NCBI GenBank assembly: GCA_017883135.1
Contig: JADGOE010000008.1
Location: 72-64,071 of the forward strand
Direction of reading: 5' to 3'
Source of the DNA: Acidimicrobiales bacterium
Lineage (GTDB): Bacteria > Actinomycetota > Acidimicrobiia > Acidimicrobiales > RAAP-2
Length of the DNA: 64,000 bases
Shown here: piece after piece, positions 1 through 64,000 of the stretch
How the letters are laid out: each line of letters opens with the position of its first letter
Position numbering within the stretch: position 1 is the first letter of the stretch
The notes under the pieces: model-generated
Told to the model about the DNA's origin: nothing
What the model saw: only the letters and a program-made list of their open reading frames with translations
The model's database searches: none
Translations under genes and position numbers: made by a program

Positions 1-14
1 CGGGGGCCAAGGCC

Positions 15-1481
15 ATGTTCTTCGGCGCCACGCTGATCAACGCACTGGCTGCCGTCGGATGCGTCGCGGTGGTGCGGCGCCGGAGCACGCCTGCCCGCGC
101 CCTGTGGGCCGCTGTGTGGGTCTGCGTGCTGGCAGGGCTGCTGGCGTTGGCCGGTCCGGGTGCGACCACCTACTCGGAGGGATCCCTCGGCGCACTGGTT
201 AGCCCGTGGAACCCGATGGTGATCATCCTCCCCCTGCTGCTCTTCATCGTGCTGTGCGCAGGTGCCATGGACCGGTCGCCGCTCTCGTTGGTAGGGGCGG
301 CACTGGTGGGCACCTTCATCGTCCAGACCAACATCTCGGCGCTGCCGTTGGTCGCGGTGCTCTTCGTGGTGGCAGCCGCCACCTGGGCGGTGACCGCCGT
401 CGGCGGCCGGCTGCGGAGGTGGACCGGTGGCTCTCGGGACCCCGATGGCGCACCGGGCGATGCGGCTGCGCCATCCGCCCAACCGGTCCACCGGAGGCGC
501 CGCCGGACCAGGTGGAGGGGGTGGGTGCTGGCCGGCGCGGGCCTGGTGGCCTTCGTCTTGATGTGGCTCCCGCCGTTCACCCAGCAGCTGGCCAACCATC
601 CGGGCAACTTCACCCTCATCTACCGCTTCTTCGCCGCCGGCCACCCGGGGCGGACCCTCGTGTCCGGGGTGTGGTCGATGGTGTCGGTGATGGGCGTGCT
701 GGTCGTGGGACCCTCGGAGGTGATGAGATCGCTGCTCGGCGACTCCGCTCACCACGCGGCGGTTGCAGTTGCCGTCACCATCGTGGTGTTGCTGGTCGCA
801 ATCGCGGCGACCGTCTTGGGTGTCCGTCAGCGGAGGCGGTTCGCCGCCGGCCTCGGCACCCTCAGCCTCATCGGATGTGCCGCGGTGGTGGTGTCGGTGA
901 CCCATGTGGTCGGGTTCATCTTCGGCTACCTGGTGGTGTGGTCGGTAGCGGTCCCGGTGGCAGCCCTGATCGGCGTGGGCATGGTGCGGCTGCCGTTGTG
1001 GTCGCGGACCTCCGTCCGGCGGCCGCTCACCTCGACCACTGCCTTCCGCTCGGTGCTGTGCGGCCTCGGGCTGGCGGCGTCGATTCTGCTCGCCGTCAGG
1101 GTGACTGCGATCCCGGCGCTCGGTGTGGTGTCCGACCCCAACGTGGGCCGCCTGGCGTCAGTGGTCACGCCGGCGTTGGACCCGCACGGTCACGTCTTCG
1201 TCGGTGACAACGACGCCGGGGGGACCAACACCAATCTGCTCGACACCGAGGAGTTCATCGGCCTGGTGAACGAGCTCGACCAGGCCGGCTACCACCCCAC
1301 GGTCAACCACGTCTGGAAGGCCCAGTTCGGACCCGGCTACGTCACCTCCGGCCACGAGGGCCGCCAGATCCAGCTCTATACGTGGGACCCCACCTCGCCC
1401 TCGATGCCGGGCTATGTGGGCCAGGTGGGGGACATGGCGGTGACCGTCACCGGTCCGGACGGCCAGCCGGTCGCGCACTGA
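15..1481 (+). CDS. Polytopic integral membrane protein with hydrophilic C-terminal domain (function unknown; possibly 5'-truncated by the window edge)
   Basis: 488-aa ORF. The first ~380 aa are successive hydrophobic segments (VIILPLLLFIVL, LPLVAVLFVVAAATWAV, VAVAVTIVVLLVAIAATVL) and the last ~100 aa are hydrophilic. The frame is open back to base 3, so the real start may lie upstream. Confidence 0.6.
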   Translation: MFFGATLINALAAVGCVAVVRRRSTPARALWAAVWVCVLAGLLALAGPGATTYSEGSLGALVSPWNPMVIILPLLLFIVLCAGAMDRSPLSLVGAALVGTFIVQTNISALPLVAVLFVVAAATWAVTAVGGRLRRWTGGSRDPDGAPGDAAAPSAQPVHRRRRRTRWRGWVLAGAGLVAFVLMWLPPFTQQLANHPGNFTLIYRFFAAGHPGRTLVSGVWSMVSVMGVLVVGPSEVMRSLLGDSAHHAAVAVAVTIVVLLVAIAATVLGVRQRRRFAAGLGTLSLIGCAAVVVSVTHVVGFIFGYLVVWSVAVPVAALIGVGMVRLPLWSRTSVRRPLTSTTAFRSVLCGLGLAASILLAVRVTAIPALGVVSDPNVGRLASVVTPALDPHGHVFVGDNDAGGTNTNLLDTEEFIGLVNELDQAGYHPTVNHVWKAQFGPGYVTSGHEGRQIQLYTWDPTSPSMPGYVGQVGDMAVTVTGPDGQPVAH

Positions 1482-3626
1482 TCAGGGGGCGGGCGGGGCC
1501 CCGGTCGTCGAGGTCGGGGCGCTTGGGCCCGGGGCGGTGTGCGCCGCCCGGTTGGCGTTGCCGAGGTCGGCCACCCGGGCCAGAATCCACGGCGACACCA
1601 GCTTGGCCCCGTCGGGGGTCACGTGGATCCCGTCGGCGAAGCGCACGTTCACCCCGCTGACGTTCTGTGCGTACTGGCCGGCCGGGTCGAGGCGACCGTT
1701 CAGGTTCGCCACCACCACGCCGCTACCGGACTCGCCGGCAACCTGTCTCAGCATGGTGTTGTAGCGATCGACCCGTTTGGGGTCGTCCTCGGGCCACGCT
1801 GCGCCGTTGTTCTGCTCGAGCTGGTGGTAGTAGGGGGCGGTCAGCAGCACCACGGTGGCACCGGTCGAACCGAGCGCCTTGACCGCGTAGCGCAGGGCGG
1901 ACAGCTCGGCGGTGTCGAACGCGGGCGCTCCGATGTGGGTCCATGTGGTCCCCACCAGCTGGTCGCGCACCTCGTACTCGCCGTCGGCCAGCATCACCAC
2001 GTCGGGGTGGAAGGCCTCCACATCGGCTTTCCACCGCGCGAGCTGGGTGGTGCAGGGGACCTCCTCGTGCCCGCCCCGCCAGCCCACCGAGCCCGAGACC
2101 AGCGTGCTGTGGAACAGTGTCTTGCCGTAGAGGAGCCCGCAGCCGAAGACGCCGTCGCCGGCATAGAGCACGTCGTACTTCGCCGAGGCCGGCCCCAGCC
2201 CGAACCCGAGGAAGCTCGCCTCAGAGTCCCCCACCAGCAGCAGCCGGATCGGTCCACCGGTCCCCGCCGGTACCACCGGGGCGATCGCGTCGGTGCCCGG
2301 GTTCCCATGTTGACCTGCCAGCGTGGTGGCGAGGGCGCTGGCGCCACCGTGGGCGTCGATCGCCGGGACGGCGCCGGCTGTGGATGCCACCATGATCACC
2401 GCGGTCCCACCGACCGCGATCGGGGTGGCTGCCCACGCCCGCCAACCACGCAGGACCCCACGCCGAATCGGCATCTCGAGGAAGTGGAACGAGATCGCAG
2501 CCACCGCGGCGGTCGCCACCACCCGGAGGCCGAACAGGGGCCACCCGACCAGCCCGGTCCGCGCGTGGTCCAGCACTACGAAGATGGGCCAGTGCCAGAG
2601 GTAGAGACCGTAGGAGATCGCGCCGATGTATCGCACCGGGCGCAGCGACAGCGCCCGCGCCCACGGGCTGTCGGGCACCAGCGCCACGCTGGCGATAACC
2701 GCGGCAGTTCCCAGGGCGATCAGGCCGAAGCCACCCCGGTAGATCCAGGTGGTGAGGCTGTTGTCGGTGATCGACATCCACGCCACCACCGCCAGGCCGA
2801 TGCCGCCGATGGCCACCAGCGCGAAGCGGGCGGTTGGGGAAAGGCGGATGGCCCGGACCAGCGAGGTGGTGTGCCCGGATCGAGCGTCCGCAGTTCCCCG
2901 CCGCGAGATCGTGTGGGCGAGGACGATGGCCAGCGCCGCCCCGACCAACAGGGCCTGGATCCGGGTGTCGGTCCCGTAGTAGACGCGGTTCTCGCCGGAG
3001 CCGGCGTGGAACAGGTAGGCCATCTCCACCGCACTGGCGAGGGCCCCGACCACGGTGATGCCGAGCAGCACCCGGAGTGACCGAAACCAATGGAGGACGG
3101 CCAGCACCACCAGGGGCCACACCAGGTAGAACTGCTCCTCGATCGAGAGCGACCAGGTGTGCAGCAACGGGCGGGGGGTGTCGAGGCCGGCAAAGTAGCC
3201 CTGGCCCCCGGTGATCTGGTGCCAGTTGTTGCCGTACAGGAGGGTCGCCACCGCATCGCTCCGCAGTTGGCCCAAGGTGTCGGGAGGCGCGAAGAACGCG
3301 GCGTAGATGGCGACCCCCGCCAACATCGCCAGCAGTGCCGGCACCAGCCGGCGCACCCGGTGGCCCCAGAACCGCTTCAGCCCGATGTGGGAGTTCTGGC
3401 GGTACTCGGAGACCAGCAGGCCGGTGATGAGGAACCCGGACAGCACGAAGAAGACGTCGACTCCGAAGAAACCCCCTCCGGCCCAGCCGAAGCCACCGTG
3501 GAAGCAGAGGACCAGGATGATCCCGATGGCACGGACGCCGTCGAGGGCGGGGATCCGACCGATCGAGGGCTCGGGGCCACCGTCGAGGGCATGGGCTGTG
3601 GGCAGTTGCTCCTCTGTATTTCCCAC
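1482..3626 (-). CDS. Acyltransferase family 3 (OafA/YrhL-type O-acyltransferase) fused to a C-terminal SGNH/GDSL-like domain
   Basis: 714-aa ORF with GTG start. AT3 hallmarks: LDGVRAIGIILVLCFHGG, VDVFFVLSGFLITGLL, WSLSIEEQFYLVWP. Multiple TM segments. The C-terminal soluble part has SGNH block I (LLLVGDSEA) and block V (FADGIHVT). Paralogue of 27638-29668. Confidence 0.85.
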   Translation of the reverse strand: MGNTEEQLPTAHALDGGPEPSIGRIPALDGVRAIGIILVLCFHGGFGWAGGGFFGVDVFFVLSGFLITGLLVSEYRQNSHIGLKRFWGHRVRRLVPALLAMLAGVAIYAAFFAPPDTLGQLRSDAVATLLYGNNWHQITGGQGYFAGLDTPRPLLHTWSLSIEEQFYLVWPLVVLAVLHWFRSLRVLLGITVVGALASAVEMAYLFHAGSGENRVYYGTDTRIQALLVGAALAIVLAHTISRRGTADARSGHTTSLVRAIRLSPTARFALVAIGGIGLAVVAWMSITDNSLTTWIYRGGFGLIALGTAAVIASVALVPDSPWARALSLRPVRYIGAISYGLYLWHWPIFVVLDHARTGLVGWPLFGLRVVATAAVAAISFHFLEMPIRRGVLRGWRAWAATPIAVGGTAVIMVASTAGAVPAIDAHGGASALATTLAGQHGNPGTDAIAPVVPAGTGGPIRLLLVGDSEASFLGFGLGPASAKYDVLYAGDGVFGCGLLYGKTLFHSTLVSGSVGWRGGHEEVPCTTQLARWKADVEAFHPDVVMLADGEYEVRDQLVGTTWTHIGAPAFDTAELSALRYAVKALGSTGATVVLLTAPYYHQLEQNNGAAWPEDDPKRVDRYNTMLRQVAGESGSGVVVANLNGRLDPAGQYAQNVSGVNVRFADGIHVTPDGAKLVSPWILARVADLGNANRAAHTAPGPSAPTSTTGAPPAP

Positions 3627-3690
3627 CGGAGGATCGTATCCGTGTTCGCTCAGGCCCCCGGGGGCGGGGCGGGCCCACCGGGGGGGAGTG

Positions 3691-5178
3691 TCAGCGTGCG
3701 GCAGAGCGCTGTCGCCATCGCATCAGGGGCTTCTCGATGCAGAACCAGCTGGCGATGGCGATGGCGAAGATGATGGCGAGTCGGACCAGCTCCGTCGGCC
3801 AGAAGCCCCAGCCGGTGCCGCCCGGGCCGAGGGCCAGGTAGACCGGAAAGTGGACGAGGTACACCGTGTAGGAGAGGTCGCCGATGAACACGAAGAGCCC
3901 GATCCCGACGAACCGGGAGCCGATCCCCTCGGGGCAGATCACGAAGTAGGTGAGGATGACCCCGGAGGCGATGGTGGTGGTCGGCAGCCACCAGACGGCC
4001 AGGTTCTCCGTGAAGAGCGGTGCGTACAACAGGATCCAGACGAGGAAGGCCGCCGATCCGATGGCCGCGGCCGTCAGCAGGCGGACGCTCCATCGTCTCC
4101 ACTGGTGGAGGTGACCGTCGGCGGCCAGCAGGCCGAGTAGGCACCCGAGGAAGAGCGCGTCGGCCCGGCTGTCGAAGGCGTAGTAGGTGCGGCCGAACAC
4201 GGCGCCGTTGAAGTGGGGGGCGCCGTAGATCAGCCACAGCCGATCGGCCGCGCTGAGCACCAACCCGGCGATCGCGAACCCGTAGGCGAGGCGCCGCCGA
4301 TGCATGGCGACGGCTAAGACCATCAGGACCGACCAGATGATGTAGAACTGCTCCTCAACCGACAGCGACCAGGTCTGGGCCAGGTACCCGAAGAACGGCG
4401 CGTGGCCGAACGCCTGGCGGTAGTCGGCGTAGTAGAACATCGCCGCCGCGCTGTCACCCCAGATCCGCTGGGAGGCGTCGGCCACGTGGACGAACGATGC
4501 GTAGATGGCGAGGAGTCCCACGGTCAACGCCAGCGGGGGGACCAGGCGGACGCCGCGCCGGGCGTAGAACCCCTTGAGGCTGATCCGGCCGTTCCTCATT
4601 CCCTCTCCGGCCAGCATCGCGGTGATGAGGAAGCCGCTGAGCACGAAGAAGACCTGCAGCGCCACCCACGTCCCGGGCAAGGTCTTGAAGTTCGAGTGGT
4701 AGGTGAGAACGGTGAACAGGGCCAGAGCCCGGATGCCGGTCAGGGGTGGCCGGTTGCCGAGGCGGAACCGGTACGGCGCCTCTGTGCCTGCCTCCGCGTC
4801 GGCGACCGCGACCTCCGTCTCCGGTTGGGCCGCGGCTAGCGCTGCGACCGGGGCCGGAGCCTCTTCGGCCACCACACCGGCGGCCACCAGGGGAGGGACG
4901 CCCTCGCCCACCGGAGGGCTACCTGGTCCCCGAGCGGCGGTGCGCTCGTTCGGTGGCGACGGGGCCTCGCCGTTGCCGCGGTTGCATCGATGGGACGATA
5001 CCCCACCACCGCGACCGCCTATCCGGAGGGGGTGGGTCGGTTCGAGAACGCCCGCAGAGTTATCCGGGCAAGCCGCCACCGGGTATGACGCCGGTGTGCG
5101 GCGACAACCGTGTGGAGAACCCCGGGAGGCCGCAGCTCGGTAATGGTGATGGCCACTACTGGTCAAGGGGTCGGTCAA
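3691..5178 (-). CDS. Acyltransferase family 3 membrane protein (short form, no SGNH domain); start uncertain
   Basis: ORF contains LTGIRALALFTVLTYHSNF, QVFFVLSGFLITAML and WSLSVEEQFYIIW. Clear paralogue of 14738-16108. The longest ORF starts at a TTG (5178) inside a tandem repeat. An internal GTG at 4911 would give an N-terminus of similar length to the paralogue. Confidence 0.8.
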   Translation of the reverse strand: MTDPLTSSGHHHYRAAASRGSPHGCRRTPASYPVAACPDNSAGVLEPTHPLRIGGRGGGVSSHRCNRGNGEAPSPPNERTAARGPGSPPVGEGVPPLVAAGVVAEEAPAPVAALAAAQPETEVAVADAEAGTEAPYRFRLGNRPPLTGIRALALFTVLTYHSNFKTLPGTWVALQVFFVLSGFLITAMLAGEGMRNGRISLKGFYARRGVRLVPPLALTVGLLAIYASFVHVADASQRIWGDSAAAMFYYADYRQAFGHAPFFGYLAQTWSLSVEEQFYIIWSVLMVLAVAMHRRRLAYGFAIAGLVLSAADRLWLIYGAPHFNGAVFGRTYYAFDSRADALFLGCLLGLLAADGHLHQWRRWSVRLLTAAAIGSAAFLVWILLYAPLFTENLAVWWLPTTTIASGVILTYFVICPEGIGSRFVGIGLFVFIGDLSYTVYLVHFPVYLALGPGGTGWGFWPTELVRLAIIFAIAIASWFCIEKPLMRWRQRSAAR

Positions 5179-5195
5179 GTGGTCGGTCAGGTTAA

Positions 5196-5224
5196 TGGAC
5201 AGAACAGGGGGTAGATAGTATAAT
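5196..5224 (+). promoter_or_regulatory. Near-consensus sigma-70/SigA-type promoter driving a leaderless Fic transcript
   Basis: TGGACA (5196-5201), 17-nt spacer, then TATAAT (5219-5224). The GTG start of the Fic ORF is at 5232, 7 nt after the -10, and there is no Shine-Dalgarno. Confidence 0.5.
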
Positions 5225-5231
5225 TGCCCTG

Positions 5232-6407
5232 GTGAAGCGCTATGAAGAAACTCATCCGTGGATCACTTTCGAGGCCACTCAGATCAACAACGTACTGCCC
5301 CGCCAGTGGATGCTGCTTGGTGAGGCCCGCTCGAAGTGTGACCACCTCGCAGGAACACCGCTTCAGCCTCGGCTCGCCGACGAGCTGTATACGGTGACCC
5401 TCGTCAAGGGCGCCCTTGCGACGACCGCCATCGAGGGGAACACCCTCAACGAGGAACAGGCCCGGGGCATTCTGGACGGGACCTACAAGGCGCCTCCTTC
5501 GCGCCAGTACCAAGAACAGGAGGTCCGCAACGTTCTAGACGCCCTGGAGGGGCTCCACTCGCGAATCATGAGTGGAGAGGACATCCCGATCACCAGGGAG
5601 CTGATCTGCGATTTCAACCGTCAGGTGCTGAGGGGGCTCGAAAGTGATCCAGACGTTGTCCCTGGGGAGATCCGGACCCACTCTGTGGCCGTGTCCAACT
5701 ACCTGGGTGCACCAGCCGAGGAGTGTGCCTACCTACTGGACCGGCTATCGGAGTGGCTGAACGGTCCGACGTTCGTGAGCGACGACCCGGAATATCAGTT
5801 TGCGCTGACCGTGGCCAAGGCCGTCTACGCACACCTCTATCTTGCATGGATCCACCCATGTGGTGACGGAAACGGCCGCACGGCACGATTGGTGGAGTTC
5901 CTCATCCTGGCCAGTAGCGGCTTTGTGCCGATGCCGGCCGCCCACCTGTTGTCCAACCACTACAACCTCACCCGGACTCGCTACTACCACGAGCTGGCAC
6001 GGGCCAGCGGTGCCCAAGACGCCATTGGCTTCCTCAACTACGCCGTGGAGGGATTTGTGGACGGCATCCGAGTGGTCATCGAAATGGTGCGGGATCAGCA
6101 GCTCCGGATCGCATGGACCAATTTCGTCCACGAAGGGTTCGCCGGCCAACCCACTTCGACTGCCACCGAGCGTCAGCGCGCACTTGTGCTGGCTATGCCC
6201 ATGGGGTCAACGATTCCGAAGTCGGAAATGGATGGGCTGTCGCCAAAGGTGGCCAAGTTCTATGCCAATGCCGGCCCGAGGATGCTTTCCCGCGATCTCA
6301 ATCACTTGGAGAAGATGGGTCTCATCCGATCGGTCTCCGGAGGATACGAGAACCAAGCGCAGACCATGTTGGCGTTCCGACCGCCGATCGCGAACACGGA
6401 ACCATGA
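5232..6407 (+). CDS. Fic/DOC family protein with intramolecular inhibitory helix and C-terminal winged-helix
   Basis: 391 aa. Fic active-site motif HPCGDGNGRTAR (HxFx[D/E]GNGRxxR type). Upstream TTAIEGN matches the [S/T]xxxE[G/N] inhibitory motif. C-terminal SRDLNHLEKMGLI looks like a wHTH segment. Visibly AT-richer than its neighbours. Confidence 0.9.
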   Translation: MKRYEETHPWITFEATQINNVLPRQWMLLGEARSKCDHLAGTPLQPRLADELYTVTLVKGALATTAIEGNTLNEEQARGILDGTYKAPPSRQYQEQEVRNVLDALEGLHSRIMSGEDIPITRELICDFNRQVLRGLESDPDVVPGEIRTHSVAVSNYLGAPAEECAYLLDRLSEWLNGPTFVSDDPEYQFALTVAKAVYAHLYLAWIHPCGDGNGRTARLVEFLILASSGFVPMPAAHLLSNHYNLTRTRYYHELARASGAQDAIGFLNYAVEGFVDGIRVVIEMVRDQQLRIAWTNFVHEGFAGQPTSTATERQRALVLAMPMGSTIPKSEMDGLSPKVAKFYANAGPRMLSRDLNHLEKMGLIRSVSGGYENQAQTMLAFRPPIANTEP

Positions 6408-6537
6408 AGTCTGATCGCCCAACGTGTCCGGAAACTCGACAACGGTGTAGCTGCACTGTCCTGATGCCTGCGTTCCAAGCCGGCGGCTGAGCCGGCGGTG
6501 CCCCGATTGTTCGTGGCCCGGGAGGTCCGAGTCTTGG

Positions 6538-8538
6538 CTACCCGGAGCCGCCAGCGGGGAGTGCGGATCCTCCGAGCACGCATCGTGCCACCGCGACCCC
6601 GTTGGTAGGCACTTGGGCGTGACCGGTCAGGCAGGCGTCGAATGCCGCTGTCGCCACCGGTACCGACAGGGGAGCGTGGGCGACGTCCGACCACACCCAG
6701 GCGCCGTCCTGGTGGGTCGGCGCCGAGCCGAGCACCGACGAGAAGAACGCCACTCCGTAAGCGGTGCCGCGTGCTTGCTGGTAGGCGGGCAGCCGGGCAC
6801 TTTCGGGGACCACGACCGTGGTCACCCCCCAGTGGGCCATGGCGCGCCTCACCGCACCCAGGTTCGCGGCCGACATCGCGGGAGCGACCAGCAGGGGTAC
6901 CGAGGCGTCACGGAGCACTCCGAATCCGGCTCGATCCGCTCCGGCGCGGGCCACGGTTCCCGACGGTCCGCCTCCCCCGGCCATCAGGTAGTGCATCGTG
7001 TCGATCGCCTGCCAGGGGATCGACGCCTGCGAGTCGGCGGTGGCAAAGGGGTAGGCGAGCAGCACACGCCCGGGCGGCAGGTGGACCGCAGTGCTCTCGA
7101 ACCACTGCGGCACGCTGACCGGCTGCACGGTCAGGGGGATGTTCGGGGCCAGTACGGCGGCCACCGGTCCCAACGCCACGATCGCCACCGCCAGCGCTCC
7201 CAACCCTGCAACCCAACGTGTCGACGGCGGCAACCGCCCGGCCCGCCCGGTCTGTCCGCTAGTGGGCTCGGCCCGAGCCTGGCGGCGGGCGGCCCACGCA
7301 GCGATGCCGGACCTCGACCGGTCCACGATCACACCCAGCATCACCGCGGCGCACAGTCCGACCACGACTGCGAACCGCGACTGCACCACGTCTCGAACGA
7401 GCGGCAGGTGGTAGAGGAGGGCCCACGGTCCCCACCGGCCGGCACCGACGCGCATGCTGAGTGCGGCAGCCACCACGCCGAGGGCGCCGAACAACCAGAG
7501 CCGGCGGTCCCGTCTCCACCAGATGGTGCCGGCGACCAGCACCGCGACCACCCCTGGGCCCAGGTACGAGGGCGACGGCGTCACCGGCCCCCGGTAGCCA
7601 CCCAGGACGGGGGCCGCCTTCGCCAGCGCACTGGCGCCGATCGGGCCCCACCGACCGACGCCACTCCAGAAGTTTGCGACCGCGTTCCCGAGGTTGCCCG
7701 GGACGTTGGTCGACCACACCATCCCGCCTAGGTGGGCCGGTCCGGCCACGAAGAACCAGACCGGATAGGCCAGCAGTACCGCCGCCACCACCACCGCCAT
7801 GCCCAGGCCTCTGGCCGCGTGGGGCACCCTCGAACGGAGGTCGGCTGCGTCCCGAAGGGCGGCATAGGCCACCAGGAGCGCCATCGTCACAGCGCCGGCC
7901 ACCGCCGCGATCAGCAGCAGTTCGCTGCTGACGAAGAACTCGACGGTCACCAGTACGCCGAGGGCCACCCCCACCCGGGCCGGTCCCGCCCGCTGCCTGA
8001 CCAGTAACTCGTCGACGCACCCCGCCATCAGGGGGAGGAGCGCCGTGCACGCCAGGTTGAGCCACCCGAACGCCAGCTGCACGAGCACGAACGCGGAGAA
8101 CCCGTAACACAGCCCGCCCACGAAGGCCGCCGGCAGCCAGCGCACCCAGCGCTGCAGCAGCCAGAACATCGACAGGGCGGACAGCGCAGGGATCAAGGTG
8201 GCCGCCACGTTCACGCCGGTCACCGGCCCCAACAGCGAGGTGACCGGTGCCATGACCAGCGCGATCGCCGGCACGCTGGTATCGGCTAGCAGGTTGAAGC
8301 CGCTCGGGTGGAACTGCCAGGTGGAGAAGAGGAGGTTGTGGCCGTGGCCCAGTGCGAACGTGGACCACTCGAGGTCCCAGACCATCCGCCCGGCATCGGT
8401 GCAGCCGCACGTCATGACCGAGGAGGGGCCACCGCTCCAGACGTTCCACCAGACGACGACCGACGCCACCAGGTAGAGGCCGCCGGCCACAAGGTAGCGG
8501 GGGAGGCGGCCGGGCCTCCCACTCGACGGGGTCGTCAC
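6538..8538 (-). CDS. CxCxD-motif polytopic membrane protein, paralogue 1 (GT-C-like architecture, unassigned family)
   Basis: The real gene is the C-terminal 666 codons of the 929-aa ORF. A GTG at 8538 overlaps the TGA of the upstream paralogue (GTGA). Conserved blocks: WWNVW...MTCGCTDAG..W.LEW..FALGHGHN...FHPSGFNLLADTS...APVT..LGPV...GFSAF. C-terminal WGVTTVVVP...AWVW. Confidence 0.8.
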   Translation of the reverse strand: MTTPSSGRPGRLPRYLVAGGLYLVASVVVWWNVWSGGPSSVMTCGCTDAGRMVWDLEWSTFALGHGHNLLFSTWQFHPSGFNLLADTSVPAIALVMAPVTSLLGPVTGVNVAATLIPALSALSMFWLLQRWVRWLPAAFVGGLCYGFSAFVLVQLAFGWLNLACTALLPLMAGCVDELLVRQRAGPARVGVALGVLVTVEFFVSSELLLIAAVAGAVTMALLVAYAALRDAADLRSRVPHAARGLGMAVVVAAVLLAYPVWFFVAGPAHLGGMVWSTNVPGNLGNAVANFWSGVGRWGPIGASALAKAAPVLGGYRGPVTPSPSYLGPGVVAVLVAGTIWWRRDRRLWLFGALGVVAAALSMRVGAGRWGPWALLYHLPLVRDVVQSRFAVVVGLCAAVMLGVIVDRSRSGIAAWAARRQARAEPTSGQTGRAGRLPPSTRWVAGLGALAVAIVALGPVAAVLAPNIPLTVQPVSVPQWFESTAVHLPPGRVLLAYPFATADSQASIPWQAIDTMHYLMAGGGGPSGTVARAGADRAGFGVLRDASVPLLVAPAMSAANLGAVRRAMAHWGVTTVVVPESARLPAYQQARGTAYGVAFFSSVLGSAPTHQDGAWVWSDVAHAPLSVPVATAAFDACLTGHAQVPTNGVAVARCVLGGSALPAGGSG

Positions 8539-10499
8539 GCCTGGTGCAGCACGCACGCTGCCACCACCGCCCCCGAGCCGGCGTTGCTGTCGACGCCGGT
8601 GCAGGCCACGAACGCCGACGGGCTGATGGTGATCGACGGCCCGGCGGACCCCACGTGGTCCCAGACCCACGCGCTCGCCTGGTGGACCGGGGCCCGACCG
8701 AGGGCGGTGGTGAAGAGCCCGACCGCATAGGGGACACCTCGGCCGCGGTCGTAGGTCGGCAACCCCGGCTGGTCCGGTACCACCACCGTGGTCACCCCCC
8801 AACCGGCCAACGCCTGGCGAACGGCGTGGAGCTCGGCCGTCCCGGGCTGTGGGGGAGGTCCCAGGTGCAGCGTGGCCCGGGCCAGTACGGCGAACCCGGG
8901 GGCCTCCGGTCCGGCCCGCGACCGGGTGATCCCCGGGCCGCCGCCGCCCACCATCGAGAAGGTCATCCCTGCCACCGCCTGCCAGGCCATCGACGACTGG
9001 ATGCCACCGAGGGCGGTGGGGTAGGGCAGGACCACTTGACCGTTTCCGAGCCGGGGCGCCACCGAGGTGAACCATCGAGGCACCACTACGGTCCGGACCG
9101 TCATCGGGATGTTCGGCCACAGCGCTCCTGCCACCGGCACCAGTGCCAACCCGGCGGTGGCCACTCCGGCGAGCGCGGCGCCACGCGGACCGACGCGGGG
9201 CACCGCCGCGGCCCGGACGTGCCCGACGACCACGGCGAGCAGCACCGCCACACAGGTGTCGATGATGACCGTGAGGTTGACCGGCACCACGTTGTCCAAC
9301 AGCGGAAGGTGGGTGAAGAGGCGCCACGGAGCCCAGTAGCCGTCACCCACCCCGAGGGAGAGCACGGCAGCCAGCAGGCCGATCAGGCCGAAGCACCACA
9401 GCAGACGGTCGTGGCGCCAGACCGCCACACCGCCGACGACCACGACGAGCACTCCGATCCCGAGGTAGGAGAGGAGCGGGAGGGTCGGTCCCTGGTAGCC
9501 GCCGAACAGGTGCATGATGCCGGTCAGCGGTGCCCCGAAGAAGCCGTCGACGAACTGGGCCGGCGTGTTGGCCACGGCGCCGGGTGGCTCGTCGGGCCAG
9601 GCCCTGCCGACCAGGTGGGCCGGACCGGCGAAGAAGAACCAGAGCGGGTAGGCCAACAGCACCGCCGCCAACCCTCCCGCCACACACAGCCCAGGTAACG
9701 CCCGGCGGACCGTGGTCGAGGTGGCGCTCGGCCGGTGCGCGAGCGCCCGCGATCCCACCACGAGTGCCGTCATCGACGCGAACAGCGCCACGAGGAGCAG
9801 CACCTCGACGCTGATGAAGAACTCCACCGTCACCAGTGCGCCCAGGGCCGCTCCCACCACGAGGACGCGGTGTCGGTGGCGGACGAAGAGGTCATCGATG
9901 CAACCGATGATGAGGGGCACCGGTGCCAGCAACCCGAAGTTGGGATGGGCGAGGGCCAGGCTGACGACGACGAAGGGCGAGAAGCCGAAGAACAGTCCAC
10001 CGACGAAGGCGGCCGGGTCCCAGGCCACCCAGCGGCGGAGCAGCCAGAACATGGCCAGTGCGGAGAGAGGAGGCGACGCCACGTCGATGAGGTTCAGCGA
10101 GGCGACCGGGCCGAACAGCCAGGTGACCGGGGCGAACACGACCCCGAGCACCAGCGAATTGGGAGCCATGTTGATCCCGCGGGGCACCAGGAGCTTGGAG
10201 GAGTAGAAGGGGTTGAGCCCGTGGCTGAGCGCGTATGCGGGCCACTTGATCACCCAGATCGTCAGCGCCGCGTCGCCGCAGCCGCAGGTGGTGACCGTCC
10301 TCGGATGGGGCATCACGTGCCACCAGAGGATCGAGGACAGGACGAGGTACGCCGCGCCGGCCACCGCGTAGGGAAGCCATCGGCGCCCGGGCGCGTCGAC
10401 CGCGTCCGTCAAGTCCCCCGCTTCGAGGTCGGGGCCGTCGAGGTCGGCTGCCGGACCGGGCGCGCGCTCCTGGCTGGGCGGATGCGACTGCGGTGTCAT
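8535..10499 (-). CDS. CxCxD-motif polytopic membrane protein, paralogue 2
   Basis: In-frame ATG at 10499 (MTPQSHPP...). The longer 753-aa ORF N-terminus is Arg/Pro-rich and unlikely to be real. Motifs: TTCGCGDAALTIW, KWPAYALSHG, APVTWLFGPVASLN, GFSPF, MVGGGGP, GWGVTTVVVP, AWVW. Confidence 0.8.
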   Translation of the reverse strand: MTPQSHPPSQERAPGPAADLDGPDLEAGDLTDAVDAPGRRWLPYAVAGAAYLVLSSILWWHVMPHPRTVTTCGCGDAALTIWVIKWPAYALSHGLNPFYSSKLLVPRGINMAPNSLVLGVVFAPVTWLFGPVASLNLIDVASPPLSALAMFWLLRRWVAWDPAAFVGGLFFGFSPFVVVSLALAHPNFGLLAPVPLIIGCIDDLFVRHRHRVLVVGAALGALVTVEFFISVEVLLLVALFASMTALVVGSRALAHRPSATSTTVRRALPGLCVAGGLAAVLLAYPLWFFFAGPAHLVGRAWPDEPPGAVANTPAQFVDGFFGAPLTGIMHLFGGYQGPTLPLLSYLGIGVLVVVVGGVAVWRHDRLLWCFGLIGLLAAVLSLGVGDGYWAPWRLFTHLPLLDNVVPVNLTVIIDTCVAVLLAVVVGHVRAAAVPRVGPRGAALAGVATAGLALVPVAGALWPNIPMTVRTVVVPRWFTSVAPRLGNGQVVLPYPTALGGIQSSMAWQAVAGMTFSMVGGGGPGITRSRAGPEAPGFAVLARATLHLGPPPQPGTAELHAVRQALAGWGVTTVVVPDQPGLPTYDRGRGVPYAVGLFTTALGRAPVHQASAWVWDHVGSAGPSITISPSAFVACTGVDSNAGSGAVVAACVLHQA

Positions 10500-10651
10500 C
10501 GGCTGGCGCGCATGGGTACGGGGTGGCCGCCGACCGGTGGTCGCCGCCATCGTGGAAGGCGGGCAAAGCATACCCACCGCCTCGACGGTCGACCGCGAGT
10601 CCGCAGCGGCAGGTCGATCGCCCGGTTGGCACCTAACATGCGGTTCCGGAC

Positions 10652-12631
10652 GTGACAGAGACCCCCGTTGTGATCGAGTCGCCGCCCGATGAGTTGTCGG
10701 ACGCCGATGTGGCGCCTGGCGGCGCTCGGTCGGCGTGGCAGGGGGCGGCACCGGCCGAGCGTTCGGGCCGCGGGCCGACCCGCCGGACCATCGCACTCCA
10801 CCTGGCCGTCTTCGGTGGGTTCGTGTTGGTGGGGGTGGTGCTGTGGTGGAACGTGTGGGTCACCGGCCATCCGACGACGACGCTGACCTGCCAGTGCGGT
10901 GACCCCAGCCAAGAGCTCTGGTTCCTGACGTGGACGCCGTGGGCCATCGTGCACGGCCACTCGCCGTTCCTCTCCAACGCCATCTTCGCCGGCCGGGGTG
11001 GCGCCAACATGATGGTCAACACCTCGTGGATGCTGCCGGCGGTCGTCATGGCTCCGATCACCTGGCTGTTCGGCCCGATCGCCTCGTTCAACGTGGCCGC
11101 CACGGTGGCACCGGCCGTTTCGGGGTGGTGCTTCTTCCTCGCGGCCCGACGTGTGACGACCTTCGTGCCCGCCCAGATCCTCGGTGCGCTGCTGTTCGGC
11201 TTCTCGCCGTTCGTGTTCCAGAACGATCCGTTCGGCCACCTCAATTTCGTCCTTCTCTTCTTCCCCCCGCTGGTCTTCATCCTTCTGCACGACCTCTTCG
11301 TCACCCACCGCCGTGCTCCCGTGCGCATCGGCGTGCTGCTGGCGGTGCTGGTGGTGGCGGAGTTCTTCACCAGCACCGAGCTGTTGGCCATGTGCACCCT
11401 GGTCACCGTGGGCACACTGGTGGCGGCCGCGGCGATGGCACCCCGCTCCGCCTGGGCCCAGCGGGCCCGCTTCCTCACCGCCTCGGCGCTGGCGGCCGGA
11501 ATCGCCCTGGTGGTACTGGCCTACCCGCTGTGGTTCACCGTGGCCGGGCCACGCCGGATCGTGGGCCTTCCGTGGACCAACTCCCCGAAACTGGGTATCA
11601 GCCCCTCGGCCATCGTCAACTCCGGGGTTCGGGTACACGCCTCGTCGCTCTTCGACCGGGTCGGGGGGTACTTCGGCGGGGTCGGCCCCAATGCAGGTCC
11701 GGTACACGTGCCGAGCCTGGTCTTCTTCGGCACGTTTCTGATCGGCTTCCTCCTGGTGTCGGTCGTCACCTGGTACCGGTCGCGCCTGGCCTGGGCCCTC
11801 CTCGTCGGCACCGTGGTCGCCTGGCTGCTCTCGTTCGGGACCACGATGGGCACCGAGGCCGCCCCACTTGCGATGCAGGTGCACCCGTGGTGGCTCCCGT
11901 GGCGCCTCCTCTCGCGCATCCCGTTGGTGGCCGACATCCTGCCGATCCGGCTCGGGGTGATGGTCACTTTCGGCGTCGCGATGCTGCTTGCCATCTCGCT
12001 CGACCGGTGGCGGACCATCGTCGGAGCGGCCCTCGACGACCGCGGCCCGGCGACCGCGGCTGGCGCGGCCGGGCACCGCCGGTCAAGGTTGATCACCACG
12101 GTGCTGGTCACCGCGGTGGGGATCGGCGTGCTGGTGCCGGTGGCCCTCGCCGAGCCCGTGCCGTTCACCGTGGTGCCTTCGACCCTGCCTGCCTGGTTCA
12201 CCTCCGACGCACAGCGACTGCCCGCTGGGACCGTCGTCTTGGTGCTCCCCTTCGCAGGACAGACCGCCATGGGTTGGCAGGCCCAGGCCGGTCTGACCTT
12301 CGCGCTTGCGGGGGGTTTCGCCGTCGTTCCCGACCCCGGAGGGCGTTCGGCCTTCGCGTCCCCACCCGCCGGAGCGATCGCGGTCCTCGACCGCCTGTCC
12401 GCCGATCCCCAGACCTTGGTGACGACACCACTCCCGTCCTCTGCCACCGATGTCGCTGAGGTGAGGAGCGCGATCGAGCGATGGCAGGTCGGAGTCACCG
12501 TGGTCACCCGGACGGGCTTGCAAGCGGACTACTCGGCCGGCTTCCTCTCCGCCGTGTACGGCCGTCCGCCCCGCTTCGTCGACGGCGTATGGGTCTGGAC
12601 CGGGCCTCCCGGACCGGCAGGGGCCGGCTGA
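10652..12631 (+). CDS. CxCxD-motif polytopic membrane protein, paralogue 3 (most divergent)
   Basis: 659 aa with GTG start, divergent from paralogue 2. Motifs: LTCQCGDPSQELW, WAIVHGHSPF, NTS, APITWLFGPIASFN, GFSPF. The C-terminus ends VWVW. Confidence 0.8.
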   Translation: MTETPVVIESPPDELSDADVAPGGARSAWQGAAPAERSGRGPTRRTIALHLAVFGGFVLVGVVLWWNVWVTGHPTTTLTCQCGDPSQELWFLTWTPWAIVHGHSPFLSNAIFAGRGGANMMVNTSWMLPAVVMAPITWLFGPIASFNVAATVAPAVSGWCFFLAARRVTTFVPAQILGALLFGFSPFVFQNDPFGHLNFVLLFFPPLVFILLHDLFVTHRRAPVRIGVLLAVLVVAEFFTSTELLAMCTLVTVGTLVAAAAMAPRSAWAQRARFLTASALAAGIALVVLAYPLWFTVAGPRRIVGLPWTNSPKLGISPSAIVNSGVRVHASSLFDRVGGYFGGVGPNAGPVHVPSLVFFGTFLIGFLLVSVVTWYRSRLAWALLVGTVVAWLLSFGTTMGTEAAPLAMQVHPWWLPWRLLSRIPLVADILPIRLGVMVTFGVAMLLAISLDRWRTIVGAALDDRGPATAAGAAGHRRSRLITTVLVTAVGIGVLVPVALAEPVPFTVVPSTLPAWFTSDAQRLPAGTVVLVLPFAGQTAMGWQAQAGLTFALAGGFAVVPDPGGRSAFASPPAGAIAVLDRLSADPQTLVTTPLPSSATDVAEVRSAIERWQVGVTVVTRTGLQADYSAGFLSAVYGRPPRFVDGVWVWTGPPGPAGAG

Positions 12632-12645
12632 TAGCGTCCACAGCC

Positions 12646-13146
12646 GTGAGCGGAGACGGTTCGCCGAGCCGTGGGATCGGGCCCGGTCGCCTCTCCGGGG
12701 CGTCCGTGGTCGTCGTGGGCGTCGTCGTGGCCACCGCGGCGATGGTCGGGCTGGGCGTCCAGGCGGTCAGCGGGGCCCGGACGGTGACCGCGCAACGAAG
12801 TGCGGGATCTGCTCGAGATGCTGCACTGGACGATGCGTTCTACCGCTGTATCGACGTGCAGACAGCCAGCTTGGTGTCGCCGGGCCAGCCGGTGGTCGTC
12901 GCCAACTCCAACCTGGCGGACTTCATCACCCTGGTGAAGGGGGCCGGCAGCTGGCTCACGATTGCCGAACCGCCGTCCCGCGCGTCTGGCGAGCTCTCGT
13001 TGCGCAACAACGTTGCTGGGCCCGGCACCTGTCGCGGCACCGTCGTGGTGGAACGCTACGCGGTGCCGCACCACGGGGTCAGGGTCGGTGTCGGCTCTGG
13101 GGCGAGCGTCCCGGGACACGGGCCACCACCGGCGACGCCCCTATGA
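12646..13146 (+). CDS. Small membrane-anchored/secreted hypothetical protein
   Basis: In-frame GTG at 12646, 15 nt after the paralogue-3 stop. One N-terminal hydrophobic segment (VVVVGVVVATAAMVGLGV) followed by a ~120-aa hydrophilic domain. Codon usage resembles its neighbours. Confidence 0.45.
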   Translation: MSGDGSPSRGIGPGRLSGASVVVVGVVVATAAMVGLGVQAVSGARTVTAQRSAGSARDAALDDAFYRCIDVQTASLVSPGQPVVVANSNLADFITLVKGAGSWLTIAEPPSRASGELSLRNNVAGPGTCRGTVVVERYAVPHHGVRVGVGSGASVPGHGPPPATPL

Positions 13147-13170
13147 CCGCTCCCGGCGGGTGAAGCGGCG

Positions 13171-14763
13171 ATGAGCACGGCTCCGGCGGCGATGGTGGCC
13201 ATGGTGGTGCTGTCGGCCTCGGGCCTGCTGCCCGTGCTCGTGCTGGTCGGTCTGCGCTGGATCACCATTCCCCTGGCCCCACTGGCCGGCGCCCTCGTCG
13301 CCGCGTTCGCGGCCACCGGCTTCGTGGCGTTCGGCGGGACATTTCTGGAATGGTTCGTCGCCCTGGCGGTGGCCGGAGCGTGCGCGATCGGTGCCGGCTG
13401 GGTGCTGCGCCCGGACCTGCGACCGCGGTGGCCGGTGTCGGGCCCGGGCCAGGTCCACCTGTCCGGCGGCCGGTATCGGGCGACGGGTGCCATCGGCATG
13501 GTCGCCGTCCTCGCCACCTGTGCATGGTGCCTGAGCGACCTCTCCTCGCCCACGGTCGGGTTCGATGCCCGGGCGGTGTGGCTGCAGAGGTCCGGGTGGT
13601 TCCTCCAATCCCACCATCAGCTCCTCGTCAACATGCGGGTGCCGTACATGGTGCTGATCCAGAGCGCGTACCCCTCGCTGGTCAGCGCTTCGGGAGCGGT
13701 GGCCTGGGGGGTCACCGGCAACCACTCCATGCGCCTGGGAGTGGTTGTGATCTCTCTGCTCAACGCGTGCGCCCTGGCCACCGCGGCCTTTGCAGTCGTC
13801 GAGGTCGGGCGCAACCTCGCCAGGCGCCTGTCGGTGCGCGAGGACCGGGCCGGGCCCGACCGCCCTCTGCCCACTGCACCCTTGGCGGTGGGGGTGGTCT
13901 CCGCCGTGCTCCTCGTCCTCATCTCCTTCGGGATCACCGGGCCGTTCATGACCAACGGCTACGCCGACCCGCTCTGGTCACTGGCGGCGGTCGGTGCCGT
14001 CGCCTACGGGCTGCAACTGCAGTCCGGGCGCTCCGAGCAGGGTGTGGCGGTGATCCTCGTGCTGGTCGCCGGGGCGTCGAAGAACGAGGGATTCGCGACC
14101 GCTGCCGCCCTCATCGTCCTGATCGCACTGCGTGGTCTGGTGGCCGCCCGGAGGGACGAGCCCCAACGCCCGTGGTGGCCGCCTGTCCTCGTGGGAGCCG
14201 GCGAGCTGGCTGCCATCGCTGTGTGGCCCGTGCTCATGGAGGTCCTCGGTGTCCGGGGTCGGTCCACCTCCTTGACCGCGGGTGCGGTGGTGTCCCGCTC
14301 CCGCGCCAGCTACGACGCGCTCTCCCCCTACCTGCACTCGCTGGTGTGGGCGGTACCGATTGCCGTCGTCGGCGGCCTGGTCCTCTCGGGGGTCCGCAGG
14401 CGGAGTGGGATCGCCAACGACTGGTGGGCCTGGGCCGGGCTGGCCGGCGGGCTGGTCGCCGTCGTGGGTGCACTCGCGACCGGCACCGGTGCCATCGGGC
14501 CCTGGCTGGTGACAACGGCGCACCGGGTCACCGAGTTCCCTGCCCTCTGCGGGTGGTGGATCGTGGCCACCTGGGCCGTCGTGGCCAGCGGTGCGTCGCC
14601 ATCCGAGGACCGGCGGCGGACGCCTGGCGAACCGCCCGATCGCGGGACCGGCACCAGGCCCCCGGACGCCGTTTCCGAAGGCCGGCCGGATAGTCACGAG
14701 CGGGGCCAGACGTCCCGAGCACTGCCGGTGGGACACAATGGTTGTGATGTCCGACCAGCGTGA
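13171..14763 (+). CDS. Polytopic integral membrane protein (unassigned; different family from the CxCxD paralogues)
   Basis: 530-aa ORF with ATG start. About a dozen hydrophobic segments. Sits within the same-strand gene string, and its 3' end overlaps the next gene's start. Confidence 0.7.
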   Translation: MSTAPAAMVAMVVLSASGLLPVLVLVGLRWITIPLAPLAGALVAAFAATGFVAFGGTFLEWFVALAVAGACAIGAGWVLRPDLRPRWPVSGPGQVHLSGGRYRATGAIGMVAVLATCAWCLSDLSSPTVGFDARAVWLQRSGWFLQSHHQLLVNMRVPYMVLIQSAYPSLVSASGAVAWGVTGNHSMRLGVVVISLLNACALATAAFAVVEVGRNLARRLSVREDRAGPDRPLPTAPLAVGVVSAVLLVLISFGITGPFMTNGYADPLWSLAAVGAVAYGLQLQSGRSEQGVAVILVLVAGASKNEGFATAAALIVLIALRGLVAARRDEPQRPWWPPVLVGAGELAAIAVWPVLMEVLGVRGRSTSLTAGAVVSRSRASYDALSPYLHSLVWAVPIAVVGGLVLSGVRRRSGIANDWWAWAGLAGGLVAVVGALATGTGAIGPWLVTTAHRVTEFPALCGWWIVATWAVVASGASPSEDRRRTPGEPPDRGTGTRPPDAVSEGRPDSHERGQTSRALPVGHNGCDVRPA

Positions 14764-16108
14764 GTCCGCCAGCCCGCTGGCCACGGTCCCGAGCAGCCAG
14801 GTGCCGCCGGCCGAGGTGTCCACGTCCGCGGCGACCCCCGGCACCGGGGGGAAGGCGTTCTCCCTCGGTAACCGGCCCGCGCTGACCGGCATCCGGGCCA
14901 TCGCACTCTCCTTCGTCCTGATCTTCCACTCCAACTTCAAGACCCTTCCGGGTGCGTGGGTCTCGCTGGGGATCTTCTTCGTGCTGAGCGGGTTCCTCAT
15001 CACCACGATGTTGGCCGGCGAGCACCAGCGGACGGGTCGGATCAGCCTGAGCAAGTTTTACTCGCGACGCGGCGTCCGGCTGCTTCCCCCGCTCCTGATC
15101 GCGGTGGCACTCCTCGGCCTCTACGCCACCTTCGTGCCGGTGGCCAACGCCGGCAACCGGATCTGGGGGGACTCGGCCGCCGCGGTGTTCTACCTGTCCG
15201 ACTACCGCTCCGCCTTCGGCCACGAGCCGTTCCTCGGGTTCATGTCCCAGTGCTGGTCGCTGGCGGTCGAGGAGCAGTTCTATCTGATTTGGGCGGCGCT
15301 GCTGCTGGTGGCGCTCAAGTTCGGCAATCGCAAGCTCGCCTACACCCTGACCTGCATCGGGATCGCGGTGTGCGCAGCCAACCGGATCTACCTGGTACTC
15401 GGTGCCCACCACTGGAACAGCTACGTCGCAGGGCGCGCCTACTACGCGTTCGACACCCGCGGCGACGCGCTCTTCCTTGGATGTCTGCTCGGGCTGATCG
15501 CCACCGGGGGCCACCTCGAGGGATGGAAGCCGTGGGCCAAACGGACCTTGAGCGTCCTGGCCGTCGCCTCGACCGCCAGCTTGATCTGGATCATCGCGAC
15601 GGTGGGCCTGGCCGCCAGGTCGCTGCCCCTGTGGTGGCTGCCGATCAGCGAGGTCGCCTCGGCCGTCATCATCGTCTACCTGATCATCCGACCCAAGGGA
15701 GTAGGTACCCGCGCGATGAGCTTCTCCGCGTTGGTGCTGGTGGGGAACATGTCGTACACCATCTACATCCTCCACTGGCCGGTCTACGTGGCCATCAGCC
15801 CGTTCACCGTGCGATGGTCGTACGGGGTCACCGAGGTGGTCCGGCTCGCCATCATCCTGCCGCTGGCCGCCCTCAGCTGGTACCTGATGGAGCAGCCGTT
15901 GATGCGATGGCGCCGGAGGGCGCTCGAGGTGGCGGCCGCCCCTGCGCCCATCGAGGGTCTTGGTGTCCCTGTGGTCCCGGCCGCCGTCGGCGACGCGCAT
16001 CCCGCGCCCGTCGAGGCGCCCGGCGCGGAGGAAGGGCCCCACCCGGGCGACCACGTTGTGCCGGACGGACGGCCGCTTGCCCGCCGGCCCACCCCGGCAT
16101 TCGAATGA
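14738..16108 (+). CDS. Acyltransferase family 3 membrane protein (short form)
   Basis: LTGIRAIALSFVLIFHSNF, GIFFVLSGFLITTML, WSLAVEEQFYLIW. In-frame ATGs at 14738 and 14747 overlap the upstream gene end. Paralogue of 3691-5178. Confidence 0.85.
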   Translation: MVVMSDQRESASPLATVPSSQVPPAEVSTSAATPGTGGKAFSLGNRPALTGIRAIALSFVLIFHSNFKTLPGAWVSLGIFFVLSGFLITTMLAGEHQRTGRISLSKFYSRRGVRLLPPLLIAVALLGLYATFVPVANAGNRIWGDSAAAVFYLSDYRSAFGHEPFLGFMSQCWSLAVEEQFYLIWAALLLVALKFGNRKLAYTLTCIGIAVCAANRIYLVLGAHHWNSYVAGRAYYAFDTRGDALFLGCLLGLIATGGHLEGWKPWAKRTLSVLAVASTASLIWIIATVGLAARSLPLWWLPISEVASAVIIVYLIIRPKGVGTRAMSFSALVLVGNMSYTIYILHWPVYVAISPFTVRWSYGVTEVVRLAIILPLAALSWYLMEQPLMRWRRRALEVAAAPAPIEGLGVPVVPAAVGDAHPAPVEAPGAEEGPHPGDHVVPDGRPLARRPTPAFE

Positions 16109-17988
16109 GCCGGACGGCCTGCTCGGGTGGTGAGACGGACCTGCCTGCGGCATCGACATCCCGACTGGGCCCGGCAGCTGCGGCAGCCGACCGAAGCCGC
16201 CGCCCCTCCCGACTGCCCGGCTGGTGGTACGTGGTGGTGCCCACCGCCATCGTGCTGGTCGGCGCGTGGCTCTACCGCTGGGTGGACGAGGACGCGTTCG
16301 TCAACTTCCGGATCATCGGCAACCTGGTGGCCGGTAACGGGCTGGTCTACAACCTCGGCGAGCGGGTCGAAGCCGGCTCCGATCCCCTCTGGCTGTTCTC
16401 ACTGACGGCGCTCCACGAGGTACTTCCCTTCGTGGCGCTGGAGTGGCTGTCGGTCGTCCTCGGGCTCTGCTGCACAGGAGCCGGCTTCCTCGCCGGCGGG
16501 CGGGCCGTGCAGCGGCTGGGACACTCGCGCCACGAGACCGCGGTGTTCCCCCTCGGGCTCCTCGTGGTGTCGGTGGTCGCGGGTGTCTGGGAGTTCGCGA
16601 CGTCGGGGCTCGAGATGTCGATGGTCTTCTTGTGGCTGGGAGTCTGCTTCCTCGCGCTGGTGCGGGTCGAGGGGCGGCGGAGCAGGGCGGTGCCGGCCGC
16701 CGTGGTGATGGGACTCGGCACGTTGATCAGGCCCGAACTGGCCCTGGGGTCGGTGGTCTTCCTCGCGGCCCTGCTGGTGGTGGTGGCCGCGCCGGGCTGG
16801 TCTCCGGCCGGCGGGCGCCTCCGCCGGTGCATACTTCCCCTGGGGGGCGCCTTGGCCGTCCCGCTCGCCTACCAGCTCTTCCGCATGTGCTACTTCGCCC
16901 TGTTGGTGCCCTCGACCGGACTGGCCAAGGCGGCGGCCTCCTCGTGGTGGACACAGGGATTCACCTATCTGTGGAACTTCGCGTCCCCCTACGCGCTGTG
17001 GCTCCCGTTGCTGCTGGCCGTGCCCTTCGTGGCCCTGCGGGTGTCCGACTGGTGGAGCCGGGGCGATCGCATCGGGGTGGTGGTACTGGTCACCCCCATC
17101 GTGGTCGGGGCGGCCGACGTCCTCTACGTGGTCCATCTGGGTGGTGACTACATGCACGCCCGGCTGCTGCTGCCGGGATTCTTCGCCCTCTGTCTCCCGA
17201 TCTTCGTCACCGTCCGCCAGGCATCCACTGCACTGGCCCTGCCGCTGGCCGCGATCGTGGTGTGGGCGGTCGTCTGCGCCGGCTGGATGCGGTTCGTCCC
17301 ACCCACCACGTCGAGCCTCGACCCCCAGGCGGTCTTCATCTCCAACGAGCGCAACAGCTGGATCACCGCGACCGGACATGCCCATCCGGTGACCGCGGCC
17401 GACTACCGAGGAGCTCTGTCCGGCAAAGCCGGGGAGCTGCTCGACCGCCTGTCCCATCGGGTGCCCCACGGCAAGCAGGTGCTCCTGGTCGTCACCAATC
17501 CCTTCGCACCGCTGGACGCGCTGGGTACCGAGCCCGCTCGATCGGCGCTGCCGTTCACCTTGGCCGTCAATGTGCCCGCCATCGGCGTGATCGGGTACCT
17601 GGCCGGCCCGGACGTCTACATCTTCGATGCCTTTTCGCTGGCCAATCCCATCGGCAGCCACACCACGGTCACCAGGCACGCCCGCCCGGGGCACGAGAAG
17701 TACATCGGCCCTGCATGGATGGTGGCGCGCTTCGGGGTCGGCGGGCGGCCCCCGGCCTCCGGTGACCCGTCGGCCGGGTCGGTGGCGAACGCCCGGTCCG
17801 CCCTGGCCTGTGATCCCCTGCGGTCCTACCTCGGTGCAATCACCGCGCCGATGGGCGTGTCGCAGGCGATCTCCAACCTCGGCGACTCGTTCCGGTTCAC
17901 CACCATGTCCTTCAGCGCCAATCCGACCCTCGCCGCCGCCCAGCTCTGCGGTGCCCCATCGTCGCACCGTCCAGCCGCCGCCCGATGA
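16105..17988 (+). CDS. GT-C-like polytopic membrane protein (putative polyprenyl-phosphate-sugar dependent glycosyltransferase)
   Basis: The ATG at 16105 overlaps the TGA of the acyltransferase (ATGA). The upstream third of the 1010-aa ORF is an out-of-frame shadow over that gene. TM1 is followed by an acidic loop (WVDEDAFVNFRIIGNLVAGNGLVYNLGERVEAGSDPLW), then many TM segments and a C-terminal soluble part. Confidence 0.7.
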   Translation: MSRTACSGGETDLPAASTSRLGPAAAAADRSRRPSRLPGWWYVVVPTAIVLVGAWLYRWVDEDAFVNFRIIGNLVAGNGLVYNLGERVEAGSDPLWLFSLTALHEVLPFVALEWLSVVLGLCCTGAGFLAGGRAVQRLGHSRHETAVFPLGLLVVSVVAGVWEFATSGLEMSMVFLWLGVCFLALVRVEGRRSRAVPAAVVMGLGTLIRPELALGSVVFLAALLVVVAAPGWSPAGGRLRRCILPLGGALAVPLAYQLFRMCYFALLVPSTGLAKAAASSWWTQGFTYLWNFASPYALWLPLLLAVPFVALRVSDWWSRGDRIGVVVLVTPIVVGAADVLYVVHLGGDYMHARLLLPGFFALCLPIFVTVRQASTALALPLAAIVVWAVVCAGWMRFVPPTTSSLDPQAVFISNERNSWITATGHAHPVTAADYRGALSGKAGELLDRLSHRVPHGKQVLLVVTNPFAPLDALGTEPARSALPFTLAVNVPAIGVIGYLAGPDVYIFDAFSLANPIGSHTTVTRHARPGHEKYIGPAWMVARFGVGGRPPASGDPSAGSVANARSALACDPLRSYLGAITAPMGVSQAISNLGDSFRFTTMSFSANPTLAAAQLCGAPSSHRPAAAR

Positions 17989-19913
17989 ACGAGGAGCCTG
18001 ACCGCCGGGCCGACCCGGGCCCGCGACACCGAGCAGCGCCTGCGTGGCGGGCGACCACGGTCGCTGGGCTCACCTACCTGCTCATGTCCCTCGGTCTGTG
18101 GTGGGGGATCTGGTCCACCCACCCGTCGACCACTACGACCTGCGGGTGCGGCGACGCCGCGCGATTCCTCTGGTTCTTCGAGTGGCCAGCCTTCGCCCTC
18201 ACCCACGGCCACAGCGTCCTCTACTCGCAGTGGCTGTTCCACCCTGGCGGCATCAACCTGCTCAACGACACCAGCGTGCTCGCCCTCGGGATCGCGCTCT
18301 CCCCGGTGACCCTGGTGGCAGGTCCAGTGGCAGCGATGAACGTGGGGCTGACCCTGGCACCGGTCCTCTCCGCGCTGGCCATGTTCGCGCTCCTGCGCCG
18401 CTGGGTGAGCTGGTCGCCCGCCGCCTTCGTCGGCGGCCTGGCCTACGGGTTCTCGCCGTTCCTGATCACCGAGCTCGCACTCAACCAGTTGAACATCGCG
18501 TTCTTGGCCATCCCTCCGCTGGTGGTCATGGCCCTCGACGAGCTGCTGGTGCGCCAGCGCCGCTCGCCCTGGCGCACCGGCGTCCTGCTGGCCGTGCTGG
18601 TGGTGGTCGAGTTCTTCGTCAGCACCGAGGTGCTCCTCGTCCTGTGCCTCTTCTCCCTCGTCGCCGTGGCGATGATGGTCGGGTTCACCTGCCTGCGCGA
18701 GGCCGGCGAGGTGGGACCCCGGGTCCGCCACGCCCTGCAGGCGTCGGCAACCGCCCTCGTCGTTGCGGCGGTGCTGCTCGCGTACCCGTTGTGGTTCCTA
18801 TTGCGCGGCCCCGCGCACCTTGCCGGCCCGATCTGGTCGAACGGCGCCATCGACCGGTACGGCAACACCGTGGCCAGCTTCTGGACCACCGGGGGGCTGG
18901 GCCAGCTCCGGGGGGAGATGCTCCGTTTCGGTGGCTACCAGGGCCCCACCCTCCCCGGCCTCGGCTATCTCGGGGCGGGTGTCGTTGTGGTGGCCGTGGT
19001 CGGGGCGTTGGTGTGGCGCCACGATCGTCGGCTCCTCCTGTTCGGGGGGCTCGGGTTGGTAGCGGCCGTACTGTCGCTCGGACCCGGCCACGGGTACTGG
19101 GTGCCGTGGCAGGTCGTCGAGAAGGTCCCGTTGGTCGGTGACATCGTGGAGGTGCGATTCTCCGTCGTGGTCACCCTCTGCGTGGCAGTCATGGCAGCGG
19201 TGGTGATCGACCGGACCCGCACCTGGCTGGCATCCCGCCGGAGCGAGGTCCGCGGACTCGCCGGCGACGTGGCGGCGGGGGCGCTGGCAGCGGCCATGCT
19301 GGTCCCCACCGCGGTTGCCCTCTGGCCCAACGTGCCGCTGACGGCGCGGGCGGTGGTGCTGCCCCGCTGGTACGCCGAGGTCGGGGCAGTCCTGCCCGCA
19401 GGAAGGGTGGTGCTCTCCTACCCGGCGCCCTTCTCCGGCCTGCAGTCCTCGCAGGCGTGGCAGGCGGTCGACCGGATGCGCTACGCCCAGGCCGGGGGAG
19501 GCGGGCCGGAGGGCCAGGCCGGAAGGGCGGGCACCGCCAGGGCCGGATTCGACGTGCTGTTCGGCGCATCCCTGGCCCTGGGACGCGCCCCGGGGCCCAG
19601 CCCGGCGAATCTGGCCGCGATCAGGCAGGCGCTGGCGGTGTGGGGGGTGACCACCGTGGTGATCCCCGACGAGCCGGCGGCGCCCCCCTACGACCAGGGA
19701 CGCAGTACTTCCTACGCCGTTGGACTGCTGACGGCTGTGATGGGACGGCGGCCCGCCTACGAACATGCAGCCTGGGTGTGGTCGTCAGTCGCGGTGAAGG
19801 GAACCCCGATCCCGATGACCGCGTCCGCCTTCGACGACTGCACCACCGGGGCGGTCGCCTCACTTCCGTCCCGTCAGGCCGTCCCCACCTGCGTGCTGGG
19901 ATACGCCGGATGA
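17985..19913 (+). CDS. CxCxD-motif polytopic membrane protein, paralogue 4
   Basis: 642 aa. The ATG at 17985 overlaps the upstream TGA (ATGA). Motifs: THPSTTTTCGCGDAARFLWFFEWPAFALTHGHSVLYS, NDTS, GFSPF, AGGGGP, VWGVTTVVIP, AWVW. Confidence 0.85.
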   Translation: MNEEPDRRADPGPRHRAAPAWRATTVAGLTYLLMSLGLWWGIWSTHPSTTTTCGCGDAARFLWFFEWPAFALTHGHSVLYSQWLFHPGGINLLNDTSVLALGIALSPVTLVAGPVAAMNVGLTLAPVLSALAMFALLRRWVSWSPAAFVGGLAYGFSPFLITELALNQLNIAFLAIPPLVVMALDELLVRQRRSPWRTGVLLAVLVVVEFFVSTEVLLVLCLFSLVAVAMMVGFTCLREAGEVGPRVRHALQASATALVVAAVLLAYPLWFLLRGPAHLAGPIWSNGAIDRYGNTVASFWTTGGLGQLRGEMLRFGGYQGPTLPGLGYLGAGVVVVAVVGALVWRHDRRLLLFGGLGLVAAVLSLGPGHGYWVPWQVVEKVPLVGDIVEVRFSVVVTLCVAVMAAVVIDRTRTWLASRRSEVRGLAGDVAAGALAAAMLVPTAVALWPNVPLTARAVVLPRWYAEVGAVLPAGRVVLSYPAPFSGLQSSQAWQAVDRMRYAQAGGGGPEGQAGRAGTARAGFDVLFGASLALGRAPGPSPANLAAIRQALAVWGVTTVVIPDEPAAPPYDQGRSTSYAVGLLTAVMGRRPAYEHAAWVWSSVAVKGTPIPMTASAFDDCTTGAVASLPSRQAVPTCVLGYAG

Positions 19914-20056
19914 CGGACGGCGCCCAGTCCGGTTCGATCGGCCGAATGGGAGCGCCCATCGTCCGACAGGGCCGGGTGACGGGGGCCGCGATGTCTCCCG
20001 TCGGGGAGCGGGCACGGAGGCGGGTCGCACTCACCACGCGCGGTAGTGGTTCGGTT

Positions 20057-20080
20057 CTGGCAGGTTGAACCTTCTGCCAG
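20057..20080. terminator. Hairpin between convergent gene ends (possible bidirectional intrinsic terminator)
   Basis: ctggcag-gttgaacctt-ctgccag gives a perfect 7-bp stem with a 10-nt loop. It lies between the stop of paralogue 4 (19913) and the stop of the minus-strand ORF at 20091. There is no U-tract. Confidence 0.3.
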
Positions 20081-20090
20081 ATGATCGTGA

Positions 20091-20486
20091 TCACACAGGG
20101 GGAGCGAAAGGGTCTGAATCGTCCCTCTTGTCCCTGGCTTCGATGATCTCCCGCCTGAGTCCGATGAGTTGCGGGCTGGGCAGGTAGAACCTGCCTCTCC
20201 GTTCGCCATGAGGAACCAGAAGCTCGGCCTCGACGAGTTGGCGAAGATCACGACTGGCTACGGCTTCGCTGATCAGATCCTCAGCAGACTCCTCGAATAT
20301 GGCACGGTACGTTGCGTTGCGAACGGGGTAGCCCATTGCCGCATCCCAAAGTATTGAAATGGTCCGATCCGGAAGTCCTTTCTGCTTCGTAATGCGCTCC
20401 AGCTTCCCCCACAGCTGCTCGCTTTCCTTCACCCGGCGCAGGAGTGTCCTGGCTTGACGCAGATGGGCCGACAGGATGAGGTGAAC
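20091..20486 (-). pseudogene. Orphan winged-helix fragment resembling the C-terminus of a Fic-family protein (possible gene remnant, or a small stand-alone wHTH protein)
   Basis: ~131 codons from an internal GTG; the rest of the 207-aa ORF overlaps the Fic gene upstream. Contains ASRDLRQLVEAELLVPHGERRGRFY, the same kind of segment as the C-terminus of the Fic at 5232-6407. No Fic core is present. AT-richer DNA. Confidence 0.4.
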
Positions 20487-20542
20487 CCTCGGCCTTGCGT
20501 CGCGGTCCGGATGCCAGGCCCCGGCGCTCCTGCGGTGCGGGC

Positions 20543-21817
20543 TTACCGTCTCGGCCGGCCGCGACCCGGAACGGTGCGCGTCGGCCCGGCCACGGCGGTA
20601 TCGGCGGCCGGCGACGCCAGCCGTCGCTCGAACCCGGTAAGGGCATCGAGGAGTCCGGCGACCTCGAAGACACGGTTGCGCCGTCCGATGGTGCCCTGGA
20701 CGAGGACGCCGCACTCGGCCAGGTGGTTGACGGCGTCGTTGGTGCGCTTGCGGGAACGGCCGATGGCCGAGGATGCCGTCTCGACAGTGAGGATGGGGAG
20801 TCCCGGCAACGCCGACAACAGCACGTCCGTCGCCGAGGTGCGGCGCACCTGTCCGGCGGCGTCACGCCAGCGTTGCTCAAGGCGGGCAAGCTCCTCGGCG
20901 AAGCCCGCTGCGTCGGCACAGGCGCGCAGCAGCTCGTTCACGAACTGATCGATCCACTGGAGTGCTGCCTCGTTGGAAGACGCCTGGTCGGCCCGCCCGT
21001 CGTAGCGGAAGGAGACCAGGCCGGCGATGTAGGCCCCGGCATTGGTGGCCAGGATCAGGCTCACCGGAGGGACGAAGGTGGGCGCCACCCCGCGCCGTCG
21101 GAGGACGAGATGGATGAGGGCCCGTCCCACCCGACCGTTCCCATCGACGAAGGGATGGATGGTCTCGAACTGTGCGTGCGCGAGGGCGGCCTGGACGATG
21201 GTCGGGTAGTCGTCGCTCGAGAGGAAGTCGCACAGGTCCTCCAAGAGAGCGGGGACCTGCTCGTGCGGTGGTGGCACGTAGGCGGCCCGGCAGGGATTGG
21301 TACCCCCGATCCAGTTCTGGTCGGTGCGCACCACGCCACCCCAGCGCTCGTCGCGCGTGCCGGCGAGGAGGTCGCGGTGCAGTGCACAGAGGTCATCGAC
21401 GGTGAGCGCCCGGTCGAGGTCGGCGAGGTCGAGCGCCCCACGCAGGGCGCGGATGTTCCCGAGTACCGACCGGGCGGTGTGGTCGTTGGTCGGGAGGCCG
21501 ACCTGCTCGGCGAACTCCTCCTTGGCCAGGCGGCGGGCATTGACCTGGAGCCCTTCGATGTAGGACGACCCGACCGCCTCGGCGCGGAGCAACAAGCGGG
21601 CCACCGATTCGGTGCTGGCCAGGCCCACCGGGCTGTGCTGGAGTGCGGCGATCGCCCGGTCGGCATCGGCCAGGTCGGCCACGAGGTCGGCAGGGAGCGT
21701 GAGGGTGCGCGACGCGAGGCGGTCCGGGACGTAGGTACGGTACGACCAGGCAGCACGATCCCGCCGGGTCTGGCCGGTAGGGGTACCTTCCCAGATGTGG
21801 TCTTCGAAGTGGGCCAT
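20543..21817 (-). CDS. Fic/DOC family protein (class with N-terminal inhibitory helix, C-terminal wHTH)
   Basis: 424 aa. Fic motif HPFVDGNGRVGRAL. SSYIEGL matches [S/T]xxxE[G/N]. C-terminal AVNHLAECGVLVQGTIGRRNRVFE looks like a wHTH. Confidence 0.9.
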   Translation of the reverse strand: MAHFEDHIWEGTPTGQTRRDRAAWSYRTYVPDRLASRTLTLPADLVADLADADRAIAALQHSPVGLASTESVARLLLRAEAVGSSYIEGLQVNARRLAKEEFAEQVGLPTNDHTARSVLGNIRALRGALDLADLDRALTVDDLCALHRDLLAGTRDERWGGVVRTDQNWIGGTNPCRAAYVPPPHEQVPALLEDLCDFLSSDDYPTIVQAALAHAQFETIHPFVDGNGRVGRALIHLVLRRRGVAPTFVPPVSLILATNAGAYIAGLVSFRYDGRADQASSNEAALQWIDQFVNELLRACADAAGFAEELARLEQRWRDAAGQVRRTSATDVLLSALPGLPILTVETASSAIGRSRKRTNDAVNHLAECGVLVQGTIGRRNRVFEVAGLLDALTGFERRLASPAADTAVAGPTRTVPGRGRPRR

Positions 21818-22059
21818 GCAACTGTCCTCTCGTCAGTCATCATAGTGTCGGTTAGGCGGTAAGTGACACTATGGACCAATCGGAGGGGACAGTTAGCGGG
21901 GCCGGTTCGGTGGCACCACCGGCAACCACGACCCGGCCCACCTGCCACTTGGAGGCTGCCTCCGACCGCGGACGACGACCGGCTAAATCAGCCGACTCCA
22001 CCCATTTACCTGCCAAGACAACTCAGAAGTCCACCAAACGCCGAATGGTGCGGGGGCTT

Positions 22060-22095
22060 GCTCGCGATGCAGGTCAACGAGGAACGTCTGGTCGT
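22060..22095 (+). repeat. Left copy of a ~37-nt imperfect direct repeat flanking the vapBC cassette
   Basis: gctcgcgatgcaggtcaacgaggaacgtctggtcgt versus 23174-23210 gttcgcgaatgcaggccaacgaggaacgtctcgtcgt: 33 of 37 aligned positions are identical. Confidence 0.7.
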
Positions 22096-22200
22096 GAACG
22101 TGTGTTGAGCGCCTCGTTGGTTGACCACCGTGATGCCGCTTCCAACCATCGAAACTGATCACGGTTTGATGGCCACGTTGGCGGCGCCACCGTCGATGCG

Positions 22201-22220
22201 GACGGACGGACGGACGGACG
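22201..22220. repeat. Tetranucleotide microsatellite (GACG)x5
   Basis: gacggacggacggacggacg read directly, in the gene-poor stretch upstream of vapB. Confidence 0.9.
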
Positions 22221-22290
22221 ATTGCGGGTTCGGGTTTGCCGGCTGACGGACGGAGCCCGGTCCAGTTCGTTCGGCCGAAGGATGCTCCAG

Positions 22291-22320
22291 GCAGTCCACA
22301 TGGACTGCGCCCGTTAGGAT
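22291..22320 (+). promoter_or_regulatory. Perfect palindrome plus -10-like box upstream of vapB (probable autoregulatory operator with a leaderless promoter)
   Basis: gcagtcca-ca-tggactgc (22291-22308) has 8-bp perfect arms. TAGGAT (22315-22320) ends 7 nt before the ATG at 22328. Confidence 0.45.
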
Positions 22321-22327
22321 TGTCCCC

Positions 22328-22546
22328 ATGACCGAACTGCACATCGAGGTCACCGACGAGGTGGCGGAACGCCTGATGCAGGCAGCTGCAGCCCGAGGGA
22401 CCTCGACGGAATCGGTCGCTGCCGACGCCCTCGCCTCCTATGTCGAAGGGCGCCGTCACCTGAGCTTCGCCGGGACACTTCACAGTGGCCGAGATGACCT
22501 GTCCGAGCGGGTCGAGGAGATCCTGGCGTCCGATCCGTCTCAGTGA
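22328..22546 (+). CDS. vapB: Type II antitoxin, ribbon-helix-helix/VapB-like
   Basis: 72 aa. The N-terminus (LHIEVTDEVAERLMQAA) is typical of RHH antitoxins. Its stop overlaps the GTG of the PIN gene (GTGA). Confidence 0.7.
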   Translation: MTELHIEVTDEVAERLMQAAAARGTSTESVAADALASYVEGRRHLSFAGTLHSGRDDLSERVEEILASDPSQ

Positions 22547-22953
22547 TTCTTGTCGACACCGGACCGCTGATTGCGGTCCTCGACGCCGGCGATCGTCATC
22601 ATCGAGAATGTCTGGACCTGCTGGAGCGGGCCGTCGTCCCCCTCATCGTCCCGGCAACCGTTGTGGTCGAGGTCTGCCAGATGATCGAGCGGACCCGTGG
22701 TCCAGAGGCGGAAGCGGCGTTCCTCCGTGGGCTGGCTGCGGGTGAGATCATCCTCGAGGCGGTATCCCGTGCTGACCTGAGCCGGGCTGCCGAGCTCGTC
22801 GAGACTTACGCCGATCTCGGACTCGGCTTGGTCGATGCCTCCATCGTCGCCATTTCCGAACGTCTCGACATCACGAGCATCGCCACACTCGATCGTCGGG
22901 ACTTCCACGTCGTCCGCCCACGACACGTCGACGCGTTCACCCTGCTGCCTTGA
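22543..22953 (+). CDS. vapC: Type II toxin, PIN-domain ribonuclease VapC
   Basis: 136 aa. ILVDTGPLIA (Asp 1), VVVEVCQ (Glu), LVDASIVA (Asp) and TLDRRDF (Asp) are the four PIN acidic positions in the expected order. Confidence 0.9.
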   Translation: MILVDTGPLIAVLDAGDRHHRECLDLLERAVVPLIVPATVVVEVCQMIERTRGPEAEAAFLRGLAAGEIILEAVSRADLSRAAELVETYADLGLGLVDASIVAISERLDITSIATLDRRDFHVVRPRHVDAFTLLP

Positions 22954-23173
22954 TCCGAGCACCTTGACCTCCACCTGGGTAAAGGTGCTTCGTGACGCCG
23001 TTCGCTTGACCCCCAGCTCTGGAGAGGTGCATCGATTCCGCATTGGGGCGCATGGTCGCGGAAGCACAGTCGTTCGCCGTAGAGGGTGAGATATCGGTGG
23101 CGTCGTTGTCAACCTCCGTTCTCCCAGGTGACAACCACTTTGTCGCGTTTCGAAGGGCCGTTCGCCAGGGATC

Positions 23174-23210
23174 GTTCGCGAATGCAGGCCAACGAGGAAC
23201 GTCTCGTCGT
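23174..23210 (+). repeat. Right copy of the direct repeat flanking the vapBC cassette
   Basis: See 22060-22095. The two copies start 1114 nt apart, on the same strand. Confidence 0.7.
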
Positions 23211-23405
23211 CGGCGTACCGCTCTTGCTGATGGCATCCCAGGAACTGCTTCGCCGGAACTGTGTCGTCAGTAGCGGGTCCCTGCCCCGGCCGGCCACCGA
23301 TACGATGGCGCCCGTGGTAGAGCCCGCCGGCCAGCCTGCTCGGGGCAGGGCGATGCCCAGGGGGCCCCTCGTCTCCTCAGCGATGCGCGTCGAGGCGGTG
23401 CCGTC

Positions 23406-25436
23406 GTGACGACCACCGACCATGCCACGGTGGGACTCCTTGCCGCCGAGCCGACGACGGACACCCCGGTCGACACCTCGCTGCAGGCGCCCGGGCGCGA
23501 CGCCGGGCCGGTCACCGCCGGCCGGCTGCGAACGCTGCTGATCGCGGCGGCCGCCTACCTCGTGTGTTCGTTGATCGTGTGGTCCCATGTGTGGTGGAGC
23601 CACCCGACCTCGGTCACCACCTGCGGGTGTGGTGACACCTCCCTGTTCCTCTGGTACCTCGAGTGGCCGGCCTATGCGATCTCCCACGGCCTCGACCCGC
23701 TGTACTCGACGGCCATGTTCCATCCGGGCGGGGTCAACCTGCTGGCCAACACCAGCGAGCTGGCCATCGGCGTGGCGCTGGCCCCGGTCACCTGGCTGTT
23801 CGGTCCGGTGGCAAGCCTGAACGTGGCCCTCACCCTCAGCCCGGTCCTTTCCGGCCTGGCCATGTTCTGGCTGCTGGGCCGATGGGTGTCGTGGGCGCCC
23901 GCCGCGTTCGTCGGTGGCCTGCTCTACGGCTTCTCCCCGCTGGTGCTGGTCAGCCTGACCGACGCCCACCTCATGCTCGGGATGGCGGTGGTGCCTCCTC
24001 TGGTCGTCGCCTGCCTGGACGAGGCGCTGATCCGGCAACGCCGTCGACCGGTCGTGGTCGGGGTGGCCCTGGGACTGCTGGTCGCCCTGCAGTTCTTCAT
24101 CGGCACCGAGGTGCTCACCATCATGGTGATCACCGGAGCCATCGGCATTCTCCTCGTGGTCCTGTACGGGGCGCGGTACCCCGACGAGTTCCGGCGACGG
24201 GTCCGCCACGCCACCGTCGCCCTCGGCGCCGCCGGGGTCACCGCGGTGGTCCTGTTGGGCTATCCGGCGTGGTTCGCGCTGGCCGGTCCCGCCCACTACT
24301 CGGGGGTCGTCTGGCCCGGGTCGGCGATCGGCTTCGGCGGCACGGCGTTGAAGGGCTACCTGCTCCCCACGCCGGCCTCTCCCGGCTTCACCAATCTCGC
24401 CCACCAGCTGGGCGGGTACCAGGGCCTCACCCTGTCGGGCCAGTACCTCGGAGTCGGCCTCCTCGCGGTGCTGATCGGCGGCGTCATCGCCTGGCGCCAC
24501 GACCGGCGGCTCTGGCTGTTCGGCACCGTCGCTGTCGTCTCGGTGGTGCTCTCCCTGGGCATGGAGAACCACTACTGGGTGCCGTGGCGGGCGCTGGTGT
24601 GGCTCCCGCTGATCCAGAACATCATCCCGAGCCGGTTCGTCGCCATGACGTACCTGGCCGTGGCGGTGATGCTCGGGCTGATCATCGACCACACGTGGGA
24701 GGCCGCCAACCGATGGCGCACCAGGGCTGACCCCCGGCCGACCGGACGACCGGAAGGGAGTCGAGGCGGGTGGGCCGGTGCCGCTGCAGGGGTCGTCGTC
24801 GCGGGGATCGCCCTCGTCCCCACTGCGACCTACCTGGCAGCCAGCACCCCGATGACCACCCAACCGGTCATCGTCCCGACCTGGTTCCGGACCGTCGCCC
24901 CGCGGCTGGGCGGGCGCCAGGTGCTCCTCGTGCTGCCTGCGCCGTTCTCCTTCATCGAGAGCGCCCTCACCTGGCAGGCCGTCGACAGGATGCACTTCTC
25001 GATGGTGGGAGGCGGAGGGCCCGGCGGCATCCTCGCGCGGGCCGGCGCCGAACGCGAGGGCCAGGCCGTCATCGCAGATACCTCCTTCTCCTTCAACCCC
25101 CGCACCATCAGCACCGGCGACATCGCCGCGGTCCGACGGGCACTTGCCGGCTGGGGAGTCACCACGGCCGTCCTCCCCGACCAACCCGGCCTTCCGGCCT
25201 ATGAACGGGTCCGCTCCGTGCGTGCATCGGCGACACTGCTGACAGCCGCCATCGGCGAGCGGCCGATCCACCAGGCGGGCGCGTGGGTGTGGGCCGGGGT
25301 GCGCCATGCCGGCCCCCCGGTGCTCCTGAGCGCGGCCGCCTACGCGCAGTGCGCCGCCGACGTGTCGGCCGGCGGGTACGACTCGGTGGAAGGGGCGACC
25401 GCGTGCGTGCTCGCCGCCGCCCCGGGGGGACCGTGA
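23406..25436 (+). CDS. CxCxD-motif polytopic membrane protein, paralogue 5
   Basis: 676 aa with GTG start. Motifs: SHPTSVTTCGCGDTSLFLWYLEWPAYAISHGLDPLYS, ANTS, APVTWLFGPVASLN, GFSPL, MVGGGGP, GWGVTTAVLP, AWVW. Confidence 0.85.
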   Translation: MTTTDHATVGLLAAEPTTDTPVDTSLQAPGRDAGPVTAGRLRTLLIAAAAYLVCSLIVWSHVWWSHPTSVTTCGCGDTSLFLWYLEWPAYAISHGLDPLYSTAMFHPGGVNLLANTSELAIGVALAPVTWLFGPVASLNVALTLSPVLSGLAMFWLLGRWVSWAPAAFVGGLLYGFSPLVLVSLTDAHLMLGMAVVPPLVVACLDEALIRQRRRPVVVGVALGLLVALQFFIGTEVLTIMVITGAIGILLVVLYGARYPDEFRRRVRHATVALGAAGVTAVVLLGYPAWFALAGPAHYSGVVWPGSAIGFGGTALKGYLLPTPASPGFTNLAHQLGGYQGLTLSGQYLGVGLLAVLIGGVIAWRHDRRLWLFGTVAVVSVVLSLGMENHYWVPWRALVWLPLIQNIIPSRFVAMTYLAVAVMLGLIIDHTWEAANRWRTRADPRPTGRPEGSRGGWAGAAAGVVVAGIALVPTATYLAASTPMTTQPVIVPTWFRTVAPRLGGRQVLLVLPAPFSFIESALTWQAVDRMHFSMVGGGGPGGILARAGAEREGQAVIADTSFSFNPRTISTGDIAAVRRALAGWGVTTAVLPDQPGLPAYERVRSVRASATLLTAAIGERPIHQAGAWVWAGVRHAGPPVLLSAAAYAQCAADVSAGGYDSVEGATACVLAAAPGGP

Positions 25437-27586
25437 CGGTCGAGGTGGGGGGAGGCCGGCAACCGGCGCAGGTCGCCGGGTCCGCCGGTTCGCCACCCGG
25501 TGCCGTGCTCGACGTTCCCGGTCAGCGGGGCCTTCCCGACGGCTCGGACTGCGGTGACCCGGGTGGTGACGCGGTGACCATCGCGCGCCGGCCCGAGGTG
25601 GAGCGCTCCCGATGGCACGCCCGATTTGCACCGGGCGCCGCGGCGTTGGGCATCTACCTGGCCATCTCGGTGACGCTGTGGTGGGGGGCGTGGAGCACCC
25701 ACCCGACCAGTACCACGACGTGTGGCTGTGGTGACGCCGCCCGGTACCTGTGGTTCCTCGAGTGGCCGGCCTACGCCCTCACCCACGGCCACAGCGTGCT
25801 CTACTCGACGTGGTTGTACCACCCGAGCGGGCTCAACTTGTTGAACGACACCAGCGTGCTGGCGTTCGGAGTGGTCCTCGCCCCGGTCACCTGGCTGTTC
25901 GGGCCGGTCGCTTCCCTCAATGTGGCCTCGACCTTGATCCCAGCACTCTCGGCCCTGTCGATGTTCTGGCTGTTGCGTCGCTGGGTGAGCTGGGCACCGG
26001 CCGCCTTCGTCGGCGGCCTCCTCTACGGCTTCTCGCCGTACATCGTGAACGGGGTGGCAGCAGGCTGGCTGAATACCATGTTGGCGGTGCCGCCGCTGAT
26101 CGTGGCCTGTCTCGACGAGCTGTGCGTCCGTCGCCGCTACCGGCCGGCTGCGGTCGGTGCGGTGCTGGGTGGACTGATCACCCTGGAGTTCTTCATCAGC
26201 ACCGAACAGCTGGCGATCACTTTCGTCACCGCAGCGATCGGCCTGGTCGCCCTGGGGCTCTATGCGGTGGCCTTCCACCGCGACGAGCTCGTGCACCGGG
26301 CCTACCGGATCGTCGTCGGGTTCGGCGTGGCCGGCGGCGTGGCAGTCGCCCTGCTGGCCTATCCGCTCTGGTTCACGTTTGCCGGCCCGGCCCACCTGAG
26401 CGGCCTGGTCTGGCCGTCGGTCGCCCCGGGGTACTACGGCACCACCCTCGCCGAGTTCTTCCGTCTGACCACCCGGGCCGAGGTGGCCCAGACCACCGGG
26501 CTGCTGCACCGCTACGGCGGCTACCAGGGGATCGCGCTCCACCAGTCCGAGTACCTGGGCATCGCGCTGGTGATGGTGCTCATCGCCGGGGTCGTCCTGT
26601 GGCGCCGCGACCGGCGCCTGTGGCTCTTCGCCACGGTCGGGGTGGCTTCCATGGCGCTCTGCCTGGCTCCGTTCAGGTGGGTCAACGGCTTCTGGGTCCC
26701 GTGGCGGGTGCTCGGCCGTATCCCGGTGCTGCAGAACATCCTGCCGGTGAGGTTCGCCTCGATGACCTACCTGGCGACCGCGGTCATGCTCGGAATCATC
26801 GTCGATCACGCCCGGGCGTCGACGTTGCGGTGGGCCCGACGGTCCAATGCCGCCGACCGGAGCGATAGCGCCGACCGCGCTGACCGCGCTGCGGCCCGAC
26901 GGCCGGGGCCGCGTCTGGTTGCCGCTCTGGTGGCTGCGGCTGTAGCCGTGGTCGCCATCGGCCCCATCGCGTCCACCTATGCGGACAGGCTGCCCCTGGT
27001 GATGGAGCCGGTGGTGCTGCCCGAGTGGTTCGCGACCGTCGGTCCGCACCTCCCCCCGGGCCAGGTCGTCCTCACCTACCCGGCTGCGCTGGGCGGCATT
27101 CAGGCGTCGATGGCATACCAGGCGGTCGACGGGATGTCCTTCGCTCTGGTCGGCGGGGACGGGCCCACCGGCGTTCCCCAGCGGGCCGGCGCGCAACGCC
27201 CCGGCCTCACCGTGCTGGCCGGCACCACCTTCTCCCTCGATCCGGCGACCGCGTTCCTGCCGGCCTCCGTGGCCCAGGTGCGCCGGGCGCTGACCGGGTG
27301 GGGGACGACCCTGGTGGTCATACCGGACCAGCCCGGGCTGCCGGCGTACGACAAGGGGAACAACACGGCCTATGCCGTGGCACTGATGACTGCCACCCTG
27401 GGCGCCGCGCCCAGCTACCGGGCCCGGGCGTGGACATGGGCGGTCGGGGAGAGGCCGTCGGGACCTCTGACCATCACCCCGGATGCCTTCCGGTCCTGTG
27501 TCGGCACGGCGAACTTCCCGGTCGGACCGCCCCAGACCGTTCCGGACTGCGTGCTGACTGCGTCCACCGGCGGTCGAGCAGGCTGA
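25433..27586 (+). CDS. CxCxD-motif polytopic membrane protein, paralogue 6
   Basis: An in-frame GTG at 25433 overlaps the TGA of paralogue 5 (GTGA); a later start is possible. Motifs: THPTSTTTCGCGDAARYLWFLEWPAYALTHGHSVLYS, NDTS, APVTWLFGPVASLN, GFSPY, GWGTTLVVIP, AWTW. Confidence 0.8.
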   Translation: MTVEVGGGRQPAQVAGSAGSPPGAVLDVPGQRGLPDGSDCGDPGGDAVTIARRPEVERSRWHARFAPGAAALGIYLAISVTLWWGAWSTHPTSTTTCGCGDAARYLWFLEWPAYALTHGHSVLYSTWLYHPSGLNLLNDTSVLAFGVVLAPVTWLFGPVASLNVASTLIPALSALSMFWLLRRWVSWAPAAFVGGLLYGFSPYIVNGVAAGWLNTMLAVPPLIVACLDELCVRRRYRPAAVGAVLGGLITLEFFISTEQLAITFVTAAIGLVALGLYAVAFHRDELVHRAYRIVVGFGVAGGVAVALLAYPLWFTFAGPAHLSGLVWPSVAPGYYGTTLAEFFRLTTRAEVAQTTGLLHRYGGYQGIALHQSEYLGIALVMVLIAGVVLWRRDRRLWLFATVGVASMALCLAPFRWVNGFWVPWRVLGRIPVLQNILPVRFASMTYLATAVMLGIIVDHARASTLRWARRSNAADRSDSADRADRAAARRPGPRLVAALVAAAVAVVAIGPIASTYADRLPLVMEPVVLPEWFATVGPHLPPGQVVLTYPAALGGIQASMAYQAVDGMSFALVGGDGPTGVPQRAGAQRPGLTVLAGTTFSLDPATAFLPASVAQVRRALTGWGTTLVVIPDQPGLPAYDKGNNTAYAVALMTATLGAAPSYRARAWTWAVGERPSGPLTITPDAFRSCVGTANFPVGPPQTVPDCVLTASTGGRAG

Positions 27587-27587
27587 T

Positions 27588-27641
27588 GGCATGGAGCGAG
27601 TGAACGGCATGGAGCGGGCGAACGGCACGGGTGCGCGGTGA
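27588..27641 (+). repeat. 18-nt tandem repeat (~2.5-3 units) in the short spacer before the AT3-SGNH gene
   Basis: Units are ggcatggagcgagtgaac, ggcatggagcgggcgaac and ggcacgggtgcgcggtga. The array runs from just after the paralogue-6 stop into the GTG start at 27638. Confidence 0.6.
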
Positions 27642-29668
27642 CGACGGTGGCCCAACAGCAGAGGCCCGACCGGCCGCTCCACCCGAAGGGGACCGACGTC
27701 CCTCTGTCGCCCCCGGGGGGCCTCCGGCGCTTCTCGGCGTTGGACGGTATCCGGGCGTTCGCGGTGATGGCGGTGCTCACCTACCACGCCGGTATCTCGT
27801 GGATGGGCGGGGGACTCCTCGGCGTCGACGTCTTCTTCGTGCTGTCCGGGTTCCTCATCACGTCGCTCCTCTGCCGCGAGCTGGTCCGGAGCGGTACCGT
27901 CCGGCTCGCACGTTTCTGGGCCCAGCGGGCGCGACGGCTCCTCCCCGCGCTCTTCATGCTGCTGGTCGGCATCGCCGCCTACGCGTACTTCTTCGCCGGC
28001 TCGATCGACGTCGCCTCGATCCGCGGTGACGCGCTTTCCACCCTGCTGTACTCGGCGAACTGGCACTTCATCATCTCGGACCAGGGCTACTTCGCCCAGG
28101 CTGGCGCGCCCTCCCCACTGCTCCACACCTGGTCACTCGCGGTCGAGGAGCAGTACTACCTGGTGTGGCCGCTGATCGCGCTGTGCGTCGCTCGACTGTG
28201 GGGTGTCCGCAAGCTCGCGCTCACCGCCGTCGTCGGAGCAATGGCCTCCGCCGCGCTGATGGTGTCGATGTACGCGGCCGGGTTCTCGATCGACCGGCTC
28301 TACTACGGCACGGACACCCGCGCCCAGTCGTTGCTGGTCGGCTCGTTCCTCGGTGCGGTCGGTTCCCATGTGGGCGACGGCTTCGCCATACTGCCCGACC
28401 GCTGGACGGCGACCCGCCGCTGGCGCCAGTTGTGGGTGGTACCCGGCGTACTCGGGGCCGTCTACCTGGTGTGGGCGTGGCACGCGCTGGCCGGCCCCGA
28501 CGGCTTCCTCTACCGTGGCGGTTTCCTGCTGGTGGCAGTGGCTGCCGGGGCGGTCATCCTCACTTGCGTCACCGCACCGGCTTCGCTCCTCGCGCGGCTG
28601 TGCTCGTTGGGCCCGCTCGTGTTCGTCGGGCGCATCTCCTATGGGCTCTACCTGTACCACTGGCCCCTGTTCTTCGTGATCAACCACGCGCACACCGGGC
28701 TGAACGGTGCGTGGCTCCTGGTCGTTCGTCTGGTCGCGACGTTCGCGGTCGCCACCATCTCCTTCGTGGCCCTCGAAGAGCCGATCCGGACCGGTCGGCT
28801 CCTTCGCGGTTGGAAGGGCTCGGTGTGGATCGGCCTTGCCGTGGTGGCGACGGCGGTCGCGGTGCTGCTCGCCACCGTCACGCCGGCCGCCACCGCGGTC
28901 GCCCGGCAACCTGGCAACACGATGCCGAGCGCCGAACGCCGCGCACTGACCGCGGCCGGAGCGTTCACGACCAAGCCGGTACGGTTCCTGCTCCTCGGGG
29001 ACTCGATCGCCCTCACCTTCGGCATCGGGCTCGTCGTACAGAGCGAACAGCGCTACGGGGTGCGCCTCTTGAACGGGGGTTTCCTCGGTTGCGACCTCGA
29101 CGGCGTGAACACCATCGTGTCCGGTGTGGTGAGTCCTGCGACGTCGGAGTGCGCGAGTTGGAGATCAGTGTGGCGCGGCGCTATCGAACGGATCCGTCCC
29201 GACGTCGTCGGGCTGCTGATCGGGCGGTGGGTGGTGAGCGATCACCTCTACCAGGGCCACTGGGTGCACGTCGGCGAGCCGGTGTGGGACCGGCACCTGG
29301 CCGCCGAGCTCGACCAGGCCATCGACATCTTCACCGCCGGCGGCGCCAAGGTGGTGCTGTTCACAATGCCCTACGTCGATCCCCCCACCGAGGCGGCCAA
29401 CGGCACCCCGTTTCCCGAGAACGATCCGGCCCGGGCCCGGGCCTTCAACGACCTGCTGGTGAAGATCGCAGGCCAACGTGCCGGAGTGGTCACCTTGATC
29501 GACCTGAACAAGCTCATCGATCCCAACGGCCGGTTCCAGCCTGTGGTCGACGGCGTCACGGTCCGTTGGGCGGACGGGATCCACATCTCCAAGACCGGTG
29601 GCGAGTGGCTGCAGCCCGTAATACTCCCGACGGTCGCCCGGCTGGGGCTACAGGCCCGTTCCGGCTGA
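27638..29668 (+). CDS. Acyltransferase family 3 fused to a C-terminal SGNH/GDSL-like domain
   Basis: 676 aa. Motifs: LDGIRAFAVMAVLTYHAG, VDVFFVLSGFLITSLL, WSLAVEEQYYLVWP. SGNH block I is FLLLGDSIA and block V is WADGIHIS. Paralogue of 1482-3626. Confidence 0.85.
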   Translation: MTTVAQQQRPDRPLHPKGTDVPLSPPGGLRRFSALDGIRAFAVMAVLTYHAGISWMGGGLLGVDVFFVLSGFLITSLLCRELVRSGTVRLARFWAQRARRLLPALFMLLVGIAAYAYFFAGSIDVASIRGDALSTLLYSANWHFIISDQGYFAQAGAPSPLLHTWSLAVEEQYYLVWPLIALCVARLWGVRKLALTAVVGAMASAALMVSMYAAGFSIDRLYYGTDTRAQSLLVGSFLGAVGSHVGDGFAILPDRWTATRRWRQLWVVPGVLGAVYLVWAWHALAGPDGFLYRGGFLLVAVAAGAVILTCVTAPASLLARLCSLGPLVFVGRISYGLYLYHWPLFFVINHAHTGLNGAWLLVVRLVATFAVATISFVALEEPIRTGRLLRGWKGSVWIGLAVVATAVAVLLATVTPAATAVARQPGNTMPSAERRALTAAGAFTTKPVRFLLLGDSIALTFGIGLVVQSEQRYGVRLLNGGFLGCDLDGVNTIVSGVVSPATSECASWRSVWRGAIERIRPDVVGLLIGRWVVSDHLYQGHWVHVGEPVWDRHLAAELDQAIDIFTAGGAKVVLFTMPYVDPPTEAANGTPFPENDPARARAFNDLLVKIAGQRAGVVTLIDLNKLIDPNGRFQPVVDGVTVRWADGIHISKTGGEWLQPVILPTVARLGLQARSG

Positions 29669-29701
29669 GCGCCGACCGGCACTAAACGTTGACCTGGAAC
29701 G

Positions 29702-29872
29702 TTAGGGGCGGTGGCAACCATGGGGTAACCGAACACTCGAATTGGTGACCGCTTCCCAGGTGGTCACTACCGATTTCGCCTTAGTTCGGCCCACACCGGC
29801 AACACGGACGCAGACCTTGGCATCCCGCTTCGAGATATCGACCCCGGCGCACCGGGGATGCACCACATCCAT
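29702..29872 (-). pseudogene. N-terminal stub of an IS110-family transposase (truncated remnant)
   Basis: MDVVHPRCAGVDISKRDAKVCVRVAG...TTWEAVTNS resembles the characteristic IS110 transposase N-terminus (M..V...AGIDV.K....C). The frame stops after 56 codons, with no catalytic domain or ends visible. Confidence 0.55.
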
Positions 29873-30252
29873 CGCTCGCTCCTTCCTCGACATGAGGACC
29901 ATGGGGTGGGTGGTCGTCCCGGGAGGGCAAGGAAAATCAGAAGGCTGACGCTCGTGCTCGAAGGCAACAGTCCACGGTTCCCGTGGGAGCCCTTCACCAC
30001 CGTGCTGAACTACAGGCTCACTGGCACTACAGAGGATTCCGTATCGAACCGGAACGAGCCGAACCATTGTGCCCAACGGTCTCGATGGTCGCCAGGGGCG
30101 CTCCCCACGGCGAGGGGCGATCGCGTCACACGATCTTCGCTTGCCCCAGCGAGCCTGGGTCAGGGCTCTATGTCGCTGAGGCGAAGATCCATTCCGGGGA
30201 ATACGCCAGGTCGACAGACGGGACTTCGAATCGCAGCCCAGAGGCCGGCAGC

Positions 30253-30783
30253 TCAGCGCCTCGATCCGCGTTCGCCAATAGCACAGATGTCGTCGACCAG
30301 GAACTCGTCCCACTCGAGATGTGGATACGCAGCGAAGTAGAGGTCGGCTGCCTGTTCGGGTGACTCGAATCCGCACTCACTCCAGATTGCGGTGAGATCA
30401 GTGAGGTCGACTGCCCGAGCAGCGAATAGCTTCATGACGAACACCTGTTGGAGGGGCGCTCCGAGCACCCGCAGCCTGGGGTGGTCGAGTTCAACGGTGC
30501 AGGCGGTTTCATCGAATGTCTGCGGAGTGAAGTCGGCCGCCGAATCGTTGAGCCAACGAGGAGCGAGGCCATGGCGGTCTGCCACATGAGCGATAGCCTC
30601 TTTGAGAGATGCCCCGAGCCGCTTGATGCTGTCGACGTCGTTGGTCGCCTCACGAAAGCCGAGCAACGCGAGCAGTGAACCGCCGACCACGACGATGCAC
30701 TGCGGGGCATCGTCGGGCAGGAGATCGGCGACTTCCGTGAGGTAGGCCCGGATTCTGTCCGGTGTAAGGAGTGGGTCAGGCAC
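30253..30783 (-). CDS. Minimal nucleotidyltransferase-fold protein (MNT-like; putative toxin/antitoxin component)
   Basis: ~176 aa from the GTG at 30783, which overlaps the upstream gene end by 8 nt. Pol-beta-type NTase signature VVVGGSLLALLGFREATNDVDSI (G-S ... D-x-D). Confidence 0.65.
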   Translation of the reverse strand: MPDPLLTPDRIRAYLTEVADLLPDDAPQCIVVVGGSLLALLGFREATNDVDSIKRLGASLKEAIAHVADRHGLAPRWLNDSAADFTPQTFDETACTVELDHPRLRVLGAPLQQVFVMKLFAARAVDLTDLTAIWSECGFESPEQAADLYFAAYPHLEWDEFLVDDICAIGERGSRR

Positions 30784-31387
30784 CGACCGTCTCGGGGTTT
30801 CGCCACAGGCTGGGCTCATCGATGACCACCCCGCGGTCCAGGAGTTGAGAAGGGGCGGCGTTTCGCCACATCGCCATCAGTCGTGGCGTGCCAAACGGAG
30901 ACCACTCTTGACGCAGACACGGGGTGCGCCGAGTCCAAGCCGGACGGCTGATCCCGGCGTCGTCAGCCAGCTTCTCGGCGATTCCGGCCAACAGCGTGTC
31001 AAGGACCGGAGACTGAGACTTGGCTGGGCGGCGAATGATCGCCGTTTCAACACGGTCGGGGTGAAGGGCAAGGTCATCGAGGAACGACCGGAGCTTCGTC
31101 CAATCAGGATGCTCGTCAGGTGATTCGACCCAAGCGTCTGCTAGCTCAGCGAGGACGGGGCCACGCTGTGATGGTGGCCTGCGTGTCGACCTCAAATGTA
31201 GATCCTGCCCTGCGGCCTCAAGGAGTCTCCGCAGCATCCCGAACGTGGGGTCAACCTTGCCGGACTCGATACGAAGGACGGTCGATGAGGGGACTTGAGC
31301 CAGCTTTGCCAAGGCGCGAGCCGACAGGTCGGCAGATTGCCGGGCGTCGCGAACGAGGTCAGCAGGACTCTCCATGAATGAGAGCAT
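30776..31387 (-). CDS. XRE-family helix-turn-helix protein with uncharacterised C-terminal domain
   Basis: 203 aa. HTH_3-like segment LSARALAKLAQVPSSTVLRIESGKVDPTFGMLRRLLEAAG, followed by a ~130-aa extension. Translationally overlaps the NTase gene. Confidence 0.75.
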   Translation of the reverse strand: MLSFMESPADLVRDARQSADLSARALAKLAQVPSSTVLRIESGKVDPTFGMLRRLLEAAGQDLHLRSTRRPPSQRGPVLAELADAWVESPDEHPDWTKLRSFLDDLALHPDRVETAIIRRPAKSQSPVLDTLLAGIAEKLADDAGISRPAWTRRTPCLRQEWSPFGTPRLMAMWRNAAPSQLLDRGVVIDEPSLWRNPETVGA

Positions 31388-31811
31388 ATATGCAGCGTTG
31401 CACAGTCGTCCACAGCCCGGTATGGCCCCAACTGGTCGCTTTGCACGGGAGACGCCAGCAGTCCGGGTACGAGCCCCTTCTCCAGAATCGAAGACCTGAG
31501 CGCAAGGCGCTCAACATTCGGTTAACCCATGTCTGATCGAAACAACTGGAGAGAGCAAAACCGCAGGTCAACAGCCACTTCTGCACAGGGCGATGCCCGT
31601 CTTCCTCGGCATTCAGCTAACCCATGTCTCGTCTCAACCCACTCCGGTGCGTTCCGACGGAGGACACCACCAGTTCCAGCGTATGGATCGCCGATTCTCG
31701 AGGCCGGCCGGCCCTGAAGGTCTACGCGCATCCCAGCGACGACCGACAGCGTGCGGCGTCAGCTGCCATAGCCGGGAGGCTCCGATCGTTCCGGCCGAAT
31801 CGCGGGCGACA

Positions 31812-32096
31812 TCAGGGGTGCGGGCCGATGCTCACGACGGTGATCTCGCCGGCGTCCGGACCGAAGAACCACCAGACCCGCCACGCCGAGGGGGTGCCCT
31901 GCTCGACGTAGGACTCCCACACCTTTTCGCCGTAGAAGGAATCGAAGCTCTCGTAGCGGTGGCTGGCGAGACTCGGGTGCCGGTGGTTCTGTTCGAGCAG
32001 GCCCAGGCACTCGGCTATCTTCTTGGCCCGCTTCGGGTCCTGTACCCCTTCGATGATCTGATCGACGGTCTGGGTGGTCTGTACCTGGTGGGCCAT
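31812..32096 (-). CDS. RelE/ParE-superfamily toxin-like protein
   Basis: 94 aa from the ATG at 32096. The layout KRAKKIAECLGLLEQNHRHPSL.SHRYES...KVWESYVEQGTPSAWRVWWFFGPDAGEITVVSIGPHP matches the RelE/ParE pattern (helix, 'nP.hp.L', then a beta-sheet with a conserved aromatic-R and terminal H). Assigned by recognition only. Confidence 0.55.
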   Translation of the reverse strand: MAHQVQTTQTVDQIIEGVQDPKRAKKIAECLGLLEQNHRHPSLASHRYESFDSFYGEKVWESYVEQGTPSAWRVWWFFGPDAGEITVVSIGPHP

Positions 32097-32107
32097 GCGC
32101 CCAGTAT

Positions 32108-32128
32108 ACCCGATTAGGGTAATCGGGT
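32108..32128. promoter_or_regulatory. Perfect 9-bp-arm palindrome in the divergent intergenic region (candidate operator)
   Basis: acccgatta-ggg-taatcgggt, starting 12 nt upstream of the RelE-like start codon. Confidence 0.5.
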
Positions 32129-32136
32129 GAAAGGGA

Positions 32137-32165
32137 TTGACCCTTACGTCACAAAGGGGTAAGGT
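32137..32165 (+). promoter_or_regulatory. Sigma-70-type promoter for the AbrB-like gene
   Basis: TTGACC (32137-32142), 17-nt spacer, then TAAGGT (32160-32165). The spacer contains a ccttac/gtaagg inverted repeat. Confidence 0.45.
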
Positions 32166-32225
32166 GGCATCAGGCAGGGTGCGGCATGGAGCATGCGGCA
32201 TTGGCCGGAGCAAGGGAGAGTGCCG

Positions 32226-32525
32226 ATGGCACAGGAGATCGAAGTCGACGAGCGTCAACGCGTCTCATTGGGAAAGATCATCGGGAAGGACGTGAAGCGG
32301 TTCCGTGTGGAAGAGCTGGCCGGGGGCGAACTGTTGCTCACCCCGGTCGTATCTCTCTCGCAGCGCGAGCTGAGCGTCCTGGCAGACCCGGCACGGGTGG
32401 CCAGCATCCAGGCCGGCATCGTCGAGGCGAAGGAAGGCAAGATCGTCCGGCACGGGCCGGGATACTGGACCCAGCGGGCCAAGGACCTCGCCGACGCCGA
32501 TGACGAGGCCGAGGCGTTGCCGTGA
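32226..32525 (+). CDS. AbrB/SpoVT/MazE-type antitoxin-like DNA-binding protein
   Basis: 99 aa from the ATG at 32226. The N-terminus (EIEVDERQRVSLGKIIGKDVKRFRVEELAGGELLLTPV) resembles a swapped-hairpin beta-barrel domain. Acidic C-terminal tail. Confidence 0.55.
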   Translation: MAQEIEVDERQRVSLGKIIGKDVKRFRVEELAGGELLLTPVVSLSQRELSVLADPARVASIQAGIVEAKEGKIVRHGPGYWTQRAKDLADADDEAEALP

Positions 32526-32616
32526 CGTGGGAGTGCTGCTCCGAAAGGTGAGCTTCAGGTCGTCAGGCGGGTGCCCAATCGGACCTTCCCGGGTTCGAAA
32601 CACCGCCGGCGAACCA

Positions 32617-32640
32617 TTAGGTAGCAAAACTAACTAAACT
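32617..32640 (+). promoter_or_regulatory. AT-rich imperfect palindrome and -10-like box immediately upstream of the MarR gene
   Basis: ttaggtag-caaaa-ctaactaa (7 of 8 arm positions pair). TAAACT (32635-32640) ends 6 nt before the ATG at 32647, which suggests a leaderless transcript. Confidence 0.4.
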
Positions 32641-32646
32641 GGGGAC

Positions 32647-33174
32647 ATGTCACGCGTCCCGAGCGGCTCAGGCCCGACCGCATCCCTCGCCTTGGCCGAC
32701 GGGGTCGGTCCTGTCGCAGGCGACGGCGCGGTGGAGGGCGCCGTCGAGGACGCCGAGTCGGAGATGGCCTCCCGGCTGCGGCTGGCCGTCACCCGGCTGC
32801 ACCGCCGGCTCCGCCAACAGACCACCGGGGGACTGACCCCGTCCCAGGCATCGGCTCTGGCCAGCATCGAACGCCTGGGCTCACCCACCCTGGGCGCGCT
32901 GGCCGGTCACGAGTCGGTGCAGCCACCCTCGATGACCCGCATCGTGGGGGCGCTCGAGGGGTTGGGCTACGTGTCGCGGGTGGTCGATCCCGACGATCGA
33001 CGAGTTGCCCGGGTAACCGCAAGCGCCGAAGGCCGCGAGGTCCTCCGGCGGGGCCGGTCGCTGAAGAACGCGTTCCTGGCCGGGCAGCTGCACTGCCTGT
33101 CGGCCGACGAGCGCGAGTCCCTGGGCGCCCTCACCGCGTTGCTGGAGCACTTGGTGGAGGTGGACGGCTCGTGA
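32647..33174 (+). CDS. MarR-family transcriptional regulator
   Basis: 175 aa. LTPSQASALASIERLGSPTLGALAGHESVQPPSMTRIVGALEGLGYVSRVVDPDDRRVARV is a typical MarR wHTH. Its stop overlaps the next GTG (GTGA). Confidence 0.85.
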   Translation: MSRVPSGSGPTASLALADGVGPVAGDGAVEGAVEDAESEMASRLRLAVTRLHRRLRQQTTGGLTPSQASALASIERLGSPTLGALAGHESVQPPSMTRIVGALEGLGYVSRVVDPDDRRVARVTASAEGREVLRRGRSLKNAFLAGQLHCLSADERESLGALTALLEHLVEVDGS

Positions 33175-34466
33175 GCGCGGTGCGCGCCGCGTGGCGCCAG
33201 ACGTTCAGCTCCCTTCGCATCCGCAACTTCCGCCTCTACTTCACCGCCCAGCTCGTGTCGGTGTCCGGCACCTGGATGCAGTCGGTGGCCCAGGCCTGGC
33301 TGGTCCTCCACCTCACCGGAAGCGGTGTGGACCTCGGGATCGTGGTCGGGCTGCAGTTCCTGCCGATGCTTCTGTTCGGACCCTTTGGCGGCCTGGTGGC
33401 CGACCGGATGAACAAGCGCTTCCTCCTCTTCGCCACCCAGGCGGCCGGTGGCCTGCTGGCACTGGCCCTCGGCATCTTGGTGGTCTCCGGCCTCGTCCAC
33501 CTCTGGCAGGTCTACCTGCTGGCCACGCTGCTCGGAGTGGTCAACGTGTTCGACAATCCGGCGCGCCAGACCTTCATGATGGAGATGGTCGGGCGCGACG
33601 ACCTGCCCAATGCGGTCAGCCTCAACACGGTGGTGATGAACGCCTCGCGAGTGGTGGGACCGGCCATCGGTGGCGTGATCATCACCCTCTTCGGGCTGGG
33701 GGTCTGCTTCTTCGTCAACGCCGCCTCCTATGTGGCCGTCATCGTCGGACTGGCCATGATGCGCACCAAGGAGCTCCACCCGAGCCAAACGGTGGAACGG
33801 GCCAAGGGCCAGATCCGCGAGGGGTTCCGGTATGTGTGGCGCACCCCGAGCCTGCGCAACACCTTGTTGGCCATCGCCCTCATCGGCATCTTCGCCTACA
33901 ACTTCACGGTCACCTTGGCCCTGCTGGCCAAGGTGACCTTCCACGGCGGCGCGGGCACCTACTCGGTGCTCACCTCGTGCATGGGAGTGGGGGCGGTGGC
34001 GGGGGGCCTGATCGCCGCCCACCGGGCCAAGCCGACCGCCCGGCTGTTACAGGGTCTGGCACTGCTCTTCGGCGGTCTGTTGGCGGCGGTGGCCTTCGCC
34101 CCGACCCTGCTCACAGCGGGCATCCTCATCATGGTGATGGGCGCCGCCTCCATCGGGTTCATCGCCACGGCCAACGCCAACCTGCAGTTGAGCTCCGAGC
34201 CGGCCATGCGGGGCCGGGTGATGGCCCTCTACGCGATGGCCTTCCTCGGCACCACGCCGATCGGGGCCCCACTGGTCGGTGCCATCGCCCAGTGGACCAA
34301 TCCGAGGATCGCCCTGCTCAGTGGGGCGGTGGCCACGGTGGTTGCCGCCGGGCTGTTGATGTGGCGGCACCAGGTCGGCCTCAACCTCGGTGGGATACCG
34401 TCGGGCGAGTCGGCCCAGGAGGTCGAGGCCCTGGCGGTCGAGGACGTCGAGTCGAACGTGGCCTGA
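33171..34466 (+). CDS. MFS transporter (EntS/MFS_3-like efflux type)
   Basis: 431 aa with ~12 hydrophobic segments. The N-terminus (FRLYFTAQLVSVSGTWMQSVAQAWLVL) is characteristic of the MFS_3/DUF894 group. Coupled to marR. Confidence 0.85.
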   Translation: MSAVRAAWRQTFSSLRIRNFRLYFTAQLVSVSGTWMQSVAQAWLVLHLTGSGVDLGIVVGLQFLPMLLFGPFGGLVADRMNKRFLLFATQAAGGLLALALGILVVSGLVHLWQVYLLATLLGVVNVFDNPARQTFMMEMVGRDDLPNAVSLNTVVMNASRVVGPAIGGVIITLFGLGVCFFVNAASYVAVIVGLAMMRTKELHPSQTVERAKGQIREGFRYVWRTPSLRNTLLAIALIGIFAYNFTVTLALLAKVTFHGGAGTYSVLTSCMGVGAVAGGLIAAHRAKPTARLLQGLALLFGGLLAAVAFAPTLLTAGILIMVMGAASIGFIATANANLQLSSEPAMRGRVMALYAMAFLGTTPIGAPLVGAIAQWTNPRIALLSGAVATVVAAGLLMWRHQVGLNLGGIPSGESAQEVEALAVEDVESNVA

Positions 34467-34471
34467 CCGGC

Positions 34472-35722
34472 TCAGCCGGCCACAGCGGCAGCGGAAGTGG
34501 CCACAGGCTTGGGCTCCTTGGGCAGGCCGAGCACCCGCTCACCCACGATGTTGCGCTGGATCTCCGCGGTCCCTCCCCAGATGGTCTCCGAACGCGAGAA
34601 GAAGAACGACGCCTGCAGATCGCTGACCGGATAGTCGTCCCGACCCCGGCGCATCCGCTCGTCGACCACGTCGTCGGGATCACCGGTGAGGATCTGGCCC
34701 TCCATCCCGAGGATGTCGATGGCGAGGTCCATGGTGTCCTTGTGGAACTCCGACCAGAACATCTTGTTGCAGGCCCCGAGGGCTGCCATGTGGTGGGTGC
34801 CGTTGAGGGCGTCGGTCAGTGACCGGTAGCCGTTGATCTCCATGATCTTGACCTTGGACCAGGCGGTGGCCAGGCGCTGGCGGATCGGCGCTTCGTCGAT
34901 CCGGCCGTTCTTCTTCGCCGCGTCGATGATCTGGTCGAGTTCGCGGAGGAACCGGCGGTGGCCGGTGGTGGCCGAGGAGCCGCGCTCGAAGCCCAGCGTG
35001 GTCATGGCCACCTTCCACCCGTTGTTCTCGCCCCCGACCACGTTCTCCCGTGGGCAGCGGGCGTTGGTGAAGAAGACCTCGTTGAAGTCCGCGCTCCCGT
35101 CGACCTGTTCGATGGGGCGCACCTCGACGCCGGGCTGCTTCATCGGCACCAACAGGTAGGAGATGCCCGCATGCTTGGGGGCATCGGGGTCGGTGCGCGC
35201 CAGCAGGAAGACGTAGTCGGCGAACTGGGCCTGGGTGGTCCACACCTTCTGGCCGTTGATCACCCACTCGTCGCCGTCGAGCTCGGCGCGCGTCTTGAGC
35301 GAGGCCAGGTCGCTGCCGGCGTCGGGCTCGGAGAACCCCTGGCACCAGGCGATGGTGCCGTTGAGGATGCCGGGGATGAACTGCTTCTTCTGCTCTTCAC
35401 TTGCCCACTGCAGGATGGTCGGCCCGACCAGGGTGTCGCCGAAGAAGTCGGCCCGCAAGGGTGCCTCGGCCCGGGCGAACTCCTCGTTGAGCACCACCGA
35501 CTCCATGAGGGAGAGCCCCTTGCCCCCGTACTCCTTGGGCCACGAAGCGCAGATCCAGCCGCCGTCGAAGAGCTTCTTCGTCCACTCGTTGTTGAAGGCC
35601 TTCTTCTCGTCGCGGGTCATGGTGAGGCTCGGGGTGCCCCACCCCTCGGGAAGGTTGTCCGCCAGCCACGTGCGGATCTCCGCTCGCAACGGCTCGGTGT
35701 CGGCGGGATAGCTCAGGTCCAT
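34472..35722 (-). CDS. Acyl-CoA dehydrogenase family protein
   Basis: 416 aa. Shows the N-terminal, middle (GFSEPDAGSDLASL) and C-terminal (GGTAEIQRNIV) ACAD blocks. Confidence 0.9.
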   Translation of the reverse strand: MDLSYPADTEPLRAEIRTWLADNLPEGWGTPSLTMTRDEKKAFNNEWTKKLFDGGWICASWPKEYGGKGLSLMESVVLNEEFARAEAPLRADFFGDTLVGPTILQWASEEQKKQFIPGILNGTIAWCQGFSEPDAGSDLASLKTRAELDGDEWVINGQKVWTTQAQFADYVFLLARTDPDAPKHAGISYLLVPMKQPGVEVRPIEQVDGSADFNEVFFTNARCPRENVVGGENNGWKVAMTTLGFERGSSATTGHRRFLRELDQIIDAAKKNGRIDEAPIRQRLATAWSKVKIMEINGYRSLTDALNGTHHMAALGACNKMFWSEFHKDTMDLAIDILGMEGQILTGDPDDVVDERMRRGRDDYPVSDLQASFFFSRSETIWGGTAEIQRNIVGERVLGLPKEPKPVATSAAAVAG

Positions 35723-35803
35723 GGTCCGACATTACCCCCGGGGCAGCCGGAGGGAGAAGGTGGACGGTTGGCACGATCCCCCGACGTGGGTGAGAATCCG
35801 ATC

Positions 35804-37354
35804 GTGACCAACGCCCCACCGACCGGACCCGGTACCCCTGCGACGCCCGGCGGCATCGACGGATTGGCGACCGTGCCCCACTGGATCGGGGGCGGCGCCT
35901 ACGGGGGCGCGCCCGAGCGCACCGGCGAGGTCTACGACCCGGCGACCGGCCGGGTCACCAAGCGGGTGGCCTTCGCCTCGCCCGCCGACGTCGACGCGGC
36001 CGTGCACAGTGCAGCCGAGGCCTTCGCCACCTGGCGCAACGCCTCGCTGACCCGGCGTTCCAAGGTCCTGTTCGCCTTCCGCGAGCTCTTGAACGCGCGG
36101 ACGGCCGACCTGGCCGCCATCGTCACCGCCGAGCACGGCAAGGTGCTCTCCGACGCCACCGGCGAGGTCGCCAGGGCGCTCGAGGTGGTCGAGTTCGCCT
36201 GCGGCATCCCCCATCTCCAGAAGGGCGGCTACTCCGAGTCGGTCTCCACCAAGGTCGACTCGTACTCGATCCGCCAGCCGCTGGGCGTGGTAGCCGTCAT
36301 CAGCCCCTTCAACTTTCCGACCATGGTGCCCTGTTGGTTCTTCCCCATCGCCATCGCCGCCGGCAATGCGGTGATCCTCAAGCCGAGCGAGAAGGACCCG
36401 TCGGCGGCCAATTGGATGGCTGAGGTGTGGGCCGAAGCCGGCCTGCCCGCGGGGGTCTTCAACGTGGTGCACGGGGACAAGGTCGCCGTCGACGCCCTGC
36501 TCGAGCACCCTCAGGTCAAGGCCGTGTCCTTCGTCGGCTCCACCCCGATCGCCCGTTACGTCTACGAGCGAGGCACTGCCCACGGCAAGCGGGTCCAGGC
36601 CCTCGGGGGTGCGAAGAACCACATGGTGGTGCTGCCCGATGCCGACCTGGGTCTCGCGGCCGACGCAGCGGTGAATGCCGGCTTCGGCTCGGCGGGCGAG
36701 CGTTGTATGGCCATCTCGGTCCTGGTCGCTGTGGGACCGGTGGCCGACCCCCTGATCGAGGGAATCGTCGAGCGTATGGATGGGCTGACAGTCGGCGACG
36801 GCCGGAGGGCCTGCGACATGGGCCCGCTGGTCACTGCCGCTCACCGGGACAAGGTGGCCGCCTACCTCGACGCCGGGGTGGCGTCGGGGGCCGAGCTGGT
36901 GGTCGACGGCCGGGGCATCCGGGTCGACGGCGACCCCGGTGGCTTCTGGCTCGGTCCGACCCTCTTCGACAAGGTGACTCCCGAGATGTCGATCTACACC
37001 GACGAGATCTTCGGCCCGGTCCTCTCGGTGGTGCGTGTGCCCACCTACGACGACGCGCTCGAGCTGGTCAACGCCAACCCCTACGGCAACGGCACGGCCA
37101 TCTTCACCAACGACGGCGGTGCGGTCCGCCGCTATCAGAACGAGGTGGAGGTGGGGATGGTCGGGGTGAACGTCCCCATCCCGGTGCCGATGGCCTACTA
37201 CTCGTTCGGCGGCTGGAAGGCCTCGCTGTTCGGCGACTCCCACGCCCACGGGATGGAGGGCGTGCACTTCTACACGCGGGGCAAGGTGGTCACCAGCCGG
37301 TGGCTGGACCCTGACCACGGGGGGATCAACCTCGGCTTCCCCCAGAGCATCTGA
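35804..37354 (+). CDS. mmsA: CoA-acylating methylmalonate-semialdehyde dehydrogenase (aldehyde dehydrogenase family)
   Basis: In-frame GTG at 35804. Motifs: ISPFNFP, ILKPSEKDP, GERCMA (catalytic Cys block), plus the typical MmsA tail FGGWKASLFGD.HAHG..GV.FYT..K.VT.RW. Confidence 0.85.
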   Translation: MTNAPPTGPGTPATPGGIDGLATVPHWIGGGAYGGAPERTGEVYDPATGRVTKRVAFASPADVDAAVHSAAEAFATWRNASLTRRSKVLFAFRELLNARTADLAAIVTAEHGKVLSDATGEVARALEVVEFACGIPHLQKGGYSESVSTKVDSYSIRQPLGVVAVISPFNFPTMVPCWFFPIAIAAGNAVILKPSEKDPSAANWMAEVWAEAGLPAGVFNVVHGDKVAVDALLEHPQVKAVSFVGSTPIARYVYERGTAHGKRVQALGGAKNHMVVLPDADLGLAADAAVNAGFGSAGERCMAISVLVAVGPVADPLIEGIVERMDGLTVGDGRRACDMGPLVTAAHRDKVAAYLDAGVASGAELVVDGRGIRVDGDPGGFWLGPTLFDKVTPEMSIYTDEIFGPVLSVVRVPTYDDALELVNANPYGNGTAIFTNDGGAVRRYQNEVEVGMVGVNVPIPVPMAYYSFGGWKASLFGDSHAHGMEGVHFYTRGKVVTSRWLDPDHGGINLGFPQSI

Positions 37355-37439
37355 GCGCGCTGCAGCCCCTGCAGACCGGGTCCGCCGTCAGCCGGCCACC
37401 GCCGACGCGCCCTGGGCCCCGGTCTACTGTGGGACCCGC

Positions 37440-38729
37440 ATGAATACGCAGACGCCGGTGAACGACTCGGAGATGGAGATCCTCCACCTGTCCAGCGTGG
37501 TCAAGCGGCCTCTTGTCGATGCCGCCGGTGATCGCCTGGGCCGGGTGCAGGACCTCATCGTGCGGGCGGGGGAGTCCCCCCACCCCCCCCTGGTCGGCCT
37601 GGTCGTCAACATCGGTGGCCGCGACCTGTTCGTCCCGATCCGGAAGGTCGCCGCCTTTGAGCCCGGCCGGGTGCGCTTCGAGGGGCGCCGGGTGGACCTG
37701 CGCCGGTTCGAGCGCCGACCCGGGGAGCTGTTGCTGGCCCGCGATCTCCTGGCCCACCACTTGATCAACTTCGTCGGTGGCAGGTTGATCAGAGCCAACG
37801 AGATCGAGCTGGCCAAGGTGAACGGCACCTGGGAGGTGGTGGCCGTCGATCCCTCGGGCCGGCCGGTCCTGCGCCGTCTGGTCCCGGGCCGCTTCGGTCG
37901 GCGCACCAAGCCGGGCATGATCATCGACTGGGCCAGCATCGAGCCGTTCGTTGCCCACGTGCCCTCGTCGCGGCTGCGGATCCCCTACCGCAAGCTGGCG
38001 AAGCTTCACCCCGCACAGATCGCCGACCTGGTGGAGGCGGCGTCACACGACGAGGGCGAGGAGATCATCGAGGCGGTCGGGGCCGACCGCGAGTTGGAGG
38101 CGGACGTCTTCGAGGAGCTCGACACCGAGCACCAGCTCGAGTTCGTCCGCAGCCGGTCCGACGAGGAGGCCGCGCGCCTGCTCTCGTCGATGGCGCCTGA
38201 CGATGCTGCCGACCTGATCGCCGAGGTCGACCAGGATCGGCGCCTGCCGATCCTGAACCTGCTCCCCGAGCCGCAACAGCGCAAGGTCCGCTCGCTGCTC
38301 AGCTACAACCCCGAGACCGCCGGCGGGCTGATGAGCCCCGATTTCCTGTGCCTGCCGGCCACCCTGCCGGTTGCCGGTGCCCTGGAGGCCATTCGTTCGA
38401 GCACCGCACCCCCCGAGGCACTCAACGTCGTCTTCGCCGCCGACGCCGACGATCGGGTCATCGGAGCGGTCTCTGCGGTCCGGCTGATCCAGGCCGAACC
38501 GACGGTGTCGCTCGGATCGGTCACCGAGGCCGACCCGGCCCACGCCCATGCCGACTGGGATCTCGGGGCGATGGTCCGGATGATGTCCGACTTCAACCTG
38601 ACCGTTGCTCCGGTCATGGACGCCGAGCACGACGAGATCCTGGGTGTGGTCACGGTCGACGATGTGCTGGAGCTGCTCCTCCCGACCGGGTGGAGACGCG
38701 ACTTCGGTAGGACGGCGGTCGAGGACTGA
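37440..38729 (+). CDS. Soluble MgtE-N-domain / CBS-pair protein with N-terminal PRC-barrel-like region (no membrane pore)
   Basis: 429 aa. The acidic helical segment HPAQIADLVEAASHDEGEEIIEAVGADRELEADVFEELD...MAPDDAADLIAEVD is MgtE_N-like. It is followed by a CBS pair (GLMSPDFLCL... VIGAVSAVRLI ... ILGVVTVDDVLELL). There are no hydrophobic TM segments. Confidence 0.8.
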   Translation: MNTQTPVNDSEMEILHLSSVVKRPLVDAAGDRLGRVQDLIVRAGESPHPPLVGLVVNIGGRDLFVPIRKVAAFEPGRVRFEGRRVDLRRFERRPGELLLARDLLAHHLINFVGGRLIRANEIELAKVNGTWEVVAVDPSGRPVLRRLVPGRFGRRTKPGMIIDWASIEPFVAHVPSSRLRIPYRKLAKLHPAQIADLVEAASHDEGEEIIEAVGADRELEADVFEELDTEHQLEFVRSRSDEEAARLLSSMAPDDAADLIAEVDQDRRLPILNLLPEPQQRKVRSLLSYNPETAGGLMSPDFLCLPATLPVAGALEAIRSSTAPPEALNVVFAADADDRVIGAVSAVRLIQAEPTVSLGSVTEADPAHAHADWDLGAMVRMMSDFNLTVAPVMDAEHDEILGVVTVDDVLELLLPTGWRRDFGRTAVED

Positions 38730-39060
38730 ACGATGTTCCGAGAGCGAAAACCCGCCACCGCCACCGAGTAGTGGCCGACCAGCATCGGGCCGGTCCCTGG
38801 GCAAGCCGGCCGATCTTCCGCGTCCAGCGAGACGTGAAGCTCGATCCGGCCGGCTCCGCCACACCCCGGGCCTGACTCCCGAGTCGGGACGCAGATCCCG
38901 GTCCCACCGAGCAAGAGCGCTCGACGCTCGTATCCGACTACCCGAACCGATGATCCGCACACCGGCGACCGGCACCGAGGGGCAGCGATCGCCCTTGGCG
39001 TTCCGCCGTGTCGTTGCCAGTGTCCACACGCATTCGGCGCCGCGCAAGAGGAGGTGAACC

Positions 39061-40692
39061 ATGGCCGACGACAACCCGGGGACGGACCGCCCCGACGCAG
39101 TGCTCGACGAAGCGCACCATGGTGACATCCAGGGCGCCTTCGGGACGATCCGCCAGCACGACCTCGACACCCGCCGGTCGTGGACCGCGCGCCTGCTCAC
39201 CCTGTTGGCAATCATGGGCCCCGGGCTGATCGTCATGGTGGGCGACAACGACGCCGGCGGGGTCTCCACCTACAGCCAGGCCGGTCAGAATTTCGGCCTC
39301 TCCCTGCTGTGGACCCTCCCACTGCTCATCCCCGTCCTCGTGGTGAACCAAGAGATGGTGGTCCGCCTGGGAGCGGTGACCGGTGTCGGGCACGCCCGGC
39401 TCATCAACGAACGGTTCGGGAAGTTTTGGGGGGCGTTCTCGGTCGGCGATCTGTTCGTCTTGAACTTCCTCACCATCGCCACCGAGTTCATCGGCGTGAG
39501 CCTCGCCCTGAACTACTTCGGGATCAGCCAGTACATCTCCGTCCCGATTGCCGCTCTCGTCCTCATCGCGATGACGGCCACCGGCAGCTTCCGGCGCTGG
39601 GAGCGTTTCATGTTCGTCTTCATCATCGTCAACTTCCTGGTCGTCCCCCTTGCCTTCTTGAGCCATCCGACCGCGGGGTCGTTCTTCCGGGGCCTGGTGA
39701 TCCCCGGTGTGAAGGGTGGCTTCACCTCCACCTCGGTGCTCTTGATCATCGCCATCGTCGGTACGACCGTCGCCCCGTGGCAGCTCTTCTTCCAGCAGTC
39801 GAACATCGTGGACAAGCGGATCACCCCACGCTGGATGAACTACGAGCGGGCCGACACGGTGCTCGGCTCGCTGATCACCGTCTTCGCCGCCGCAGCGCTC
39901 CTTGCGGTGACGGCAGCGGCCTTCGCCGGGACGCCCCTGGCGGGACACTTCACCAACGCGGGTGGCGTGGCCGGCGGTCTCAAACAGTATGTGGGACATG
40001 CCGCCGGGGCCCTGTTCGCGATCATCTTGTTGAACGCATCGATCATCGGAGCCGCCTCGGTAACCCTGGCCACGTCGTATGCGTTCGGCGACGTCTTCGG
40101 TGCCCGGCATTCGTTGCACCGCAGCTGGCGCGATGCCAAGTTCTTCTACGGGGCCTTCAGCGCCATGGTGGTGCTGGCCGCGATCATCGTCATCATCCCG
40201 GGGGCCCCGTTGGGGCTCATCACCACCGGGGTCCAGGCGCTCGCCGGCGTGCTGTTGCCGAGCGCCACGGTCTTCTTGCTACTGCTCTGCAACGACAAGG
40301 AGGTGTTGGGCCCATGGGTCAACCGGCCCTGGCTCAACGTCCTTGCCAGCCTGATCGTCTCGGTGCTGCTGATGATGTCCTTGGTGCTGATGACGACCAC
40401 GCTCTTCCCGCAGATCAACGTCAGTGTGCTCTCGCTGGTGCTGGGCGCCGTCGTCGTCGTGGGGAACCTGATCGGTGGCTTCGTGATGTTCCGCAAGCGT
40501 GCTCGGCGTCCGGAGATCGTCGCCGTGCCGATGGAGAAGCGGGCCACCTGGCGGATGCCACCTCTCAACCTGTTGCAGCGTCCCCAGTGGTCGCGTGGCC
40601 GCCTGATCGCCATGTACCTGTTGCGGGTGTACCTGGTGGTCGCGGTCCTGATGCTGCTGGTGAAAGCCATCGAGCTCGGCCTGCACCACTAG
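39061..40692 (+). CDS. NRAMP-related transporter with Mg2+-type (NRMT-like) binding-site residues
   Basis: 543 aa with a strong SD (agaggagg) 7 nt upstream. NRAMP N-terminal block GPGLIVMVGDNDAGGVSTYSQAGQNFGLSLLW has DAGG in place of DPGN. The TM6 block IVGTTVAPWQLFF has T-x-x-A-P-W in place of A-x-x-M-P-H. Confidence 0.85.
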   Translation: MADDNPGTDRPDAVLDEAHHGDIQGAFGTIRQHDLDTRRSWTARLLTLLAIMGPGLIVMVGDNDAGGVSTYSQAGQNFGLSLLWTLPLLIPVLVVNQEMVVRLGAVTGVGHARLINERFGKFWGAFSVGDLFVLNFLTIATEFIGVSLALNYFGISQYISVPIAALVLIAMTATGSFRRWERFMFVFIIVNFLVVPLAFLSHPTAGSFFRGLVIPGVKGGFTSTSVLLIIAIVGTTVAPWQLFFQQSNIVDKRITPRWMNYERADTVLGSLITVFAAAALLAVTAAAFAGTPLAGHFTNAGGVAGGLKQYVGHAAGALFAIILLNASIIGAASVTLATSYAFGDVFGARHSLHRSWRDAKFFYGAFSAMVVLAAIIVIIPGAPLGLITTGVQALAGVLLPSATVFLLLLCNDKEVLGPWVNRPWLNVLASLIVSVLLMMSLVLMTTTLFPQINVSVLSLVLGAVVVVGNLIGGFVMFRKRARRPEIVAVPMEKRATWRMPPLNLLQRPQWSRGRLIAMYLLRVYLVVAVLMLLVKAIELGLHH

Positions 40693-40813
40693 GTGAGCCG
40701 CCGCCCGAGGCCAACGGAGCACTCCCCACCAGGCAGGATGGGCCGGGGTTTGCGCCGATGGGCCCGGCCGGGGGAGTATCTGACTTCTATGTGCCTGCTG
40801 ATCTCGGTTCTCC

Positions 40814-42205
40814 ATGCCTAGTTTCGGGCTCAAGCGGCACAAGGTCAAGGGTCCGGCGAACCCGCCCCCGGTCCCTGAGCGCATCGCCCCCCGGCCACCG
40901 GCCCCAGGGGGCCTTCGCATCGCCTTCCTCGTCTACCGGGGCAATCCACGCTGCGGTGGCCAGGGGGTCTACACCCGCCACCTCACCCGCGAGCTGGTGG
41001 CCCTGGGCCACTCGGTGGAGGTCTTCGCCGGCCAACCCTGGCCCGAAGTGGACGAGGGTGTCGGGTTCACCCCGGTGCCCAGCCTCGATCTCTACCGCGA
41101 CCCCGATCCGTTCCGGGTTCCCCACCTGCGCGAGTTCGTGAACTCCTGGACCACGCCGATCGCCGCCCTCGAGTTCGGGGTGATGTGCACCGCAGGCTTC
41201 CCCGAGCCGTGGACCTTCAGCCTTCGGGCCCGCCGGCTGCTGGCCGCCCGGATGGGCGATTTCGACCTGATCCATGACAACCAGTGCCTGGGCAACGGGA
41301 TCCTGGGCATGATCGAGGACGGGTGGCCGCTGCTCACCACCCTGCACCACCCGATCACCGTCGACCGCCAGCTGGCCCTCAGCCATGCCGCCAACCCCTG
41401 GCAGCAGTTCACCCAGCGCCGCTGGTTCGGCTTCTTGCGCATGCAGGTCAAGGTGGCCCGGGCCCTGACCCGGGTGGTGACCGTCTCGGAGTCGTCCAAG
41501 GCCGACATCGCCGACCAGATGCACGTGGAATCGTCGCGGATGACCGTGGTGCCGGTGGGTGTGGACCCCACCGTGTTCCGGCCCCGCGACGAGGTCTCCC
41601 CGGTGCCCGGACGGATCATGGTGACCTCCTCGTCCGATGTGCCCATGAAGGGCCTGGTGCCCCTGCTCGAGGCGGTGGCCAAACTGCGCACCGAGCGGGA
41701 GATCGAGCTGGTGGTGATCGGCAACCCCCGCCCGGACGGGCGGGTGGCCAAGGCCATCGAGCGACTGGACCTGGCTCCCATCGTCCATTGCGTGTCGGGC
41801 ATCAGCGACGACGAGTTGGCTTGCAACTACGCCCAGGCCCAGGTGGCGGTGGTGCCGTCGCTGTACGAAGGGTTCTCGCTGCCGGCCATCGAGGCCATGG
41901 CATGTGGGGTGGCACTGGTGGCAACCACCGGGGGGGCGCTGCCCGAGGTCGTGGGCACCGACGGGGTCACGGGCCTGTTGGTCCCCCCTGACGACCCGGG
42001 TGCGTTGGCCGTGGCCATCGGCCGACTCCTCGACGACGACGAGCTGCGCGGCCGCCTGGGTGCAGCGGGTCGCGAGCGGGTGCTCGGACGGTTCACCTGG
42101 CAGGTGACCGCGGCAGGCACCGCCGAGCAGTACCGCGCACTGATGGCCGATCAGGACCAGGGCAACCTGACCGCCGGCCACGAAACGGCGGCCACGCCGT
42201 GTTGA
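40814..42205 (+). CDS. Glycosyltransferase family 4 (GT-B, 'group 1')
   Basis: 463 aa. The N-terminus is IAFLVYRGNPRCGGQGVYTRHLTRELVALGHSVEVF. The C-terminal EGFSLPAIEAMACGVALVATTGGALPEVV carries the E-x7-E type motif. Confidence 0.85.
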   Translation: MPSFGLKRHKVKGPANPPPVPERIAPRPPAPGGLRIAFLVYRGNPRCGGQGVYTRHLTRELVALGHSVEVFAGQPWPEVDEGVGFTPVPSLDLYRDPDPFRVPHLREFVNSWTTPIAALEFGVMCTAGFPEPWTFSLRARRLLAARMGDFDLIHDNQCLGNGILGMIEDGWPLLTTLHHPITVDRQLALSHAANPWQQFTQRRWFGFLRMQVKVARALTRVVTVSESSKADIADQMHVESSRMTVVPVGVDPTVFRPRDEVSPVPGRIMVTSSSDVPMKGLVPLLEAVAKLRTEREIELVVIGNPRPDGRVAKAIERLDLAPIVHCVSGISDDELACNYAQAQVAVVPSLYEGFSLPAIEAMACGVALVATTGGALPEVVGTDGVTGLLVPPDDPGALAVAIGRLLDDDELRGRLGAAGRERVLGRFTWQVTAAGTAEQYRALMADQDQGNLTAGHETAATPC

Positions 42206-42987
42206 CCGTCGACTACGCCAAGCTCGGCGTCCGACCCGGTGACCGCCTCCTCGATCTGGGGTGCGGCTTCGGTCGTCATGCCTACCAGGCCGCCCGGTTG
42301 GGTGCGGAGGTGGTGGCCTTCGACGCCGGAGCCGAAGAGGTCCGCAAGGTCAAGGACACCTTCGGGGCCATGGCGGTGGCCGGCGAGCTCGATGCCGAGG
42401 CTGCCCGGGTGGGGGAGGTCCGGGGCGATGCTCTCGAACTTCCCTTCGCCGACGGCGCTTTCGATCGCGTGATCGCCTCCGAGGTCCTCGAGCACATCCC
42501 CGAGGACGAGACGGCAATGGGCGAGCTGGCCCGAGTGCTGAGGCCGGGTGGTTCGATGGCGGTGACCGTCCCCCGATGCGGTCCGGAGTTCGTCAACTGG
42601 GCGCTGTCCGACGAATACCACAACGTGCCCGGCGGCCACGTGCGCATCTACCGCCAGAGCGAATTGGTCAACCGGCTGCAGGGGACCGGGCTGCGGGCGG
42701 TCGGCAGCCACCACGCCCACGGACTGCACGCCCCTTACTGGTGGCTCCGGTGCCTGGTGGGGCCGAAGAACGACAGCCACCCCGCCGTTGCCGCCTACCA
42801 CCGTCTGCTGGTGTGGGACATCGAGAAGGCACCCAAATTGACCCGCTACGCCGATCGCGTGCTCAACCCGTTGGTCGGCAAGAGCTTGGTGGTCTACCTG
42901 GTCAAACCCGCAGATGCGGCAGCGGGATCACCGGGGGGGCCTGAAACATCAGAGGAGTCTGGCGCACCACAGGAGGCGGTGGCATGA
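42199..42987 (+). CDS. Class I SAM-dependent methyltransferase
   Basis: 262 aa. Motif I is LLDLGCGFGRHAY and post-I is VVAFDAG. The start overlaps the GT4 stop by 7 nt. Confidence 0.85.
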   Translation: MLTVDYAKLGVRPGDRLLDLGCGFGRHAYQAARLGAEVVAFDAGAEEVRKVKDTFGAMAVAGELDAEAARVGEVRGDALELPFADGAFDRVIASEVLEHIPEDETAMGELARVLRPGGSMAVTVPRCGPEFVNWALSDEYHNVPGGHVRIYRQSELVNRLQGTGLRAVGSHHAHGLHAPYWWLRCLVGPKNDSHPAVAAYHRLLVWDIEKAPKLTRYADRVLNPLVGKSLVVYLVKPADAAAGSPGGPETSEESGAPQEAVA

Positions 42988-44087
42988 GGTCGATCCCCGA
43001 GGTACCCGGCGTGATGACGGCCGACCAGGTGATGGCCACCGCCCGGTCCATCGTGGGGTTGCAGCGACCCGACGGGATGATCCCGTGGTTTCCCGGCGGC
43101 CACTGTGACCCGTGGAACCACGTCGAAGCGGCCATGGCGCTGACCGCAGTGGGTCTGGACGGCGAGGCCGACCTGGCCTATCAGTGGCTCGTCGATACCC
43201 AGCTGCCCGATGGCAGTTGGTTCAACTACTACCTGGCCACCGGCATCAAGGACTCCCGCCTCGACACCAACGTCTGTGCCTACCTGGCCACTGGTGCGTG
43301 GCACCGCTTCATCTCGACCGGCGAGATCGACGGCCTCGAGCAGCTGTGGCCGACCGTCGAGGCCGGCATCGACTTCGTGCTGCGGTGGCAGCGGCTGGAC
43401 GGCTCCATCCGCTGGTCGCTCGACCCGTCGGGCTTCCTCGAGGAGTACGCCCTGCTGACCGGGTCGTCCTCGATCTACCACAGCCTCCGGTGCGCCATCG
43501 CCTGCGCCGAGCGCCTCGGTCACGACAAGCCGGACTGGGAGCTGGCCGCCGGCCGGTTGGCCCACGCCGTGGCCCACGACCCCGATGCCTTCGCTCCCAA
43601 GGTGGAGTTCGCCATGGACTGGTACTACCCGGTGCTGTCCGGTGCGCTCACCGGCGCCGCGGCACGTGGGCGGATCGAGGGCTCGTGGTCGACCTTCGTG
43701 ATGGAGGGCCGCGGCGTACGCTGCGTGTCCACCGGCGAGTGGGTGACTGCAGCAGAGACCGCCGAGTGCGTGCTTGCCCTCGACGCACTGGGCATGGACG
43801 ACGCGGCCATCGAGTTGCTCTCGTGGGTGCAGGCCCTGCGCAACGCGGACGGCTCCTACTGGACGGGCATGGTCTTCCCCGAAGAGGCGACCTACCCTCC
43901 GCTGGAGCGCTCGTCCTACACGGCCGGCGCCATGGTGCTGGCCGCCGATGCCCTGAGCCGGACCACGCGAGCATCGGGCCTCTTCCGCGGCGAGGGGCTG
44001 CCCAGCCACCTCGACCTCACCGAGCCGGCACCGGAGACTCCGGTGGAGCCGGCGGTGCGCGCACCTGGCTCACCCGGCGCCGCCTGA
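42984..44087 (+). CDS. Prenyltransferase/squalene-oxidase-repeat (alpha/alpha-toroid) protein
   Basis: 367 aa with an ATGA overlap on the methyltransferase gene. Repeated Q/R-x-x-DGS-W units (LQRPDGMIPW, TQLPDGSWFNY, WQRLDGSIRW, LRNADGSYW) are typical of terpenoid-cyclase/prenyltransferase beta-subunit repeats. Confidence 0.7.
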   Translation: MRSIPEVPGVMTADQVMATARSIVGLQRPDGMIPWFPGGHCDPWNHVEAAMALTAVGLDGEADLAYQWLVDTQLPDGSWFNYYLATGIKDSRLDTNVCAYLATGAWHRFISTGEIDGLEQLWPTVEAGIDFVLRWQRLDGSIRWSLDPSGFLEEYALLTGSSSIYHSLRCAIACAERLGHDKPDWELAAGRLAHAVAHDPDAFAPKVEFAMDWYYPVLSGALTGAAARGRIEGSWSTFVMEGRGVRCVSTGEWVTAAETAECVLALDALGMDDAAIELLSWVQALRNADGSYWTGMVFPEEATYPPLERSSYTAGAMVLAADALSRTTRASGLFRGEGLPSHLDLTEPAPETPVEPAVRAPGSPGAA

Positions 44088-44098
44088 GCCGAACCCTC

Positions 44099-44146
44099 CT
44101 GGCCCGCGCCCTGGCCCGCGCCCTGGCCCGCGCTCCGGCTCGCGAT
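44099..44146 (+). repeat. 12-nt tandem repeat x3-4 immediately after the toroid-protein stop
   Basis: Units are ctggcccgcgcc, ctggcccgcgcc, ctggcccgcgct and ccggctcgcgat. Confidence 0.7.
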
Positions 44147-44541
44147 CGGGATTCACAGCGGGCTCTACGCTGACGCACGGTTGCGCGTACGGCCCGATCC
44201 GTAGGTTGGGGCCGAAGGAGGCGGGCGGTCCGACCGACGAAGCTGCCCGATCGACCATGGAACAGCTGCTCATCGCACCGCTGGTGCTCATCGCCCTTGC
44301 CATCGCCGCCCTTCCGCTGCTGACCCTGTCCCTCGGCGACCTTCGCCACGGAGGCACGGGTCGCGCGACGCGGCGGAGGCCCGAGCCGACGCGGAGCACC
44401 ACCGTGCCCATCTGGGTGCAGTGGGTCGGTTCCGCTCGAGCGGAGGCCGAAGACCGCGAGCCACGGCGTTGAGGGGCACCTGTCAGGTGTGCGGTCACTA
44501 GCGCAGCCGGTCAAGTAGCCGGTCACGCAGGCGGGCGTACG

Positions 44542-45222
44542 TCAGAGGCGACGCAGGATGCGCAACGACCCGCACTCGCCGTCCTCGACGAACTCCCCCG
44601 AGGCGAGAGCGGCCAGCCAGATGTCATAGGGTGGCCGACCCCCGTCGTCGGGGTTGGCGAAGACATCGTGGATGGCCAACCAGCCTCCTTCGACCACACG
44701 GGGCGCCCAGCCCCTGAAGTCGGCCCAGGCCGGCTCTTCGCCGTGCCCCCCGTCGATGAAGCAGAAGGCCAGAGGCGTCGACCAACGCGAGCTCACCGTG
44801 GGTGAGTCGCCCACGATGCCGACGACACAGGACTCGAGGTCAGCGTCGACAATGGTCCGGCGCCAGTGGGGGAGGGTGTCGATCCGACCGGTCGCCGGAT
44901 CGACCAGCGTGCCGTCGTGGTGCTCCCATCCGGCCTGGTTCTCCTCGGAGCCATGGTGGTGGTCGAGACTGAAGAGGACGGCGCCCGTTTCCTCGGCGGC
45001 CGCACCGATGTACACGGTCGACTTGCCGCACCACGCCCCGATCTCCACGAACGTGGCGTTCCCGACCGACGCGCCGGCGCGCAACGCTGCCAGATAGAGG
45101 GATTCCCCCTCGTCCTCGGGCATGAACCCGGTGGCGGAACTGGCCAGGGCGAAGAGACGGTCCCGCCGTTCTCGCAGCTCCGCGGTGTCGGTGGACGGCA
45201 CAGTGGGAGGCAGATCGTCCAT
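44542..45222 (-). CDS. Class I SAM-dependent methyltransferase (Methyltransf_24/O-methyltransferase-like)
   Basis: 226 aa from the ATG at 45222. FVEIGAWCGKSTVYIGAAA (motif I-like), FCFIDGGH and GGWLAIHDV. The longer ORF N-terminus is unlikely to be real. Confidence 0.75.
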   Translation of the reverse strand: MDDLPPTVPSTDTAELRERRDRLFALASSATGFMPEDEGESLYLAALRAGASVGNATFVEIGAWCGKSTVYIGAAAEETGAVLFSLDHHHGSEENQAGWEHHDGTLVDPATGRIDTLPHWRRTIVDADLESCVVGIVGDSPTVSSRWSTPLAFCFIDGGHGEEPAWADFRGWAPRVVEGGWLAIHDVFANPDDGGRPPYDIWLAALASGEFVEDGECGSLRILRRL

Positions 45223-45394
45223 CGTTCCAGCCTGGCACGGAACCGGCGCCCGGGCACGTCGCGTGCACCCGACCGGATGGTGCCGGTCGGCCTCAGCTCC
45301 TAACGCGCAGCCCTCTGGTCTGCCTGCGTTTACCCCTGCCTGACTTTGGCGAATACGCTGTCGGGAGGCACGAGTGGAGTTGGGGGGTTGCGCC

Positions 45395-46825
45395 ATGGGT
45401 TCGCGGGAGAAGAAGAGGATCGGGATCCTCGTGGTGGCCTACAACGCCGCCGGCACCCTGGCCAAGGTCCTCGACCGGATCCCCCAGGAGATCCGCGGCG
45501 ACATCGAGGAGGTGATCGTCAGCGATGACCACAGCCAGGACTCGACCTACCTGGTCGGCCTCGGCTACCAGCAGGTCTCCGACCTGCCGATCACGCTGAT
45601 CAGGCAGCCCGCGAACCTCGGCTACGGCGGGAACCAGAAGGCCGGCTACGACCTGGCCATCGAGCACGGCCTCGACATCGTGGTCATGCTCCACGGCGAC
45701 GGTCAGTACGCCCCGGAGTCGCTTCCCGACATCGTCGCCCCCCTGCTGGCCGAAGAGGCAGATGCCGTCTTCGGCTCCCGGATCATGGTCAAAGGGGCGG
45801 CCCGGCGGGGGGGCATGCCGCTGTACAAGTACGTCGGGAACCGGGTGCTGTCACGTTTCGAGAATGCCGCCCTCGGCACCAACCTCTCCGAGTTCCACTC
45901 GGGTTACCGCGCCTACTCGGTGGCCGCGCTGAAGCAGATCGCGTTCGCACAGAACTCCGACGGGTTCAACTTCGACACCCAGATCATCATCCAGTTGCAC
46001 GACGCGGGCATGCGCATCGCCGAGGTTCCCATCCCCACCTACTACGGAGACGAGATCTGCTACGTCGAAGGCCTGAGCTACGCGGCCGACGTCACCAAGG
46101 ACGTCGTCGCCTACCGGCTGGGCAAGGCCGGGTTCGGGGACGGCAGCCGGATCGCACTGAGTGAGGAGTACCAGCTCAAGCCCAGCGAGGACAGTTCGCA
46201 CGGCCGGCTCTCGACGCTGCTCGGTTCGCGGCCACCGGCTAAGATCCTCGACCTCGGCTGTTCGGGAGGGCTGCTGGCCGAACGGCTCGCCGACATGGGC
46301 CACCACGTGACCGGCGTCGACGTGACCGAGGTCGCAGGAGTCGGCGAGCGGACCAGTGCGTTCTTCAAGGCCGATCTCAACGATGGCATCCCGCCCGAAG
46401 CCGGCACCGGCTTCGACATCGTGCTCGCCGCCGACGTGCTCGAGCACGTGGTCGACCCGGGCGCCCTCATCCGCGAGACACGCCGGGTGCTGTCACCGGA
46501 GGGCACCGCCTACTTCTGCGTCCCCAACATCGCCCACTGGTACCCGCGGTTCCGCTCGACGTTCGGGATGTTCGACTACGACCAGCGGGGGATCCTCGAC
46601 TCGACCCACCTGCGGTTCTTCACCCGCCGCAGCATTCGAAAGCTGGTCGAACGCAACGGCTTCTCGATCCGCCGTGTCGAGCCGGTGGGCCTGCCCCTCG
46701 ACGCGCTCGGCATCGACGGCGCCAACGCCCGCCTGCTCCGTCTGGTGGACCACCTGGTGTTGACCCTCTGGCCGACGATGTTCGGCTACCAGTTCATCAT
46801 CGAGGCAAAACCGAACCCTGGTTGA
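45395..46825 (+). CDS. Bifunctional glycosyltransferase family 2 / class I SAM methyltransferase fusion
   Basis: GT2 part: GILVVAYNAAGTLAKVLDRI, VIVSDDHSQDST, MLHGDGQY. C-terminal methyltransferase part: ILDLGCSGGLLAERLADMGHHVTGVDV, AADVLEHV. ATG at 45395 (alternative GTG at 45374). Confidence 0.85.
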   Translation: MGSREKKRIGILVVAYNAAGTLAKVLDRIPQEIRGDIEEVIVSDDHSQDSTYLVGLGYQQVSDLPITLIRQPANLGYGGNQKAGYDLAIEHGLDIVVMLHGDGQYAPESLPDIVAPLLAEEADAVFGSRIMVKGAARRGGMPLYKYVGNRVLSRFENAALGTNLSEFHSGYRAYSVAALKQIAFAQNSDGFNFDTQIIIQLHDAGMRIAEVPIPTYYGDEICYVEGLSYAADVTKDVVAYRLGKAGFGDGSRIALSEEYQLKPSEDSSHGRLSTLLGSRPPAKILDLGCSGGLLAERLADMGHHVTGVDVTEVAGVGERTSAFFKADLNDGIPPEAGTGFDIVLAADVLEHVVDPGALIRETRRVLSPEGTAYFCVPNIAHWYPRFRSTFGMFDYDQRGILDSTHLRFFTRRSIRKLVERNGFSIRRVEPVGLPLDALGIDGANARLLRLVDHLVLTLWPTMFGYQFIIEAKPNPG

Positions 46826-46948
46826 GAGTTCCTCCGTGCCTGTCCGGGGACTTGCGGGGACGTCGAACGGGCTCTTGACCACGCTCCATCATTTCGAGCT
46901 CGCGGAGTACCTGGTCGGCTCCGACCCATGTATCGAGCCTGGCGGATC

Positions 46949-47036
46949 GGACAGCAGCGTCCGTTCCCCCATGGCCGTGAGTGCGGGACAAGATTGTCCT
47001 GGTTGACCCGAAGCTCTAGTTCGGACAGTATTGTCC
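46949..47036. promoter_or_regulatory. Three phased GGACA-N4-TGTCC palindromes upstream of hipB (candidate HipB operators) overlapping a TTGACC -35 box
   Basis: ggacagcagcgtcc (46949-46962, one mismatch), ggacaagattgtcc (46986-46999) and ggacagtattgtcc (47023-47036). Their centres are exactly 37 bp apart. TTGACC is at 47003-47008. Confidence 0.6.
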
Positions 47037-47095
47037 GTATCGAAGATCCAGCTCGATGCGATGGCACGGGCTCGGCGTACACGGGAGGCAGGATT

Positions 47096-47338
47096 GTGGA
47101 GAGAACATGGGAGGTGCGGTCCGGACCTGACCTGGGTCGTGCCATCGCCGACATTCGCAAGAGCCGAGGCCAGACCCAGGACGAACTGGCACGAAACGTG
47201 CCGATCGATCCGAACTACCTGTCCAAGATCGAAGCTGGCCGTTCGGTGTCCCTGCTCGAGCAGACACTGCGGGTCCTCCGCCGCCTCGGTGCAAGGATCA
47301 CCGTCACGTTCGACGAGGACGCTGATGGCCAAGCGTGA
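47096..47338 (+). CDS. hipB: XRE-family HTH antitoxin HipB
   Basis: 80 aa from the GTG at 47096, with a gggagg SD upstream. The HTH is RGQTQDELARNVPIDPNYLSKIEAGR. Overlaps hipA by 14 nt. Confidence 0.8.
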   Translation: MERTWEVRSGPDLGRAIADIRKSRGQTQDELARNVPIDPNYLSKIEAGRSVSLLEQTLRVLRRLGARITVTFDEDADGQA

Positions 47339-48545
47339 TCCCCTGGGCGTCTGGCTTCATGGACGACATATTGCCGAGCTCAGGTCATCAGGGCCGGGGA
47401 AGGTGGAGCTCCGGTACACCTCGGAGGCTCTCGACACGTGGCCGAGCAACACCCCCCTGCTCTCGTGCTCGCTTCCACTGGGGACACGACGCCAACAAGC
47501 GGGCTTGTTCTTCCGGGGGCTGCTCCCAGAGGGCCAACATCTGCAGGCGCTCGCAGCACAGGCGAATCTAGCGAGCTACGACACATTCGGCCTGCTCGCC
47601 CGATACGGCAAGGACGTCGCTGGGGCGGCGATCGTCGCCGACGCAACTCCCCGGGAGCGGCCGGGCAGCGTAGCGCCCTACACCCGAGAGGCACTGGAGG
47701 GGGAGGTCGCCGACATCAAGCACCGGCCGCTCGGCATACACGACGACAGCGAACTTTCGTTGGCGGGCCTGCAAGACAAGTTGCTCCTGATCGAACTCGG
47801 CCCTGGTTTGTGGGGGCGCCCGATACATGGGCGTCCGTCCACTCACATCCTCAAGGTCGAGGACCGACGGTATTCGGGAATGGCGGAGATGGAAGCTGCC
47901 TGCCTGCGGATTGCCCGAGCTGCTGGCCTCACGACGATCGATGCAACCACCGAGACCATCGGCAACGTCCCCTGCCTCATCGTGTCCCGCTTCGATCGGC
48001 GAATGGAGAGCGGAACCACCGTACGGATCCACCAGGAAGACGCCTGCCAGGCGCTCGCGCGTGACCCCGAAAAGGAACAAGGGGCCGGAAAGTATGAGCG
48101 GGCAGGAGGGCCCACGCTCCGGGACATCGCCCAGTTGCTGGACCGCTATGCCCGGAACGGGCCAGCCGAGCTGACCCGCTTGGCGAGCATCGTTGCGTTC
48201 ACTGTGCTCATCGGCAACGCAGACGCCCATGGAAAGAACATCGGCCTCGTTCACGCAATGCCCGGGGACGTGCGACTGGCCCCTCTCTACGACACCGTTC
48301 CGACGGCATTGTGGCCCAAGCTCCGCGATCGCGCGGCGATGACGGTCAACGGACAGCAACGGCTAGAGAGCGTCACACTGGACGACATCGCCGCTGAAGC
48401 GCTTCGGTGGCCCTGGGACCCGGACCTGGCGCGTGCAGCTGCCATCAGCACCACCGAAGCCGTTCTTGAGGCGCTCGAGTCAACTGGAGCCCCCGGACAG
48501 TTGGTCGATCTGATCACCTACCGCTCCGCCGCGTTGCTCCCGTGA
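47325..48545 (+). CDS. hipA: HipA-family serine/threonine kinase toxin
   Basis: 406 aa. Couple_hipA-like N-terminus (LGVWLHGRHIAEL), SLAGLQDKLLL (P-loop-like), RFDRR, HQEDACQAL, and the catalytic IGNADAHGKN. Confidence 0.9.
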   Translation: MAKRDPLGVWLHGRHIAELRSSGPGKVELRYTSEALDTWPSNTPLLSCSLPLGTRRQQAGLFFRGLLPEGQHLQALAAQANLASYDTFGLLARYGKDVAGAAIVADATPRERPGSVAPYTREALEGEVADIKHRPLGIHDDSELSLAGLQDKLLLIELGPGLWGRPIHGRPSTHILKVEDRRYSGMAEMEAACLRIARAAGLTTIDATTETIGNVPCLIVSRFDRRMESGTTVRIHQEDACQALARDPEKEQGAGKYERAGGPTLRDIAQLLDRYARNGPAELTRLASIVAFTVLIGNADAHGKNIGLVHAMPGDVRLAPLYDTVPTALWPKLRDRAAMTVNGQQRLESVTLDDIAAEALRWPWDPDLARAAAISTTEAVLEALESTGAPGQLVDLITYRSAALLP

Positions 48546-48635
48546 ATTTCCTTGGCGAGCGAGCTGAGCGAAGGGCGGGCTCCTGAGGTGTGACATCGTT
48601 AGATGTTGCGATCGGCACCGCACCCGGCATGTCGT

Positions 48636-49865
48636 CTACGACGGGTCGCCGCCCCCGGCCACGTGGTCGACCAGTGCCCGGAGCTGCGCTCGGGCCACCG
48701 ACCACTCGTAGCGCTCGAGATACTGCAGCTCGGCCGCGTCGACGATCCGCTTGCGGAGATCCGGGTCGATGAGGAGGCGCTCGCATGCAGCGGCGAAGGC
48801 TTCGGGCTCGTCGGCGAGCAGCAGGTGGACACCGTCTTGCGCGTCGAGTCCTTCGGCCCCCATCGTGGTGGACACCACCGGCACCCGATGGGCGAACGAC
48901 TCGAGGATCTTGAGGCGGGTCCCGCTCCCGTAGCGGATGGGGACGACGGCGATGTCGGCACGAGCGAGCTCGGGCTCCATGTCCGCCACCCGGCCGACCA
49001 CGGTGACCTCGGGGGGACGGTGCAGCCGTTCGACACCCGGCGTGGTCCTGCCCACCAGCCTGATCTCGGCACCGGGGGCCCGGGCCCGAATCCGAGGAGC
49101 GAGCTCCGCTGCCAGCCATGCGGCCGCGTCCACATTGGGGGCGTAGTCGAACGTCCCTTGGAACAGGACGGAGGATGGCTCCCCGACCTCGTTGCGCCCG
49201 ACTGCCCGGGCCGGCCGTTGGTAGGTGTTGACGATCACCTCGGCGTTGGACAGCCCGGAGCGCTCCACGTCCAGGTCGCTGCAGAGCACCACCCGGTCCA
49301 CCTGTCGTGCGACTGATCGTTGGAGTCCGTTCCAATCGCGGGCGTTGAGACGAGCCTGCCCGATGGCCACCGACCGACGGACCCGGCCGGCAATGCCGCC
49401 GCTGGAGGGAGCAGCGCCCATGATGGCCGCGCGTTGTTCCTCTTTTTCGCTCTCGAGGTCGATGAGGTCGATGACGGTGGGTCCCAAGCGGGGCCGGCCC
49501 AGCCACTCGAAGGTCGCGGCGGTGCTGAACCAGACCAGGTCGTATCGTTGCGCCGCCCACGATTCGAATGCCCGACGAGGCGCCTTGTCGGATCGCCGCA
49601 TGATGACCTCCATGGGCACGCCTCGCCGGGCCAGCCAGGCTGCCCGCCACCGGAGCGAGTTGCCTACTTCGGGGTACGGCGTGGTCCCCACCCTCGAAAG
49701 GTTCACGTTCGGTGGCACGGTCCGATCGGGTACGCGCTGGTCGTAGAGGGAGAAGAGATCGACGTCCCCCATCTCGGCCAGGGCCTCGACGGACTTGGCC
49801 AATCGGATCAGGCCCCCGTTGGAAGGCGGCCAGGGGAAGAAGTTGGCGACCGCCAGAATCCTCAT
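48636..49865 (-). CDS. Glycosyltransferase family 4 (GT-B)
   Basis: 409 aa. The N-terminus is MRILAVANFFPWPPSNGGLIRL. The C-terminal GSGTRLKILESFAHRVPVVSTTMGAEG is a GT1/GT4 nucleotide-sugar binding block. Confidence 0.85.
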   Translation of the reverse strand: MRILAVANFFPWPPSNGGLIRLAKSVEALAEMGDVDLFSLYDQRVPDRTVPPNVNLSRVGTTPYPEVGNSLRWRAAWLARRGVPMEVIMRRSDKAPRRAFESWAAQRYDLVWFSTAATFEWLGRPRLGPTVIDLIDLESEKEEQRAAIMGAAPSSGGIAGRVRRSVAIGQARLNARDWNGLQRSVARQVDRVVLCSDLDVERSGLSNAEVIVNTYQRPARAVGRNEVGEPSSVLFQGTFDYAPNVDAAAWLAAELAPRIRARAPGAEIRLVGRTTPGVERLHRPPEVTVVGRVADMEPELARADIAVVPIRYGSGTRLKILESFAHRVPVVSTTMGAEGLDAQDGVHLLLADEPEAFAAACERLLIDPDLRKRIVDAAELQYLERYEWSVARAQLRALVDHVAGGGDPS

Positions 49866-50021
49866 CGGGCGACCGCCGCGCGATCGGCCCGGCCACCGCC
49901 GATGCCGAGCTCAGGGGCGTGTCCAACCAGCGTCACCCTGGGAGGGTAGTCCAGTGCCTGCATCACGGTGCGGCCGGGTCGTCCGTGTCGGGGGCGGTGT
50001 GCCGCAGCGGGCGACCGGCGG

Positions 50022-50636
50022 TCAACCGCGGACCAGGGCGACCAGGGTGTAGACGGCGAACCCGGCCAGCAACAACCCGCCTGCCTTCCGGATGACAGCG
50101 AGTGGCAAGACGCGGAGCAGTGCACGACCGCTGAACGCGCCGACGGCGGCGACGCTTGCCAGGCCGGCGAAGGCGCCGATGAACACCGCAACCGGTGCGT
50201 GGTACTTGGCGGCCAGGTTGGCAGTGAGGATCTGGGTGAGGTCACCGAACTCCCCGATGAAGATGACCACGAAGGCGGTGGCAACCGGCTTGAGGCCCTG
50301 GCGGGCACTGTCGGCCTCCTCTTCGCCCTCGGCCTCTTCGGCCTCCTCTTCGCCCTCGGCCTCTTCGGCCTCCTCGGGGACGAAGAAGAGGTAAGCCGCA
50401 CCTCCGGCGAAGAGCAGCGCGGTGACCGCCTCCACCCACCGGTGGGGGAGCAGCTGCAGTAGCTGGCCGACCGCCACCGCCAAGGCGACATGGATGCCGA
50501 AGGCCATCGTCGCCCCCAGCCACACCAGCAGTGGCCGGTACCGGCTCCCCATGATCAGGGTGGCGATCATCGTCTTGTCCGGCAGCTCCGCCACGATGAT
50601 CAGGAAGAACGTCCCGAAGACGACGCCGAGTTGCAC
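50022..50636 (-). CDS. GDT1/TMEM165 (UPF0016) family cation (Mn2+/Ca2+) transporter
   Basis: 204 aa from the GTG at 50636. Has the two signature E-x-G-D-[KR]-[TS] motifs (ELPDKT and EFGDLTQ) in two 3-TM halves joined by an acidic loop. The rest of the 504-aa ORF is a shadow over pepN. Confidence 0.85.
   Translation of the reverse strand: MQLGVVFGTFFLIIVAELPDKTMIATLIMGSRYRPLLVWLGATMAFGIHVALAVAVGQLLQLLPHRWVEAVTALLFAGGAAYLFFVPEEAEEAEGEEEAEEAEGEEEADSARQGLKPVATAFVVIFIGEFGDLTQILTANLAAKYHAPVAVFIGAFAGLASVAAVGAFSGRALLRVLPLAVIRKAGGLLLAGFAVYTLVALVRG
50313..50375 (-). repeat. In-frame 27-nt tandem repeat (2.3 units) encoding the acidic central loop of the GDT1 protein
   Basis: ggcctcctcttcgccctcggcctcttc occurs twice, followed by a partial ggcctcctc. 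It translates on the minus strand as EEAEEAEGE EEAEEAEGE EEA. Confidence 0.85.
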
Positions 50637-50746
50637 CGCCTCAGGATACGGACTCGACGATGGCCCGTCGGACCACTCCCCCCGCGGCCGGGAGCCACCG
50701 GTTGCGGGTCCCCCATTTTGCGGCACCGCCGCTATGGGTGGCCCCG

Positions 50747-53344
50747 TTAGGGGTGCGCCGACCCAAGTGCAGCGGTGAGCGTGCCGGCCAGCGTTGCCGC
50801 CTCCCGCTGCCCGAAGGCGACGTTGACGGCCAGCCGTTCGAGGATCTGCTCCACGGTGCGCCCGCCCGCGGCCAATGGGTGGGCCTGGACGAAGCCGGTC
50901 ACCTGTTCGGCCAGCTCGGGCGGGGAGCACAGGCCGCGGACGCCATCGAGCATGCGCGGGAGGATGTTGGAGGGGAACTTCTCGACCAGGACGTCCCACT
51001 TCTCGGTGATCTGCTGCCAGGCTGCCGGACCGTTGGCCCGGTTGGCGATCAACGACTGCAGCAGGAACGGCGCGTTCTGGGTGCGGACCTCGGACAGGGC
51101 CAGGTCGAAGGTGCGGGCGGCCAGGTCGGGATCGTTGAACGAAGCGAGGGCGTAGAGGTACCGGTTCTCCTCCTGCGGGTTGGCAGGGGCTCGGTAGCGG
51201 TCCAGAAACGCTTCGTACTCGGACGGTCCGCCGTTGGCCGCGACGATGTCCAAGATCGCCGATTCGGTGTCGGGGTGGAGCGCGGCGGTCGCCGAGCCGG
51301 CAAACCGCCGGGCGGCTTCGGCGACGGTACCGGGGTGGTCCCCGATGGTGCCCAGCCCCCGCAGCACCGATGACCGCAGCGACGGGGTGCGCTCGCCGTC
51401 GTCGGGGCGGGGATCCCACCCGAGGTCGCGCTCCAGCGGCCCGAGCAGTGTGCGGACGGCAGAGGCCAGCACCGGCCGGTCGCCGTCGGGGACGACCCGG
51501 TCGAAGAGGCCCAGGGCTCCGAGCAGCACCGACCACACACTGGGGTCACCCTCGGCCGAGTCCACCAGGGCCTGGGCCAGGCGGAGGAGATCGGACAGGG
51601 GGGCCTGCCCCGAGAGTGAGGCGGCCCAGGCGTCCGACACCAGGTTGTAGCGCTCGAGGGGTGCGAGGTCGCCCATGCCGGCGGCCAGGCGCTCGACCAT
51701 GGCGGTCGGGTAGGAGACCCGGTAGTACCCCGAGCCACCGGCGTTGACCACCACCCCGGTGGAGCCGGTGCCGTCGGCCGCGTGGCTCGCCCGACCCAAC
51801 AGGACGGACAGTGGGTCGAGGCCCGGGTCATCGAGGGACCGGGTCAGCACCGGCACCTGCCAGTGCGACCCGATGGCGCCACCTGGCAGGCCGCGATAGG
51901 AGAACGGGGACTGGGAGAGCGATCCGTCCTCGCCGACCTGCACCAAGGGGTAGCCGCCCTGGTTGATCCAGGTGTCCATGATGGTGCGGACGGCACGGCC
52001 ACTGGAGCGCTCCAGCGCGTCCCACAAGTCGCTGGTCTCGGTGTTCCCGTAGCTGTGGGTGGTGAGGTAGTCGTGGATGCCCTCGCGGAAGACGTCGGCA
52101 CCGAGGAACTGCTCGAGCATGCGTAGGACGCTGCCTCCCTTTTGATAGGTGAGGACGTCGAACATGCCCTGTGCCTCCTCCGGCCGGCCCACCGGAAACT
52201 CGACCGGCCGGGTGGCGTGGAGGCCGTCGACGGCCATGGCTGCCTCCCGTTCCACCCCGAAGCTGACCCACCGCTGCCACTCGGGGCGGAACGCATCCAC
52301 GGCGAGCACCTCCATAAAGGTGGCGAAGGCTTCGTTGAGCCAGATGCCGTTCCACCACTTCATCGTGACCAGGTCACCGAACCACATGTGGGCGATCTCG
52401 TGGCAGATCACATCGGCCACCCGTTCGAGCTCGACCCTGGACGCCTGGGCCGGATCGACCAGCAGCACCGACTCGCGGAAGGTGACGCACCCCAGGTTCT
52501 CCATGGCGCCGAAAGCGAAGTCGGGGATGGCCACCAGGTCGAGCTTGCCGGCCGGGTAGGGGATGCCGAAGTAGTCGGTGAAGAAGTCGAGGGCATGGCT
52601 TCCGACGGCCAGGGCGAACGGGGTCAGGTGGGCCTTGCCGGGTACGTGGACGATGCGCAGGGGGACGCCGCCGACGTCGACCGGGTCGGTGGCCTCGAGC
52701 GGTCCCACGACGAAGGCGACCAGATAGGTCGACATCGCCATGGTGGGTGCGAAGCGGACCCGTCGTTTGCCGCCTGCCTCCACCGTCTCGTCGACCACCG
52801 ATCCGTTGGAGTAGGCCGCCAGGGCGTCGTCGACCACCAAGGTGACCTCGAAGGTTGCTTTCAGCTCGGGCTCGTCGAAACAGGGGAAGGCCCGGCGGGC
52901 GTCGGTGGACTCCATCTGGGTGGTGGCAATGACGCGCTCGCTGCCGGCTTCGTCGACGAAGGTGGAGCGGTAGAAGCCGTGCAACTTGTCGTTGAGGATG
53001 CCGGTGAAGGCCAGGTGTACCGTGGCCGGACCGGTGGCCAGCGGCTCGGCGAAGGTGAGGACGACCCGCTCCTCGTCGCCGTCGAGGGCGATGCCGGACG
53101 GGGCCACTGCATGGCCGTCGTCGGGGTCGCCCGAGTTGAGTTCGGCGATGGTGACCTCGAGCTCGGCGGCGTTGAGGGTGATCGTGGTGGTCGGCTCGTG
53201 GATGGTGACGTCGATCTCCACATCCCCCGCGAAGGTGGCGGCGGCCAGGTCCGGGGTGAGCACCAGGCGGTACGCATGGGGGCGGACCGAGGCGGGCAGG
53301 CGGTAGGCGGAGGTGTCGTCGGCGTCGTTTGTCGGGGTGCTCAT
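50747..53344 (-). CDS. pepN: Aminopeptidase N (M1 family zinc metallopeptidase)
   Basis: 865 aa from the ATG at 53344. GAMENLG exopeptidase motif and the HEIAHMWFGDLVTMKWWNGIWLNEAFA zinc motif (HExxH-x18-E). Confidence 0.92.
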   Translation of the reverse strand: MSTPTNDADDTSAYRLPASVRPHAYRLVLTPDLAAATFAGDVEIDVTIHEPTTTITLNAAELEVTIAELNSGDPDDGHAVAPSGIALDGDEERVVLTFAEPLATGPATVHLAFTGILNDKLHGFYRSTFVDEAGSERVIATTQMESTDARRAFPCFDEPELKATFEVTLVVDDALAAYSNGSVVDETVEAGGKRRVRFAPTMAMSTYLVAFVVGPLEATDPVDVGGVPLRIVHVPGKAHLTPFALAVGSHALDFFTDYFGIPYPAGKLDLVAIPDFAFGAMENLGCVTFRESVLLVDPAQASRVELERVADVICHEIAHMWFGDLVTMKWWNGIWLNEAFATFMEVLAVDAFRPEWQRWVSFGVEREAAMAVDGLHATRPVEFPVGRPEEAQGMFDVLTYQKGGSVLRMLEQFLGADVFREGIHDYLTTHSYGNTETSDLWDALERSSGRAVRTIMDTWINQGGYPLVQVGEDGSLSQSPFSYRGLPGGAIGSHWQVPVLTRSLDDPGLDPLSVLLGRASHAADGTGSTGVVVNAGGSGYYRVSYPTAMVERLAAGMGDLAPLERYNLVSDAWAASLSGQAPLSDLLRLAQALVDSAEGDPSVWSVLLGALGLFDRVVPDGDRPVLASAVRTLLGPLERDLGWDPRPDDGERTPSLRSSVLRGLGTIGDHPGTVAEAARRFAGSATAALHPDTESAILDIVAANGGPSEYEAFLDRYRAPANPQEENRYLYALASFNDPDLAARTFDLALSEVRTQNAPFLLQSLIANRANGPAAWQQITEKWDVLVEKFPSNILPRMLDGVRGLCSPPELAEQVTGFVQAHPLAAGGRTVEQILERLAVNVAFGQREAATLAGTLTAALGSAHP

Positions 53345-53520
53345 GTGGGGCAGGCTACCGTCGGGCCGTGCAGACAGACTCCCAACGCAACGATCCCTCC
53401 CGCCCGGCAACCGAGGGTCGCGGCCTCGGGCCCCGGGCAGCGGACACCGATGGCGGTTCCGCCAGCGGATCCGAAGCCGGTTCCGGCGGCGCTTCCGATG
53501 GTGGTCCCGCCAGCGCAGCC

Positions 53521-54525
53521 GTGGGTCCGAAGCTCGATGTGGTGGCAGTGGGCAACGCTTTGGTCGACGTGCTGGCCTCCGCCACCGACGAGGACCTGGT
53601 GGGACTCGAACTGGTCAAGGGGACCATGGCCCTGGTCGATCACGTCCGCAGCGGTGCCATCTACGCCGCCATGGGACCGACCACCGAGGCGTCCGGCGGC
53701 TCGGCGGCCAACACGGCGGCAGGCGTGGCAGCCCTCGGGGGCCGTGCCGCCTTCCTCGGGCGGGTGGCCGACGACGGGTTGGGCCGGGCGTTCACCCACG
53801 ACATCCGATCGATCGGGGTGGCCTTCGAACCGACTCCGACGGCGGCGATCCCCGGCCAGGTGGTGACCGGCCACTGCCTGGTGCTGGTCACCGACGATGC
53901 CGAGCGCACCATGGCCACCCACCTCGGCGTGGCCTCGGAGTTCGGCTCCGAGGACCTGCACGACGGTCACCTGTCGCTGACCCAGGTCGTCTACCTCGAG
54001 GGCTACCTGTGGGAGCAGCCTTCGGCCAAGGCGGCCATGCGCGAGGCGATCGAGCTCGCCCATGCCAACGATGCGGCCGTGGCCCTCACCGTGTCCGATC
54101 CCTTCTGCGTCGAGCACCACAGGGCCGAATTCCTCGAGATGGTCAACGGCGACCTCGAGATGATCTTCGCCAACGAGGAGGAGATCATGATGCTGTTCGG
54201 CGTCGAGGACTTCGACGCCGCGGTGGAAGCGGTCGCCGAAACCGGAGTGCTCGCCGTGCTGACCCGGGGGGCTGGTGGGTGCGTGGTGGTCACGGCCACC
54301 GGCCCGGTTGCCGTCGCTGCCGCCCCGGTCGAACGGGTGGTCGACACCACCGGAGCCGGCGACCTCTTCGCTGCCGGCTTCCTCTACGGGATCACCAACG
54401 GCCTGTCCCCTGAGGAGTCCGCCCGGTTGGGCGGCGTGTGTGCCGCCGAGGTGATCTCCCACGTGGGTGCCCGTCCCCTGGCCGACTTGCGGGCGTTGGC
54501 CGTGGAGGCCGGACTGCTCAGCTGA
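53521..54525 (+). CDS. PfkB-family kinase, adenosine-kinase-like
   Basis: VVAVGNALVDVL start, GGSAANTAAG, and the C-terminal DTTGAGDLFAAGFLYG (PfkB signature 2). I chose the GTG at 53521; the low-complexity Gly/Ser-rich stretch upstream in the same ORF may or may not be translated. Confidence 0.75.
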   Translation: MGPKLDVVAVGNALVDVLASATDEDLVGLELVKGTMALVDHVRSGAIYAAMGPTTEASGGSAANTAAGVAALGGRAAFLGRVADDGLGRAFTHDIRSIGVAFEPTPTAAIPGQVVTGHCLVLVTDDAERTMATHLGVASEFGSEDLHDGHLSLTQVVYLEGYLWEQPSAKAAMREAIELAHANDAAVALTVSDPFCVEHHRAEFLEMVNGDLEMIFANEEEIMMLFGVEDFDAAVEAVAETGVLAVLTRGAGGCVVVTATGPVAVAAAPVERVVDTTGAGDLFAAGFLYGITNGLSPEESARLGGVCAAEVISHVGARPLADLRALAVEAGLLS

Positions 54526-54629
54526 GCCGGTCTCGTCTCGACAGAGCCCGCGCTACCCGCGCAACTCGCCGGACCAGTGCGGTCAGTGCGGGCTCCGCAT
54601 CTGAGCTCGCTTCAGGCTCCGGCTCCGGC

Positions 54630-55232
54630 TCAGGCCGGTGGGCTGTCGGTGGGTCGGAAGGTGAAGGGCAGGTCGCCGATCCGCACCAGCGCCGATGCCA
54701 CCGACCGCCCGAGCGGCGCCAGTGCCGCGTCGAGGCTCTTCGGGTCGTCGAGGATGGCCTCGTCCAGCTGGCACGACCCTTCGTAGGAGACCTCGACGGC
54801 GCATTCGGGCCCGTCGGCCCCCCCGCTGAGCACCTGTTCGATGGTGGCCGGGCTGCGCAGGAGCGGCTCGTCGCCCAGGACGTCGAGGTGCTCGGGGAGC
54901 GCGTCGAGCAGCGGGCCGACCTCGGGCACACCCGCGAGGCCCTGGACCCGGAAGGCGATCTCCACCAGCACGTCGGGGAGCTCTTCGGGTTCCTCGCCGA
55001 TGGCCCAGCTCCGGTAGGAGGTCTGGCTCCAGGTCGGCCAGTCCAGGCTGGTGTCGACCCGGACCCGGGCCGGTCGCTCCTCACCGGGGAGGCTGTACGA
55101 GGTTTCGAAACTCACGTCGCCGAGGAACACATCCACCTGAAACCGTTCCTCGACCGCTTGACGCTGCAGCAGTGCCGCCTCGAATGCATGTCGGTGGGAG
55201 GCGACGAGTTGGGTGAAGACGTGGTCCAGCAT
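54630..55232 (-). CDS. Acidic conserved hypothetical protein
   Basis: 200-aa ORF with ATG start and protein-like composition, unlike the overlapping Arg-rich alternative frames. I recognise no motif. Confidence 0.55.
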   Translation of the reverse strand: MLDHVFTQLVASHRHAFEAALLQRQAVEERFQVDVFLGDVSFETSYSLPGEERPARVRVDTSLDWPTWSQTSYRSWAIGEEPEELPDVLVEIAFRVQGLAGVPEVGPLLDALPEHLDVLGDEPLLRSPATIEQVLSGGADGPECAVEVSYEGSCQLDEAILDDPKSLDAALAPLGRSVASALVRIGDLPFTFRPTDSPPA

Positions 55233-55258
55233 GGCGGGGCAGAGGCTACCGTTCTTCC

Positions 55259-56140
55259 ATGCCCCCCTCTTCCGAGTCGGCGAAGTCGTTGCCGTGGGTG
55301 GATCGCAGGGTCATCGCCTATGCCCACCAGGGTGGGGCATGGGAGGGTCCGTCCTCCACGCTGCACGCCATTCGGTCGGCCCTCGACGCCGGCGCCACCG
55401 GCATCGAGCTGGACGTGCACGCAACCGCCGACGGCGAACTGGTGGTGTGCCACGATGCCAGCGTCGACCGGACCACCGCCGGCACCGGCCAGATCGCCGA
55501 GCTCACTGCGGCCGAGCTGCGGACGATGGACAACGCCTACTGGTGGGCCCACGGCGCCGATGTGTCGCCCGGGCTCCCCCCTGACCGGTACCCGTTCCGC
55601 GGTCGTGCTCCCTACGACCCGCGTTTCGGGATCGCGCTCTTGGAAGAGGTGCTGGAGGAGTTCGCCGGAGTGGTGCTCAACCTCGACATCAAACAGACGG
55701 CCCCGGCGGTCGAGCCGTACGAGGAGAGGCTGGCGGCGATGCTCCGGCGCTTCGGTCGGGTCGACGACGTCATCGTCGCCTCGTTCATCGACTCCGCCAC
55801 CGATGGCTTCTCCTCGTTCGCCCCCGAGGTGCCGACTTCCGCAGGCACGATGGCAGTCGCGGGGTTCTACCAGGCGGTCCGAGCCGAGGAGCAGCCACCG
55901 CCCATGCGCCACGTGGCACTGCAGGTGCCGGCCACCTACGGCGACGTCACCCTGGTCGACGAGGAGTTCGTCGAGGTGGCCCACCGCCAGGGCCTGGCCG
56001 TGCACGTATGGACCATCGAGGAGGAGTCGGAGATGGAACACCTCTGTGGCCTCGGGGTCGACGGGATCATCACCGATCGGCCGTCTGCCCTGGTGGAGGT
56101 GCTCAACCGCCTCGGTTGTGCATGGAACGCGGAGGGCTGA
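55259..56140 (+). CDS. Glycerophosphodiester phosphodiesterase (GDPD family)
   Basis: 293 aa. IAYAHQGG, GATGIELDVHATADGELVVCHD, VLNLDIK and GVDGIITDRP are GDPD blocks. Confidence 0.85.
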   Translation: MPPSSESAKSLPWVDRRVIAYAHQGGAWEGPSSTLHAIRSALDAGATGIELDVHATADGELVVCHDASVDRTTAGTGQIAELTAAELRTMDNAYWWAHGADVSPGLPPDRYPFRGRAPYDPRFGIALLEEVLEEFAGVVLNLDIKQTAPAVEPYEERLAAMLRRFGRVDDVIVASFIDSATDGFSSFAPEVPTSAGTMAVAGFYQAVRAEEQPPPMRHVALQVPATYGDVTLVDEEFVEVAHRQGLAVHVWTIEEESEMEHLCGLGVDGIITDRPSALVEVLNRLGCAWNAEG

Positions 56141-56215
56141 CCACCTTGATCCTCGGCACCACGTCGGCCCAGGTCACAGGGTTGGCCACCGGCCCGTCGG
56201 CTCGCCCGAGGACGG

Positions 56216-56299
56216 TCAGCCGCGCCCGCAATTCGGCTTCTTGCCGTGGTTGGCCTTCTTCTTGGCCCGGAGCTTGCGCTTGTTGGTTCGTTTCGACAC
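56216..56299 (-). CDS. Unlisted 27-codon sORF resembling actinobacterial ribosomal protein bL37
   Basis: Minus-strand GTG at 56299 to TGA at 56216-56218 gives VSKRTNKRKLRAKKKANHGKKPNCGRG. The highly basic peptide with KANHGK[KR]PN matches my recollection of mycobacterial bL37 (…KANHGKRPN…). It is too short for the ORF track. Confidence 0.55.
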   Translation of the reverse strand: MSKRTNKRKLRAKKKANHGKKPNCGRG

Positions 56300-56352
56300 A
56301 GTTCGGAAATGCTAGTCGCTATGGGTCGTCCGCGGCCAACGGGCGCTAGACG

Positions 56353-56682
56353 GTGGCCTGGTTGCTGCGGGACGGGGACGTGCTGGCCACGGCCGACGTG
56401 GCCGCCGGCCTTGCCCAACGGTCGAAGGGGCTGCTCGGACGGGCCGGCTACGACGGTGCGATGGTGCTGCCCCACACCAGGTCGGTCCATACCGTGGGCA
56501 TGCGCTTCTCCATCGACGTGGCCTTCTGCAACAAGGAGATGGTCGTGGTCGGGGTGACCACGTTGCGACCGTGGCGGGTGAGCGCCCTGCGTCGGGGATG
56601 CCGCTCGGTTGTCGAGGCGGAAGCCGGCTCCTTCGAGCGCTGGGGTCTGAAGGCCGGCGACAAGTTGGAGCTTCGGGGATGA
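56353..56682 (+). CDS. DUF192 domain protein
   Basis: 109 aa. A small beta-rich protein with SVHTVGMRFSIDVAF and VVEAEAGSFERWGLKAGD, typical of DUF192. Its stop overlaps the rsmI ATG (ATGA). Confidence 0.7.
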   Translation: MAWLLRDGDVLATADVAAGLAQRSKGLLGRAGYDGAMVLPHTRSVHTVGMRFSIDVAFCNKEMVVVGVTTLRPWRVSALRRGCRSVVEAEAGSFERWGLKAGDKLELRG

Positions 56683-57695
56683 CCTACCGCGGCGGGGGAG
56701 CAGGGCCCGAGCCCGAGCCGGAACCCGACCCCGACCCCGAGGTCCTCGAGGATCCGGGGTCCGGTGTCGAGCCCGGCGACAGCGGGGCACAGCGGTCGGC
56801 CGGAGGTGCGCTGGTGCTGGTCGGGACCCCCATCGGTAACCTCGCCGACCTGTCACCACGGGCGGTACAGGCGCTCGAGGGCGCCGACGTCATCTACTGC
56901 GAGGACACCAGACACTCGCGGAAGCTGCTCACACACGCCGGCATTACCGGCGCATCGCTGCGGTCGCTCCACGAGCACAACGAGGACGACCGGATCGCGG
57001 AGGTACTGCGGTCGGTCGGGGGGGGCCGCACCATCGCCGTGGTCAGCGACGCCGGTATGCCGGGCATCTCGGACCCGGGGAGCCGGCTGGTGGGGGCGGC
57101 AGCCCGGGCGGGGCTGGTCGTGACGGTGGTGCCGGGGCCTTCCGCCGTCCTCGCTGCACTCGTGTCGAGCGGACTACCCACCGACCGCTTCTGCTTCGAG
57201 GGCTTCCTGCCCCGCTCCGGCAAGGATCGACGGGACCGGGTGGCGTCGGTGGCCCACGAGCTTCGGACCACCGTGCTCTTCGAGGCCCCCGGCAGGGTGG
57301 CCTCCACGTTGCGCGACCTGGCCGAGGCGTGCGGAGGTGAACGGCAGGTGGCGGTGGCCCGTGAACTCACCAAGCTCCACGAGGAGATCTGGAGGGGCAC
57401 CCTCGCCGACGGTGCGACCTGGGCCGAGGAACGTCCACTTCGCGGCGAGGTGGTGTTGGTGCTCGCCGGTGCCGAGGAGGTCGAGGAGCCGCCGGTGGGT
57501 GACGACGTGCTCGCAGCCGCACTGGCCGAGCGGATGGCCTCGGGGGAGCGGACCCGCGGCGTGGTCGACGACATCGCCGCCGCGTTCGAGGTCCCCCGGC
57601 GCCGGGTCTACGACTTGGCCCTGACCTTGCGGGGCACCATCGGCGCGCCGATGGGAGCGGACGCTGGGGCCGGCTCACTTCGCCCGCCGGAATGA
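56679..57695 (+). CDS. rsmI: 16S rRNA (cytidine1402-2'-O)-methyltransferase
   Basis: ATG at 56679. LVLVGTPIGNLADLSPRAVQALEGADVIYCEDTRHSRKLL and VVSDAGMPGISDPG are RsmI/tetrapyrrole-methylase blocks. Has an N-terminal EPEPEPDPDP low-complexity extension. Confidence 0.9.
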   Translation: MTYRGGGAGPEPEPEPDPDPEVLEDPGSGVEPGDSGAQRSAGGALVLVGTPIGNLADLSPRAVQALEGADVIYCEDTRHSRKLLTHAGITGASLRSLHEHNEDDRIAEVLRSVGGGRTIAVVSDAGMPGISDPGSRLVGAAARAGLVVTVVPGPSAVLAALVSSGLPTDRFCFEGFLPRSGKDRRDRVASVAHELRTTVLFEAPGRVASTLRDLAEACGGERQVAVARELTKLHEEIWRGTLADGATWAEERPLRGEVVLVLAGAEEVEEPPVGDDVLAAALAERMASGERTRGVVDDIAAAFEVPRRRVYDLALTLRGTIGAPMGADAGAGSLRPPE

Positions 57696-57696
57696 T

Positions 57697-58308
57697 GTGA
57701 CGGTGCTCGGCGTTGTCGGGACAGGGCCGGTTGGCGGAGCCGTCGTGGACGAGGAAGGACTCGAGATGTTCGGACGCAGTGAGTTGGACGGGGCCCATGC
57801 CCCGGCGATCGCCCCTGATGACGTTCCCGAAGGACTGGACCGGGTGGCGTTCGCCGCCGGTTGCTTCTGGGGAGTGGAGGAGTTCTTGCGGGCGGTGCCG
57901 GGCGTCGTCGACGCCATCTCGGGGTACGAGGGTGGCGAGGTCGACGATCCGACCTACGAGCAGGTGTGCTCGGGCAGCACCGGCCATGCCGAGGCGGTGC
58001 TGGTGACCTTCGACCCGGCCCGGGTCTCGTTGGAGACGCTGCTCGAGGAGTTCTGGCGCCACCACGACCCGACCACCCCCAACCGCCAGGGCCCCGACCG
58101 CGGCACCCAGTACCGCTCGGCGGTGTTCACCCGTGACGAGGTCCAGGAGAAGGCGGTCCGGGCTTCGTTGGACGAGTTCCAGGCCCGGTTCAAGCGCCCC
58201 ATCGTGACCGATGTCGCCCCGGCGTCCACCTTCTGGCCGGCCGACGCGCACCACCAACGCTTCGCCGAGCGGACCGGGCGGGGCGGCTGCCACGTCGCCA
58301 ACTGGTGA
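57697..58308 (+). CDS. msrA: Peptide-methionine (S)-S-oxide reductase
   Basis: AFAAGCFWGVEEFLRAVPGVVDAISGYEGG...GHAEAV. The start is either the GTG at 57697 or the ATG at 57767. Confidence 0.9.
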   Translation: MTVLGVVGTGPVGGAVVDEEGLEMFGRSELDGAHAPAIAPDDVPEGLDRVAFAAGCFWGVEEFLRAVPGVVDAISGYEGGEVDDPTYEQVCSGSTGHAEAVLVTFDPARVSLETLLEEFWRHHDPTTPNRQGPDRGTQYRSAVFTRDEVQEKAVRASLDEFQARFKRPIVTDVAPASTFWPADAHHQRFAERTGRGGCHVANW

Positions 58309-58374
58309 GCGGCGGAGCACGCCTGGGCAGGTAGTGGCCGGCCCGGCCCAGTGGGATCGGTACGCTACCGGGCG

Positions 58375-59883
58375 ATGCCTCGCTACTACATCACCACCCC
58401 GATCTACTACGTGAAGGACGCGCCCCACGTGGGGCACGCCTACACGACCGTCAATGCCGACGCGCTGGCCCGCTGGCATCGGCTCATCGGCGACGAGGTG
58501 TTCTTCCTCACCGGAACCGACGAGCACGGTCAGAAGGTCGCGCGAGCCGCCGAGGAGCAGGGCATGTCCCCCCTCGAGTGGACCGACCAGGTTGCCCCCC
58601 GGTTCGTCGAGGCCTGGGCCGGTCTCGACATCGCCAACGACGACTTCATCCGCACCACCGAGCCCAGGCACCGTGAGGCCGTCCAGCACTTTCTGGGTCG
58701 CATCAACGACAACGGCTACCTGTTCAAGGACGTCTACCGCGGCCTCTACTGCGTGTCCTGCGAGCAGTACTACGGCGAGGACGAGCTGGTGGACGGGAAC
58801 CTCTGCCCGATCCACCGCATGCCCGTGGAGCACCTCGAGGAGGAGAACTACTTCTTCCGGCTGAGCGCCTTCGAGCAGCCCCTGATCGACTGGTACGAGG
58901 CGAATCCCACCGCGGTGGTGCCCGATTCGAAGCGCAACGAGGCGCTCAGCTTCATCAGGGGCGGCCTGCGGGACATCTCCATCACCCGGACGTCGATCGG
59001 CTGGGGGGTCCGGGTCCCCTGGGACGAGCAGCACGTTTTCTACGTCTGGTACGACGCGCTGATCAACTACCTGACCGCCATCGGTTACGGCGACGACGAG
59101 GAGCGGTTCGACGCGTGGTGGCCGGCCGTCCACCATCTCATCGGCAAGGAGATCATCCGCTTCCACTGTGTGTGGTGGCCGGCCATGTGCATGGCCGCCG
59201 GCATCGAGCCACCGGCCCATGTGCAGGTGCACGGCTGGCTGTTGCTGGGCGGCGAGAAGATGTCCAACTCGAGTGTCAACCAGATCTCGCCTGCCAACCT
59301 GGTCGACGAGTACGGGGTGGACCCGGTCCGGTACCACCTGCTCCGCGACGTGCCCCTCGGCACGGACGGGGAGTTTTCGGCGGAGGGCATCGTGAGTCGG
59401 TACAACTCGGACCTGGCCAACAACCTGGGCAACCTGGTGTCGCGGGTGGCCACGGTGGTGGGCTCGAAGTGCGGGGGGATCGGACCGGCCCCCGACCCGG
59501 CCAGCCGCCTGGCCGGGGTGGCGGCCACCGTGGTGGCCGAGGCCGCCGATGCGTGGGCCGCCGGCCAGCCCCACTTGGCGCTCGAGGTGACCTGGAGGCT
59601 GATTCGGGAGACCAACGCGGAGTTGGAGATGGCCGAGCCGTGGAAGTCGGAACCGGGTGCGGGTGTGGACGCGGTGCTGGGCAGCGCCCTCGAGGTGCTG
59701 CGGATCGTGTCGATCCTGGTCGTCCCTGCCATGCCGGCCAGCGCTCAGGAGATCTGGAGGCGGATCGGCCTCGAAGGCTCGCCCGCCGATCAGCGGCTTC
59801 CCGCTGCGGCCGAGTGGGGTGGGTACCGGGCAGGTCGGCCGGTGGAGAAGGGCGCACCGCTCTTTCCCCGGCGCAAGGCGTAG
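58375..59883 (+). CDS. metG: Methionine--tRNA ligase
   Basis: ATG at 58375. YYITTPIYYVKDAPHVGHAYT (HIGH-type motif), GTDEHGQK, and KMSNS (KMSKS-type motif). Confidence 0.93.
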   Translation: MPRYYITTPIYYVKDAPHVGHAYTTVNADALARWHRLIGDEVFFLTGTDEHGQKVARAAEEQGMSPLEWTDQVAPRFVEAWAGLDIANDDFIRTTEPRHREAVQHFLGRINDNGYLFKDVYRGLYCVSCEQYYGEDELVDGNLCPIHRMPVEHLEEENYFFRLSAFEQPLIDWYEANPTAVVPDSKRNEALSFIRGGLRDISITRTSIGWGVRVPWDEQHVFYVWYDALINYLTAIGYGDDEERFDAWWPAVHHLIGKEIIRFHCVWWPAMCMAAGIEPPAHVQVHGWLLLGGEKMSNSSVNQISPANLVDEYGVDPVRYHLLRDVPLGTDGEFSAEGIVSRYNSDLANNLGNLVSRVATVVGSKCGGIGPAPDPASRLAGVAATVVAEAADAWAAGQPHLALEVTWRLIRETNAELEMAEPWKSEPGAGVDAVLGSALEVLRIVSILVVPAMPASAQEIWRRIGLEGSPADQRLPAAAEWGGYRAGRPVEKGAPLFPRRKA

Positions 59884-59892
59884 GCGGGCACG

Positions 59893-60759
59893 GTGGGTGA
59901 CGCGGTCGTCGAGTGGTTCGACTCCCACTGCCACCTCCAAGGGGAGTTCGCCGAGTCCGGCGAGGGATCCGAACCGGGTGCCCACGCCACCAGGCTGACC
60001 GAGACCATCGCCCGGGCCGCCGAGGCCGGTGTCACCAGGATGGTCTGTGTGGGGACCGGTGCCGGCTCGTCCGCCGAGGCGGTCGACCTGGTGCGGGCCA
60101 TGCGCCACCCCGACTCGGTCGCCGTGGCCGAAGGGGTGGAGCTGTGGGCCACCGTGGGGCTCCATCCCCACGATGCCGTCGACGGTGTCGACACGCTCGA
60201 CGCGCTGCTGGCGGCGGAGCTCGGCGCACCGGTCGACGAAGATGGCCTGCGGGTGGTCGTGGGTCTCGGCGAGTGCGGCCTCGACTACCACTACGACCAC
60301 TCGCCGCGTCCCGTGCAGCGCGAGGCGTTCGCCCAACAGATCGAGCTGGCGAACCGCCATGGGCTCACCCTGGTGGTCCACACCCGCGAGGCATGGGACG
60401 ACACACTCGACATCCTTGCCGCGGCCGGGGTTCCCGAGCGGACCATCGTGCACTGCTTCACCGGGGGACCCGAAGAGGCCCGCCGGTGCCTCGACCTCGG
60501 AGCCTCGCTGTCGTTCAGCGGGGTGGTCACGTTCAAGAATGCGGACGACGTCAGGGAGGCCGCCGCCCTCTGTCCCCTCGACCGGCTGCTGGTGGAGACC
60601 GACGCCCCGTTCCTCACTCCGGTACCCCACCGCGGAACCCTCAATGAACCATCGAGGGTTCCGGTGGTCGGTGCCGCAATTGCCCAGGTCAAAGGGGTTG
60701 AGACTCCCGTACTGGCCGAGGTGTCGACCCGCAACGCCCGGGCGATGTTCGCCCTCTGA
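59893..60759 (+). CDS. tatD: TatD-family metal-dependent hydrolase/DNase
   Basis: 288 aa. Motifs: WFDSHCHL, GECGLDYHY, LVVHTREA, VHCFTG, ETDAPFLTPVPHRG. Confidence 0.9.
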   Translation: MGDAVVEWFDSHCHLQGEFAESGEGSEPGAHATRLTETIARAAEAGVTRMVCVGTGAGSSAEAVDLVRAMRHPDSVAVAEGVELWATVGLHPHDAVDGVDTLDALLAAELGAPVDEDGLRVVVGLGECGLDYHYDHSPRPVQREAFAQQIELANRHGLTLVVHTREAWDDTLDILAAAGVPERTIVHCFTGGPEEARRCLDLGASLSFSGVVTFKNADDVREAAALCPLDRLLVETDAPFLTPVPHRGTLNEPSRVPVVGAAIAQVKGVETPVLAEVSTRNARAMFAL

Positions 60760-60936
60760 GGCCTGAATCGGGCCCTTTGTGAACTCCAGCACAAAGGCTG
60801 TGGGACGTCATCCCTGGCCAGGGGCCGGGTTTGACCGATGGAAAACGTCCCCCTAGCCTCTCCCGTACGGCCGCTCGCCAAGGCGGTCGTTTTGCATTGA
60901 TGAGGTGGTGCGCGCATCCTGCGCATCCGGGTCGGC

Positions 60937-61707
60937 TTGGAGGAGCCGGCCCCGTCCGTCCCCCGTGGGCCGGACCTGTCCCGAAGGACCCGCTCCGGTG
61001 GAGCACGTCCCGAAGGGCAGCCGACTTCGTCCCATAAGGAGAGTGGAGTCCTGAGGACCAAACTTCGGAAGGGCAGCCGACCCGGTGTCGCGCTCCTCAT
61101 GTGCGGAGCGGTGCTGATCGTGCCGCTCCTGTTGACCCAGGGCGGTTCGGATGCGTCGGCGTCGCCGACGGCAGTCGGGCACTCGTCCCGCGCTCAGCCG
61201 GCCGGCGGTTCGCATGCCACCTCTTCCTCGGTGCCGCTGGCCTCGGTCGTCCACCCGCACACCGCCACCTATGGCGCCGGTGCCTGGCAGAGCCAGAACG
61301 TCGCCCAGGTCACGCCGACGACGGCCGCTGTCGCTGCTCCCGTCGCTCCTGCCCCGACCGCTGCGCCGGCTCGGGAAGTACTGCACCTGGTAGCGCTGTC
61401 GACGCCCCCGACCACAGCGACGACAGCGCCCCCGACCACCACCACCCTGTCGGCGGTGACCGTCCCGGTCACCGCCACTACTGGGCAGGTCACCTACTAC
61501 GACCATCCCCCGGGCAGGTGTGCCAGCCCGTGGCTGCCATTCGGAACCGTGGTCCGGGTGACCAATCCGGCCAACGGCGAGTCGGTCTCCTGCGTGGTGG
61601 ACGATCGTGAGGCGGACACCGCCCGCTCCATCGACCTGGCCACCAGCACCTTCGCCCAGATCGCCCCTCTCTCCCAGGGCGTCATCGACGCCCAGCTGAG
61701 CTGGTGA
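60937..61707 (+). CDS. Secreted RlpA-like double-psi beta-barrel (DPBB) protein; start uncertain
   Basis: The C-terminal part (GQVTYYDHPPGRCASPWLPFGTVVRVTNPANGESVSCVVDDREADTARSIDLATSTFAQIA) matches the RlpA/DPBB pattern (LPFGT.V.VTN..NG.SV...V.DR....R.IDLS...F..IA). It has a signal-anchor (KLRKGSRPGVALLMCGAVLIVPLLL) and an Ala/Pro/Thr linker. An AAGGAG at ~61036 suggests translation starts near 61051-61099 rather than at the TTG at 60937. Confidence 0.75.
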   Translation: MEEPAPSVPRGPDLSRRTRSGGARPEGQPTSSHKESGVLRTKLRKGSRPGVALLMCGAVLIVPLLLTQGGSDASASPTAVGHSSRAQPAGGSHATSSSVPLASVVHPHTATYGAGAWQSQNVAQVTPTTAAVAAPVAPAPTAAPAREVLHLVALSTPPTTATTAPPTTTTLSAVTVPVTATTGQVTYYDHPPGRCASPWLPFGTVVRVTNPANGESVSCVVDDREADTARSIDLATSTFAQIAPLSQGVIDAQLSW

Positions 61708-61904
61708 GGGCGGCCTCAGACCCCCACTGCAGACCTCCCGAGCCGCTCGGTGACGCGATCCGGGTGGCCCCCCGGGTCTTGCCGGGCCAACCTCCCTCCC
61801 CGAGCGAGTTCCGCTCTGGTGGCGACCTGCGGGCGTCGCCACGGTGGCCAAGTCAGCGGACTCGCGGTTCGGAGGCTCGTCGGCAGGCCGATTGGGGGAG
61901 GACC

Positions 61905-62495
61905 ATGATCCGCAAGTTGGTTGGAATGGCCGCGGCGTTCGCGCTGGCGGCCACGGTGTTCGCAGTGGTGGAGCCAGGGGTGAGCAGCGCCGCACCGCTG
62001 CCGTCGGCCTCGGGGACTGTCGGTTGCAAGATCGTAGGGAGCGGCAAGTTCGCCCCGAAGTTGACCCTGGCCGGTAACGCCACAGCCGTCAAGATCCACT
62101 TCAGCGCCACCAGCAACCCCACTTCCGGACCGTTGGGATGCGGTGGCTCGGCGACGATCCCCAACTCCGCGGGCACCCTGAGCCCGGTGAACGTCACGGG
62201 CGTGACCATCACCGGAGCGGGCTACCTGGTGCCGCTGGGCCCGGGAAACGCCAACAAATGTTCCGTCTTCACCGCCTCGGACACCATCGGGGTGATCAAG
62301 GTCAAGTACGTGTGGACCGCAGTGCCGGCCATCGCCCCGACCGTGCTCACCTTCACCGGGGGGACCGCACCGATCGTCTCGGGCTCTCCTTTCGACACCA
62401 TCACGCTTCCCGCCCCTAGTGGCACCTCCATCGTCGGAACCGGTTCGTTCACCCCGTCGACGTGCTCTGTGCTCCGGCCGGTGGTCCACAGGTGA
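61905..62495 (+). CDS. Secreted hypothetical protein (signal peptide, Cys-containing beta-rich domain)
   Basis: ATG at 61905 after a gggggagga SD. MIRKLVGMAAAFALAATVFAVVEPGVSSAAP looks like a Sec signal peptide. The mature part is Gly/Thr/Ser/Val-rich with 4 Cys. Confidence 0.6.
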   Translation: MIRKLVGMAAAFALAATVFAVVEPGVSSAAPLPSASGTVGCKIVGSGKFAPKLTLAGNATAVKIHFSATSNPTSGPLGCGGSATIPNSAGTLSPVNVTGVTITGAGYLVPLGPGNANKCSVFTASDTIGVIKVKYVWTAVPAIAPTVLTFTGGTAPIVSGSPFDTITLPAPSGTSIVGTGSFTPSTCSVLRPVVHR

Positions 62496-62541
62496 CCCCG
62501 GCCGGGGTAAGGGCGCATTCGGAAGGTGAGACACTGACCGG

Positions 62542-63450
62542 GTGACCCACGGCAGAGCCGAGATCCACGAGCTGCTCCTGGCCCACAACCTGCGGCCGAG
62601 CCGTGCGCTCGGCCAGAATTTCGTGGCCGACGGAAATACCGTGCGGCGCATCGCGCGCCTTGCCCCGATCACCGAGGGCAGCCAGGTCGTGGAGATCGGG
62701 GCTGGGCTCGGCTCGTTGACCCTGGCCCTGGTCGAGGCCGGCGCCCAGGTCACCGCGGTGGAGATCGACCGCCGGGTGCTTCCGGTGCTCCGCGCCCAGG
62801 TCGAGCCACACGGGGTCCGGGTGGTCGAGGCCGATGCCCTGACCATCGACTGGTCGGCGCTGCTGGGGACCGGCTCGCCGTGGTCGCTGGTGGCCAATCT
62901 GCCCTACAACGTGGCGGTGCCGCTGGTCGTCACGGTGCTGGAGGGGGCTCCCCAGGTGTCTTCGCTACTGGTGATGGTCCAGCGCGAGGTGGGGGAGCGC
63001 CTGGCCGCCGAGGCCGGGGACGAGGCCTACGGCGCGGTATCGGTGAAGGTCGCCTACTGGGCCACCGCCGCGGTGGTGGGGCGGGTGTCGGCCCAGGTGT
63101 TCATCCCGAAGCCGCGGGTGGAGTCGGTGCTGGTCCGGCTCGACCGGCACCCCGATGGACTGGGGGTCGCTGGGATGGCGCCGGGGGCGGGAGGAGCGAG
63201 GCCGGGGCCCGGTTCGCCGGCCTACGACCGTCTGTTCTCGGTGGTCCGAGGTGGGTTCGCCCACCGGCGCAAGATGTTGCGGCGGTCCCTCGACGGCCTG
63301 GTCCTGCCCGAGGCCTTCGAGGCGGTGGGCATCCGCCCCACGGCGCGGGCAGAGGAGCTCCCTCTCGACGAGTGGGTGAGCCTGGCCGCCTGGCGGCCGG
63401 AAGGCACAGCGCGGCCCGAGGGCACTGCGCAGCCGGAGGAGGGTCGGTGA
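62542..63450 (+). CDS. rsmA: 16S rRNA (adenine1518-N6/adenine1519-N6)-dimethyltransferase
   Basis: 302 aa. LGQNFVADGNTVRRI, VVEIGAGLGSLTLAL, VANLPYNVA. C-terminal low-complexity tail. Confidence 0.92.
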   Translation: MTHGRAEIHELLLAHNLRPSRALGQNFVADGNTVRRIARLAPITEGSQVVEIGAGLGSLTLALVEAGAQVTAVEIDRRVLPVLRAQVEPHGVRVVEADALTIDWSALLGTGSPWSLVANLPYNVAVPLVVTVLEGAPQVSSLLVMVQREVGERLAAEAGDEAYGAVSVKVAYWATAAVVGRVSAQVFIPKPRVESVLVRLDRHPDGLGVAGMAPGAGGARPGPGSPAYDRLFSVVRGGFAHRRKMLRRSLDGLVLPEAFEAVGIRPTARAEELPLDEWVSLAAWRPEGTARPEGTAQPEEGR

Positions 63451-64000
63451 CCGGCGGAGACGCTGGCGGAGCTGGCAGCCCGAGGTCGGGGATGCCGGTC
63501 GAGCTGACGGCACCGGCAAAGCTCACCCTGTCCCTGCGGGTGACCGGCATCCGGTCCGACGGCTATCACCTGCTCGAGTCCGAGATGGTGACGCTCGACC
63601 TGGCAGACACCCTGGTGGTGGGTCCGGGTGTCGGCCTGACCATCTTCCAGCAGTTGGGCCAGGCGGTGCTCGGCGGTGACGATCCGGACCCCGGGTCGGG
63701 GCAGGGGAGCGACATCGCTTCCGGTCCATGGGGGCCACCTGCCATCTCGACCGGCCCGGACAACCTGGTGGCCCGGGCGCTGGATGCTGTCGGTCGAAGC
63801 GCGCGAGTGCAGCTGATCAAGAGGATCCCGCCCGGCGCCGGCCTCGGCGGAGGGTCGGCCGACGCGGCAGCGATCCTGCGTTGGGCCGGCTGCACCGATC
63901 TGGGCGTGGCCGCCGGGCTTGGTGCCGACGTGCCGTTCTGCCTCACCGGAGGGAGGGCGATGGTCCGGGGCATCGGCGAGGAGCTGACGCCCCTTCCCTA
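63447..64000 (+). CDS. ispE: 4-(cytidine 5'-diphospho)-2-C-methyl-D-erythritol kinase, 3'-truncated by the window edge
   Basis: The frame is open from the GTG at 63447 (GTGA overlap with rsmA; alternative ATG at 63495) to the window end. APAKLTLSLRVTGIRSDGYHLLESEMVTLDL and IKRIPPGAGLGGGSADAAA (GHMP kinase motif). Confidence 0.85.
   Translation, partial: MTGGDAGGAGSPRSGMPVELTAPAKLTLSLRVTGIRSDGYHLLESEMVTLDLADTLVVGPGVGLTIFQQLGQAVLGGDDPDPGSGQGSDIASGPWGPPAISTGPDNLVARALDAVGRSARVQLIKRIPPGAGLGGGSADAAAILRWAGCTDLGVAAGLGADVPFCLTGGRAMVRGIGEELTPLP

Follow-up and report, generated by a model that had tools for sequence, protein, structure and literature searches.

Six clustered paralogues in an Acidimicrobiales genome are candidate GT-C class A glycosyltransferases of a conserved, probable cell-envelope locus

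Introduction

What does a soil bacterium of the order Acidimicrobiales build with six related polytopic membrane proteins that are encoded within 21 kb of one another? The genes lie in the window analyzed here, a stretch of 64,000 nucleotides from contig JADGOE010000008.1, and their products had been likened to GT-C glycosyltransferases in an initial annotation. The explanation that we favor, with moderate confidence, is that they are paralogous GT-C class A glycosyltransferases building a cell-envelope glycan, and that they constitute a sequence family not previously assigned within this known fold.

Results

Six clustered paralogues share one architecture

All six open reading frames were uninterrupted and lay at the coordinates and on the strands given in the initial annotation. 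Paralogue 1 (6538..8538, minus strand; 666 aa) carries CGCTD at 8395-8409 and scored 853 bits against the family HMM; its orthologues in syntenic loci are 50-65% identical. Paralogue 2 (8535..10499, minus strand; 654 aa; CGCGD at 10272-10286; 833 bits) overlaps paralogue 1 by 4 bp. Paralogue 3 (10652..12631, plus strand; 659 aa; CQCGD at 10889-10903; 588 bits) is the most divergent copy (identity 33-37%); it lacks the C-terminal tail that holds a second Cys pair, and its position in the locus differs from genome to genome. Paralogue 4 (17985..19913, plus strand; 642 aa; CGCGD at 18141-18155, that is, C53, C55 and D57; 1090 bits) overlaps with its start the stop of an AftB homologue (17985-17988). 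Paralogue 5 (23406..25436, plus strand; 676 aa; CGCGD at 23622-23636; 823 bits) is followed, with a 4-bp overlap, by paralogue 6 (25433..27586, plus strand; 717 aa; CGCGD at 25721-25735; 873 bits). For paralogues 4 and 5, the public gene calls coincide exactly with the reading frames analyzed, and the exact sequences of paralogues 2 and 3 had no match in the public protein collection, so that public calls of these two, if any, start elsewhere. The start codons as called are plausible for all six.

The six proteins could be aligned from end to end (pairwise identity 33-49%), and their HMM scores of 588-1090 bits are far above chance. Thus, the initial reading of six clustered copies with a single architecture and a C-x-C-x-D motif was upheld. 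The sequence blocks that it had listed were also found in the six-way alignment, namely WW.VW, EW(P/S/T)..A(L/I)..G(H/L), P.G.N(L/M), (N/D)TS with PNS in copy 2, AP(V/I)T.L.GP, GFS(P/A), GGGGP, WGVTTVV.P and a terminal W.W, with the degeneracies noted at that time; small departures were WS for WW in copy 5 and SPVT in copy 4.

The model of paralogue 4 has a GT-C class A fold with the motif outside the membrane

Paralogue 4 was modeled with AlphaFold2 (pLDDT 86, pTM 0.88), and the model was compared with known structures using Foldseek. All 18 matches at E≤0.001 were GT-C class A enzymes, including AglB (7e9s, E 2.4e-6), AftD (6w98, TM-score 0.52), STT3, PglB, DPY19, ArnT and AftA, with TM-scores to known GT-C enzymes of only 0.41-0.52, and class B enzymes matched far worse (PimE, E 0.026; ALG3, E 0.09). 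These matches bear out the GT-C layout that had been proposed. In the model, 11 transmembrane (TM) helices follow a cytoplasmic N terminus, the first external loop comprises about 70 aa, and a C-terminal alpha/beta domain comprises about 195 aa. A positive-inside count over 313 members gave 18-45 Lys plus Arg per 100 aa for cytoplasmic loops and 0-5 for external loops, with a mean of 1.4 for the motif-bearing loop 1; the proposed placement of the C-x-C-x-D loop outside the membrane is supported by this count, and, as judged from sequence, loop 1 and the C-terminal domain face outside. Conservation between paralogues is highest in external loop 1 (53%), whereas external loop 4 (37%) ranks among the most variable regions; the latter is long, and residues 285-290 are of low confidence in the model (pLDDT <50). 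Two further cysteines, C619 and C636 in the C-terminal domain, were both present in 233 members, both missing in 70 and single in 10, a co-variation that fits an oxidizing, outside setting of this domain.

The family resembles GT-C class A enzymes (AglB/PglB/STT3, ArnT, PMT, DPY19, AftA, AftB, AftD and Emb) in fold (Foldseek E 2e-6 to 3e-4), in its cytoplasmic N terminus and large first external loop, where the first juxtamembrane helix bears an invariant Asp at its tip, and in the long external loop 4 with a low-confidence stretch and the outside C-terminal domain after the last TM helix. However, its sequence is not significantly similar to that of any such enzyme, and it carries signature motifs of its own: T-T-C-G-C-G-D, HPxGxNLL(D/N)(D/N)TS, FFxSTE, GPAHLxGxxW, GGYQG, WQA and GGGGP. 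The family comprises more than 2,000 clusters (50% identity) at E≤1e-30. Pfam and NCBIfam searches of paralogues and family members returned no match at cut-off, and a PDB sequence search returned none. Mycobacterial AftB (GT89; PDB 9dlf/9dlh) likewise combines 11 TM helices with a C-terminal periplasmic alpha/beta domain, and its juxtamembrane helix 1 bears the catalytic Asp at its tip (PMC12041299), but it carries a DD motif, lacks the Cys pair, was not among the Foldseek matches listed for the paralogue 4 model, and its neighboring homologue family aligned with the present family in hhalign at a probability of only 0.3%. Together with the missing oligosaccharyltransferase hallmarks described below, these results confirm the initial statement that the proteins could not be placed in a characterized GT-C family.

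The motif Asp is invariant and the Cys pair is absent from part of the family

In all GT-C class A enzymes, the first juxtamembrane helix bears the essential catalytic Asp at its tip (PMC12041299). D57 of paralogue 4 is the first residue of helix 57-74, directly after TM1, and the corresponding Asp was kept in 354 of 354 N-complete family members, so D57 would be the catalytic Asp on the basis of the model. The C-x-C-x-D motif had been described as invariant, and its conservation beyond the source genome was a point to be checked. All six paralogues carry it (CGCTD, CQCGD and CGCGD in the other four), as do 118 of 118 N-complete close homologues; in the wider family, however, invariance holds for the Asp and not for the cysteines, which were both present in 308 members, both absent in 46 and never single. 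A neighbor-joining tree required at least seven independent switches between presence and absence. The residues that replace the pair (A/S, A/V, V/W, I/Y or G/G) are not metal ligands, and D57, N91, T109, E215, R391 and W492-Q493 are conserved in Cys-containing and Cys-less clades alike.

Because the 46 Cys-less members keep the Asp and have non-ligand replacements, the Cys pair looks accessory and is most simply explained as a disulfide. Of the two roles first suggested for it next to the Asp, a disulfide is thus the more likely and an essential metal site is disfavored. Cys-x-Cys disulfides are strained and uncommon, which counts against this assignment. Binding of Zn, Cu or Fe by C53 and C55 with D57, or an on/off redox switch, would account for the strict co-presence or co-absence of the cysteines and for their location 2 and 4 residues ahead of the catalytic Asp, and redox-active Cys-x-Cys motifs are known. 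Since the site, Asp included, is otherwise retained in the Cys-less members, any such metal or redox role would lie outside the core mechanism, and we regard it as possible but doubtful. To our knowledge, a Cys-x-Cys ahead of the catalytic Asp has not been described for any GT-C family.

The paralogues are fixed members of a conserved locus with AT3 acyltransferases and an AftB homologue

The conserved locus spans about 30 kb. At its upstream edge is orfC (3..1481, plus strand), a membrane protein without family assignment that may be truncated where the window begins and was recognized by synteny, as were AT3a (1482..3722, minus strand), an AT3 acyltransferase with an SGNH domain (Pfam Acyl_transf_3 1e-28, SGNH 1e-5), and the AT3 acyltransferase AT3b (3691..5178, minus strand; Acyl_transf_3 5e-23). 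Between paralogues 3 and 4, all on the plus strand, are a small conserved ORF without family assignment (12589..13146; 185 aa in the public call), which precedes memA in many syntenic loci; memA itself (13171..14763; 530 aa), a polytopic membrane protein conserved in the locus, which contains an invariant T-x-G-F-D-A-R-x-x-W block and has no match in Pfam, NCBIfam or PDB; the AT3 acyltransferase AT3c (14738..16108; 456 aa in the public call; Acyl_transf_3 1e-22, synteny); and memB (16105..17988; 627 aa in the public call), which was analyzed from 16174 on. MemB matched PDB 9dlf with E 5.5e-66 across residues 15-595 and NCBIfam NF041481 with 241 bits, under the equivalog cut-off of 1050; it has a precomputed PF26371 (AftB_C) assignment, retains the catalytic DD motif as D-E-D, and immediately precedes paralogue 4 in most syntenic loci. 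By sequence, memB is a clear AftB homologue, a GT-C arabinofuranosyltransferase-like enzyme. The downstream edge is AT3d (27638..29668, plus strand), an AT3 acyltransferase with SGNH (Acyl_transf_3 8.5e-22, SGNH 1.8e-11).

Many of 68 Acidimicrobiales loci had the recurrent order orfC-AT3-AT3-p1-p2-(p3)-AT3-memA-AftB-like-p4-p5-p6-AT3, and each paralogue was conserved separately, with orthologues in this order about 55-72% identical across many metagenome-assembled genomes. This conservation speaks against the earlier suggestion that six copies reflect local diversification of a surface glycan; they are old, fixed orthologues, and the locus resembles an assembly line with a fixed set of enzymes. 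Distant family members were found next to an AftD-like GT-C protein and, in one case, inside an ABC-transporter-type polysaccharide locus. Where the edges of the locus were visible, no donor-synthesis genes (polyprenyl-phosphate sugar synthase, UbiA-type DPPR synthase, DprE1/E2) and no flippase of the GtrA type were found out to about 10 kb from it.

Discussion

GT-C enzymes act in three-component systems (PMC11127046), a precedent for reading the paralogues as GtrC/YfhO/GT136-like enzymes that add single side-chain sugars to a finished wall polymer (teichoic-acid-like, lipoglycan or peptidoglycan) and build no backbone. AT3 acyltransferases are typical post-polymerization modifiers, the distant member in the ABC-transporter-type locus would fit, and weak Pfam signals were obtained for YfhO (PF09586; 10 of 50 members), PTPS_related (PF10131) and DUF2079 (PF09852), which are also polytopic GT-C-type bacterial envelope proteins. 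However, these matches span only part of the TM core, no member reached the gathering score, and the motifs differ. Moreover, neither a GT2 polyprenyl-phosphate sugar synthase nor a flippase of the GtrA or MATE type was found in the locus or next to it, side-chain decoration usually needs fewer enzymes than an AftB homologue and three to six fixed paralogues, and the orthologues are stable between genomes, without serotype variability. We consider this reading unlikely.

Alternatively, the proteins could be distant offshoots of the STT3/AglB/PglB line (GT66, PF02516) that take a preassembled glycan off a polyprenyl-diphosphate carrier and attach it to protein or another acceptor, with D57 and E215 holding a divalent cation. 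These oligosaccharyltransferases are the top Foldseek matches and share an outside C-terminal domain; the structure search with the family's C-terminal domain gave as its best match that of AglB-S2, which was not significant (E 0.36). A sub-threshold Pfam STT3 signal occurred in 27 of 50 members (best E 1.2e-5), and an invariant W-Q-A lies about 40 residues past the last TM helix, a position similar to that of WWDYG in oligosaccharyltransferases. Nevertheless, WWD[YWF]G was present in 0 of 388 members and a loop-1 DxD in 3 of 313, and the best STT3 score among the window paralogues was 11.7 bits versus a cut-off of 24.5. The monophosphate-donor enzymes AftD, ArnT and AftA were about equal Foldseek matches, and oligosaccharyltransferases have 13 TM helices versus 11 in the paralogue 4 model. 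The context, in which four AT3 genes and an AftB homologue accompany six fixed paralogues, resembles stepwise polysaccharide assembly. Such a transferase is thus improbable. That the proteins are no enzymes and serve the envelope machinery as GT-C-shaped scaffolds, transporters or pseudoenzymes, as their moderate TM-scores and the predicted status of their activity might allow, is hardly credible given the Asp at the canonical catalytic position in every member, the invariant outer-face polar residues and the high conservation of external loop 1, features that pseudoenzymes usually lose.

As class A glycosyltransferases, the reading that we prefer, the paralogues would each pick up a sugar linked to polyprenyl phosphate at the outer leaflet and move it onto a growing cell-envelope glycan. 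D57 would serve as base or nucleophile, E215 in external loop 3 together with N91 and T109 would aid sugar binding, R391 at the outer end of TM10 would hold the phosphate, and the acceptor would be selected by the C-terminal domain together with external loop 4, which is variable. The obligate Cys pair would most probably form a Cys-x-Cys disulfide that stiffens the Asp-presenting turn, with the core chemistry having no need of it. Each of the six presumably makes a different linkage, and together with the AftB-like transferase, two or three other unassigned membrane proteins and the four AT3 O-acyltransferases they would assemble and acylate an extracytoplasmic polysaccharide. The locus probably builds an acylated cell-surface polysaccharide, which, by an analogy drawn solely from the AftB and AftD homologues, may be arabinan-like or contain pentofuranose.

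Six paralogous membrane proteins in the window

In this window of ~70% G+C, the six ORFs that the initial annotation had assigned to one polytopic membrane protein family were all found uninterrupted, with the positions and strands claimed for them, namely, paralogue 1 (6538-8538, minus strand), paralogue 2 (8535-10499, minus), paralogue 3 (10652-12631, plus), paralogue 4 (17985-19913, plus), paralogue 5 (23406-25436, plus), and paralogue 6 (25433-27586, plus). Their single architecture was borne out by an alignment of the six over their whole length (A1), in which pairwise identity was 33-49% with paralogue 3 as the outlier, and the family HMM scored them at 588-1090 bits; the sharing is far beyond chance. 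A C-x-C-x-D motif occurred in all six paralogues, and the remaining motif blocks described earlier were visible in A1. The first external loop (loop 1), which bears C-x-C-x-D, was the most conserved region among the six (53%), and external loop 4 was among the least conserved (37%). A conserved loop 1 with a variable loop 4 would fit a common donor chemistry acting on differing acceptors.

The A1 profile, searched against 1.84 billion cluster representatives (50%-identity clusters), retrieved 8,334 proteins at E<=1e-3, 4,533 at E<=1e-10, and 2,176 at E<=1e-30. Close homologues numbered more than 1,045, and their labels were hypothetical or evidently automatic. The named relatives and all 68 retrieved loci came from uncultured Acidimicrobiales or Acidimicrobiaceae MAGs and a few "Actinomycetes" MAGs, the isolate names of relatives indicating peat, bog, and palsa sites; a more distant branch of the family includes one Frankiaceae MAG. 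Two loci with distant members lay in other glycan contexts. In L072 (Frankiaceae MAG JAENVS010000034.1), the member was preceded by a 621-aa protein without family assignment and was located in a polysaccharide locus of the ABC-transporter type, where GT2, GT4, methyltransferase, and sulfotransferase genes also occur; in L071 (contig_5281, 5.56 Mb), it was near a 1,545-aa AftD-like GT-C, a PMT_2-like protein, a GT4, and an SGNH protein.

Predicted GT-C class A fold and position of the conserved aspartate

Paralogue 4, whose residue numbers are used throughout, was modelled by AlphaFold2 from a 50-sequence alignment (mean pLDDT 86, pTM 0.88). Foldseek comparison of this model with the PDB gave 18 matches at E<=1e-3, all of GT-C class A, with TM-scores of 0.41-0.52, which are typical between different families inside the class. 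They included AglB (7e9s, E 2.4e-6), yeast STT3 (7oci, E 5.8e-6), PglB (3rce, E 1.4e-5), DPY19 (7zlh, E 2.0e-5), ArnT (5ezm, E 3.5e-5), human STT3 (8b6l, E 7.5e-5), AftA (8if8, E 1.0e-4), and AftD (6w98, TM 0.52); the next match was Pmt4 (9i5k, E 5e-3). Because all 18 matches were class A enzymes and those of class B were far poorer (PimE, E 0.026; ALG3, E 0.09), the predicted fold class can be taken as settled, and the GT-C glycosyltransferase layout proposed in the initial annotation holds at the level of the model. When modelled alone (pLDDT 87.8), the C-terminal domain had no significant match among PDB folds, the best, at E 0.36, being to the AglB-S2 C-terminal domain.

The model comprised 11 long helices followed by an alpha/beta domain of ~195 aa. 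The model helices were projected on an alignment of 313 full-length members, in which Lys plus Arg amounted to 18-45 residues per 100 in the five putative cytoplasmic loops and 0-5 in the five external ones, with 1.4 in loop 1 (~70 aa). On account of this distribution, the N terminus is predicted to be inside and both loop 1 and the C-terminal domain outside, so the positive-inside count agrees with the extracytoplasmic placement suggested earlier for the C-x-C-x-D loop.

According to the AftB structure paper (PMC12041299), every GT-C class A enzyme has an Asp that is essential for catalysis at the tip of juxtamembrane helix 1. In the model of paralogue 4, residues 50-52 form a short strand that runs into C53-G-C55-G, and the helix following TM1 (57-74) begins with D57; the first external loop thus has a conserved Asp at the tip of this helix. 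D57 would therefore occupy the exact site of the class A catalytic Asp, as judged by its place along the chain. This Asp was kept in all 354 N-terminally complete members. Together with the 11 helices and the C-terminal domain, D57 supplies the arrangement that had been pointed out from the sequence, i.e., an acidic residue in the first extracytoplasmic loop, at least 10 TMs, and a C-terminal domain.

Other polar residues conserved in both Cys-bearing and Cys-less clades were N91, T109, R139, E215, R391, and W492-Q493, as was D57 itself; by predicted topology, D57, N91, T109, E215, and R391 face outward. Taking R221 and R372 of AftB (PMC12041299) as a guide, we infer that E215 could supply a second acidic side chain in the active site and that R391 could bind phosphate.

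Relation to known families

The six paralogues had no match at cut-off in Pfam or NCBIfam, 17 more distant members gave only sub-threshold matches there, and a sequence-profile search of PDB sequences found no match; the statement that the proteins could not be placed in a characterised GT-C family was thus upheld. The best Pfam scores of the paralogues were 16.5 bits for DUF2079 (cut-off 28.2) and 11.7 bits for STT3 (PF02516; cut-off 24.5), the latter in paralogue 5, the only one in the window to match this profile. PTPS_related scored 9.3 bits against a gathering score of 26.4, and no PMT or PMT_2 match was found. A scan with a 50-member alignment likewise gave weak matches only, to STT3 in 27/50 (best E 1.2e-5), to YfhO in 10/50, and to TgpA_N, PTPS_related, and DUF2079 in 4-5 each. 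Thus, no gathering score for YfhO, DUF2079, PTPS_related, PMT_2, or an ArnT-type family was reached by the paralogues, and the 50-member alignment concurs.

STT3, AglB, and PglB (GT66) own a WWDYG motif and a loop-1 DxD, whereas WWD[YWF]G was found in 0/388 family sequences and any loop-1 DxD in 3 of 313 members, so that membership among the true oligosaccharyltransferases (OSTs) was rejected. As a proposal about function, an OST-like en-bloc transfer by the six paralogues is improbable; the weak STT3 profile matches and the structural matches to AglB, PglB, and STT3 recall such enzymes, and the GT66 hallmarks are absent. The reading of the family as divergent AftB (GT89) was also rejected, since hhalign of the family alignment (A2) against that of the AftB-like family (A4) gave a probability of 0.3%. 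The neighbouring memB gene product shows clear AftB homology (E 5.5e-66 to 9dlf), whereas the six paralogues had no NCBIfam match, the AftB model NF041481 included.

Judged against Pfam, NCBIfam, and PDB sequences, the proteins therefore constitute a previously undescribed sequence family, with a motif that is likewise new, inside a well-known fold class. Their putative activity would be of the GT-C class A type, outside every described sequence family in that comparison, and absence from these three resources suggests that the family may also lack a CAZy assignment.

The Cys pair preceding the aspartate

Among the 354 N-terminally complete members, both Cys residues preceding the Asp were present in 308, neither in 46, and a single one in none. 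Fitch parsimony on a neighbour-joining tree built without the motif columns, a rough tree from a biased sample, required at least seven independent switches between "both" and "neither." Cys-less members carried A/S, A/V, V/W, I/Y, or G/G at the two positions, none of which are metal ligands. In our reading, the two Cys function only as a pair and are dispensable for the core reaction.

The initial annotation had offered a disulfide or a metal site beside the Asp. The former survives as the simplest explanation, in which a local disulfide would stiffen the Asp-presenting turn; an essential metal site is unlikely because the replacing residues bind no metals. A redox or metal role confined to the Cys-bearing clade is less likely than the disulfide. 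Of note, a second pair, C619/C636 (window ~19839-19892), also co-varied, 233 members having both residues, 70 having neither, and 10 having one. Equivalents were found in the C-terminal tail of copies 1, 2, 5, and 6, and paralogue 3 lacks the whole tail together with this pair. Such co-variation fits an oxidising compartment.

A conserved locus with an AftB homologue and acyltransferases

The six genes belong to a locus whose upstream edge is orfC, a membrane protein gene (3-1481, plus), followed by an AT3+SGNH acyltransferase (1482-3722, minus) and an AT3 acyltransferase (3691-5178, minus). Between paralogues 3 and 4 are a conserved small ORF (12589-13146, plus) without family assignment, then memA, encoding a conserved 530-aa polytopic membrane protein (13171-14763, plus), an AT3 acyltransferase (14738-16108, plus), and memB (16105-17988, plus), the stop codon of which overlaps the start of paralogue 4. 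A second AT3+SGNH gene (27638-29668, plus) marks the downstream side, and this edge (AT3, then MarR, MFS, and acyl-CoA dehydrogenase) was common to the window and another genome.

At least two family copies within ~22 kb were found in 54 of 68 related loci, with a mode of three and with six copies in four loci. The gene order recurred, and each window paralogue had its own orthologue at 55-72% identity. In a comparison of L003, L006, and L027 with the window, L004, and L023, paralogue 3 varied in position, lying after paralogue 2 in some genomes and after paralogue 4 in others, with the remaining order unchanged. Because the gene order recurs with a separate orthologue for each copy, the paralogues are, by this comparative evidence, old and fixed. 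Synteny and orthology rule out a recent local amplification, and the idea that the six copies reflect diversification fails in that form.

memB is homologous to mycobacterial AftB over its full length (residues 15-595 against 9dlf), with the catalytic DD motif present as D-E-D and a precomputed Pfam AftB_C (PF26371) match; its NF041481 score of 241 bits is under the 1050-bit equivalog cut-off. Homologues of memB occur widely among Acidimicrobiales MAGs (792 matches). In mycobacteria, AftB is the terminal beta-(1->2)-arabinofuranosyltransferase. memA has an invariant T-x-G-F-D-A-R-x-x-W at residues 128-137 and may be another transferase or polymerase. For memA and orfC, searches with Pfam, NCBIfam, and PDB profiles and hhalign comparison with each of the two GT-C families found no match, except that orfC had a very weak one (E 0.18) to an oligosaccharide repeat-unit polymerase. 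The four AT3 genes, two of them fused to SGNH (related genomes have up to four or five), would imply that the product is O-acylated heavily or in varied ways.

Two Fic genes (5232-6407, plus; 20543-21817, minus) and a PIN/VapC-like gene (22543-22953, plus) inside the locus were missing from syntenic loci, in many of which paralogue 4 is directly followed by paralogue 5 or 3. G+C over 20001-24000 was 0.667, below the window level. Segments 19914-23405 and 5232-6407 look like insertions into the conserved locus. A tRNA scan found zero tRNA genes in the window. Separately, the window holds a second glycan gene group at 40814-49865, with a GT4 (40814-42205), two methyltransferases (42199-42987; 44542-45396, minus), a GT2-methyltransferase fusion (45374-46825), and a GT1-like gene (48636-49865, minus), interrupted by a HipA toxin gene (47031-48545).

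Proposed function and significance

Most likely, the locus would direct stepwise assembly of an envelope polysaccharide on the outer side of the membrane from polyprenyl-phosphate sugar donors, each paralogue making one linkage, the AftB homologue adding a further residue that may be the terminal one, and the AT3 enzymes O-acylating the polysaccharide. An AT3-family enzyme adds succinyl groups to mycobacterial arabinan. In mycobacteria, moreover, one polymer is the substrate of several GT-C enzymes that work in sequence (PMC11127046, PMC12041299). Because of these two parallels, the analogy with mycobacterial arabinan assembly is suggestive. No donor-synthesis or flippase genes (polyprenyl-phosphate sugar synthase, UbiA-type, DprE1/2, flippase) were seen in the window or in three related loci (L069, L070, and L074), the search reaching upstream as far as orfC.

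A less likely alternative to stepwise assembly, besides en-bloc transfer, is that the six paralogues decorate side chains in the manner of three-component systems. A non-enzymatic role of the six is a further and very unlikely rival, set against an Asp that is invariant in complete members. We regard as a long shot the joint proposal that uncultured Acidimicrobiales of soil and peat make, beyond the cell membrane, an acylated polymer resembling that of mycobacteria (arabinan or another pentofuranose), that an unrelated GT-C family replaces Emb/AftA/AftC there, except for an AftB-type capping enzyme, and that the C-x-C disulfide beside the catalytic Asp is a redox gate through which glycan synthesis responds to the envelope oxidation state.

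GT-C enzymes build bacterial outer glycans, including the mycobacterial arabinan targeted by ethambutol. Acidimicrobiales are an abundant, understudied soil and peat lineage; we know of no description of their envelope chemistry, and literature searches on this subject, on the family, on GT-C enzymes in Acidimicrobiia, and on arabinan genes there found none. Sequence families of GT-C fold are still being founded singly, GT136 dating from 2024 (PMC11127046). With ~2,200 50%-identity clusters at E<=1e-30, the present family is large and unnamed, without Pfam, NCBIfam, or PDB assignment, and its signature motifs permit a Pfam/CAZy family definition and the annotation of thousands of "hypothetical proteins." The link to AftB beyond Mycobacteriales and a Cys pair whose two residues appear and disappear together are moderately surprising and overturn nothing; the latter raises a small question about how a GT-C catalytic loop is held. 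The family dominates a conserved Acidimicrobiales locus, and the accompanying AftB homologue and four AT3 genes suggest that extracytoplasmic arabinan-type assembly may exist outside Mycobacteriales, carried out by different enzymes.

Follow-up and report, generated by a model that had tools for sequence, protein, structure and literature searches.

A pore-less MgtE-type protein encoded beside a long-form NRMT-clade transporter at an nrmT locus of an Acidimicrobiales bacterium

The locus described here is of the known nrmT operon type and belongs to an Acidimicrobiales-like actinobacterium (assembly GCA_017883135.1, contig JADGOE010000008.1; the window is the whole stretch of 64,000 nt that was analysed). 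It pairs a transporter of the NRMT clade with a soluble, MgtE-related protein, hereafter the partner. The identity of these parts is assigned with high confidence. That the partner gates the transporter in trans, as a feedback on uptake, has close to an even chance of being correct; for this reading, we infer a physical contact between the two proteins, the direction of regulation, and Mg2+ as the ion that is both sensed and transported. The two ORFs lie where the first-pass annotation had placed them:

37440..38729, + strand: soluble partner gene, 429 aa (ORF; Pfam MgtE_N, CBS, and PRC; no transmembrane segment)
38730..39060, no strand: intergenic spacer of 331 nt between the partner and transporter genes
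39061..40692, + strand: transporter gene, long-form NRMT, 543 aa (ORF; Pfam Nramp; EleNRMT match)

The pairing, which is the central claim here, was already published in 2014 and is not new. The first-pass annotation had taken the arrangement to be undescribed, but Shin et al. (PLoS Genet; PMC4072509) reported an "MgtE cytoplasmic-domain" gene beside most nrmT genes, proposed feedback regulation, and considered a chaperone function as the other option. The NrmT proteins of C. acetobutylicum provide Mg2+ complementation without a partner (PMC4072509). The sole published test concerns the A. capsulatum pair, which was co-expressed in B. subtilis, the partner being without effect on rescue (PMC4072509). 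Acp2977, the A. capsulatum transporter, has an MgtE-like gene upstream and no M-box, and behaves like a Mn2+ importer: a Mn2+-uptake mutant is fully rescued and a Mg2+ mutant partly (PMC4072509). The Acidimicrobiales locus shares with these operons (C. acetobutylicum Ca_c0685, A. capsulatum Acp2976/Acp2977; PMC4072509) an NRAMP-related transporter from the Mg-associated outgroup whose neighboring gene codes for the cytoplasmic N-terminal domain of MgtE; with A. capsulatum, it also has in common the upstream position of the partner gene and the lack of an M-box. It differs from the published examples in being actinobacterial and in its 331-nt spacer, and the PRC-barrel N-terminus, the 13-helix long form, and the small membrane protein described below are not mentioned in that work (PMC4072509). 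The later literature found, including the structural paper on EleNRMT, does not address the role of the MgtE-like neighbor.

The transporter features an 11-helix SLC11 core followed C-terminally by two extra helices. Its elements are as follows:

39048..39054, + strand: Shine-Dalgarno sequence GAGGAGG, 6 nt 5′ of the transporter ATG (read from the sequence)
39250..39261, + strand: TM1 metal-site motif D64-A-G-G67, corresponding to EleNRMT D55 and G58 (D-P-G-N in canonical NRAMPs)
39763..39780, + strand: TM6 metal-site motif T235-T-V-A238-P-W240, corresponding to EleNRMT T224 and A227 (A-x-x-M-P-H in canonical NRAMPs)
40234..40236, + strand: Q392, corresponding to EleNRMT Q379, an invariant alignment column
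40420..40506, + strand: TM12, aa 454-482 (AF2 secondary structure; poorly conserved among 89 long forms)
40507..40593, + strand: basic TM12–TM13 loop, aa 483-511, with the conserved motif W-R-M-P-P-L-x-L-L-x-R-P-x-W-S
40594..40683, + strand: TM13, aa 512-541, LIAMYLLRVYLVVAVLMLLVKAIELGL, homologous to a free-standing small membrane protein

The start of this ORF is fixed by the Shine-Dalgarno sequence together with an in-frame TGA at 39055-39057, which lies between it and the ATG. The SLC11/NRAMP fold is indicated by Pfam Nramp (PF01566, aa 69-422, E 1.3e-76). The PDB matches are SLC11 structures, the best being EleNRMT (7qia, E 1.4e-66), while canonical NRAMP and NRAT structures match at 1.9e-20 or weaker (best canonical NRAMP 1.9e-20; NRAT 2.3e-13) and the NCBIfam MntH model falls short of its cutoff (104 versus 430 bits). 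NRMTs carry DxxG in helix 1 and TxxA/T in helix 6, replacing DxxN and AxxM (PMC8806188). In a column-for-column alignment, GDNDAGGVSTY stands with NDAGGISTYS of EleNRMT and DPGN of a canonical NRAMP, and VGTTVAPWQLFF with GTTIAPWMMFF and A..MPH, respectively; the segment APWQLFFQQSN matches APWMMFFNQSN of EleNRMT. The five tested site residues D64, G67, T235, A238, and Q392 are all kept compared with EleNRMT D55, G58, T224, A227, and Q379. Of these, T224 is required for Mg2+ transport, which is abolished in the T224A mutant, and Q379A was assayed as a binding-site mutant (PMC8806188). W240 occupies the column of the canonical helix 6b His, so that this proton-pathway His is lost (the comparison covers the helix 6b His only). 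Because the loci were collected with NDAGG and APW pattern scans, the conservation of these motifs across them is partly by construction. The motifs quoted in the first-pass annotation are present and align with the metal-site positions, and the alignment supports its assignment of the protein to the NRMT clade of SLC11.

EleNRMT of Eggerthella lenta (7QIA/7QIC/7QJI/7QJJ; Ramanadane et al., eLife 2022, PMC8806188) belongs to the same clade: approximately 33% of residues are identical across the 11-helix core, the DxxG/TxxA/Q site is the same in both proteins, and both have lost the helix 6b His. It has 11 membrane-spanning segments, is an uncoupled Mg2+/Mn2+ transporter, and transports alone in proteoliposomes (PMC8806188). 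Unlike EleNRMT, which was studied alone, the Acidimicrobiales transporter has two extra helices and a fully soluble partner. From its homology with EleNRMT, it is expected to carry Mg2+ (and Mn2+) inward down the membrane potential, uncoupled from protons.

The AF2 model of the transporter has a pLDDT of 44, and its tertiary fold is not usable; solely the secondary structure of helix 454-482 was taken from it. Since the SLC11 core has 11 TMs, TM12 is probably a topological linker that returns the chain to the cytoplasm after TM11. The loop that follows carries the invariant residues W497, R498, M499, P500, L502, L504, L505, R507, P508, W510, and S511, is predicted to be cytoplasmic by the positive-inside rule, and, as it precedes TM13, is a candidate for the place where the partner docks. 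TM13 has a counterpart in short-form nrmT operons, where a separate gene encodes a single-pass membrane protein of 36-74 aa. The homology of the two is shown by profile comparison in both directions: An HMM of the C-terminal extension picks up small ORFs adjoining nrmT, and the small-protein HMM matches the last 45 aa in 79 NRMT ORFs, with non-NRMT ORFs reaching E≥0.037 only (10,320 ORFs searched). Aligned by hhalign, the small protein and the extension match with a probability of 94.6% and an E-value of 6.8e-8 over transporter aa 507-541. The long-form transporter is a fusion with a third component, the single-pass helix TM13, with TM12 joining the two. No description of this small nrmT-linked membrane protein was found in the literature. 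In enterobacteria, the small single-pass membrane proteins MgtS and MgtR modulate Mg2+ transporters. The nrmT-linked protein is likewise very small, hydrophobic, and tied genetically to Mg2+ uptake; no sequence similarity to MgtS or MgtR is claimed, and unlike them, it is fused to the transporter at the Acidimicrobiales locus.

The partner is modeled by AF2 with a pLDDT of 83.7 and with disorder in residues 1-10. Translation may in fact begin with the ATG at 37473 (Met12); many homologues are 418-420 aa long. The protein features the following elements:

37473..37679, + strand: first PRC-barrel domain, aa 12-80 (Pfam PF05239; AF2 strands 14-80)
37725..37946, + strand: second β-rich domain, aa 96-169 (alignment; AF2 strands 96-137 and 167-169)
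38004..38312, + strand: MgtE N domain, aa 189-291 (Pfam PF03448, E 1.1e-20; alignment to 2yvy and 8gpv)
38325..38678, + strand: CBS pair, aa 296-413 (Pfam CBS aa 362-413, E 2.5e-10; PDB alignments; Foldseek)
38679..38726, + strand: short basic tail LPTGWRRDFGRTAVED, standing where MgtE has the plug helix and pore (alignments)

The PRC match of the partner itself lies just above the gathering score (PF05239, aa 12-68, E 1.9e-4, 21.8 bits versus a cutoff of 21.2). PRC is matched by 12/12 diverse family members (best E 5.2e-13), the N-terminal profile of the family matches the PRC-barrel proteins 8qzo/8onw with E 2.8e-6, and the module is present in NRMT partners from all clades sampled. PRC barrels are protein–protein adaptor domains. 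Compared with known adaptors of this type (the photosynthetic reaction-centre H subunit, RimM, and the archaeal 8QZO/8ONW), the first domain of the partner matches the PRC profile as well, but shares its chain with an MgtE sensor module. In the second β domain, the motif LL..D.L...I.D..G..V.RVND..L is found throughout the family; the domain may be a degenerate PRC barrel, with sub-threshold PRC matches in 2/8 members (E 0.026-0.027).

The remainder of the partner resembles the cytosolic part of the MgtE channel (T. thermophilus; 2YVX/2ZY9/5X9H), and MgtE cytosolic domains are the top Foldseek matches of the model (E 8e-19). The TIGR00400 mgtE score, 100.5 bits, lies below the cutoff of 232.75, and the match is confined to model positions 26-251 of 450. 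The shared features are the N domain, the CBS pair, and interface acids: D222, D254, D255, and D258 correspond to MgtE E59, D91, D92, and D95, and D408 and E411 to D247 and D250. Among 62 long-form partners, D222, D254, and D258 are kept in all 62 and D255 in 55, and the D247 and D250 equivalents are acidic in 62 and 60, respectively. The differences are the added N-terminal β domains, the Asn (N386) at the position of D226, the ATP site, and the C-terminus. The ATP-binding residues of T. thermophilus MgtE, Y170, R187, D188, N203, and F227 (PMC5529423), are replaced by V330, V347, R348, E363, and L387, positions that are unconserved among the 62 long-form partners; the ATP-sensing function ascribed to the module in the first-pass annotation is therefore unsupported. 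At the tail, where P415 and R419 are invariant among close relatives and W418 and R420 nearly so, MgtE continues into the plug helix and then the transmembrane domain. The partner ends 16 residues after CBS2, and hence the plug helix carrying the MgtE sites Mg2/Mg3 is absent, as are the five-helix pore domain and any hydrophobic segment. The earlier description as the complete cytoplasmic regulatory part of MgtE thus holds for the N domain, the CBS pair, the PRC-like region, and the lack of a pore, but is overstated with regard to the plug helix. Taken together, the profile matches and the model support a protein made of an MgtE N domain and a CBS pair, with a PRC barrel at its N-terminus and no pore; unlike in MgtE, its gene is separate from that of the membrane protein for which it presumably works.

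The pairing is strongly conserved and occurs far beyond chance. Among loci with enough flank, the partner gene adjoins the NRMT gene or lies within approximately 2.3 kb of it on the same strand in 69 of 72 species-representative genomes and in 40 of 44 metagenome loci. These loci span Actinomycetota, Chloroflexota, Dormibacterota, and gut Eggerthellaceae-type and M-box-bearing clades, with both gene orders found across distant phyla; in a Gaiellaceae genome, independent gene calls confirm the pairing. Eggerthella lenta-type loci (L081-L083), whose transporters are 97% identical to EleNRMT, encode a 464-aa partner directly upstream that has a C-terminal TM helix as a membrane anchor. Three long-form NRMT genes (L034, L042, and L067) have no partner within 6 kb, and two loci (L072 and L096) carry additional partner-like paralogues on the opposite strand. 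No other broadly conserved neighbor gene was found in the nrmT neighborhoods examined.

The spacer carries no promoter-like or terminator-like site within its 331 nt, has no unusual folding energy (z-score −0.12), and is unconserved between genomes, with 38 nt aligning to the closest locus only. Spacers of approximately 200-440 nt are typical of loci in Acidimicrobiia and Solirubrobacterales. With a spacer this long and unconserved, the pair may or may not form one transcript. No Rfam family, including M-box and yybP-ykoY, was found at E≤1 in 36500-41500. M-box riboswitches lie upstream of related operons in L122, L133, L140, and L143 only, which ties the wider nrmT family to Mg2+; at four sampled long-form loci (L001, L003, L020, and L025), they are absent, as at the Acidimicrobiales locus.

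[quoted passage not shown] A carrier lacking a cytoplasmic domain of its own would thereby gain the safety valve that is built into MgtE and CorA. The retention of the sensor acids in the 62 long-form partners argues for gating, which had also been put forward by Shin et al. (PMC4072509); the conserved pairing speaks for a functional link and the anchor of the Eggerthella-type partners for membrane proximity. Against gating stand the activity of the C. acetobutylicum NrmT proteins and of EleNRMT without a partner, the ineffective co-expression of the A. capsulatum pair, whose transporter works better on the Mn2+ than on the Mg2+ mutant, the missing signal-transmitting plug helix together with the Asn at D226 and the unconserved ATP site, and, at the Acidimicrobiales locus, the lack of an M-box or other recognizable Mg2+-responsive element and the long, unconserved spacer.

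The A. capsulatum data, together with the Mn2+ transport by EleNRMT (PMC8806188) and the absence of M-boxes from this and the four sampled long-form loci, would also fit a long-form transporter that mainly imports Mn2+, or divalent cations broadly, with a partner sensing Mn2+ or another signal. This is unlikely, considering the identity of all five site residues, including the counterpart of T224, the conservation of the Mg2+-binding acids in the partner, and the lack of a Mn-responsive element such as yybP-ykoY in the Rfam search. Somewhat less probable still is a partner that acts as an assembly, stability, or metallochaperone factor, binding the transporter or handing over or accepting the ion at the cytoplasmic exit without an allosteric gate. 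Here, the adaptor nature of PRC barrels, the membrane-anchored partners of some clades, the proposal of Shin et al., and the lack of a gating effect in the sole co-expression test (PMC4072509) are set against the retention of specifically the MgtE sensor module with its interface acids and against NRMTs that fold and transport without a partner (PMC4072509, PMC8806188). That the two proteins make no contact, the partner responding to Mg2+ or nucleotides in the cytoplasm to regulate another target and lying beside nrmT for co-expression only, is improbable: The spacer suggestive of separate promoters, the opposite-strand paralogues, and the three long forms without a nearby partner would suit it, but the two genes stay adjacent in distant phyla, whichever comes first, some partners carry TM anchors, and Pfam and TIGR/NCBIfam searches of the partner found no domain that binds DNA or RNA.

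Within feedback gating in trans, NRMT systems could, rather doubtfully, be three-part machines: an 11-helix LeuT-fold carrier; a single-pass membrane subunit, either free (36-74 aa) or fused as TM12–TM13, that would act as an adaptor docking the sensor; and the PRC–MgtE_N–CBS protein as the cytoplasmic Mg2+ sensor.

NRMTs form a fourth class of bacterial Mg2+ importers, and being uncoupled, they need some brake. The role of their MgtE-like neighbor is a question standing since 2014 that is sharpened here rather than answered. The partner is near-universal across NRMT clades, EleNRMT-type genes included, and always has a PRC-type N-terminus; it keeps the Mg2+-site acids of MgtE, whereas the ATP site is not retained in the long-form clade. 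The NRMT system also includes a small membrane protein that had not been listed before and that, in the long form, is part of the transporter chain. These findings supply concrete constructs for reconstitution and structural work. If the three-part reading is true, evolution has moved the gating module of the MgtE channel onto an unrelated carrier, where it would provide Mg2+ feedback in trans.

The transporter locus is a long-form variant of a known gene pairing. It consists of two genes that lie on the same strand with a gap of 331 nt between them and that each occur in single copy within the window, which has a G+C content of approximately 69%:

37440..38729, + strand: partner, a soluble PRC–MgtE_N–CBS protein of 429 aa
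39061..40692, + strand: transporter, an NRAMP-related Mg2+ transporter (NRMT) of 543 aa

The start of the transporter gene is unambiguous: a GAGGAGG motif precedes it by 6 nt, and an N-terminal extension into the spacer is ruled out by the in-frame TGA at 39055–39057. The partner gene may instead start at Met12 (37473); residues 1–10 are disordered in the AlphaFold2 model, and many homologues have a length of 418–420 aa. The nearest homologues of both proteins are found in Acidimicrobiales and Acidimicrobiaceae metagenome-assembled genomes. The pair is surrounded by genes for an MFS transporter, an acyl-CoA dehydrogenase, an aldehyde dehydrogenase, a GT4 glycosyltransferase, and a methyltransferase—none of them related to metal homeostasis. 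Downstream of the latter two lies a 367-aa ORF (42984–44087, + strand) that matches no Pfam family at E ≤ 1e-5 and has a homologue in 14 of the genome loci fetched.

The transporter matches the Pfam Nramp family at E 1.3e-76, is far under the cutoff of the NCBI MntH model, and barely exceeds that of the NCBI Nramp model. Its top match among all PDB sequences is EleNRMT, the NRMT of Eggerthella lenta (7QIA, E 1.4e-66), and canonical NRAMPs and the plant Al transporter follow at E 1.9e-20 or weaker. In the PDB and MAFFT alignments, D64-A-G-G67 corresponds to D55/G58 of EleNRMT and to the canonical D-P-G-N, and T235-T-V-A238-P-W240 corresponds to T224/A227 and to the canonical A-x-x-M-P-H; in addition, Q392 is aligned with Q379 of EleNRMT. 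NRMTs are defined by the motif DxxG–TxxA/T, and the mutation T224A abolishes Mg2+ transport by EleNRMT, an 11-helix, proton-uncoupled Mg2+/Mn2+ transporter (Ramanadane et al. 2022, PMC8806188). From these alignments and the published motif and mutant, the first-pass annotation was correct at the residue level: the substitutions that it had named fall on the metal-site columns of EleNRMT and canonical NRAMPs. Both ORFs, the site motifs, and the pore-less MgtE-type neighbour were likewise confirmed.

The annotation had further read the locus as an undescribed arrangement in which an MgtE-type Mg2+/ATP-sensing module regulates an NRAMP-type Mg2+ importer in trans. The NRMT identity and the MgtE-type neighbour stand, and the novelty and central idea are superseded: NrmT was discovered via M-box riboswitches, and the pairing already appears in the S5 material of the same study under the label "mgtE-nramp operons" (Shin et al. 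2014, PMC4072509).

A one-genome-per-species scan with NRMT motifs yielded 80 long-form loci, which span Acidimicrobiia, Solirubrobacterales, other Thermoleophilia, Chloroflexota, Dormibacterota, Streptosporangiaceae, Kitasatospora, and Alicyclobacillus. Among the 72 with enough flank, the partner gene lies directly upstream on the same strand in 64, 0.7–2.3 kb upstream in five, and nowhere within the DNA fetched in three, with the assignment of locus L063 set by hand. A metagenome scan ranked by EleNRMT similarity added 80 loci; 44 had enough flank, with the partner directly upstream in 25 and directly downstream in 15. This gene-neighbourhood count places the partner beside or near nrmT in 69/72 genome and 40/44 metagenome loci, which bears out the pairing that the first-pass annotation had pointed to. 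Gene calls made independently, with their precomputed Pfam annotations, place the same pair in a Gaiellaceae genome. As both scans relied on NDAGG and APW peptide patterns, conservation of the site motifs across the scanned loci is partly by construction. All-against-all clustering of locus ORFs of at least 100 aa gave no third conserved gene beyond the pair. The long-form loci L034, L042, L067 (Alicyclobacillus mengziensis), and L069 retain the TM13 element and have no partner in the DNA fetched; it may lie elsewhere in the genome or be absent. Loci L024, L043, L054, and L075 carry 1.5–2.1 kb of other sequence between the two genes. L072 (2608–3987, − strand) and L096 (3–1061, − strand) each carry a divergent second PRC–MgtE_N–CBS paralogue close to the nrmT pair, on the other strand, so partner-like proteins are not always one per transporter.

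Gaps of approximately 200–440 nt are typical of most Acidimicrobiia and Solirubrobacterales genome loci; in some other lineages the genes abut or overlap by 4 nt. A recognizable regulatory RNA—riboswitch or leader—in the spacer or upstream was rejected on four null results. Rfam gave zero matches at E ≤ 1 for spacer and upstream sequence; the folding z-score of the spacer is −0.12, no better than shuffled sequence; the spacer is unconserved even among genomes with 80–86% identical proteins; and tblastx yielded no conserved peptide in it, only the weak matches expected of high-GC DNA. The spacer may simply contain a promoter. M-box riboswitches (117–138 bits) were found upstream of nrmT in a clade in which the partner gene follows nrmT and the small protein is free-standing:

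L122, 3793–3969: M-box riboswitch
L133, 1559–1734: M-box riboswitch
L140, 2663–2840: M-box riboswitch
L143, 4267–4442: M-box riboswitch

In L140 and L122, the M-box is 0.9–1.9 kb ahead of nrmT, a distance at which a gene may intervene. No M-box was found at the window locus or in four sampled long-form loci.

The long form features two helices in addition to the 11-helix core: TM12, which is poorly conserved, and after a strongly conserved basic loop (WRMPPLxLLxRPxWS) the conserved TM13. The AlphaFold2 model of the transporter (pLDDT 44, relatives of at least 80% identity only) was used for helix boundaries alone. An HMM of the extension matches ORFs of 55–74 aa immediately 3′ of short-form nrmT genes. 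With a dedicated HMM, applied after the clustering of larger ORFs had given only the pair, 25 small ORFs of 36–74 aa were detected, all at E ≤ 1.7e-8, each located between nrmT and a downstream partner or just past the partner. They encode a conserved single-pass membrane protein of short-form nrmT operons with the motif ...M[ST]+xV+xxLxxLRxYLxxLxxLLxYKFI and no Pfam or NCBIfam model. Representative ORFs are:

L120, 6240–6416: small membrane protein
L125, 3468–3662: small membrane protein
L126, 1519–1695: small membrane protein
L127, 6235–6429: small membrane protein
L133, 3446–3619: small membrane protein
L143, 6217–6390: small membrane protein
L148, 6234–6401: small membrane protein
L114, 7582–7692: small membrane protein, after partner
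L122, 7559–7699: small membrane protein, after partner
L123, 7739–7864: small membrane protein, after partner
L146, 7575–7694: small membrane protein, after partner
L159, 7580–7693: small membrane protein, after partner

Profile–profile comparison relates this family to the long-form extension with 94.6% probability (E 6.8e-8, window protein aa 507–541). Searched against 10,320 ORFs from the loci, the HMM of the small protein matched 79 NRMT ORFs within their C-terminal 45 residues and three at other positions; non-NRMT ORFs matched only at E ≥ 0.037. These profile matches are most simply read as a fusion: in the long form, the transporter would have acquired a small single-pass subunit that is encoded separately in short-form nrmT operons. 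TM12 would then be the linker joining core and small protein, needed because the 11-helix core presumably terminates on the outer side of the membrane and the small protein begins on the cytoplasmic side.

The partner matches Pfam MgtE_N (aa 189–291), CBS (aa 362–413), and, at borderline, a PRC barrel (aa 12–68); TIGR00400 (mgtE) remains below cutoff and covers model positions 26–251 only. The top PDB sequence matches are the MgtE cytosolic domains 8GPV, 2YVY, and 2OUX (E ~1e-21). The AlphaFold2 model, built from 46 relatives, is confident (pLDDT 83.7) and features two β-rich domains (aa 14–80 and 96–169), a helical N domain, and a CBS pair; its top Foldseek matches are again MgtE cytosolic domains. 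The assignment of the first β domain as a PRC barrel holds at the sequence level: PF05239 is matched by 12/12 diverse family members (best E 5.2e-13), and the N-terminal profile matches solved PRC-barrel proteins. The second β domain gives sub-threshold PRC matches only. A locus-specific oddity of PRC barrel or long form was rejected, as the partners of short-form NRMTs, including the E. lenta type, share the N-terminal module, which is general in all clades sampled. It is present in some database annotations, and literature searches found no paper combining "PRC-barrel" and "MgtE". In the homologue P0241 (607 aa), the second β domain and a portion of the N domain are internally duplicated, which may reflect misassembly or a genuine tandem duplication.

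The partner has no hydrophobic segment, and its chain stops 16 residues past CBS2; the plug helix and the pore of MgtE are both missing. The supposedly complete MgtE regulatory part thus comprises N domain and CBS pair, lacking the plug helix. Residues of Thermus thermophilus MgtE were mapped onto the family, with a census of 62 long-form partners. The equivalents of E59, D91, D95, and D247 are acidic in all 62, that of D250 in 60, and that of D92 in 55. These are N-domain/CBS interface positions of MgtE, whose interface-site mutations abolish Mg2+-dependent gating (PMC10200709). The D226 position is Asn, and sites Mg2 and Mg3 lack the ligands that the plug helix provides in MgtE. The ATP-binding residues Y170, R187, D188, N203, and F227 of MgtE (Tomita et al. 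2017, PMC5529423) are V, V, R, E, and L in the window partner, and these positions are not conserved across the long-form clade. Since the interface acids are kept and the ATP residues are not, a role as Mg2+ sensor is plausible and one as ATP sensor—part of the original interpretation—is not supported.

The C-termini of the partners vary. Many soluble ones, that of the window included, end in a basic tail of the P-x-x-W-R-R type; those of the downstream-partner clade end directly after CBS2; and Eggerthella-type partners carry a C-terminal TM helix. This variation points to action at the membrane. Partners of 449–464 aa with this helix lie directly upstream of EleNRMT-type transporters:

L081, 3500–4894: PRC–MgtE_N–CBS partner with C-terminal TM helix
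L085, 3462–4814: PRC–MgtE_N–CBS partner with C-terminal TM helix
L092, 3531–4880: PRC–MgtE_N–CBS partner with C-terminal TM helix

The transporters of L081–L083 are 97% identical to EleNRMT, and the gene of their 464-aa partner stops 5 nt before the transporter gene; the EleNRMT structural paper is silent on this neighbour. Homology of the TM helix to the small protein or TM13 was not supported (hhalign probability 0.7%), so by profile comparison it is an analogous membrane anchor only, and a genuine Rosetta-stone fusion with the sensor is not indicated. In L097 (1329–4044), a low-coverage gut contig, a partner end and an NRMT are joined in an apparent 684-aa ORF; since the genes are separate in sister loci, the join most likely stems from a frameshift or misassembly rather than from a natural fusion.

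The best-supported model, to which we give about an even chance, is feedback gating of the NRMT in trans by the partner. The carrier would provide uncoupled, potential-driven Mg2+ import with no cytoplasmic domain of its own, and the partner would supply the same module that shuts MgtE at high Mg2+; candidate contact elements are the PRC-type domains, the basic tail, and the TM12–13 loop. Caution comes mainly from the missing plug helix and a published negative result: co-expression of Acidobacterium capsulatum Acp2976 did not improve rescue (PMC4072509). A Mn2+-oriented system is improbable but the strongest of the rivals; for it, A. capsulatum Acp2977 rescued a Mn2+-uptake mutant (PMC4072509); against it, the window transporter carries the NRMT site residues. 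Somewhat less probable still is a chaperone or assembly role of the partner; the MgtE-like fragment is dispensable for complementation by Clostridium transporters (PMC4072509), and the acids kept in the partner are those of a gating interface. Least likely of the three, given the recurrent pairing, is that the two proteins work without direct contact. No later paper dealing with the partner turned up in full-text searches. Beyond the known pairing, the modest new details for this family are the PRC module of the partner and a third component of the system, which in the long form would be part of the transporter chain.
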